Source of the DNA: Asterias rubens
Taxonomy: Eukaryota
Direction of reading: 5' to 3'
DNA length: 64,000 nucleotides
Assembly (NCBI RefSeq): GCF_902459465.1
Contig: NC_047080.1
Location: 5,766,001 to 5,830,000 of the forward strand
Shown: positions 1 through 64,000 of the stretch, one piece after another
Layout: every line of letters starts with the position of its first letter
Position numbering within the stretch: position 1 is the stretch's first letter
Program-made: the position numbers and the translations under genes
Notes under the pieces: model-generated
Told to the model about the DNA's origin: nothing
What the model saw: the letters and a program-made list of their open reading frames with translations, nothing else
Database searches by the model: none

Positions 1-10
1 GACCTTGTAG

Positions 11-3000
11 GTACTATCTGTGAAGTGGATATTGATGAATGTGCATCACAGCCTTGTTTAAATGGAGGTACATGTAGTAACTTAGTCAACGCGTATAGCT
101 GCGTCTGCCAAGATGGTTTTACAGGTAAGAGAGCAAACTAGAATTATTCCTGGGGTTTAGGCCTGGGCGAATTATTCGAATATCCGGTTAATGGCGAATA
201 GGTTTTCCTATCCGTAACCGCGAATGCCTTTTTTTTTCTTAACCGGATATCCGCAATGGGCGCGAATACCTATTTATAAATCGGATAGTTCTGTAATTAC
301 AACCAAGTAACCGGATATTCTTTAATATCCGAATATCCGCGGACGTCAGGCGACAACTGATAGGAATGTTTTGTCTGAATCCTTATGAAACTTCTATTAA
401 GACAGCATAAAACAGCATAAATTAAGTATTTAACTATGCTCACCTCCGTGAAGAGTTAAAACAACGACATTTCTGACATAATTTGTTCAAAGATTGCGAA
501 AGTTTTGCTTCACGTAGAGTCAATCACGATCAAAAGAAAAAGCAAATCGCCATCTTTAAATAAGATCTGGTTATTTTTATGAATGAACCGAGTGACACTG
601 TCTAAAACTAATATCAATCCGCCCATAAAATCTCATTCACAAATGAACAGCGCCCTGTAGCGGCAAAAAAACTATTCGAATATCCAGTTAATTTCGGATA
701 GTTGGCCAGCGGTATCCGAATACCAAAATTTCACTATTCGCCCAGCACTACTCAGGTTCATAACATTTTATTCCGTCTTGCTCTTGGAATTCCTGATGCT
801 ACCATATAACAATAAGGAAGGAAGTGAGAGCACTTAAAGATGTAAGTCTGTTTCAATTTTGACGCCACAAATTCCCAACGAATAATTTGCAACAGGTAAA
901 TTGTGCTTAACTCCTGCGAAACATTCGCTGTGAGAACGGCCATGTGACGTTAAGAATCGCTTCGCATTTGCAGGAAGTACATGTATAAGCCAGGCTTTAA
1001 AACCCAAAAATGAGCTGTCATGCTCTTCCTTAAATTCCCTATTTGCAGGAAGTAATGGAAAATTATCATGTCTTTTAGAAGGGTGTTGTAGTTTATATCT
1101 CTCATGAGCTGTCATGCTCTTCCTTAAATTCCCTATTTGCAGGAAGTGATGGAAAATTATCATGTCTTTTAGAAGGGTGTTGTAGTTTATATCTCTCATG
1201 AGCTGTCATGCTCTTCCTTAAATTCCCTATTTGCAGGAAGTGATGGAAAATTATCATGTCTTTTAGAAGGGTGTTGTAGTTTATATCTCTCATGAGCTGT
1301 CATGCTCTTCCTTAAATTCCCTATTTGCAGGAAGTGATGGAAAATTATCATGTCTTTTAGATGGGTGTTGTAGTTTATATCTCTCATGAGCTGTCATGCT
1401 CTTCCTTAAATTCCCTATTTGCAGGAAGTGATGGAAAATTATCATGTCTTTTAGAAGGGTGTTGTAGTTTATATCTCTCATGAGCTGTCATGCTCTTCCT
1501 TAAATTCCCTATTTGCAGGAAGTGATGGAAAATTATCATGTCTTTTAGATGGGTGTTGTAGTTTATATCTCTCATGAGCTGTCATGCTCTTCCTTAAATT
1601 CCCTATTTGCAGGAAGTGATGGAAAATTATCATGTCTTTTAGAAGGGTGTTGTAGTTTATATCTCTCATGAGCTGTCATGCTCTTCCTTAAATTCCCTAT
1701 TTCCTTGTTTTGTCTTTTTACCAAGATCATTATTTGACGAGATTGTTTAATGACATTATTTGATGACATTATTTGGTCTGATTTTTGACAAATCTTAATA
1801 TTTGTTGATTTATTCTTAGGTGTTTCATGCGAGTCTGATATTGATGAATGTTCATCCAACCCTTGCGTTAACGGACAATGTTTCAATTACATTAATTTCT
1901 ACAATTGTTCATGCTCTGCTGGGTATAAAGGTATTTATTCCAATCTTTCCTATTATTTGTATTTTTTCCCCTTCTATCGACCCCTTACATGACGCAGAAG
2001 ACACCTCGTCACCATGAGCACCTACCACTTGCACCCATTTGATATATTCCACTGCTGCTAATCCCACAACAACTTTTGCAGCCAAAACCCTCTCAAAACA
2101 TAGTCCTTAAAGGCACTGGACACTTTTGGTATTTACTCTAAACAATTGTTAGCATATAAATTATTTGGTAACGAGCAATGGAGAGCTATTGATAGTATAA
2201 AACATTGTGAGAAACGGCTCCCTCTGAAGTAACAGAGTTAATGAGAAAAAAAGTAATTTCTCACTGAAATATTTGAATTGAATTTGAGACCTCAGCTGAG
2301 GTCTCAAAGTCAAGCACCTGAAAGCACACTTTCGATTTGTTAATAAGTGTGTTCTTTCTTCCATTGTTTCTCGCAACTTCGACGACCAATTGAGTCCAAA
2401 TTTTCACAGGTTTGTTATTTTATGCATGTTGAGATACACTGAGTGAGATGACTGGGCTTTCAGATTTACCAAAGATGTTCCGCGCCTTTAAAGTTTAGGA
2501 ATCTAAAGCTTTTACAAATTCTTCTGCATACTATAAGCCTATATTCGGAGTTCCAGCTGCGCATGTCTGTTACTGCTGACACCACAATTTGTTGCTCTCC
2601 CCTGACCTTTTGACAATACCCGCTTGTATTGTCAAAAGGTCACTAGAGAGCAACAAATTGCGTTGTCAGCAGTAACAGACATGAGCAGCTGGAACTCCAA
2701 ATAGGCTTATTGAGCTCACATATTTTAAGTCCCTTTTCTCGCTCATCTTGAATAAACCTTAATGTGAACTATACTCCGATTTAATGAATCCAATATTTGA
2801 TTTATTTTGTTCTTTGTATGTAGGTGATAACTGTGATGTAGATGTTCAGGAATGTTCCTCAAATCCCTGTCTGAATAATGCAGAGTGCTTTGAACCATCA
2901 CTGGATATTTTTGAATGTGTCTGCGCAAAAGGTATTGTTATAACTCTCATTTCTCATTTTTATGTTTATGTAATAATAATAATGTTTTTATCAATATTGT

Positions 3001-6000
3001 GTAATTTTTAGTGTTATATATTGTTATATTTATGTTCATATTTATATTTATACATAGTTATTAACGTTTCCTGTAAGTGGCGCTTTCCGCTGTTGGATGT
3101 CAATAAATAAATAAAAATAAAAAAATAAAAAATGTTTCTTATTGAAGCAGTATTATAGTAAATAATTGTTAGTTATTTTCTATGTTGGTCTTTCATTTAC
3201 ACATTCACCAAGCAGGTTGTTTTACTGCAGAAATCCTTTTTAGCAAATCAAACTTTGTGATTATGCTAAGATACTTGCTAAAAATTCACAGAAACACCCT
3301 TTCCAAATCATCAAACTTATCCCATCTTTTCTATCAGGAACCTCTGGTCTTACCTGTGGCACAGTGGAACAGGCCAGCTTTTCAGGAAGTGGTGCATTAG
3401 AGCTTCCTCCTTTGGCAGCCTACATTGTCAATACAGGGTTGGCAGGTAGGAGAAGACGCGCTATTGCGCAGATGTTGGTGACTTTCAAGTTTGTGACTAC
3501 GATCCCGTCAGGAGTCCTTATGTACAATGAAGGGGTAAGTCTGTGATTAGGTTGGTTGTTGTTGTTTGTATATTGTTTTGGGTTTTTTTTCGGGGGGGGG
3601 GGGATTCTGGTATCAGACTGGGTTGCGTGTTCAAGACTAACTCGGTTTTTAAGATTAATTGAAGGTGTCGTCCAATAGTTTATTATCTTGGTTTACCACT
3701 ATTGCTCGGTCTGTTAAAGGCACTGGACACATTTGGTTATTGTCAAAGACCCGTCTTCTCACTTGGTGTATCTCAACATATGCATATAATAACAAACATG
3801 TGAAAATTTGAACTCAATTGGTCATCAAAGTTGCGAGAGAATAATGGAAGAAAAAACACCCTTGTCGCACAAGTTGTGTGCTTTCAGATTCTTGAATTCC
3901 AGTCCTCAGCTGAGGTCTCGAATACGATTCTAATATTTAAGTGAGAAATTACGTGTTTCTCAAAAACTACATGTATGTTACAATTCAGAGGGAGCCACAA
4001 TGTTTTATACTATCAACAGCTCTCCATTGCTCGTTACCAAGTAAGTTTTTATGCTAATAATTATTTTGAGTAATTACCAATAGTGTCCAGTGTCTTTAAA
4101 GTTATGTACTTGGTTTGATTTTTAACATCTATTGTGATATACAGGTCCAGGCTAACGGTTACGTAGATCACCTTGCAGTGGAGCTCTACAAGGGCTCCCT
4201 CTACGTCTCACTGAATGTCGGATCTGAGACCTTAAAAGCAACTCTTAGTAGTGGACTCAACGATGGTGAACCTCATAAGGTTTCTATTAGTATTGTAAAC
4301 CTTGTTGCTGGCATAGCTATAGATGATGGTCAATGTGCGTCTCAATGCGTGACTAGTCTAGCGCCCTCTGCTGGTGGAGGTCAGCTAGAATTAAATGGAG
4401 CACTCTATGTTGGTGGTGTTGGACCTACTGCTACACCTTACATGGTATCAAAGTTGAAGACAACGGATAATTTTATTGGTTGCTTAGAGGTAAGAAAAAC
4501 TTGTTAGCATTCCAAACTTTACAATATATTTCATGGCTATTTTTTTTTTGTCAGATGAAGTTAAAATTTAAGGTCCATGTCATAGGAAGCAATTTACTGG
4601 CAACCAGTTCCAAGCAATCTCAAAGAACGGAGTCCATTATACAATTGTTGCACGCTGTGACGGGGTGTATGGCGTTTTGTACACCCGAGGGAGAAAATGG
4701 CACCCGAGGCGAAGCCGAGCGTACCATTTCCCCTCGAGGGTGTACAAAACCAATGGACTCCAGTCACAGCGTGCAACAATTGTTTTGTTATACCTTTGTT
4801 TAATTGTTATTCCTCTTCTCGAAGTTCTGTTGTCATCTTCAAACATTATTACAACGGTCTATTCATTGTTTAATAAGTAGACGAACAAGAAAAAATTCCC
4901 TCGAACCCGCGGTTGTTTCGTACACAGCGCTGGAAATCGACCAACGCCGGGGCTGATCATGGTGATGTACAATGTACACCGGTGTACATTACTTTTCATG
5001 TTACCCGGCCCGTTGAGCCATGTAACATGCGTTTTTGTTGCGCGTCACATGATTGGTTCTCGACCAATCAAAATTCACTGTTTGTTACCGAGGTATAACA
5101 ATCACATTTGAATGTGAACATTAATTTTCTTGGGAATCGTAAGACATTGTTTGGATCATGTGCTGCATGTACCAAAGAGGTCTTGTAGCATGAACTGCAG
5201 TGGGTTGCCTCCAATTTGCCTCGTGTGTCAAGGCCCCATGTCTCTTAAAATCAAAGAATAATCAACGTTTGAATAAATGATGTGTTTTTTTCATCCTTTG
5301 CAGAATCTTCAAATTGACAACCAGTTAATCAATCTTGGCCTTCCTCCCGATTATCCTGATCAACTCTTAACACCCGGCTGTCCATATTCAAACAACTGCC
5401 TCCCCAATCCATGCCTCAATAGCGCCCTCTGTGTTGATGGTTGGTCCAACTACACCTGTGAGTGTCCTGTTGGATTTACAGGTCGTAACTGCCAGATACA
5501 GACATTGGCAAGTTTTACACCGGGGAAGTTTTTACATTTTGCCGAGGGTGTTGTTGCTGACGATCCAATCACAAGTGTACAGTTCTCATTCAGCGCTGCT
5601 ATTGGTCAGTCTGGACTCATTATGTATATGGTAAGGATGTTTTTGGTGTATCAATTGAGTCAACATTACTTAGAAGCATTTTAATGAATGTATTTGGCTG
5701 AATTAAATTTTGTATCTTTAATTAATTAATTAATATAATGTGCCATGTCTGTCACAGGTGACACTCCTAGCGCAGGAAACCTTACTAATGAAACATTTAG
5801 GAACTAATTAAACAAAATAAAAAGAAGGAGAGGCAGCTACAAGAGATGGCTTTTGAGTTGATTCTTAAAAGTGTTGAAGGAAGTCTCCTTTCTTAGTTTG
5901 ATGGGTAGTGAGTTCCATAGGGAAGGACCAGACCGAGAGAAAGCACAGTTTCCCAGGTGCCCCTCTCTCATTTGATCATTATCTTCTTTGAGTCAAAGAA

Positions 6001-9000
6001 GATAATAATCAAATTAATTGGAAGAATAATGGAGGCTAAGATAGACAATCCTAACCCTGCTCTTGTGTTTGTTTCTCCTTAGCCATCAGGTTTGTCCGTT
6101 GTACTTACTGATCAACATTCCGTCAAGGTGATGTTTTTGGTTCTTGGAGGCGTGGCTTCAGCAGAGTCGGGAACGAACGTCTCCAATGGCGACTGGTATC
6201 AAGTTAGATTAACCATCAATGGATTCCAACTCACTTCAATTGGTAAGAATTTTAATACCTGCGATCTTCTTTATAAAATTTGTTTTAATAATAATAATAC
6301 TTAAGTCTTATATAGCGCACATATCTACCAACAAGGTTCTCCAGGCGCTAGCTGTGTACATGATACAAACTTTCAGAAAGATAGGTTATTGCAGTGATGA
6401 ATTCTTAGATCCAATTATTTAGCATCTTATAGGGGTTTACAAGGTGCTACGGTGCATTCAGCAGCCACAGCCAGGAACACCGGGACGAGTCCCTTTTCTT
6501 TTTGATAAGTGCACTGAGTTCGTTTACATGTGTTACACAAAACATGGGACCAACGGCTTTACGTCCTATCCGAAGGAAGAAGCAATGGTTAAGTGATTTG
6601 CTTAAGGACATAAGTTTCAAGACTGGGGACTCGAATCCACACTCTGCTGATCAGGAACGTCAGAGTTTTAATTCAGTGCTCATAACCGCTCAGCTACGAC
6701 ACTTACACCCTTGCATCGATGTATACTGTGAAGTCAGCACTTTCCTGTTTTCTGTAAAAAAAAAAAATCCACAGGCAAATGACTCGAGTGGGATTGGAAT
6801 CCATGACCTTTGCATTGCTAGAGCAGATGTCTTACCACTAGACTACCAGGGATGGTCTTTCATCCCTGTGATTTCCTTTCAAACATTGAAATAAGTTTTA
6901 ATAACTTGTTTACATTAATCTTTTGGGATATTTGGAATTATGCAAATGACTTGTTTCCTGTACAGTGACCAATGAGGAGACAGGGCAGGCGTATACTGGA
7001 ACCCTTTTAGCTCCGCCCTCTATCCAGCTTAGCTTACCAATGCTGTTTGGAAACTTACATCAAAATCCAGCATTTGAGCCTCTCAGAGACACCTTGCCAG
7101 TTGTAGAAAGGTAACTACCAGCTCCTCCTTGTTTTCTAAGAATGTCAAGGAATTCATTCCAACAGTTTAAAGGCATTGGACACCTTTGGTAATTGTCAAA
7201 GAACTGTACTCTTACTTGATGTATTTCAACATATGCATAAAATAACAAACCTGTAAAAATTTGAACTCAATTAGTCGTCGAAGTTGCGAGAAAATAATGG
7301 AAGAAAAAACACCCTTGACACACAAGATGTGTGCTTTAGATGCCTTGAGAGAGAAAAGCTTTCAGTGAGAAATTACTTTCATAAAAACTATGTTATTTCA
7401 GAGGGGGCCGCTTCTCACAATGTTTTATACAATCAACAGCTCTCGATGGCTTGTTCCCAAGTAAGTTTTTTATGCTAAAAATTATTTTGAGTACTTACAA
7501 GTAGTGTCCAGTGCCTTTATAGAAGATAAAGCTAAAGCTTGTCAGCCCTGATGGATTGTGCTTTATTGCCTTCATGCTGACTACTGAGTACACCTTTATT
7601 TATAAGTAACAAAACTTCTTAATTGAATTCTTTTTCATGTACATGTAAGTTTATTGCTGGTCATTTGACTTTGGTATTCTTCTCCTGAGACAATCGTGGG
7701 GATTAAGAGCCCTGAGAAATGAAGACAATCTTTGATGAGACACTTTTTCAGCTCCATTATCTTCTGAATACATGTGAAAGGGAAATGTAAAAAAATACTT
7801 CTTCATAAACACGATTGTTTTATTCTTCAGTTTCACAGGATGCGTTAGAGACATCTTCATCAATGATGTACGGATTCAACTACAAATGTCAACTCCTTAT
7901 GAGATGAACTTTGACCCTGAGTTGGCTGACCCTGGTTGTCCTCGTGAAGAGACATGTTATCCTGAGCCATGTGCTAACGAGGGAGTATGTGTTCCTGGCT
8001 GGAGTGGCTTCAAATGTCAATGCACTCGAGACTACTTTGGATCAACCTGTGAAGAAGGTAAGAAGAAGAGAGATTGATTTATGAAAAAATAAAGTCTGAC
8101 ATGCGTGCGCGTGTGCTTGGCGCGCAAGACAGAGTTGTGCAGAATGGCATTGGAGAGGCTCATGTGTTCTTGCTCATCCGTGCGCCGTGGGCAGAGCCCA
8201 ATGGATCGGTCTGTTCATACCTCAACCGTGAATAAAGTATTGTCTATTCTGCCTACCCCCCTCTTGGAAACCTGAAAGAAAAAAACATAGGGTGCGTGCA
8301 ATTAGCTTCCCCGGGTCGACCCCGGTCTTCCACCGGTATGTTCGAATAGATTTGACGTCATTCCAGGGGCTCACCCAGGTCAGCCCCAAGTGCCCTGCTT
8401 GTGGAACGGTTCACTTTGGGCTGACCCGTGGTCACCACGAGAGGGCGAGTGTGATCGCTCGATTAGCTCTGGTCAGGGGCTCACTTGAATGAGCACCGTG
8501 GGGTCGACACTGGGAAGCTAATCGAACGCACCAATAAATATATACAGCGTTCTTGTGGTGCACTGAGCTTCAGTGGCAACGACAGAGCGGACTATGTGTC
8601 CCTCCCCGCGTGAAGAAGGAAAAAAGAAGATAGATTCATGACTATTATGACGCTCTTGCTCTAACATCACATTAGGTTAACTGTCTTCCATGAACACCAG
8701 TTTGCATGTAGAAATTAATGATAAGCTTCTAAACACTCGTCAACCTAAATGCGTACCACAATGTAGGCAATGAAATTAATGATAAGCTTCTAAACGCTCG
8801 TCAACCTAAATGCGTACCACAATGTAGGCAATGAAATTAATGATAAGCTTCTAAACGCTCGTCAACCTAAATGCGTACCACAATGTAGGCAATGAAATTA
8901 ATGATAAGCTTCTAAACGCTCGTCAACCTAAATGCGTACCACAATGTAGGCAATGAAATTAATGATAAGCTTCTAAACACTCGTCAACCTAAATGCGTAC

Positions 9001-12000
9001 CACAATGTAGGCAATGAAATTAATGATAAGCTTCTAAACGCTCGTCAACCTAAATGCGTACCACAATGTAGGCAATGAAATTAATGATAAGCTTCTAAAC
9101 ACTCGTCAACCTAAATGCGTACCACAATGTAGGCAATGAAATTAATGATAAGCTTCTAAACACTCGTCAACCTAAATGCGTACCACAATGTAGGCAATGA
9201 AATTAATGATAAGCTTCTAAACACTCGTCAACCTAAATGCGTACCACAATGTAGGCAATGAAATTAATGATAAGCTTCTAAACGCTCGTCAACCTAAATG
9301 CGTACCACAATGTAGGCAATGAAATTAATGATAAGCTTCTAAACGCTCGTCAACCTAAATGCGTACCACAATGTAGGCAATGAAATTAATGATAAGCTTC
9401 TAAACGCTCGTCAACCTAAATGCGTACCACAATGTAGGCAATGAAATTAATGATAAGCTTCTAAACGCTCGTCAACCTAAATGCGTACCACAATGTAGGC
9501 AATGAAATTAATGATAAGCTTCTAAACACTCGTCAACCTAAATGCGTACCACAATGTAGGCAATGAAATTAATGATAAGCTTCTAAACACTCGTCAACCT
9601 AAATGCGTACCACAATGTAGGCAATGAAATTAATGATAAGCTTCTAAACACTCGTCAACCTAAATGCGTACCACAATGTAGGCAATGAAATTAATGATAA
9701 GCTTCTAAACACTCGTCAACCTAAATGCGTACCACAATGTAGGCAATGAAATTAATGATAAGCTTCTAAACGCTCGTCAACCTAAATGCGTACCACAATG
9801 TAGGCAATGAAATTAATGATAAGCTTCTAAACGCTCGTCAACCTAAATGCGTACCACAATGTAGGCAATGAAATTAATGATAAGCTTCTAAACGCTCGTC
9901 AACCTAAATGCGTACCACAATGTAGGCAATGAAATTAATGATAAGCTTCTAAACACTCGTCAACCTAAATGCGTACCACAATGTAGGCAATGGCTGCCAA
10001 ATGGCACAACAAAGATCAGTGTGATGATGATGATAATAAAGAAACATTTGTATAACAAATTATAGCCCTTTTGCATGATGAGGTCGGGTCTATTGAAATG
10101 CTGAATTTCATGACAGTTGAATCTTTGAACTTGTTGGTAATTCTCAGCACTGAACTTTCCCCCACCCATCTTGTCTAAATATTTATTTGGTTTTTATTTT
10201 TTGTTTTACAGTGAGTGCTTCTACGTTTATCGGAGTGGACAGTAGCTTGCGTGTCATCATCGACACACAGCTAGTCAGCTTTGGAGATGAGTTTGGCATC
10301 AGTTTCCGGACTCGTGACATGTCAGGGGTCATTATGCTAATTAGACTCTTCAGTCGGACTTACTCCAGGGTGGATCATATCTTACTCAAGCTAGATGAAA
10401 CTACGAGGGAGCTACAGCTGGAGACCAAATTCGGAACAAGTGAGCGAGTTTCTTATTACCACTTCATAATAACAATAATAATACTGAAGTCTTATATAGC
10501 GCCACGTCTACCACTCAAGGCGCTGAGTATATACAAACTTTCAGAAAGATAGGTTATTGCAGCGATGAATTCTGAGACCCAATTGTTTAGCACCTTATAA
10601 GGGTTTACAAGGTGCTACAACGCATTCAGCAGCCACAGCCAGGAACACCGGGGCGACCCCCTTCTCTTTTGGATAAGTGCACTTGGTTCTTTTACATGCG
10701 TTACACAACACATGATACCAACGGCTTTACGTCCCATCCCATGGATGAAGCAATGGTTAAGTGTCTTGCTTAAGGACACAAGTGTCACGGCTGGGGATTC
10801 AAACCCACACACTGCTGATCAGAAACACCAGAGTTTGAATTCGGTGCTCTTAACTGCTCGGCCACGATACTTCCACGATCAAACACAAAAGAAAAAATGA
10901 AATTAGGTAGTAACAGTAGTCTGTATTTCTTTTCTGAATCTAGCTGAGCAAGTTTTACCAATCACAACCAACTCATCCGATTCTACCTGGCAACAGTTGT
11001 CATGGGTGCGACATCGCGGTAACATCATGGTTAACTATAGAGGGCAGCAGATAGTTCTTACAGGAGATTTTCCGATGCACTATGAAGATCGAAGTTCAAC
11101 AGTTGAAGTGTGGATAGGTGGACCTGAAGGAACTGGTCAGTATAATACTCTCGGATTTAGTTTCACAATGTGGTTACAAAATTAAATGTGAAAAAAATTG
11201 TGAATTTATTGTTGGTATATAAATGTCCCTGATAGAGTTGTCTTAAAGATTTTGATTCATTTTTGTTTTGGAAATGGTGCATCCTTGCAATACACCTTCA
11301 TCAAATAAACTCGGAAAAAATCAATCTTTTGAACAAACTTTCGCAGCTGAATTATGCAGTATCACCAGGCATGTGCTTATATTTTTGTTTTAAAGGCACT
11401 GGACACTATTGGTAATCTCTGTTAGCATAACAAACTTACATGTTATTGATCAATGGAGAGCTGTTGATAGTATAAACATTGTGAGAAACGGCTCCCTCTG
11501 AAGTAAGATAGTTTTTGCGAAAGAAGTAATTTTCCACTAAAATATTTGAATTTGATTTCAAGACCTCAGAATTTGATTTTGAGGTCTCAAAATCAAGCAT
11601 GTGAAAGCACACAACTTCATGTGACAAGAGTGTTTTTTTCCATTATTATCTCGACAAACTTGACAAACAACTCAAATTTTTACAGTTTTGTTGTTTTATG
11701 CATATGTTGAGATACATCGAGAGAGAAGACTGTCTTTGACAATTACAAAAGGTGTCTGTAACTAACAGTGTTTTTTACAAACAGTGTGTATGTTTTGTAT
11801 GTAGGATTTCAAGCTAGTGAGAATCTCTTGGGTTGTGTTCGTAACATCTACTTCAACAGTCAACGCATCCACTACCTATCCACAAACATTCCTCAGCAAG
11901 GTGTATCCACTAGTAGTCCCTATGGACAGATCACAGATGGTTGTACTAGTGTGGATGTCTGTGCATCTAACCCATGTCCAGTCAACTCATTCTGTAATGA

Positions 12001-24804: not shown

Positions 24805-27800
24805 ACTAACTGAATTCAATCAAATCATCACCAACTGACCCATGATTTTTCAATATGTTGATTTAATATTTCAATTGAGTTTACCAAAAAAAAAAAACAT
24901 TTCTTATGTTTAATGCTTTTTACACTTTTTACAATTTTCAAGGAAAAGTGAGGGGAAAAAATGGAAATAATATTTTGAGAAAATACAGAAAATATAACTT
25001 GAGTCAAATTTTAAACTAAAGACAAACTGTACTTAAACCCAAACGTTGAACAATCTAGAGAACTGAATTCATGTTTTCAAAATGTTGCATTTTGTTATAT
25101 TTTGAATTTCATATTAAAATGAAGTTGATTTGATTTAAATGCTTTCTTGCCTGTGATTATTGTTTGCTGATTTTGTTGTTGTGTCAATTCCTTTATTTAA
25201 ATCAATGGATCATGTTGAGTGTTTGGGTTGAATTATCACAGATTTTTGTTACTCAAATTTAAAGTTAAATTTAAAAAGCCACCCCCCCCCCCCCCCCACT
25301 TTTGAGAAAAACTTTATAATGGCAAAAACAAATTATTGGTGCTAGCTACAAACAACCCACACCTAAACTTTAACTGCCCTCCAGCTGATTTCATGAAATT
25401 CTAGGATTAATCCTATCTCGAGTGAAGCCAGGTTCATACTTCCTGCGAATGCATTGTGCGAATCTAATTTAATTCTTTGCGTCGTAATGGGAAATGGAGC
25501 GCATACCGATTGTTGCTTTACCAAAATTCGCAGGAAGTATGAACCAAACAAGCAACTTGCTCTAACTATTTAGGATGGGTTCAACTTGTCTTTATAAAAC
25601 TTGACTTGTCTTAATTTAGAAAGAGTTTGGTGAAATCGACGTCTACCTTCCCCATGTGCACCAAAACATCGACCCGCTTGAAAGCATCTCCTAACCCCCC
25701 CCCCCCCCCCCCCCACCACCAACCACCAAAATTACTGGTGAAGATCGAGAAGTGCTTTCTCCTCCCTCCTATGTTTACGTACGTGTGGTCAATCCAAAGG
25801 CCACGCCCCTTTCGAATAAATCTTTGGAAGAGGGCGCCCTTTCTTATGAATTTCACCAATTGGTGGCGCTATATACATGCACATGTTCCCGCGGTTATTC
25901 TTTTACCGTCCCGTTCATACACACACACTGCTGCTGACTGTCGTCACTAGTTTTGTGTATTGTAAAACTGGCATGACCGAGGTAGTCTACTTCTACTTCT
26001 CGTCTAATTCATGAGTTGCACATAAAGATTGAATTGCTAGCTTTTACCTACCTGACCATGCTGACTACTAAACAACGATGCCCTTTGCTCTGAATAATGT
26101 TAAGCTTTGCTGCAAATATTACAGGCTCTCCTTGATCATTTGACCAAACACTTGAGACTTATTATTTCCCAAACATGTCCCAATCACTTCACCAATAATC
26201 TCCAAGTGATCCACTTAAGGAGTTTCAACCTTGAAGGGGATCAACTTAGGTACTGGAAGCATGGTCCCAGGTCCCTGTTTCAAAAAAATTGCAAAGGGTT
26301 TTTGTATTTGTTTATTATAACAACGCTGGATGTACCTGTACATGTACTGCAGTTGCCATAAGGACCAGTTTAGCTTGTTATTTCACTATAGTCTGTCAGC
26401 TTTTTCACCAGTCAAAATTTCAAATGATATAGCAGGCCTTCAACTTCTGGGCACAACTTCTGGGCACATACATTTCCCTACTGGTTTATAAGGGCCACTT
26501 CTATGAGAACAATGTAAGTTTGTACTGGAACTTTGCAAGGGGCACCATGGCAATTGTTGTGGGTGTCGTCGGTTATTTGCAAGGCCTGAAACAGGCCAGG
26601 CCTGTATGCTTCCTCTTTTTTGGAAAGGGCAAGGGCAACAAAAAAGGCATTTCCTCCTTGATAAAGGGCACCCTATGAGTATGACGAAATCTAGAGCTTT
26701 TCAAGGGCACCAACACAATGAACGGGGGACATGGAGGCAATCGCCTCTGTTGCCTCCATGAAGTATCAGGCCTGAATAGGTATGCCAGCCTGACCCTCTT
26801 GGAGAGAGCTTTGACTGGTCCACAGGGCCAAATTTCATAAAGTCGTGAGCACACAAATTTGCTTAGCATGAAGTTTCTTTCTTGGTAAAAACAAGATTAC
26901 CAACGAAATTTGCATTGGTTGCGTATTGCTTGATACTGGCATTCAGCTATTTTTTGCTTATCCTGAAAATTACGTTGAAATTTGGTTGGCAATCTTGTTT
27001 TTATTAATGGAAGAAATTTCATGCTAAGCAAATTTGTGTGCTTACAGGCTTTATGAAATTGGGCACAGGTGTTTCAACTGGCATTTGGCCAGCGGCCAGC
27101 AGACAACTGGAGAAGGCTGTGAATAGCTTCGGTAAACATGGGTAAACACTGAGGCTAAAAATGGAATCTCTGCTGTTTGGAACACAATAGACTATGTACC
27201 ATTACTGATGTGTATTGTGTCTGTCTTGTTATGACACCCGTCTTAACCATTTAGCCACTGGACCGCCCAGCCACCTAAAGCGATACACTGTATTATGCGG
27301 TAGGAGGAAACCTCGCTATAGCTTTTGTTTGTAGAAAATAAGAAACATCAAAATAAAACTAGGTAGTCAATAGTATGCCTACGCATTGGTGAATCCATCT
27401 AGTTGTTTATAGATCATTATTCATTTTTCTCTTCACAGTTGACTTGACGAAGCTAATGATGATGAAATAATTTAGCACTTACCCAACAAAACGCTTATTA
27501 GTAAACACAAAGGAAACTGTATTTATCATTCACGGTGATATTGTCGAAAACTTATGCCTTCGCAAATAATCAGCATTGAGCCAGATAAAAGCCTTGACAA
27601 GCTATTGTATCCATTTTATCATTATACAAAAATAATCGCCATAAATATTACCGTAGGGGTTTTTAGTGTTCCCCAATGAGGACTTGTACAAATATTACCG
27701 AAAGGGTCAAAAATTGTGCGTTTAATTATAAATAATAAGCCTTGGCTATCTTTAAACAATTTGAACTACGATTTCAGTAAAGTTACTGCAAGAATCTTGA

Positions 27801-29974
27801 AAAGAAAAACAATTTTTTTTTGGCAAACTCGGGCGGTGCAGGGACTAGAGGGTTAAGATGGTTCACAAGTTGTTGTTCGTTTGTTTAGATGATCTTCCTG
27901 TCAAGGGAACTCAGGCAAACTTCCACAAGGGAATATAATCAAAAACGCCAAGCTGGCAACAGCCAGTCTCTCACATACAAACATTGGATTAAAGGGTTTG
28001 GGTGCCTTTTCAAAATGTCCATAGATTGACATTAAACTTACAGGGTTTGAAGATAATGATAGTAGAAAGCTTCCCTTCAAATATTACTTACTGAGGTGCT
28101 GTAGTTTTTTAGAAATGAGTAAAACAATGTCATGATAATACGTCTGTAAATGATTAAAATAATTTTTGTCTCATGAGACGAAAATTATTTTCATGACATT
28201 GTTTTCCTCATTTCCCAAAACTTACAGCACCTCAGCAAATAATATTTTCAGGGAAGCTTTCTACTATCATTATCTTCAAACTCAAGTGTAAATCTGTGGA
28301 CATTGTGTTTTAGGACAAATCAAGAAATTGTGATTACAAAAACTAGCTACAATTACAAGATTTATTTTATAATTGTAGTCTTTGTGATATTAGGGGTAGC
28401 TTGGTACTGTAGCAAGTTTTGAGTTGGGTGCTGCACTATTGTTTTTTTAATTTGACTAAATCAAGCACAGCCTGAATATGATGAACAACACTTGACTAGA
28501 GGAAATGAGGAACATGTGTTCCATACTTGTTGTGTGATATTTTCGTACAATGTACTTTTCACACAGGCGGGTTGTAATATTGTCTTTGATTAGCTGGATA
28601 GGTGACTGAAACATCAAATTTTGGCTAGCCTTCGCGAGCACTTAGCATTAGCCACAATGTACAATTATGGAAATGAAGGAAACAAGGGGTTCATTTGACT
28701 GGTCTTTGTAATTTTTGTTTGATATTTTCAGACAATGTACTTGCACACAGGCAAGTGGTAATATACTGTTTTTGATTAGCTGGGCAGGCGACTGAAACAG
28801 CAAGCTTTGACTAACAGCCTCTGCAAGCACTTTACACTGCCTGTGCAGTCGCTAATGTACCATCCTTGATTTAAGGAAATGAGGAACATGCGTTTCATTT
28901 GACTAGTCTTTGGAATTTTTGTGTAATATTTTCATACAATGTAGTTTCTACACTAAGTGCTTTGAAATACTGTCATTACTATTTGACTAGCCCGCTGCAC
29001 TCTTGTCATCAAGTCGGACTATTTCAAGTATTGTACAAGGCGACGATGTACACCCCTTGATCTAATCTTTGACGTAACGAGGAACGCGTGCTTCATATTT
29101 GATGAGGTTGATAATAATCTGCGAGTAGTGCAAAGCAGCAAGTGAATTTAACCATCCCATGTACATGGCATTGCTGCAGGGGAAGGGCATCGACGCACAC
29201 TTCCATCCATCACTGCATGTACGTAGATAATGGAAGATTATTCAGCTAATGGAACATCTACTTCAAACTAACACAGATTGATCAAATACTGTTAAAAATA
29301 CAAGACAATTGTAGCTTATAACTTCATGGAGAGCCGGGTCCTTGGTCTATGATAATAAGGACGCCCACGCTGACACAAGCATCAGATCTTGCGATCGTCT
29401 TCCTGTCACGACTATATTTGAAGAAGTGTGGTTTATAAATGTCACCATTTGGGAATGTTAGCTTCCTATCTTGAAACCTTTGTTTGCTTGGATTTGGATG
29501 TTGGAGATGGTGTGACGTAAGTCGTGGTTGCAATTAGTCAGTGTACTGATGTCATGTTGTATCCCATGTTGTTTTATGTAATGTTGGTGCCATTAAACAA
29601 TAATTATAATCATAGTTGTTTCAATATTTGTTTACACACACATTTTGATTAAAAAAAAAAAAATAAAAAAAAACTCAACCCAAATATGCTGAAGAACAGA
29701 GTAACACCGTAAATGAACCAGCGACTTTAGGTTTCAAAAGGTCTCCAACACATTCAGTATTTTTTGATGGCTTTTCCTAGCTTAAAAACAAACAACTTTT
29801 ACTTTGGAATGAATTCAATGATCTTGGCCAGCTGGGTATTTGGTCGTCTTCTCTTTTGTTGGATTGTTATATTTCTTTTTTATAAAAAACTGACTTTGAT
29901 TTTCTGTTGTTTTCTACCCACAGCGCACAATTTTTGACATTTCAGTTTCTAAATTGCCTGAACTTCATATACAT

Positions 29975-30074
29975 NNNNNNNNNNNNNNNNNNNNNNNNNN
30001 NNNNNNNNNNNNNNNNNNNNNNNNNNNNNNNNNNNNNNNNNNNNNNNNNNNNNNNNNNNNNNNNNNNNNNNNNN
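29975..30074. other. Scaffold gap (100 N)
   Basis: Run of exactly 100 N, typical of a gap of unknown size. Confidence 0.99.
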
Positions 30075-30409
30075 AGTTTGCAAATCACAGGTAAGTATTG
30101 GAGAATTCAGGCATTGAACTAGCCTTTTCTCAAGGCCTTTGTGGCTAAGACAAAAGCTGTGTAGCTACAAAGCATTGGGAAAGGGAGACCACATGCACCA
30201 GTGGAAAAACCACAAGGCATTTCCTAACTTAATTTTGAATTGTTGTTGTTGAGTTATTCATAAAGATTCAAACATAAATTGTTCACCCCAATTACAATGC
30301 TTGATAGGGTAATGTATGCGGACCACATTGCTGTTGTTGCCCTTGTATAGTTGTGAAATCAGAGTAAATGTATAAAGGTACTGACAGTTATGGCTGTGGA
30401 AGTGTTGTG

Positions 30410-30790
30410 GCTGAGCATCGAATTCAAACTCCGGTGTATCTGATCAACAGAGTGTGGGTTTGAATCCCCAGCTGTGACACTTGTGTCCTTAAAGCAAGAC
30501 ACATAACCATTGCTTCATCCTTCAGATGGGACGTAAAGCTGTTGGTCCCATGTGTTGTGTACACATGTAAAAGAACCCAGTACATTTATTGAAAAGAGAA
30601 GGGGTTTCGCCTTGGCGTTCCTGGCTGTGGCTGCCTCTATGCGCCTGAGCACCTTGTAAACCCTTATAAGGTGCTACATAATTGGTTCTCAGAATTCAAT
30701 AACCTATCTTTCTGAAAGTTTGTATATACTCAGCGCCTTGAGTACCTTGTTTGGCAGATACATGCGCTATATAAGACTTCAATATAATTA
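30410..30790 (+). mobile_element. tRNA-headed SINE with Deu/Nin-like core and L2-like tail (family D1)
   Basis: B box gtgggtttgaatcccc; core ggacgtaaagc..gttggtccc...taaaagaacccag...gaaaagagaagggg...ctgg; tail agcgccttgag...gcgctatataag followed by an AT-rich end. Reverse copies at ~6288-6700, 10470-10870, 54545-54935 and 58720-59015. Confidence 0.8.
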
Positions 30791-31857
30791 TGGCCACCAT
30801 GGTCTGGACTTCTTGGTAATGTAACAAGTGATTGAATTGTTTTTTGTTTAACAGTACCAGTTGAAGACAGGTTCCATGTGTTTCTTGAGAGGGTTTCAGT
30901 TGAAGCATGGATTGTTTACAGCAACATCTATTTGTCTAATGGCTGCTAGTCCGGCATTAGTGTATCTAGTCATCCAGAGAAACCCATCTAATGCAGCTAG
31001 TATCATCTCAATTGGAGCTTGTATTCTCCTGGAAATGATCTTCTTAAAGTAAGTGGAAGCAATACAGAAAGGTTTGTGGTAACACCATGAAATGACTATC
31101 TCTAATGAGTTGGGGTGGTTCTGAAAAGAACCGTTGGTTTCAACTCCTGCTAAGTGGAAGCAGTTTCAATCTTGGTTTTACCCATATACATTATACAGTT
31201 GTTGCACGCTGTGACAGGGTCCCTGGCGTTTTGTACACCCGAGGGGGCAAATGGCACCTGAGACGAAGCCAAGGGTGCCATTTGCAACCGAGGGCGTGCA
31301 AACCCATGCACCCCAATCACAGCGTGCAACAATTGTTTTGTTATACCTTGGTAACATTAGTATTCCTCTTCTCGAAGTTCTGTTATTATCTTCAAACATT
31401 GTTACGACGAAGTATTCATTGTTAAATAAGCAGACGAACAAGAAACAATTCCTCACTGTTCCCTCGAACCCGCCGGTGGTTCGTACCCAGCGCTGGAAAT
31501 CGACCAACGCTGGGAACGATCAAGGTGATGTACACCGGTGTACATAACTTTTTATGTTACCCGATCCCCGAGCCATGTAACATGCGTTTTTGTTGCACGT
31601 CACCGTGATTGGTTATCGACCAACTAAACTTCACAGTTTGTTATCGAGGTATAACAATATTTCTTGTTTGTTATTTCAGGGATGAGAAACCTTAGTTTTG
31701 ATCTGAATTTAGACCTTTTTATATCTACATGTTGAAGAAAGTAGCTGTTATTTTACTTTAGATATGGAATCTTGCGGTTTATGCTACTCTAGTGCTGAGG
31801 TTACTGTAATCTAGAAATCCATACGGATGGAAAACTTATCTGATCCAAGTGGACATT

Positions 31858-31950
31858 CAGAACTCAGTGTAAAGAACTCAGTGTACAGAACTCAGTGTAT
31901 AGAACTTGGTGTATAAGACTCGGTGAACAAGACTCAGTGAGCAAAACTCG
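31858..31950. repeat. 14-bp degenerate tandem repeat (agaactcagtgta-like), intronic; shorter mirror copy at ~53665-53725
   Basis: About 6-7 consecutive units of agaactcagtgt(a/g). Confidence 0.8.
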
Positions 31951-32431
31951 TAAACATACCAAGTCCAAACCAACTAATTTTTTCATACAAAAGTATTTTA
32001 ACATGTTATGATTTGCTGTTTTAGGTATCTTGGGATCAGCTGTTGCAATGCCTACAACAGAGCCAAAATATCATCGTTTCGGATCATGGGTTCTTTGGTC
32101 AACAATGGGCCTGTAACCATGGCAACTGTGTCTATGGACAGTAGCATCCCTTCTCAACCTCTTCCAGTGACATCTTCAGAGTCAGCAACCATGACGGTGG
32201 AACCCAAGATGGAACCAAGTGTCTCTGTTGTTTCTGTATCAGTAATATCAACGGAAACAACAGACGGCATAATGATTCATTCTAATACAATATAATTGTT
32301 TGTACTTAGTATACTATTTGTTAGGGAAAGGGTTGGATGGGATTGAGTTTCGCGTTGATCTTGGGTATACAACTTTGTAGAACTTTTTGGTTTGTGTCAC
32401 TTTACACACAAAAAACACCAGGTTACTTGAT

Positions 32432-32790
32432 TTAAAGGCACTTGACACTATTGGTAATTACTCAAAGTAATTGTTAGCATAAAAACTTACTTTGTAACAA
32501 GCATTGGAAAGCTGTGAGAAACGGCTACCTCTGAAGTACGTAGTTTTCGAGAAAGATGTAATTTTCCACTAAAATATTTGAACTTGATTTTGAGGTTCCT
32601 GAAATCAAGCATCTGAAAGCACACAACTTCCTGTGACAAGGGTGTTTTTTTTTCTTCCATTATTATCTTTCAACTTCCATGACCAATTGAGCTCAAATTT
32701 TCACAGGTTTGTTATTTTATGCGTATGTTGGAATACACCAAGTGAGAAAACTGGTCTTTGACAATCACCAAAGGTTTCCAGTGTCTTTAA
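32432..32790. mobile_element. MITE family A copy (mirror copy at 52822-53175)
   Basis: ttaaaggcacttgacac ... ttccagtgtctttaa. Confidence 0.85.
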
Positions 32791-35212
32791 GTTGGATCAA
32801 AGAATATGTTGAGTCAAACAATTTGTTTTGTTGGTTGAAAGACAACGTGTGTTTCATTTCTACATGACATTGGCAGTGAGTTAGAAAATCATGAACAAAC
32901 CATGCATTAAATTTAGATTAATATTGTAATCATTGAAAAAAAAAAAGTACTATGATGTAAACATACTAACTCTGAATTGTTATCTTCTCTATTGCCAAAT
33001 AAAGAATTTTTTGTATATTAAAATAAATCATACAAAGATTATACCATTAAAAGGGTAAAACATATTTAAAACTGGATGAATGTTTATTAATTTGTTTATT
33101 AATTTGTCAGATAACATTTTGTTACATGTAGTTGGCAAATACTTAACAAGTGGATTTGTGTATATACATTTTGATAAATTTTTGAATATGACGGTATATT
33201 ATATAAAAGAAATGAACTTGTAAAGAGATTATTTTACAACCCTATAATTTTTGTATTGTGATTATGTATTCTCAAAGATAAACTTAAGAAGCATGTATTG
33301 GTTTAACTTTCTGTCTTAAAGGGTCTGGGTACCTTTTGCAGGAAACAAACACAATGTCCACAGACTTAAATCCAATTCACACAGTGTGAAGATAATGATA
33401 GTAGAAAGCTTCCCTTCAAATATTACTTGCTGAGGTGCTGTAGTTTTGGAGAAATGAGTAAAACAAGTCACGAAAACAGTTTTCGTCTCGGAGCTTACAA
33501 TTATTTTAGCATTTTAATTGTATTTTCATTGTTGTACATTTAGTACTCATTCCTCAAAAACTACAGCACCTCAGCAAGTAATGTTTTAAGGGAAGCTTTC
33601 TTTTATCATAATCTTCAAGTGTAGTAAGTTTAATATTAATCTGTAAACATTGTGTTTTATGTTACAACAAGTACCCAAATTGGACTCTTGTTTCCTTATT
33701 TTGTTTTCAGGTAACTGGATGTTAAGTTGTTGTTTATGTTGTTGGATTGAATTGTTTGAGAATGAGTTTATTTGTACATTGTGTGAAGCAAGTTGTGGTG
33801 ATTATGGAGTCAAAAGTTTACTGCCAAATAATGCAAAACCTTAGTTCTACAATGTAGTAGACTTCTTGGCCGGATAGATTATATAAAAGTTATATTTAAT
33901 ACAGGGTTATTAGGAGGAAAGAGGTCTCTCTGTTCCAAAGAGAGTTTTGTGTATCATTGCCAACATTGAGCTAGTTATTGTTTGTTTTATTGCTTAGCAA
34001 GTTTGTTACTTATTTTCAGAATAAATTAGCATATGTAAACTGCTTTCCCCAAAGAACAGTAAAAACGCTCAATAAACTCTCTTTCTGTATATATTATTAG
34101 CCTTTAGTTTTTTGTTTTATAGCACTCCAGTTGACAAGAATGAAGTGAGCTTTTTATATATAACGAAGAATGCACACATAATGCAATAATTGTCAATAAT
34201 GTTTACACACCTTTATTTACTTTCCGTCAAAATATTTACTGATAAAAATGTTATTTACAGATGATTGTTATTTAATTATGATTAATGTGATTTACAACCT
34301 CTAACTGACTGTTTTGAATAATGATTGAACCTGTTAAAGCTAATACAATTTATGTAAAAGATTATGTTAAGAAAAGAATAAAACTATTATTGGAAAAGTA
34401 AGAGTGATTAAGTTTTGTGATTTGTGTTGCCACAGAAAGCTGGAACAATTTTACCTCAATGCAGGATTTATTTTGTATAATAAATAACTCATGTAGGCAA
34501 TATAAAAATCGCCCCCAAAAAACAAGTATGTAGAAGAACAGAACCCAACACTGACAGTAGAGTTAGGACTCATTAAGCCTGGAAAAGGAAAACAACAGCA
34601 GCGCTTTAAAAAAAAGGGGGGGGGGGCTATTTTATTATGTTAGCAGAGAGGTTATTTAGGTTTCTCCTCAGTTACACCAAGATTTATCCTCGCAACCTTA
34701 ATATACTTGCACTGTTATTCCCTAAATATTAAACGCTGATGGAACATTTTGGTTTTCGTAATGTTTTTATGAAACAAATTCATGACCATGGGCTGACCCA
34801 TCTGCCAAAACGGCCCATCTCTGAAATTACTTTCATATTATAAAGATCAATATTTATTTTATTTTTTTTCAAAACAAAATTTCAAAGGCTTATTATCATG
34901 TATTGACGTGAAACATGTCCTATGACATGACAACCAAAATGTACATGGGGCTATTCGCAATTTATTAACATGAAAAAGGGCGAGTCTTTACAACTTTGCA
35001 AAACTGAAGAGTAAGTAACAAATTCCCTAATGACAGTAGGAAGATTGTTCCAAATCATTGGTATTTGCCCAGCTTCACTGAAAGGTTTTTACATCGTTTT
35101 GTTGGCACTAACAGAATATCCTTGACTTGCTTGTCTCAATAATAAATTGTTTTTGAGTTCGGTTCTGTTGTTTTTGCATGCGCTGCTAAAAGTTTTTGGG
35201 TGTTTTAGTAAA

Positions 35213-35228
35213 TAGCGCCACCTTGTGG
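35213..35228 (-). promoter_or_regulatory. CTCF-like motif (CCACAAGGTGGCGCTA); mirror copy at 50385-50400 (+)
   Basis: Close match to the CCASYAGRKGGCRSY consensus; it lies between the RING-CH gene 3' end and the candidate downstream promoter. Confidence 0.5.
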
Positions 35229-35831
35229 TGTGAAGTGTCTACCACTTTTTGTAGTTTCGCAAGCGCGGTTTTCGCTGGTTTCTGGGTGTAGTTGTAATTG
35301 AAATAGCATTACAGTAGCAGGATACCATGCGACCAGAACAATCCAGGAAGTAATCTGTGTTTACCGTGTGCTTGCTATTGACATTTTTCACACTCACAAC
35401 ACAGTTAGATTTTGTACACGTCGAGTGGTGTTCACGAACAAAATAGCTAACAATCAACATAACCAATTGTGAAACCGAAACTGCAAAAGCTGTTGAAGAC
35501 ATCAGAAGCGAAAGTCTATCCCTCATTAATCAGTTCAGTGTTAATGTTCACGTTCTATGTCGAAGAGTTTGTCTAATCTCTCGCCGTCAGCTGGTTACGA
35601 AGTGGGTCAATGAATTGCGCCGTGACGAGTGAAATTCTACACGGGTGAAAGTAGTCATTTATCCCGCCAGCCTGCTGTCGTCTGATTGTGGTAGATTTAG
35701 TCTCACGGTCGGTGTAACCATTGCTCTATGATGTAAACTTGGTGGTTCTAACTGAATTACATGGCTTAACATCATCGTGTTCGGAGCCAGTAGAGTGAGG
35801 AGATTTGATTGACATTTTCTATGTTAACAAA

Positions 35832-35877
35832 ATGTCTTCCCCAGTGAAGATGGTGATGAAGATGAAAGATGGAGCTG
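35832..35877 (+). CDS. Candidate first coding exon of an unidentified gene (MSSPVKMVMKMKDGA-G); mirror copy at 49739-49784 (-)
   Basis: ATG in an aaaATG context and a strong donor G|gtgagt, downstream of a CpG-richer region (35240-35800). Downstream exons could not be assigned confidently. Confidence 0.35.
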
Positions 35878-38800
35878 GTGAGTAAAAATACATATTATTT
35901 TTGTTATTGAATTGAAAATGAAATTTGATTAATCCGAATGTGACATAGAAACGGGTGGAAGAGAATCCTCCTTAACAACATTGCTTCAAATATAACAATA
36001 AGTAATTATGGTTGCTATTTTTTGGGTACAAAAATATTGTATGATTGTAGTTTGTAAGCAAATCCCAGCACTACATGGTAGGAATTAACCCTGAAATATG
36101 AATGATGCGTCAACATTGTCATGATTGTGGGTTCTCATTAAAGCCTGTTCTAGATGAGGAACGGTGTGCAGTACGTCCAGTAGTGGACACTAACAACTTT
36201 TGGGACCGCTGTATAGAGTTTGATTTTGATCAGTTTTGTTGAAAAATTGTAAAAAGATCGGATGAAAGAAGAAGATAAGATGCAAAGGTATGGTTTGGTT
36301 TGACCTCGTTGGTACTGGTTTCTTTACTTTAATCCAATTAAGCCAGCAAATCAAAGATGTGTGTATGACGTACATGAGTTGCTGACATACATTGCCAGAT
36401 GAGGGATGAAAGAATTTTGTTGTTGTTACCACATCCCACACTAGCCAGGATAGGAGGAAAAAACACACATAGTTTCTAATTTGAAATTTTTATGTTTACT
36501 CTCTCGTCATGCTTGTACCGTGGGAGTTACTCTTAGAACTACATGTATGAGGTTCGTCCACTATCGTCTCCACTAACGATAGCGGAGACGATAGCAGAAC
36601 GAATCTCATAGTTCTAGGAGTACATGGGACTTATCATCTTTCCTGGTATTAGTGGTCCGATTCCCTTCAAGTTCAATGTTGTTGTGGGTTGAGGAACTTT
36701 TTGGGGGATAACATTTCTAGGTAAGCTGTGCATGCTCAGTGCCATTCCAGCATTATTTGTTTACTAGAAAAATAATTCTGGTGCCTGCCAAACAGTTGAT
36801 GTACATGTACTGCAAACAAGTAGCGAGGCACACACATTTGTGCTGCAGTTGAGTTACTCTGCATTGATTAATATTGGTCAAGGCTCACCGCACTAAAGGA
36901 GGTCATGAATACTGATGGTAACCCAACAATTTCCTTTCAACAAGGAAGTTGAAATATTTCTGTAAGCTTTGTCAGATTGTCATGTTTAAAACCAGTTATA
37001 AACATAGGAAGATCTAGTCACTGTAGTACGGAGGATTGATATTGATGTGAGGTGTAGACTTTGTCACATTGTGCTGCAGATGAAGTAAGGTTGTAGGGTT
37101 CGGTAATTCGGTTGTAGTGTCAAGAAGGAGCAGCTGTTTCCAGCTTACTTCCCAATCAACTTTGAATTTGTTATTCCTGAGGTCTCATAATGAATGAAGG
37201 TGATGTACAAAGAACTGATGAAAAGGATTGCACAAAATGGAAATTTTTTAGAAGATATGATTAGTAAAGTCTACATTTAACATAATTTTTGTTCCAACTA
37301 CTGTTAGTGATACATAACTGTTGTAAATTGTAAAGGAAATGACTAGAAAAACATCATTGATGTTAATTACTGATTTCATTTCTTTGATCTACATTCTACA
37401 AGGATAGTTGCCCATGCCAGTAATAATCCAGTAATTTTTGGAAATGTTATCTGGCTGATGTTTTATTCCTCATGCGTTCACTTTGTGTCCAAATTCCAAA
37501 TGATAGAATTATCTCTGTTACAGCATGGAGGAATGGTTACCTAGGTGACTCTATCACTTCAGACAAGGTCTTTTTCATTGAGTTAAAACCTCAGTAGTAA
37601 AGGGCATGGCAATATGAATCAGAGTGTCTTTTCTGCTGTGCTTAAAGTTACTTGTTAAATCCATTGGTTTTGTGGCAGGAGTCTTGCTATGTTCAGAAAC
37701 ATGCAGGCATACTGTACATCATTCAGCACACAATTTGTAAAAAAATCTGTGATGTCTGTAACTTGATACATTGACACGGATACACTTCTTTTTTACATCC
37801 TGTATACTACAAACCATAGTACGTAAACACTACATAAAATTTGATGTGTGTTATTCAACGACTCCAGCTCAAGGTTTGAAATTTTTGTGACTAGTATTTC
37901 TTTACTGGACCAGAATAAGAACAGAATCTAGGCCTATTACACAATGTAAGAAAAGGAACTTTGTACAAAGTCTTAGTTTCAACTTTCACTAGGAGCAGAT
38001 CTGATATTTTGGTATGCTTTGATATTCAACCAAATTAAAATGAAAGTCTTTATCAGACTCAAACTCAAAGTCAACATTTATACATTTTTACTTCTTCAAG
38101 GATATTTACACAGTGAGGTACATGTACAGTGGGTCTATTTTTCCCCAATTAGATTTAGCACAACAAGACAATCAGACTCGCAGTTCAGTCTTGAGTTTAC
38201 TGCCCCGATGCTAAAATCACTGGTCCCAGGCCCATGGTTCAGTGTGTAAGCATATTAGATCTGTATCCTGTATCTTTCTAGTGTCCACGACACACTGCAG
38301 AATAATTAGAATTGTATCAGAGAGGTTAGAAGTCCATCCCTGTTGACACAGAGTAAAATGTGGGATAGATTCTAGATAGTTTCTAAGTTGGTTTGAATGA
38401 GGTCACTTATTCCCCAGGTAGAAGTATTTATGGAATGTGCAAGGTGATTTAGACTCTACGATCAATAGTCCAATCTTTCATTCTGCACCTATGTCCCTTT
38501 GATGTTCATATTTTGCAATTTGACCTTTGAATGACTTTTCTACATGTATGTTTAAAAGTGTTTGTTTCATCACATTTAATTTTTGTTTCATCATTTTTAA
38601 AACTATTGTTTACCGAGTCAGTAATTTCAAAGGTAAATCTGTAGGCCTATATTTTTGTGATTTTTTCCCCCCAAATTTACACAGTTTTAATAAGACCAAA
38701 ATAGATGGTTTGCACTACGCGTCATCAACCGCCATATTGGATGAAATAGGCACGCATGCATGGCTATCATTGGCTAAGACTAGAGTGTAGTCGTACAAAT

Positions 38801-41800
38801 GTATGCACCATTGCATCTTATCAAATAATGGCAGTTTATGACGCTTAGTGCCATCCATATATTGCCAAATAAATTTTAATTTTAAGGTAAAAAAAAGGAA
38901 GAAAATGAATGTATGTAGTTTTATTTGACGAAAAGATTTGATTGTTACATGCACACCTACTTTCCCACAAACTGTCGAAGATCGCACCTGCTATCAATTG
39001 ACAGTAATATATACACCCCCCTTTCAACTTTTTTTGTATAACCAATTGATTTGTTATCTTCCATTGTCACCTCTAGTCAGTCACTTTATGTTTGTGTGGT
39101 TTCATTGTTACTGTAGAATGTCTGTCACTAAAAACCCACAATAATTGACACTTTACAAAAAGAAACCCAGTTTGGTTCACTAACTACTGGTATTTACAGG
39201 ATGTGTATTGTAAAAAGAAAGTGAACAATTGACACGCTACACTCTCTTGTACAAAACAAACACCATCTAAAAACGGCATTAAAAGGATATATTCATTGTG
39301 AGAGACTTGACAGTTGAGTTGCCACATGTAATAAAAACAGGAAATATTGTGACAAATGTGATTTAGGAATAATGGCTTAATATACCATAGAGCAAGGTTT
39401 GCGCCATCCTCACAATAAAAGGTCAGACGATGTTCAATAGAAAAAACAGATCTGCACAAACTTCTAATAATGTGCAGGTTTTTATCTGGATTGTTGTGAA
39501 GCGCAACTTCCACAATTTCGTAGGGCCAATATGTACCTATTTTTCCAATTAAAAGTGCTGAATCTAAATTTAAATTGAACTGATCTTGGGTCAGTACTTT
39601 GCTGGATTATTTGTCCCATGTAATGTTTGTTTGTTTGAGCCCAATTTTATAGCACTGCTTAGCGGCCGATTTTGTGCTCACTGGTGCGATTTCCATTTCA
39701 TAGCGCTGCTAACCGTAGGCACATGATCAGGCATGCTAACCTCCGGTGCATATTGCACGAAAATACATGACATCACAAGGCAAATCCATGGTGAATGCGG
39801 AATATGGCCACCTAATTTGTCTGCTAACCTGTGAAATAGGTTTGAACCTAAGCAAATTTTTCTGCTACAGTACTCACAAAAATTTGCTTACCGTTAAGCA
39901 GCGCTATGAAATTTGGCCCAGGTCTGACTTTAGTAGTAGATTTAAATTTTAAAATACACGTTGCTAGTGAAAGTACTTTTGGCAAAAACCTGGCATGCAA
40001 CTTTAAATACTTCAAACCTTATATAAATGTGAGAAATCAAATTGTTAATAAATTGATTGATGATCTGTCAGATTACTGATGTAGTGGTTTACCCTAAAGT
40101 TTCACCACAGAGCACTAAATGGACCCGTGCAGACTCAAATAAAATGCTCTAACGTCATTTCCTTTCTGGATTAGTCTCACCCCAGGGTGTAAAAGTGTCA
40201 GGAATGGAGGATTTCTCCATGAGCTACATGGATAACATCTGAATCAAGACTATCGTTCATGGGTGATAACATTTACATCATCAAACGGTGATGCCTGTCC
40301 TGTTCCTAGTTGATATGTATAATGGTTGAGACTAGAAGAGCGGTCATGAATAATTCATGTACCATCCCTCAAACACTTGATACTGTTCTGCCATCCAACG
40401 CATGGTGACCCATTATGATTAATGGGTATTGATTAACACACAGTGATAGTGAAATGGTTTTACTGAAAGTAAACATAGAAAGATTCATTAGCAAAATAAG
40501 TACATTCGAAAATCAATAATAATGCTACCATTTAATCTAAAAGCATCTACGTATTGGGCAGGTTGAAACCAGGTCCCAATTTCATAGCGCTGCTGTAGCA
40601 GAAAAATTTGCTTAAGCCTGTAGCGTATTTCACAGGTTAGCAGAAAAATTGGGTGTTTACTGTGGATTTGCATTGTGACGTCATTTATTTTTGTGCGGTA
40701 AGCACTGCAAGGTTAGCGTGCCTTTTCGTGTGCTTACGGTTAGCAGCGCTATGAAATAGAAATCGCACAGTAAGCAAAAAATCGGCCGCTAAGCAGTGCT
40801 ATTAAATTGGGCCCAGTCTACTGTAGCCACAATCCACCAATAGAGAGATTTAGTGCACACATGTATACGTACAATGTACCAGAATAATTTACATGTTTTA
40901 GTGCCACATTAAAGGATTCGGGCACTTTTTCAAAATGTTCACAGATTTACATTAAACTTACATGGTTTGAAGAAAATGATAGTAGAAAGCTGCCCGGCAA
41001 ATAATACTTTCTGCATGAGGTGCTGTAGTTTTGAGAAATGAGTAAAATAAGTCACAAAGTTTTTAAATAATTTTTTACATGCTGAAATGGAGACAAAAGT
41101 TATTTTCTCATTTCTCAAAAACTACGGCACCTCAATAAGTAATATTTTAAGGGAAGCTTGCTACTATCATTATCTTCAAACTGTGTAAGTTTAATGTAAA
41201 TCTGTGGACATTGTGTCTTGTTTTAGAAAAAAAATACATAGACCCTATAAGTAGGAACATGGTAGGTGTTACTGTTTTCACTCTCAGATGTCTCAGTCTT
41301 TTCTTGGTGCATCTTTGACTAAATGTAGACTAAAATGAAAATTTCAGACCTGCAATTGTTTGCACAGAGGGAATAATTTTTTGAAGTGTTACAAAAGTAT
41401 ACAAACTGTTTCTTTGTTTGTCCTGATGTTTTCTTTCTTCTTCAAATAACACCAAAATGGTTCTGGATTGTTTTACTTACATGTAGTTCACATGTACAAA
41501 TGTATGCAATGCACCATGCATGGACAGTGACCAAACAATTGTGGTTTGTTTTATTTTACATGCAGTTCACATATGATTGTATAAAAGGTTTCCATTTTAA
41601 CTGCTGAGACTAATCAATAACAAACAACACTGCATCTACTTGTACGGTGTACATGACAAGTGTCAGATACTGTACGGAGAATGATGACAAGAATTTGATA
41701 AACAGATTTACTCTTCTTTGCGCATGCACTGCTGATAAGATAAATAGTTGTTGAAGAAACCATCAGACTTGTCCAAGCTGAAGTTCAATGATTGATCGAA

Positions 41801-42416
41801 GGACGTAATTCAAGCCTTTTATTGAGGTACATGTGAAGCCAACATTCGATCTTTCTTGGATTCTTTGAGGAACTCTCGTCAAGAAAGGAGTGAGTCACTC
41901 CCTGATACTTGAGACATGAAACCAATGTGACTGAGATTAGTTGAAGACGCTACCATAAATAAACTGAACCCTTGGCAATGTGTGTAATACTAGACGGTGA
42001 TTACTCCAAAAAACCCATCCACTTGTTCTTCCTTGAAGGGTCTATAAGATTGCCATGGTGATGCAGCTCAATATTCAATCCCGGTGGCATCTTGCCTTCA
42101 GTTGAAGGCTCGAGTTGCACAACATCTTGTAGACTGATAAAGAAATAGAGCATTCAGATTTCTAGTTGGCAAACTTTTATGATCTGAGCAAAGTCACTCG
42201 TCATCTAGACAATTTGTTGTTGGTATCCTAATGCATTATGCCTGTGAGCAATGAGAGGAGGTTGACGCTCAAGCGCTACCTACCCAGTCAGCACAAATGT
42301 ATGTCATTTTGGTGTTCAGATACAAACATTAATCTTAAAAACACTGGACACTATCTCCATTGCTTGTTACCAAGTAAATTGTTGTGCTAATTAGTTATTA
42401 TGAGTAATTACCAATA

Positions 42417-42583
42417 CCGTGTGTCTCAAAAAAATCTATACACTTTTGAAATGGCTGCCGAATGAAAAGAATATGATTCTGGGGGAAAAGGCTTAGGTGT
42501 ATGGATAGCTTATGGACTCAGAATCGTTTATTTTTTATTCGGAAGCCATTTAAAAAGTGTATAGGTTTTTTTGAGACACCCGG
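42417..42583. mobile_element. Tc1/mariner-type MITE nested in a family A terminus (mirror copy at ~43075-43240)
   Basis: TA-CCG(T/G)GTGTCTCAAAAAA...TTTTTTGAGACACCCGG-TA interrupts accaa[TA]gtgtccagtg. Confidence 0.8.
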
Positions 42584-42755
42584 TAGTGTCCACTGTAAAA
42601 CCACCGTTCTCATGACAATATTCACAGAAACACTCAACTTTATTTCCCATTAAATTCATTGGACACCAAGGAACGATTTCATATTCAGTTTAATGACTGA
42701 GTTGGAAGGGACACAAAAATTCCAGCTAAGCTATTCAGAAGCAAAGGCTAATAAA

Positions 42756-42903
42756 GCTCCCTTGAATTATTTCATTTAATGAAATGAAAGTATTATAGTA
42801 ATGAGGCTCCCTAGAATTATTTCATTTAATGAAATGAAATAATTCTAGGGAGCCTCATTACTATAATACTTTCATTTCATTAAATGAAATAATTCAAGGA
42901 GCT
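42756..42903. repeat. 50-bp tandem unit with an internal hairpin at the palindrome axis
   Basis: gctccct(t/a)gaattatttcatttaatgaaatgaaa starts at 42756 and 42806. Confidence 0.8.
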
Positions 42904-45900
42904 TTATTAGCCTTGCTTCTGAAGAGCTTAGCGGAATTTTTGTGTCCCTTCCAACTCAGTCATTAAACTGAATATGAAATCGTTTCCTTGGTGCCCAATG
43001 AATTTAATGGGAAATAAAGTTGAGTGTTTCTGTGAATATTGTCATGAGAACGGTGGTTTTACAGTGGACACTACCGGGTGTCTCAAAAAACCTATACACT
43101 TTTAAATGGCTTCCGAATAAAAAATAAACGATTCTGAGTCCATAAGCTATCCATACACCTAAGCCTTTTCCCCCAGAATCATATTCTTTTCATTCGGCAG
43201 CCATTTCAAAAGTGTATAGATTTTTTTTGAGACACACGGTATTGGTAATTACTCATAATAACTAATTAGCACAACAATTTACTTGGTAACAAGCATGGAG
43301 ATAGTGTCCAGTGTTTTTAAGATTAATGTTTGTATCTGAACACCAAAATGACATACATTGTGCTGACTGGGTAGGTAGCGCTTGAGCGTCAACCTCCTCT
43401 CATTGCTCACAGGCATAATGCATTAGGATACCAACAACAAATTGTCTAGAGACGAGTGACTTTGCTCAGATCATAAAAGTTTGCCAACTAGAATCTGAAT
43501 GCTCTATTTCTTTATCAGTCTACAAGATGTTGTGCAACTCGAGCCTTCAACTGAAGGCAAGATGCCACCGGGATTGAATATTGAGCTGCATCACCATGGC
43601 AATCTTATAGACCCTTCAAGGAAGAACAAGTGGATGGGTTTTTTGGAGTAATCACCGTCTAGTATTACACACATTGCCAAGGGTTCAGTTTATTTATGGT
43701 AGCGTCTTCAACTAATCTCAGTCACATTGGTTTCATGTCTCAAGTATCAGGAGTGACTCACTCCTTTCTTGACGAGAGTTCCTCAAAGAATCCAAGAAAG
43801 ATCGAATGTTGGCTTCACATGTACCTCAATAAAAGGCTTGAATTACGTCCTTCGATCAATCATTGAACTTCAGCTTGGACAAGTCTGATGGTTTCTTCAA
43901 CAACTATTTATCTTATCAGCAGTGCATGCGCAAAGAAGAGTAAATCTGTTTATCAAATTCTTGTCATCATTCTCCGTACAGTATCTGACACTTGTCATGT
44001 ACACCGTACAAGTAGATGCAGTGTTGTTTGTTATTGATTAGTCCTCAGCAGTTAAAATGGAAACCTTTTACAATCATATGTGAACTGCATGTAAAATAAA
44101 ACAAACCACAATTGTTTGGTCACTGTCCATGCATGGTGCATTGCATACATTTGTACATGTGAACTACATGTAAGTAAAACAATCCAGAACCATTTTGGTG
44201 TTATTTGAAGAAGAAAGAAACATCAGGACAAACAAAGAAACAGTTTGTATACTTTTGTAACACTTCAAAAATTATTCCCTCTGTGCAAACAATTGCAGGT
44301 CTGAAATTTTCATTTTAGTCTACATTTAGTCAAAGATGCACCAAGAAAAGACTGAGACATCTGAGAGTGAAAACAGTAACACCTACCATGTTCCTACTTA
44401 TAGGGTCTATGTATTTTTTTTCTAAAACAAGACACAATGTCCACAGATTTACATTAAACTTACACAGTTTGAAGATAATGATAGTAGCAAGCTTCCCTTA
44501 AAATATTACTTATTGAGGTGCCGTAGTTTTTGAGAAATGAGAAAATAACTTTTGTCTCCATTTCAGCATGTAAAAAATTATTTAAAAACTTTGTGACTTA
44601 TTTTACTCATTTCTCAAAACTACAGCACCTCATGCAGAAAGTATTATTTGCCGGGCAGCTTCTACTATCATTTCTTCAAACCATGTAAGTTTAATGTAAA
44701 TCTGTGAACATTTTGAAAAAGTGCCCGAATCCTTTAATGTGGCACTAAAACATGTAAATTATTCTGGTACATTGTACGTATACATGTGTGCACTAAATCT
44801 CTCTATTGGTGGATTGTGGCTACAGTAGACTGGGCCCAATTTAATAGCACTGGCTTAGCGGCCGATTTTTTTGCTTACTGTGCGATTTCTATTTCATAGC
44901 GCTGCTAACCGTAAGCACACGAAAAGGCACGCTAACCTGCAGTGCTTACCGCACAAAAATAAATGACGTCACAATGCAAATCCACAGTAAACACCCAATT
45001 TTCTGCTAACCTGTGAAATACGCTACAGGCTTAAGCAAATTTTTCTGCTACAGCAGCGCTATGAAATTGGGACCTGGTTTCAACCTGCCCAATACGTAGA
45101 TGCTTTAGATTAAATGGTAGCATTATTATTGATTTTCGAATGTACTTATTTTGCTAATGAATCTTTTCTATGTTTACTTTCAGTAAAACCATTTCACTAT
45201 CACTGTGTGTTAATCAATAACCCATTAATCATAATGGGTCACCATGCGTTGGATGGCAGAACAGTATCAAGTGTTTGAGGGATGGTACATGAATTATTCA
45301 TGACCGCTCTTCTAGTCTCAACCATTATACATATCAACTAGGAACAGGACAGGCATCACCGTTGATGATGTAAATGTTATCACCCATGAACGATAGTCTT
45401 GATTCAGATGTTATCCATGTAGCTCATGGAGAAATCCTCCATTCCTGACACTTTTACACCCTGGGGTGAGACTAATCCAGAAAGGAAATGACGTTAGAGC
45501 ATTTTATTTGAGTGCTGCACGGGTCCATTTAGTGCTCTGTGGTGAAACTTTAGGGTAACCACTACATCAGTAATCTGACAGATCATCAATCAATTTATTA
45601 ACAATTTGATTTCTCACATTTATATAAGGTTTGAAGTATTTAAGTTGCATGCCAGGTTTTTGCCAAAAGTACTTTCACTAGCAACGTGTATTTTAAAATT
45701 TAAATCTACTACTAAAGTCAGACCTGGGCCAAATTTCATAGCGGCTGCTCTTAACGGTAAGCAAATTTTGTGGAGTACTGTAGCAGAAAAATTTGCTTAG
45801 GTTCAAACCTATTTCACAGTTAGCAGACAAATTAGGTGGCACATATTGCCGCATTCACCATGGATTTGCCTTGTGATGTCATGTATTTTCGTGCAATATG

Positions 45901-48900
45901 CACCGGAGGGTAGCATTGCCTGATCATGTGCCTACGGTTAGCAGCGCTATGAAATGGAAATCGCACCAGTGAGCACAAACTCGGCCGCTAAGCAGTGCTA
46001 TAAAATTGGGCTCAACAAACAAACATTACATGGGACAAATAATCCAGCAAAGTACTGACCCAAGATCAGTTCAATTTAAATTTAGATTCAGCACTTTTAA
46101 TGGAAAAATAGGTACATATTGGCCCTACGAAATTGGTGGAAGTTGCGCTTCACAACAATCCAGATAAAAACCTGCACATATAGAAGTTTGTGCAGATCTG
46201 TTTTTTCTATTGAACAGTCGTCTGACCTTTTATTGTGAGGATGGCGCAAACCTTGCTCTATGGTATATTAAGCCATTATTCCTAAATCACATTTGTCACA
46301 ATATTTCGGTTTTTATTACATGTGGCAACTCAACTGTCAAGTCTCTCACAATGAATATATCCGTTTAATGCCGTTTTTAGATGGTGTTTGTTTTGTACAA
46401 GAGAGTGTAGCGTGTCAATGTTCACTTTCTTTTTACAATACACATCCTGTAAATACCAGTAGTTAGTGAACCAAACTGGGTTTCTTTTTGTAAAGTGTCA
46501 ATTATTGTGGGTTTTTAGTGACAGACATTCTACAGTAACAATGAAACCACACAAACATAAAGTGACTGACTAGAGGTGACAATGGAAGATAACAAATCAA
46601 TTGGTTATACAAAAAAAGTTGAAAGGGGGGTGTATATATTACTGTCAATTGATAGCAGGTGCGATCTTCGACAGTTTGTGGGAAAGTAGGTGTGCATGTA
46701 ACAATCAAATCTTTTCGTCAAATAAAACTACATACATTCATTTCTTCCTTTTTTTTACCTTAAAATTAAAATTTATTGGCAATATATGGATGGCACTAAG
46801 CGTCATAAACTGCCATTATTTGATAAGATGCAATGGTGCATACATTTGTACGACTACACTCTAGTCTTAGCCAATGATAGCCATGCATGCGTGCCTATTT
46901 CATCCAATATGGCGGTTGATGACGCGTAGTGCAAAACCATCTATTTTGGTCTTATTAAAACTGTGTAATTGGGGGGAAAAAATCACAAAAATATAGGCCT
47001 ACAGATTTACCTTTGAAATTACTGACTCGGTAAACAATAGTTTTAAAATGATTGAAACAAAAATTAAATGTGATGAAACAAACACTTTTAAACATACATG
47101 TAGAAAAGTCATTCAAAGGTCAAATTGCAAAATATGAACATCAAAGGGACATAGGTGCAGAATGAAAGATTGGACTATTGATCGTAGAGTCTAAATCACC
47201 TTGCACATTCCATAAATACTTCTACCTGGGGAATAAGTGACCTCATTCAAACCAACTTAGAAACTATCTAGAATCTATCCCACATTTTACTCTGTGTCAA
47301 CAGGGATGGACTTCTAACCTCTCTGATACAATTCTAATTATTCTGCAGTGTGTCGTGGACACTAGAAAGATACAGGATACAGATCTAATATGCTTACACA
47401 CTGAACCATGGGCCTGGGACCAGTGATTTTAGCATCGGGGCAGTAAACTCAGACTGAACTGCGAGTCTGATTGTCTTGTTGTGCTAATCTAATTGGGGAA
47501 AAATAGACCCACTGTACATGTACCTCACTGTGTAAATATCCTTGAAGAAGTAAAAATGTATAAATGTTGACTTTGAGTTTGAGTCTGATAAAGACTTTCA
47601 TTTTAATTTGGTTGAATATCAAGCATACCAAAATATCAGATCTGCTCCTAGTGAAAGTTGAAACTAAGACTTTGTACAAAGTTCCTTTTCTTACATTGTG
47701 TAATAGGCCTAGATTCTGTTCTTATTCTGGTCCAGTAAAGAAATACTAGTCACAAAAATTTCAAACCTTGAGCTGGAGTCGTTGAATAACACACATCAAA
47801 TTTTATGTAGTGTTTACGTACTATGGTTTGTAGTATACAGGATGTAAAAAAGAAGTGTATCCGTGTCAATGTATCAAGTTACAGACATCACAGATTTTTT
47901 TACAAATTGTGTGCTGAATGATGTACAGTATGCCTGCATGTTTCTGAACATAGCAAGACTCCTGCCACAAAACCAATGGATTTAACAAGTAACTTTAAGC
48001 ACAGCAGAAAAGACACTCTGATTCATATTGCCATGCCCTTTACTACTGAGGTTTTAACTCAATGAAAAAGACCTTGTCTGAAGTGATAGAGTCACCTAGG
48101 TAACCATTCCTCCATGCTGTAACAGAGATAATTCTATCATTTGGAATTTGGACACAAAGTGAACGCATGAGGAATAAAACATCAGCCAGATAACATTTCC
48201 AAAAATTACTGGATTATTACTGGCATGGGCAACTATCCTTGTAGAATGTAGATCAAAGAAATGAAATCAGTAATTAACATCAATGATGTTTTTCTAGTCA
48301 TTTCCTTTACAATTTACAACAGTTATGTATCACTAACAGTAGTTGGAACAAAACTTATGTTAAATGTAGACTTTACTAATCATATCTTCTAAAAAAATGT
48401 CCTTTTCATCAGTTCTTTGTACATCACCTTCATTCATTATGAGACCTCAGGAATAACAAATTCAAAGTTGATTGGGAAGTAAGCTGGAAACAGCTGCTCC
48501 TTCTTGACACTACAACCGAACCCTACAACCTTACTTCATCAGCAGCACAATTTGACAAAGTCTACACCTCACATCAATATCAATCCTCCGTACTACAGTG
48601 ACTAGATCTTCCTATGTTTATAACTGGTTTTAAACATGACAATCTGACAAAGCTTACAGAAATATTTCAACTTCCTTGTTGAAAGGAAATTGTTGGGTTA
48701 CCATCAGTATTCATGACCTCCTTTAGTGCGGTGAGCCTTGACAAATATTAATCAATGCAGAGTAACTCAACTGCAGCACAAATGTGTGTGCCTCGCTACT
48801 TGTTTGCAGTACATGTACATCAACTGTTTGGCAGGCACCAGAATTATTTTTCTAGTAAACAAATAGTGCTGGAATGGCACTGAGCATGCACAGCTTACTA

Positions 48901-51900
48901 GAAATGTTATCCCCAAAAAAGTTCCTCAACCCACAACAACATTGAACTTGAAGGGAATCGGACCACTAATACCAGGAAAGATGATAAGTCCCATGTACTC
49001 CTAGAACTATGAGATTCGTTCTGCTATCGTCTCCGCTATCGTTAGTGGAGACGATAGTGGACGAACCTCATACATGTAGTTCTAAGAGTAACTCCCACGG
49101 TACAAGCATGACGAGAGAGTAAACATAAAAATTTCAAATTAGAAACTATGTGTGTTTTTTCCTCCTATCCTGGCTAGTGTGGGATGTGGTAACAACAAAA
49201 TTCTTTCATCCCTCATCTGGCAATGTATGTCAGCAACTCGTGTACGTCATACACACATCTTTGATTTGCTGGCTTAATTGGATTAAAGTAAAGAAACCAG
49301 TACCAACGAGGTCAAACCAAACCATACCTTTGCATCTTATCTTCTTCTTTCATCCGATCTTTTTACAATTTTTCAACAAAACTGATCAAAATCAAACTCT
49401 ATACAGCGGTCCCAAAAGTTGTTAGTGTCCACTACTGGACGTACTGCACACCGTTCCTCATCTAGAACAGGCTTTAAATGAGAACCCACAATCATGACAA
49501 TGTTGACGCATCATTCATATTTCAGGGTTAATTCCTACCATGTAGTGCTGGGATTTGCTTACAAACTACAATCATACAATATTTTTGTACCCAAAAAATA
49601 GCAACCATAATTACTTATTGTTATATTTGAAGCAATGTTGTTAAGGAGGATTCTCTTCCACCCGTTTCTATGTCACATTCGGATTAATCAAATTTCATTT
49701 TCAATTCAATAACAAAAATAATATGTATTTTTACTCACCAGCTCCATCTTTCATCTTCATCACCATCTTCACTGGGGAAGACATTTTGTTAACATAGAAA
49801 ATGTCAATCAAATCTCCTCACTCTACTGGCTCCGAACACGATGATGTTAAGCCATGTAATTCAGTTAGAACCACCAAGTTTACATCATAGAGCAATGGTT
49901 ACACCGACCGTGAGACTAAATCTACCACAATCAGACGACAGCAGGCTGGCGGGATAAATGACTACTTTCACCCGTGTAGAATTTCACTCGTCACGGCGCA
50001 ATTCATTGACCCACTTCGTAACCAGCTGACGGCAAGAGATTAGACAAACTCTTCGACATAGAACGTGAACATTAACACTGAACTGATTAATGAGGGATAG
50101 ACTTTCGCTTCTGATGTCTTCAACAGCTTTTGCAGTTTCGGTTTCACAATTGGTTATGTTGATTGTTAGCTATTTTGTTCGTGAACACCACTCGTGTACA
50201 AAATCTAACTGTGTTGTGAGTGTGAAAAATGTCAATAGCAAGCACACGGTAAACACAGATTACTTCCTGGATTGTTCTGGTCGCATGGTATCCTGCTACT
50301 GTAATGCTATTTCAATTACAACTACACTCAGAAACCAGCGAAAACCGCGCTTGCGAAACTACAAAAAGTGGTAGATACTTCACACCACAAGGTGGCGCTA
50401 TTTACTAAAACACCCAAAAACTTTTAGCAGCGCATGCAAAACAACAGAACCGAACTCAAAAACAATTTATTATTGAGACAAGCAAGTCAAGGATATTCTG
50501 TTAGTGCCAACAAAACGATGTAAAAACCTTTCAGTGAAGCTGGGCAAATACCAATGATTTGGAACAATCTTCCTACTGTCATTAGGGAATTTGTTACTTA
50601 CTCTTCAGTTTTGCAAAGTTGTAAAGACTCGCCCTTTTTCATGTTAATAAATTGCGAATAGCCCCATGTACATTTTGGTTGTCATGTCATAGGACATGTT
50701 TCACGTCAATACATGATAATAAGCCTTTGAAATTTTGTTTTGAAAAAAATAAAATAAATATTGATCTTTATAATAAGAAAGTAATTTCAGAGATGGGCCG
50801 TTTTGGCAGATGGGTCAGCCCATGGTCATGAATTTGTTTCATAAAAACATTCCGAAAACCAAAATGTTCCATCAGCGTTTATTATTTAGGGAATAACAGT
50901 GCAAGTATATTAAGGTTGCGAGGATAAATCTTGGTGTAACTGAGGAGAAACCTAAATAACCTCTCTGCTAACATAATAAAATACCCCCCCCCCTTTTTTT
51001 TAAAGCGCTGCTGTTGTTTTCCTTTTCCAGGCTTAATGAGTCCTAACTCTACTGTCAGTGTTGGGTTCTGTTCTTCTACATACTTGTTTTTTGGGGGGCG
51101 ATTTTTATATTGCCTACATGAGTTATTTATTATACAAAATAAATCCTGCATTAAGGTAAAATTGTTCCAGCTTTCTGTGGCAACACAAATCACAAAACTT
51201 AATCACTCTTACTTTTCCAATAATAGTTTTATTCTTTTCTTAACATAATCTTTTACATAAATTTTATTAGCTTTAACAGGTTCAATCATTATTCAAAACA
51301 GTCAGTTAGAGGTTGTAAATCACATTAATCATAATTAAATAACAATCATCTGTAAATAACATTTTTATAAGTAAATATTTTGACGGAAAGTAAATAAAGG
51401 TGTGTAAACATTATTGACAATTATTGCATTATGTGTGCATTCTTCGTTATATATAAAAAGCTCACTTCATTCATGTCAACTGGAGTGCTATAAAACAAAA
51501 AACTAAAGGCTAATAATATATACAGAAAGAAAGTTTATTGAGTGTTTTTACTGTTCTTTGGGGCAAGCAGTTTACATATGCTAATTTATTCTGAAAATAA
51601 GTAACAAACTTGCTAAGCAATAAAACAAACAATAACTAGCTCAATGTTGGCAATGATACACAAAACTCTCTTTGGAACAGAGAGACCTCTTTCCTCCTAA
51701 TAACCCTGTATTAAATGAAACTTTTATATAATCTATCCGGCCAAGAAGTCTACTACATTGTACAACTAAGGTTTTGCATTATTTGGCAGTAAACTTTTGA
51801 CTCCATAATCACCACAACTTGCTTCACACAATGTACAAATAAACTCATTCTCAAACCATTCAATCCAACAACATAAACAACAACTTAACATCCAGTTACC

Positions 51901-53312
51901 TGAAAACAAAATAAGGAAACAAGAGTCCGATTTGGGTACTTGTTGTAACATAAAACACAATGTTTACAGATTAATATTAAACTTACTACACTTGAAGATT
52001 ATGATAAAAGAAAGCTTCCCTTAAAACATTACTTGCTGAGGTGCTGTAGTTTTTGAGGAATGAGTACTAAATGTACAACAATGAAAATACAATTAAAATG
52101 CTAAAATAATTGTAGGCTCCGAGACGAAAACCATTTTCGTGACTTGTTTTACTCATTTCTCAAAATCTACAGCACCCAAGCAAGTAATATTTGAAGGGAA
52201 GCTTTCTACTATCATTATCTTCAAACTGTGTGAATTTGATTTAAGTCTGTGGACATTGTGTTTGTTTCCTGCAAAAGGTACCCAGACCCTTTAAGACAGA
52301 AAGTTAAACCAATACATGCTTCTTAAGTTTATCTTTGAGAATACATAATCACAATACAAAAATTATAGAGTTGTAAAATAATCTCTTTACAAGTTCATTT
52401 CTTTTATATAATATACCGTCATATTCAAAAATTTATCAAAATGTTATACACAAATCCCCATTGTTAAGTATTTGCCAACTACATGTAACAAAATGTTATC
52501 TGACAAATTAATAAACAAATTAATAAACATTCATCCAGTTTTCAAAATTTTTACCCTTTTAATGGTATAATCTTTGTATGATTTATTTTAATGTACAAAA
52601 AATTCTTTATTTGGCAATAGAGAAGATAACAATTCAGAGTTAGTATGTTTACATCATAGTACTTTTTTTTTTCAATGATTACAATATTAATCTAAATTTA
52701 ATGCATGGTTTGTTCATGATTTTCTAATTCACTGCCAATGTCATGTAGAAATCAAACACACGTTGTCTTTCAACCAACAAAACAAATTGTTTGACTCAAC
52801 ATATTCTTTGATCCAACTTAAAGACACTGGACACCTTTGGTGATTGTCAAAGACCAGTTTTCTCACTTGGTGTATTCCAACATACGCATAAAATAACAAA
52901 CCTGTGAAAATTTGAGCTCAATTGGTCATGGAAGTTGAAAGATAATAATGGAAGAAAAAAAAACACCCTTGTCACAGGAAGTTGTATGCTTTCAGATGCT
53001 TGATTTCAGGAACCTCAAAATCAAGTTCAAATATTTTAGTGGAAAATTACATCTTTCTCGAAAACTACGTACTTCAGAGGTAGCCGTTTCTCACAGCTTT
53101 CCAATGCTTGTTACCAAGTAAGTTTTTATGCTAACAATTACTTTGAGTAATTACCAATAGTGTCCAGTGCCTTTAAATCAAGTAACCTGGTGTTTTTTTT
53201 GTGTAAAGTGACACAAACCAAAAAGTTCTACAAAGTTGTATACCCAAGATCAACGCGAAACTCAATCCCATCCAACCCTTTCCCTAATAAATAGTATACT
53301 AAGTACAAACAA

Positions 53313-56300
53313 TTATATTGTATTAGAATGAATCATTATGCCGTCTGTTGTTTCCGTTGATATTACTGATACAGAAACAACAGAGACACTTGGTTCCATC
53401 TTGGGTTCCATCGTCATGGTTGCTGACTCTGAAGATGTCACTGGAAGAGGTTGAGAAGGGATGCTACTGTCCATAGATACAGTTGCCATGGTTACAGGCC
53501 CATTGTTGACCAAAGAACCCATGATCCGAAACGATGATATTTTGGCTCTGTTGTAGGCATTGCAACAGCTGATCCCAAGATACCTAAAACAGCAAATCAT
53601 AACATGTTAAAATAGTTTTGTATGAAAAAATTAGTTGGTTTGGACTTGGTATGTTTACGAGTTTTGTTCACTGAGTCTTGTTCACCGAGTCTTATACACT
53701 GAGTTCTGCACACTGAGTTTTGTGCACCAAAAATGCATGTTACATGGCTCGGGGGTCGGGTAACATAAAAAGTTATGTACACCCGTGTACATCACCTTGA
53801 TCGTTCCCAGCATCGGTCGATTTCCAGCGCTGTGACACACCGTACACAGTGTACGAACCACCGGCGGGTTCGAGGGAACAGTGAGGAATTGTTTCTTGTT
53901 CGACTGGTTATTAAACAATGAATACTCCGTAGTAATAATGTTTGCATATGACAACAGAACTCAAGAAGAGGAATAACAAATGTTACCAAGGTATAACAAA
54001 ACAATTGTTGCATGTTGTGACTGGGGTCCATGGGTTTGCACGCCCTCGGTGGCAAATGGCACCCTTGGCTTCGTCTCGGGTGCCATTTGCCCCCTCGGGT
54101 GTACAAAACGCCATGGACCCTGTCACAGCGTGCAACAATTGTATAATGTATATGGGTAAAACCAAGATTGAAACTGCTTCTACTTAGCAGGAGTTGAAAC
54201 CAACGGTTCTTTTCAGAACCACCCCAACTCATTAGAGATAGTCATTTCATGGTGTTACCACAAACCTTTCTGTTTTGCTTCCACTTACTTTAAGAAGATC
54301 ATTTCCAGGAGAATACAAGCTCCAATTGAGATGATACTAGCTGCATTAGATGGGTTTCTCTGGATGACTAGATACACTAATGCCGGACTAGCAGCCATTA
54401 GACAAATAGATGTTGCTGTAAACAATCCATGCTTCAACTGAAACCCTCTCAAGAAACACATGGAACCTGTCTTCAACTGGTACTGTTAAACAAAAACAAT
54501 TCAATCACTTGTTACATTACCAAGAAGTCCAGACCATGGTGGCCATAATTATATTGAAGTCTTATATAGCGCATGTATCTGCCAAACAAGGTACTCAAGG
54601 CGCTGAGTATATACAAACTTTCAGAAAGATAGGTTATTGAATTCTGAGAACCAATTATGTAGCACCTTATAAGGGTTTACAAGGTGCTCAGGCGCATAGA
54701 GGCAGCCACAGCCAGGAACGCCAAGGCGAAACCCCTTCTCTTTTCGATAAGTGTACTGGGTCCTTTTACATGCGTTACACAACACATGGGACCAACAGCT
54801 TTACGTCCCATCTGAAGGATGAAGCAATGGTTAGTGTCTTGCTTTAAGGACACAAGTGTCACAGCTGGGGATTCAAACCCACACTCTGTTGATCAGATAC
54901 ACCGGAGTTTGAATTCGATGCTCAGCCACAACACTTCCACAGCCATAACTGTCAGTACCTTTATACATTTACTCTGATTTCACAACTATACAAGGGCAAC
55001 AACAGCAATGAGGTCCGCGTACATTACCCTATCAAGCATTGTAATTGGGGTGAACAATTTATGTTTGAATCTTTATGAATAACTCAACAATAACAATTCA
55101 AAATTAAGTTAGAAAATGCCTTGTGGTTTTTCCACTGGTGCATGTGGTCTCCCTTTCCCAATGCTTTGTAGCTACACAGCTTTTGTCTTAGCCACAAAGG
55201 CCTTGAGAAAAGGCTAGTTCAATGCCTGAATTCTCCAATACTTACCTGTGATTTGCAAACTGTGCAATGTAAAGCTTCTGGATTATCGGCAGACTAAGGA
55301 GAAAACAAAATAGATGTTTTAGCTTTAAAGCCATTATACACTTTCAGGAAAAAAAAATAAAAAAGTTCACACATTTACAAATAACTTACAGGGTTTACAG
55401 AAGGTAATGGTAAAAGACTTCTCTTGAAATATTATTCCATGAAATGCTTTACTTTTTGAGAAAACATTAAAACAATTATCGATTCTCGATAGCGAGTATT
55501 ACGGATTTATTGTAAACACATGTCATGACACTGCGAAACATGCGGAAAAAGAGTGGGTTTTCCCGTTATTTTCTCCCGACTCCGATGACCGATTGAGCCT
55601 AAATTTTCACAGGTTTGTTAATTTATATATAAGTTGTGATACACGAAGTGTGGGACTTGGACAATACTGTTTACCGAAAGTGTATAATGGCTTTAAGGAT
55701 TTAGGTACTTTTAAAAATGTCCATAGATTTACAGTAAACTTACAGGGTTTGAAGATAATGATAGTGGAAAGCTTCCCTTTAAATATTACTTACTGAGGTG
55801 CTGTAGTTTTTGAGAAATGAGTAAAACAATGTCATGAAAATACGTTTGTAAATGCTTATCATTTTCGTCTCATGAGACGAAAATTATTTTCATGACATTG
55901 TTTTACTCATTTCCCCAAAACTACAGCACCTCAGCACGTAATATTTTCAGGGAAGCTTTCTACTATCATTATCTTCAAACTGTGTAAGTTTAGTGTAAAT
56001 CTGTGGACATTGTGTTTCAAAACCATGAATGAAAAGAAATGAAACAAAACAATGTATGAGACTATCTAATGATTTACAGTTTATACATTTATTACTTGTA
56101 AATCTACTTATCATATATGTTTGTTTAATTGTTAGTTTGTCTGTTTAGATGATCTTCCCGTCGAGGGAACTCTCCCCACAACTACAAGGGGATAAAGGGT
56201 CTATGTAACTTTTGTAGGTCAAAAAACACAATGTCCACAGACTTACACTAAACTTACACAGTTTGAAGATAATGATAGTAGAAAGCTTCCTTGAAAATAT

Positions 56301-59300
56301 TACGTGCTGAGGTGCTGTAGTTTTGGGGAAATGAGTAAAACAATGTCATGAAAATAATTTTCGTCTCATAAGACGAAAATTATTTTAATCATTTACAAAC
56401 GTATTTCCATGACATTATTTTACGCATTTCTCAAAAACTACAGCACCTTAGTAAGTAATATTTGAAGGGAAGCTTTCCACTCTCATTATCTTCAAACCCT
56501 GTAAGTTTAATGTAAATCTATGGACAGTTTGAAAAAGTACCCAAATCCTTTAAACACCATGGTTGGAGCAGCCAATCTCTCTCATACAAACATTGGTTTA
56601 AAGGAACATTGGTTTAAAGTCTATGATTGCCAGTTGCACAAATCAAGATAGGGTGATTCAGTAACTAGGCGACAATACTTATTCCATTCTAATCATTGGG
56701 AAATCAGTAGACAGATCGGCTGGATTCAAACCCACAACCTTGTGATTGCAAGTCCTGCAGTCTAACCATTGGACCATATAAAACCTGGAATGTTTTTTGA
56801 AACCTCATTCTATCTTACCTCCATTAACCATCTCTTAAGGCAGTCATGATGAACATAAGCTACGTCCCCTTTAAATTGACATGGTTGTATCATAGGCTGG
56901 ATTCAAACCCACAACCTTGTGATGTAAGTTCTGCAGTCTAACCACTGGACCATCTAAAACCTGGAATGTTTTTGGAAACCTCCTTCTATCTTACCTCCAT
57001 TAACCATCTCTTAAGGCAGTCATGATGAACATAAGCTACATCCCCTTTACATTGACATGGTTGTATCATAGGCTGGATTCGAACCCACAACCTTGTGATT
57101 GCAAGTCCTGCAGTCTAACCACTGGACTATCTAAAACCTGGAATGTTTTTAGAAACCTCCTTCCATCTTACCTCCATTAACCATCTCTTAAGGCATTCAT
57201 GATGAACATAAGCTACATCCCCTTTACATTGACATGGTTGTATCATAGGATGGATTCAAACCCACAACCTTGTGATTGTAAGTCCTGCAGTCTAACCACT
57301 GGACCATCTAAAACCTGGAATGTTTTTTTGAAACCTCCTTCCATCTTACCTCCATTAACCATCTATTAAGGCATTCATGATGAACATAAGCTACATCCCC
57401 TTTACATTGACATGGTTGTATCACAGGATGGATTCAAACCCACAACCTTGTGATTGTAAGTCCTGCAGTCTAACCACTGGACCATCTAAAACCTGGAATG
57501 TTTTTTTGAAACCTCCTTCCATCTTACCTCCATTAACCATCTATTAAGGCAGTCATGATGAACATAAGCTACATCCCCTTTACATTGACATGGTTGTATC
57601 ATAGGCTAGATTCGAACCCACAACTTTGTGATTGCAAGTCCTGCAGTCTAACCACTGGACCATCTACAACCTGGAATGTTTTTTGAAACCTCCTTCCATC
57701 TTACCTCCATATGGTACTCTTAAGACAGTCATGATGAACGTAAGCTACATCCCCTTTACATTGACATGGTTGTATCATAGGCTAGATTCGAACCCACAAC
57801 CTTGTGATTGTAAGTCCTGCAGTCTAACCACTGGACCATCTAAAACCTGGAATGTTTTTTAGAAACCTCCTTCCATCTTACCTCCATTAACCATCTCTTA
57901 AGACAGTCATGATGAACATAAGCTACATCCCCTTTACATTGACATGGTTGTATCATAGGTCCTGAATCAGTTCGATGGGGGTCATAACAAATCCAACACT
58001 CAACCTCTGTGAACAAAAATAGATCATGGTCAGTATCATTATTCGAATGATTTGAACTGCCTCTAGCTACTGGGCAATCTCGGTAGTCTAGTCTAGTCTT
58101 TATTAATTTCACAGGCAAAAATTCAAGCAGACAATAAGAACAGTAAGAAAACAAAAGCAAGAACATATAATACAATAACAAAAAAAGCAGCACCCCTGAA
58201 GGATTTAAAAAAAGTAAACTAAATTACTATCGAGTTAATCTCCTGATGCCACAATTTACAAAGAGACAAAAAGGGACATTACAGAGTGACATTATTAAAA
58301 CATGGCATACAGTATAAAAATATAGAACTATACAAGAATTGCAAGGGCCGTGGGTTAGAATCCCACCCGAGTAATATGCAGGTGATTTTTTTCACAGAAC
58401 TTGGATAAGTACCGAGTATACAGTGCAAACAGACATCGGTGTATATGGGTAAAAACCAAAATGAATATTGTTTATCCCCGATGCAAATTTAACATCTATT
58501 AAATCATTATTCATCTTATCACAGCATACAAAAGAAAGATAACGTTTTCCTTTGTGCCAGTAACTCCTCCAGTCGGGCTACGTCCCACAGCCTTAGATCT
58601 CAAGGGTCTTTTTCAGGATCCTTGCTGTTCCAAAAAGCATAGCCTTCTGTAACAGATCTGATTAATAATAATATTCTGGTAATGAAACCAAGGATGCCTC
58701 ATAAGTGAACTTAATCTCTGTACATGTAGCTCAAAAAGCCTGAGGAAACCTATAAACAAGGGTGCTTGCTATGTTAACCAGAAACACCGGGCTTAGCCCC
58801 TACTCTTTAATGATAAGTGTTGTGGGTTCTTTAACATGCACTATGAATCCTAGTACAGGGGACCTACGGCTTAATGTTCCATCCGAAGGATAAAGCGATT
58901 ATAGTAAAGTTTCTTGCTCTAAGAAGTGCCACAACCAGGCCTCGGACCCACACTCTGCTGATCAGAAACACCAGAGTTTTTGTCTTATGCTCTTTACTGC
59001 GTAGCCTAGACACGCCATAAAATAGCTGCAGTTATTGTGTGCTTAGAGAAATTCAGTTTACTCTGATGAACAATAAGGTGCCTTGTATATCATTGTCGTC
59101 TTCTGTTTAGGGAGACTAGGTTATACTTTGAACATCAATCTCAATCCATAATGGGGTCACTGACCTTTCTCTACTCTGGCTCTATCTGAAGTAGAGTCGT
59201 AGGTCGGAGCACGTTTACGACATAACAACCAATCTTCCTCCTTCTTTATACCCTATAAGAAAATTCAAAAGGAAAAACAACAAATTTCTAAATGTGATTA

Positions 59301-62300
59301 ATTTCTAATCACAAAGCCTTTGTGACTTTATTATGTGCAAAATGAATTTGGCTATGGAGGTCACAAACTTTATCACTTTTTAGATTAGATTAGATTATAT
59401 TAGATTGATTTATTAATCATGTAAAAATGAAAACTGTTTTCCCCAGTCATAAAAAACACTCATTGAAAATACATTTTCACTTGGTGTCCATTACCAAATT
59501 TCCAATGTGAAGCAATCCGTCAGAAATTAAAGTAAAAGATCATTGTAGCAAAATATAATTTTAGTTCAATTATTTATTTAGGAGACTGACTATGACTAGA
59601 GCAAGCTAGTCGAAATGTTGAGACCAATTAAAGAACTCATTCCGTGGTAGTGCAGTTAATAACGATCGTATAAAAGCTATAGTCGTAGTATACCTTCCAC
59701 CCAGGTGGTAGTTAAAAAGCAGGTCAGTTCTTTTCAGAACTGAGAAGTCTCCCGAATAATACGATAAATCTACTCCGCGGTAGTAGAATATATAGCAAGA
59801 CAGTTATCTAAAAAACAAACTCTACCTGACAAGTAGACACACATGGTGTTACCGCAAACCAAATATATATTGATACCTCACCCCGCAAAAATTGTTCACC
59901 TGTGATTTTTCTTCATCTCTCGTCTGTCTGAATAATCTTGTAGGATTCAACATCCATAATGATCCTGGACTTCTGCACCTCCATAAGACACATGGAAACC
60001 AGAGAGCAAGACCCACTTCAATGATGCGGAAGAACACATCATGCACGTTCTTCTTGAAAATTGAGAGGCTAAAGTAAATCAAGAAAAGGTTGAAAATGTA
60101 AGAGATTCAAGCAATGGGAAACTTTCAGACGGTTCTTTTTCACAATATTGCCATGCTCAGGCCTGCGCGCAATACTGAGCATACACGCGCACGCTCAGAG
60201 CCACAAAAAAGGACCGTTACGTTATGCAGCCAGTGTCTCAAAAGTCTCCTATTGGACAAATTATATAATAATTTTAAATCATTCATAAATGATGAGTAGT
60301 GGACATTCTTTATACATGTACAGGCATGTGAGTAACTATACATGAAAAACAAAGAGGAAAAAAAGAAAACCGGGCAAGAAAAAAAGAGGAAAAAATAATA
60401 TTCCTGTACTTTAAAGCCATTGGACCCTTTCGGTAAACAGTGTTGTCCAAGGCCCACACTTTGTGTACCACAACTTCTATATCAAATAACAAACCTGTGA
60501 AAATTTAGGCTCAATCGGTCATCGGAGTTGGGAGAAAACAACGGAAAAACCCACCCTTGTTTCCGCGCGTTTCGCCGTGTCATGACATGTGTTTAAAATA
60601 AATCCGTAATTCTTGTTAACGAGAATTTATATTGTTTTGCTGTTTTCTCAAAAAATAAAGCATTTCATGGAATAATATTTCAAGAGAAGTCTTTCACCAT
60701 TGCCTTCTGTAAACCCTGTAAGTTATTTGTAAATCTGTGAACTTTTTTTTTTTTTCTGAACCGAAAGGGTCCAATGGCTTTAATAAACAGAAAGTGAAGA
60801 GAAAAAAAAGAAGGAAAATCAAAACCCAAAAAGTGGAAATCAGGTGAAAAGAGCAAGTCTCACATACCTGCTTATATTGGAAAAGGCAAAAGGAAAACTA
60901 GATATAAAGGAATATATGCGAAGCATGCTAACTTTTGTCATTCTAGTCGGTCGCGCGATGGAGATCTCGACGAGCGACACAATTTTTACCGTCATCGCTG
61001 AGGCCTAAAAACTGTGGATTTTCTTGATCGCGCATCAAAATTTCCATCACACGACCATCGCCCGACCATCGTGCGATCGACTATAAACCGGCCTTAACGG
61101 GAAACGAAACATTCACAGTTTTATTGAAAATACTCAAGTGATAAAATAAAACTAACCTTTCTTTCCACTGTGGTTCGGTTACGTTAAACATCAAAAATAA
61201 AACCATAGCAATCTGTAAGAGCCCTTGGAACAGCATCCCGATGCGTGATTGATGCATGACGCTTATATCCAATGATTGATCATTGGATAAGCTAGTAGAT
61301 TCACTGTCAATACGATCAATAGAATTACCACTCGATGGACTGTGGGCTGGATTAGCAGACTGACTGGAAGAACGCTCAATAGTTGTAAATGCTCCTTTAA
61401 TCTGAAAATTAAAGAATCCCATCGTTTTAATAAAAATAATATTCGGTTTTCATACAGTGCTTTAGACACCATGTCTCAAAGCGCTGCCAACATTATTACC
61501 CCTGGTCACTGGGCCATTTCATTCCTTAAACCATCTCAGCTTCCTGGAGAGTATACAGCCTGTGCCGCCAAATATGTAGCACACTAAGCTAAACCAACAA
61601 CAACAACCATATCTGCCCTCACAGGTACCCATTTACCCCTGGTTGGAGAGAAGCAACTGTAGTAAAGTGTCTTGCTCAGGGATACAAGTGTAATGACCGG
61701 GATTCGAACCCACACTCTGCTAAACAGAAAGACCAGAGCTTGAGTTTGGTGCTGTTATCCGCTCAGCCATGACAACCCAATTTTAATTAAAAGAGTCAAT
61801 GAAACAGGTTCTTTTCAATATACATTGTACATGCTCTCTTTAAAAAAGCAAACCTTTTGTTTCTCAATAAAATAGTATGGATCATGAAACAAGTTTAAGT
61901 CAACTACCTTGAAAAATACTTCGACTCCATACACAAGAAAGAAGAACACCTCTATGGTCATAAGTCCAGCGTAGCAACCATTAAAGATGTTTCTAAGAAG
62001 ATTGTAATCCAATGAGGACGTTTCCATGGTGACAAACTCGGCAAACAATAACATGTACAGAAGAATATTGAAGAGTAGGAAAAACAGGTAACTTTTACTC
62101 AAGAAGCCCGGATTGTTGTGTTGTTTACCAGAGACGTGGAATGCCTGCAAGACAAGATCAAAGGTCAAAACGTCAGGTTTATTAACAATATTTGCAGGTT
62201 CTTTGATGGTCAGGATATTGGTGAGCTTTGCTGTAGCAACTACGTAGCAAGGCATTAGAGTACAAGTAACATGATCTCCAATTCAATTTGTGCTTTAATT

Positions 62301-63190
62301 GAGCTGTGTCATCAGGATCAAAGCTTTCCTGTGGCTGTGCATTGGATTATAAATGCTCCCCCAGTTCATACATGTGTGGGTGCGCTCCCCAGAGGGAGGG
62401 TGTGACCGTGCAGTTAAGCCCAGTTCATACTTCCTGCAAATGCGAATGCGATGAGAATTTGACGTCACAACTCTCCCTTCGCTGCGATATTCACAAGAGA
62501 GTTGAGCACAACTCAACTCGCTGCGAATTTCGTTGCGAATTTGTGACGTCAACATTCGTATCGCATACGCATGAAGTAGGAACCGGGCTTAACTGGGTTA
62601 TAATTCCATGTGTCAGCCACTGGCCTGCTTTGATCATAAACAGGGCTCCTTTAAAGTGTGTTCTATTCAGATATGATTCCAACATCAGCAACAAAATTGT
62701 GTCGTTCAACAGTGGAAGTCAAGATATCATTGATTGAATGAAGAGATTAAAATAAATGTGATTTCAAAGACAAGTCTTCTCACTTGGTGTATCTCAACAT
62801 ATGCACAAGCCTGTGAAGAGAATAATGGAAGAAAAAACACCCTTGTCGCATGAAGTTGTGTGCTTTCAGATACTTGATTCAGAGACCTCAGCTGGGGCCT
62901 CAAAATCAATTCAAATATTTTAGTGAGAAATTCCTTCCTTCTCAAAAACGTCACTTCCGAGGGAACTGCTTCTCACAATGTTTTCCACTATCAACAGCCC
63001 TCCATTGTTTACCTAGTAAGTTTTGATGCTAACATTTATTTAGAGAAATTACCAATAGTGTCCAGTGCCTTCTATCTAAAGAAGAGAAACCTACCTCAGC
63101 CCAAAAACACACCACTAATGACAGGCAGGACAGCAGGAGTGGATAATACATGCTAAGCATGTTATCAGCCCAAGTATCCGGTAAATATTT
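53313..63190 (-). CDS. Multi-pass membrane protein with RING-CH (C4HC3) E3-ligase domain and two C-terminal TM helices (MARCH-like); 5' exons lie beyond the window
   Basis: Exons on the minus strand: 63095-63190 (KYLP...VVCFWAE), 61908-62144, 61157-61401, 59882-60068, 59165-59252, 57882-58006 (VECWICYD...PCQCKGDVAYVHHDCLKRWLME), 55246-55293 (SADNPEALHCTVCKSQ), 54289-54482 (2 TM), 53313-53583. The sum is 1491 nt = 497 codons, and all phases are compatible. Confidence 0.88.
55326..55696. mobile_element. MITE family C (TTAA-AGCCATT...AATGGCT-TTAA)
   Basis: TIR aaagccattatacactttc / gaaagtgtataatggcttt; a second copy at ~60413-60781 has the ccattggaccctttcgg TIR variant. Confidence 0.85.
56195..56553. 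mobile_element. MITE family B (AAAGGG/T...CCTTTAA, long internal inverted repeats containing gaagataatgatagtagaaagcttccc)
   Basis: Further copies at ~17843-18275, 27990-28315, 33317-33680, 40911-41247, 44400-44735, 51945-52293 and 55695-56020. Confidence 0.85.
56718..57959 (-). repeat. Tandem array, 7 units of 176-178 bp; each unit = tRNA-derived head + 3' half of the RING-CH exon + splice donor
   Basis: Unit starts at 56718, 56895, 57071, 57248, 57426, 57604 and 57780. The minus strand carries the A box TGGTCCAGTGG, the B box GGTT(C/T)GAATC(C/T) and CCT ATG ATA CAA CCA TGT CAA...ATG GAG|gtaag. Confidence 0.95.
58520..58665 (-). mobile_element. 3' remnant of an R4/Dong-like non-LTR retroelement
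   Basis: The minus strand gives LLQKAMLL(G)TARILKKTLEI* with one frameshift, adjacent to a (TAA)n tract; it resembles the R4-clade C-terminal LQK..LLGTA.IL motif as I recall it. Confidence 0.5.
60944..61083. mobile_element. Short MITE-like inverted-repeat element
   Basis: tagtcggtcgcgcgatgg ... ccatcgtgcgatcgacta. Confidence 0.55.
62417..62589. mobile_element. Short foldback MITE (AGCCC(A/G)GTTCATACTTC...GAAGTAGGAACCGGGCT)
   Basis: TIRs flanked by TTAA; related remnants at ~25425-25548 and ~910-1000. Confidence 0.7.
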
Positions 63191-63457
63191 CTGATAAAGA
63201 AACAACAAAAGTTTGAAGTCAAATATAACTCTAAAATGCTGGCAAGAAATTCGTAACAGATGTTTGGCAAGTTAATGGTTCTGCTTTAACTAGGGGAATT
63301 CTGGTTACTGTAGATAAGCTCCAAACTTCTACAATTAGCAGTATAAGCAAAAAATGCATTTTAATAACTTGAAGTGGGAACTAAAAATATCCATAATTAT
63401 GAATAGCTGGGCCAGATTTCACAAAAAAAGCTATTGACAGATATTTCATGTAAGTAA

Positions 63458-63764
63458 AGGCCTTTTCAAATTTCAGACTACCTCCATTTTGAACCGCGTT
63501 GAAACCTACCTGAGTCCTCTCCGGTTCAGCCTCGCCTCTGGACACGGATCAGAGATAAGCAACATTCACACTGGTCTTTACGTGAACCAAAAAAATGCAA
63601 TTTCGATCCAGATTGAGATTTTCAACCCTAGTCTCTGCCAGGGTCGATTTCAATCCAGCTAGAGCATGCTACCCGGATCGGAGGTGGATCGGAGGTGGGT
63701 TGAACAAAATCTCTGGTTCGGAACCGGTTCCGACCCCGAGATTTTGGACAATGTGAAAAGGCCT
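63458..63764. mobile_element. PIF/Harbinger-type MITE
   Basis: TIR AGGCCTTTTCA / TGAAAAGGCCT with a TAA target duplication on both sides. Confidence 0.75.
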
Positions 63765-63839
63765 TAAGAATCCAACACCTCATCTCAAGATGAACCTTAG
63801 TGCTCTGTGAAACATGAACTAATTTTCCCCGGACCCGGG

Positions 63840-64000
63840 ATGGATTTCAAAAAGAGTTAAGACTCGTCTTATCTCTAGTTACGACGAGTAACTCGTCCTA
63901 ACTTACATGTACAGTGTAGGACTAGCCATACGTTTTTTATATCTACTGGGACTAGTCCCAAGTTAGGGTCCCTGCAGGACGCAAGGATTAATCCTAACTT
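63840..64000. mobile_element. Partial MITE-like element running off the window edge
   Basis: gg.tggatttca.aaagagttaagactcgtc start with repeated gactagtcc/ctaactt motifs; the other end is not visible. Confidence 0.4.

What the first reader, a model, noticed from the sequence alone, without database searches (positions are those of the whole stretch)
30075..55261. 25-kb palindrome that starts exactly at a scaffold gap and duplicates the 3' end of the RING-CH gene
Seen: arms of ~12.5 kb with a 4-nt spacer. The left arm begins at the first base after the N-gap, in the middle of the CTVC exon. Sequence left of the gap does not continue the symmetry. Established: giant palindromes arise by fold-back or breakage-fusion-bridge events and are unstable, and contig-terminal inverted duplications are also a known long-read assembly artefact. 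My estimate favours an artefact joining two haplotypes, but a real inverted gene duplication is not excluded.
Basis: partly seen in the sequence, partly recalled or inferred. Interest (0 to 1): 0.72.

Follow-up and report, generated by a model that had tools for sequence, protein, structure and literature searches.

The report
False fold-back duplication at contig end
The 25-kb palindrome is really written in this starfish assembly, but short-read data from four samples run past its centre into other sequence and no public run holds the centre's own words, so it is almost certainly an assembly artefact and not a gene duplication.

Summary
The left arm is 30075-42827, the spacer AATG is 42828-42831 and the right arm is 42832-55261. 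The left arm starts at the first base after the only N gap, 16 nt before the end of the CTVC exon.

The interpretation as an artefact is supported and refined.
- The intact RING-CH gene lies on the minus strand and runs without a break from 58193 across 55262/55261 into the right arm. The left arm is therefore an orphan copy at a contig end.
- The axis sits in a natural 8-bp-stem, 4-nt-loop hairpin inside a 50-nt tandem unit.
- Short-read contigs of four runs (two from the probable source animal) follow the left arm to 42839, then diverge from the palindrome.
- None of 19 runs holds more than 2 of 5 sampled words of the junction stretch, and the missing three must be junction words.
- The inner 5 kb of the arms differs almost only by 1-bp indels, and the short-read contigs agree with the left arm. 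Both inner arms carry one haplotype where the animal is heterozygous. The outer 7.5 kb differs by 0.5-1.9% substitutions, as two haplotypes would.

Best reading (about 0.88): a palindromic fold-back long read bridged the contig end back on itself. Read depth and the long reads themselves could not be checked. This is not a real genomic feature, and interest is low.

The parts
29975..30074 (.). Scaffold gap of 100 N. It separates contig A (alpha-tubulin side) from contig B, which begins with the palindrome.
30075..42827 (+). Left arm (12,753 nt). This is the redundant, orphan copy. It begins mid-exon at the contig end. Its inner part, as far as it was laid (39884-42839), agrees gap-free with the X1 short-read contigs.
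30075..30090 (+). Last 16 nt of the CTVC exon, followed by a gtaagt donor. This truncated exon copy has no upstream half on contig A.
31593..31880 (+). A 288-nt segment present only in the left arm. Its first ~75 nt belong to a dispersed repeat family. It is an indel difference of the kind seen between haplotypes.
32008..32295 (+). Left-arm copy of the gene's last coding ORF. It has 2 nt and 1 aa (V/M) differences from the right-arm copy.
42764..42839 (+). One and a half copies of a natural 50-nt tandem unit (copies start at 42764 and 42814). Each carries the hairpin TTTCATTT-AATG-AAATGAAA (42770-42789 and 42820-42839). The second hairpin is the palindrome's axis.
42828..42831 (.). The 4-nt spacer AATG, which is the loop of the natural hairpin.
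42832..55261 (-). Right arm (12,430 nt). This is the copy in its natural context. On the minus strand it continues the RING-CH gene from 55262 onward without a break.
42840..47620 (.). Inner right arm, an error-rich stretch. It has 47 indels of 1-2 nt against the left arm and almost no true substitutions. At the sites that could be tested the short-read contigs side with the left arm.
53313..53600 (-). Last coding ORF of the RING-CH gene (C-terminal tail and stop codon).
55246..55298 (-). Complete CTVC exon (SADNPEALHCTVCKSQ) with its acceptor ...tccttag and donor gtaagt. It straddles the outer end of the right arm at 55261/55262.
57840..58193 (-). ORF holding the upstream RING-CH exon (CWIC...CQC...HHDC). 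It matches Pfam RINGv PF12906 at profile positions 1-38 of 47.

Best explanation
The palindrome is a false inverted duplication made during long-read assembly, not a structure of the starfish genome. The true locus, read on the minus strand, is: RING-CH gene 5' exons (58193 down to 55262), then the single-copy 12.4-kb segment R (the right arm), then a short array of 50-nt units that each contain an 8-bp hairpin, then sequence missing from the assembly. One long molecule or read folded back at the hairpin of the second unit. This may have been a snap-back and fill-in of a broken end, or a strand switch while the molecule was read (inferred). That read runs R, loop AATG, then the reverse complement of R. 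The assembler used it to carry the contig through the axis and back along R, so the contig ends with a second, inverted copy of R. This copy stops at an arbitrary point (30075, mid-exon), where a scaffold gap was later placed. Near the axis both arms come from one haplotype. Further out the two arms were built or polished from the animal's two haplotypes. The inner right arm kept its draft errors, probably because reads mapped to the better copy during polishing (inferred). Removing 30075-42831 and correcting the inner right arm from the left arm would give the likely true sequence up to the tandem array.
For: 1. Position. The left arm begins at the first base after the gap, 16 nt before an exon's end. 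Contig A has no matching exon half. The full exon and the rest of the gene are continuous with the right arm on the minus strand.

2. Axis. The spacer and the innermost 8 bp are a natural hairpin (DNA fold -5.4 kcal/mol for the other copy) that recurs 50 nt upstream as part of a repeated unit.

3. Reads diverge at the axis. In all four runs a 79-80-nt contig fits 42764/5-42839 with no difference, then has 4-5 letters that do not fit the palindrome. Its length equals one 50-nt period plus k-1 = 30, as expected for a tandem array that goes on. In X1, X3 and X18 the depth of bin 42830-43029 equals exactly these 10 letters (244.5, 18.2 and 25.4 times 10/200 = 12.2, 0.91 and 1.27), so nothing crosses the junction.

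4. Junction words are absent. For 42780-42880, 5 words were sampled. All 19 holding runs from 12 studies, including X1 and X2, hold exactly 2, and none holds more. The contig contains all 49 non-junction words, so the 3 missing words are junction words.

5. Copy number of the unit. Its contig has 2.4-2.9 times the depth of the entry contig in all four runs, against about 0.9 if the assembly were right. X1 and X2 do not differ from the independent samples.

6. Error pattern. The inner 5.2 kb has 47 indels of 1-2 nt and about 5 true substitutions. X1 contigs lie on the left arm with 0 gaps across sites where the arms differ.

7. One haplotype near the axis. X1 and X2 (one sample) differ from each other at 39993, 40069, 40083, 40084, 40154, 40507, 41339 and 41714, yet both arms carry the same allele at each.

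8. Outer arms. They differ by 1.9% and 0.5% substitutions plus 288-, 17-, 13- and 8-nt indels.

9. Missing sequence. The unit occurs nowhere else in the assembly, so the natural continuation is absent from it.

10. Background. Missed adapters, strand jumps and chimeras are described artefacts of PacBio CLR reads (PMC6304105). Figure 5 of PMC7794651 shows the Asterias rubens assembly being curated, and that paper's Figure 4 describes its set of 111 curated assemblies as built from PacBio CLR, 10X, Bionano and Hi-C data; it names false duplications as a main residual error.
Against: Only contigs were available, not raw reads. Contigs drop rare variants, so a weakly represented junction could be missed, and fragments that contain the centre of a perfect palindrome are under-represented in short-read libraries (general knowledge). 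Read depth across the arms against the flanks could not be measured. The long reads behind the assembly were not seen, so the fold-back read is inferred. X2 has extra depth near the axis (93 in the right bin and 27.6 in the left bin) that the listed pieces do not explain, although X2 lacks the junction words. That X1 and X2 come from the assembled animal is likely but not shown. The 4-5 diverging letters were not displayed, so their identity with the next repeat unit rests on the contig-length arithmetic.
Confidence: 0.88

Rival explanations
1. A real, heritable 25-kb palindrome exists in the sequenced animal, on one or both homologues. It would have formed in vivo by hairpin-primed fold-back at the minisatellite and would give a truncated inverted copy of the 3' end of the RING-CH gene.
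For: Short inverted repeats are the classical sites of in vivo fold-back (general knowledge), and the axis is such a site. The outer arms are distinct sequences. Assemblers also break at the edges of real repeats, so a gap at an arm's end is not decisive. Short reads are depleted at palindrome centres.
Against: No junction words occur in two deep runs of the probable source sample or in 17 other runs. Contigs of all four runs diverge at 42839. The depth ratio of the tandem unit in X1 and X2 equals that of the unrelated samples, where about 0.9 (homozygous) or about 1.5 (heterozygous) would be expected. The inner arms differ by indel errors only, with one arm wrong against the short reads. A step from 0 to 1.9% substitutions is not the pattern of an aged duplication. 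The left arm has no unique left flank.
Confidence: 0.06
2. The artefact arose without a palindromic read. Two haplotype contigs of the same locus were joined head-to-head by the assembler, scaffolder or curator.
For: The outer 7.5 kb of the arms differs as haplotypes would. PMC7794651 names false haplotypic duplications as a major residual error of such assemblies, and an unchecked first-reader note (s1-151114) flags another duplication across a gap in this genome.
Against: The join has no gap and only a 4-nt spacer that is the loop of a natural hairpin. A 20-nt hairpin is far too short to give a false inverted overlap. Both inner arms carry the same haplotype at eight sites where the sample is heterozygous, which a join of two haplotigs would not produce.
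Confidence: 0.05

Closest known systems
False duplications in long-read assemblies: haplotype retention and duplications at contig ends or gaps (discussed in PMC7794651)
   Same: The extra copy abuts a scaffold gap. The outer part differs from its partner at a heterozygosity-like level. It would make an annotator call a false partial gene copy.
   Different: The copy is inverted and joined to its partner without a gap, through a 4-nt loop. The inner 5 kb is the same haplotype rather than the other one.
Palindromic (inverted chimeric) long reads: PacBio missed-adapter or strand-jump reads (PMC6304105), and inverted chimeras after whole-genome amplification (PMC13265396; bioRxiv 10.1101/173872)
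   Same: The structure is R, a short loop, then the reverse complement of R. The second arm is of lower sequence quality. The structure is confined to a contig end.
   Different: No adapter remnant lies at the axis. The axis is a natural hairpin, which points to snap-back of a real end or a strand switch there rather than a simple missed adapter. No amplification step is known for this assembly. The read itself was not seen.
Genuine large palindromes: sex-chromosome ampliconic palindromes, and fold-back inversions of breakage-fusion-bridge cycles
   Same: Kilobase-scale arms, a very short spacer and an axis at a short inverted repeat.
   Different: The junction is unsupported by independent reads. 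One outer boundary is a gap. The arms differ by sequencing-type errors near the axis.

Membership tests
Assembly artefact: fold-back (palindromic-read) false inverted duplication | The extra copy lies at a contig end or gap and stops at an arbitrary point. | tested here: met
   The left arm starts at the first base after the 100-N gap, 16 nt before an exon's end. Contig A has no counterpart.
Assembly artefact: fold-back (palindromic-read) false inverted duplication | The junction sequence is absent from independent read sets, which continue into other sequence instead. | tested here: met
   Contigs of X1, X2, X3 and X18 diverge after 42839. No run holds more than 2 of 5 sampled words, and the 3 missing words must be junction words. 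This rests on contigs only, not raw reads.
Assembly artefact: fold-back (palindromic-read) false inverted duplication | Read depth shows one copy, not two. | tested here: inconclusive
   There were no raw reads and no flank in the laid stretch. The only indirect measure is the depth of the tandem unit, 2.4-2.9 times that of the entry contig in all four runs against about 0.9 expected from the assembly.
Assembly artefact: fold-back (palindromic-read) false inverted duplication | One or a few palindromic long reads underlie the join. | not testable with these tools
The reads are inferred from the shared haplotype of the inner arms and the error-rich inner right arm.
Haplotypic (uncollapsed) duplication | The two copies differ as the two alleles of the individual do, along their whole length. 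| tested here: not met
   This holds only for 30075-37574 (0.5-1.9% substitutions). In 37575-42827 both copies carry one allele at sites where X1 and X2 show heterozygosity.
Genuine genomic palindrome / inverted segmental duplication | The central junction is recoverable from independent reads of the same and of other individuals. | tested here: not met
Genuine genomic palindrome / inverted segmental duplication | Both outer boundaries are joined to unique flanking sequence. | tested here: not met
   The right boundary is continuous within an exon. The left boundary is a gap.
RING-CH (RINGv, MARCH-type) E3 ligase gene | A C4HC3 RING-variant domain. | tested here: met
   Pfam PF12906, E = 3.4e-14, profile positions 1-38 of 47, in the ORF 57840-58193 (-). 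The last C-x2-C (CTVC) is in the exon 55298-55246.

The most novel reading that the evidence does not exclude
The sequenced starfish really carries, in the germline on one homologue or as a mosaic, a very young 25-kb palindrome. It would have been made by hairpin-primed fold-back inside a 50-nt minisatellite, and its centre would be invisible to short-read libraries. The locus would then be a natural example of minisatellite-hairpin-triggered palindrome formation that copies part of an E3-ligase gene.
Probability: 0.06. Interest if true: 0.45.

Novelty: not a real feature. Interest (0 to 1): 0.08.

Why it matters
The value is practical. About 12.8 kb of this reference scaffold (30075-42831) is most likely a spurious inverted copy. 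It would be annotated as a truncated second RING-CH gene fragment, and it splits read mapping between the two arms. The true copy's inner 4.8 kb (42840 to about 47620) carries about 1% indel errors. The rest of the 50-nt array and whatever follows it are missing. Anyone using this locus for gene-family counts, structural-variant calls or regulatory maps should mask the left arm. The case also gives a compact recipe for recognising this kind of artefact from sequence alone. The signs are an arm ending at a gap, an axis at a native hairpin, and an indel-only inner zone that changes to a SNP-rich outer zone.

Tried and rejected
1. TRF on 42400-43260 found no array. Only 1.5 units per arm are in the assembly, so the tandem nature rests.

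2. Two scans of JGI metagenome contigs, one for the unit-to-unit junction and one for a unique 28-mer next to the axis, found nothing. The natural continuation past the array could therefore not be recovered.

3. A search of the whole assembly for the 30-nt unit found only the three copies at the axis. No haplotig or other contig shows the continuation.

4. Contig A's right end was checked for the missing exon half or for 50-nt units, and neither is there. Whether the reverse complement of contig A is the true neighbour beyond the array stays open.

5. The inverted match 27989-28311 against 56223-56553 (90%) was considered as a continuation of the symmetry. It was rejected because it belongs to a dispersed repeat with other copies at 33355-33661, 51953-52293 and 55692-56017.

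6. Depth-based copy number could not be done. Read laying returned contigs only, the stretch lay wholly inside the palindrome, and the single call was used.

7. The unexplained extra depth in X2 near the axis was considered as a possible junction contig. It was rejected because X2 holds no more junction-stretch words than any other run.

8. Literature searches for a paper describing contig-terminal inverted duplications as such gave only general statements on missed adapters, chimeric reads and palindromic reads.

9. Earlier notes were searched for other gap-adjacent palindromes in this genome, and none was found.
Full report
WHAT IS IN THE SEQUENCE

The window is G000:C20:5766001-5830000 of a 417.6-Mb assembly in 150 pieces. 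Earlier notes of this scan call it a starfish, Asterias rubens. I did not verify the name.

The window has one gap, 29975-30074, of 100 N. A self-comparison shows one very long inverted repeat over 30075-55261. Reading the centre gives these parts:
- left arm 30075-42827 (12,753 nt);
- spacer AATG 42828-42831;
- right arm 42832-55261 (12,430 nt).

The assembly contains no third copy.

WHICH ARM SITS IN ITS NATURAL CONTEXT

On the minus strand, the sequence across the outer end of the right arm reads ...ttctccttag TCTGCCGATAATCCAGAAGCTTTACATTGCACAGTTTGCAAATCACAG gtaagt.... This is a complete exon (SADNPEALHCTVCKSQ, 55298-55246) with acceptor and donor, and the arm boundary 55261/55262 lies inside it.

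Upstream on the same strand, the ORF 57840-58193 holds ...ECWICYD...PCQCKGDVAYVHHDCLKRWLME. It matches Pfam RINGv PF12906 at E = 3.4e-14 over profile positions 1-38 of 47. The CTVC exon supplies the last C-x2-C of that domain. Downstream ORFs at 54285-54476 and 53313-53600 lie inside the right arm.

So the intact gene runs on the minus strand from outside the palindrome into the right arm. The left arm begins with only the last 16 nt of that exon (AGTTTGCAAATCACAG gtaagt). Contig A, to the left of the gap, ends in unrelated sequence and carries the last exon of an alpha-tubulin gene on the plus strand at 23797-24804. The left arm is thus an orphan partial copy that stops at an arbitrary point which is also a contig end.

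THE AXIS

The innermost 8 bp of each arm plus the spacer form TTTCATTT-AATG-AAATGAAA. The same 20 nt occur 50 nt upstream (42770-42789) inside a repeated unit: GAATTATTTCATTTAATGAAATGAAA starts at both 42764 and 42814. As single-stranded DNA the upstream copy folds into the 8-bp, 4-nt-loop hairpin at -5.4 kcal/mol.

The fold-back point is therefore a native hairpin within a short tandem array, and the loop has the orientation of the native unit. A 3' end at such a hairpin can snap back and prime copying of its own strand. This is so whether it happens in a cell, in library preparation or at the sequencing polymerase. That step is inferred.

HOW THE ARMS DIFFER

There are three zones.
- 30075-34574: 80 substitutions in 4,206 aligned columns (1.9%), few 1-bp indels, and a 288-nt and a 17-nt indel.
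- 34575-37574: 0.5% substitutions and four indels of 3-13 nt.
- 37575-42827: 47 indels of 1-2 nt. Only about 5 isolated substitutions remain, because the other 12 'substitutions' are shifts next to indels.

Of the 44 one-base indels in the inner zone, 30 are bases missing from the right arm. Most lie in runs of 2-4 identical bases.

An indel-to-substitution ratio of about 10:1 is the spectrum of uncorrected long-read consensus, not of mutation. The outer zones have the spectrum of allelic variation. The 288-nt left-only segment begins with about 75 nt of a dispersed repeat.

WHAT INDEPENDENT READS SAY

Twenty runs from eight studies hold part of 39830-45829. I laid four of them:
- X1 and X2: one sample from 2019, the best holders and probably the assembled animal;
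- X3: a marine metagenome;
- X18: another labelled organism.

All are Logan contigs, so depth is per contig and rare variants may be lost. Five results bear on the question.

(a) The listed contigs lie on the left arm. X1's pieces (for example 40085-40592 and 41192-42184) fit with 0 gaps across sites where the arms differ by 1-bp indels. At those sites the left arm is correct and the right arm is wrong.

(b) X1 and X2 come from one sample, yet their contigs differ from each other at 39993, 40069, 40083, 40084, 40154, 40507, 41339 and 41714 (a 5-nt deletion). The animal is therefore heterozygous there. The two arms nevertheless carry the same allele at all of these sites, so the inner arms are two renderings of one haplotype.

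(c) In each run a 79-80-nt contig fits 42764/5-42839 without a difference and then has 4-5 more letters that do not fit the palindromic continuation. Eighty letters equal one 50-nt period plus k-1 = 30, which is the signature of a tandem array that continues. I infer this from the length, because the letters were not shown.

(d) In X1, X3 and X18 the depth of bin 42830-43029 (12.2, 0.91 and 1.27) is exactly the depth of that contig times 10/200. Nothing else lies within 190 nt to the right of the axis, and nothing crosses the junction. X2 has extra depth there that I cannot assign.

(e) The unit contig has 2.4, 2.9, 2.7 and 2.6 times the depth of the contig that enters it (42558-42793) in X1, X2, X3 and X18. 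The assembly, with 1.5 units per arm, predicts about 0.9. A palindrome on one homologue would predict about 1.5 in X1 and X2 only. The probable source animal looks like the unrelated samples.

THE JUNCTION WORDS

I then asked which runs hold 42780-42880. Five words were sampled. Nineteen runs from twelve studies hold exactly two of them, and none holds more, including X1, X2 and X18.

Of the 71 words in this stretch, 22 (starting at 42810-42831) exist only if AAATGAAA is followed by TAATTC, as in the palindrome. The other 49 lie inside 42764-42839 or are reverse complements of words that do. All 49 are therefore contained in the zero-difference contig that one search shows in X1, X2, X3 and X18. 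The three words that X1, X2 and X18 do not hold must therefore be junction words, and no listed run holds them either.

This also answers the open point about X2.

The 50-nt unit occurs nowhere else in the assembly. The sequence that the reads continue into is thus absent from the assembly.

MOST LIKELY HISTORY

These points are shown:
- the copy is terminal;
- the junction is unsupported;
- reads continue elsewhere;
- the inner arms are one haplotype;
- one inner arm carries draft-level errors.

These points are inferred. A palindromic long read with arms of about 4.8 kb or more, up to the change of pattern near 38000/47600, linked segment R to its own reverse complement. The assembler walked from the gene through R (other-haplotype reads in the outer part), through the fold-back read, and back along R, until the path ended at 30075. 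During polishing, reads preferred the better inner copy and left the inner right arm uncorrected. In the outer part, reads sorted by haplotype.

Missed adapters, polymerase strand jumps and chimeras are described artefacts of PacBio CLR reads (PMC6304105). Palindromic reads are also known after amplification (PMC13265396 and 10.1101/173872, listed). Figure 5 of PMC7794651 shows the Asterias rubens assembly before and after curation (75 breaks, 216 joins, one false duplication removed). That paper's Figure 4 describes its set of 111 curated assemblies as built from PacBio CLR, 10X, Bionano and Hi-C data, and it says curation works at a resolution of about 100 kb. A 12.8-kb error would easily escape at that resolution. 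That the A. rubens assembly itself rests on PacBio CLR reads is my inference from this set.

Whether the fold-back molecule formed in a cell or in the tube cannot be told from these data. In either case it is not a property of the germline genome.

WHAT REMAINS OPEN

- No raw reads were available, so there is no true depth profile and no count of molecules.
- Contigs can drop rare branches, and short-read libraries under-represent centres of perfect palindromes. A real but poorly sequenced junction is therefore not strictly excluded. I give a heritable palindrome 0.06.
- A head-to-head join of two haplotigs without a palindromic read (0.05) is contradicted by the shared haplotype of the inner arms and by the gapless 4-nt loop.
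- The sequence beyond the array is unknown. The scaffold order suggests that it leads towards the reverse complement of contig A, but this is untested.

COMPARISON WITH WHAT IS KNOWN, AND VERDICT

The structure resembles a genuine palindrome only in outline. It fails two defining tests of one: a junction recoverable from independent reads, and two anchored boundaries.

It matches the known class of false duplications at contig ends, in the inverted form produced by palindromic reads. The outer part also behaves like retained haplotype.

It is not a real feature and is of low scientific interest. It is useful as a correction to the reference: mask 30075-42831, distrust single-base indels in 42840 to about 47620, and expect missing sequence after the 50-nt array.

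Noticed in passing
window 42764-42839 (mirror 42820-42895): A 50-nt unit carrying an 8-bp, 4-nt-loop hairpin is tandemly repeated. Short-read contig depth suggests about 3-4 units in four samples, but the assembly holds only 1.5 units per arm. The unit occurs nowhere else in the assembly.
   Followed up: partly
window 40909-41250 (mirror about 44410-44750): A dispersed SINE-like repeat of about 340 nt has dozens of scored copies at 75-82% identity across many chromosomes. Most loci match in both orientations over positions 132-416 of the query, so the element has an internal inverted structure.
   Followed up: no
window 55692-56017 and 56224-56554; also 27989-28311, 33347-33661, 51953-52293: Copies of another dispersed repeat of about 330 nt. 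Two neighbouring copies just outside the right arm are inverted and 94% alike. A 90% copy on contig A mimics a continuation of the palindrome's symmetry.
   Followed up: partly
window 23797-24804 (+): A long open exon encodes the C-terminal 335 residues of an alpha-tubulin (ending ...EGEEY). If the false arm is removed, this gene lies tail-to-tail with the RING-CH gene.
   Followed up: no
window 57022-57862 (+ strand ORFs): Four near-identical short ORFs (MMNISYIPFTLTWLYHR...) mark the 7-unit intronic repeat next to the RING-CH exon that other notes of this scan describe (s1-150180, s1-150486).
   Followed up: no
window 31075-31600 (mirror 53720-54260): The highest local density of arm differences (26 substitutions in 500 nt, plus 17-nt and 288-nt indels) falls in a transposon-like stretch that also matches 4635-5041 at 80%. 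This may be a hypervariable repeat, or a place where the two copies are not strictly allelic.
   Followed up: no
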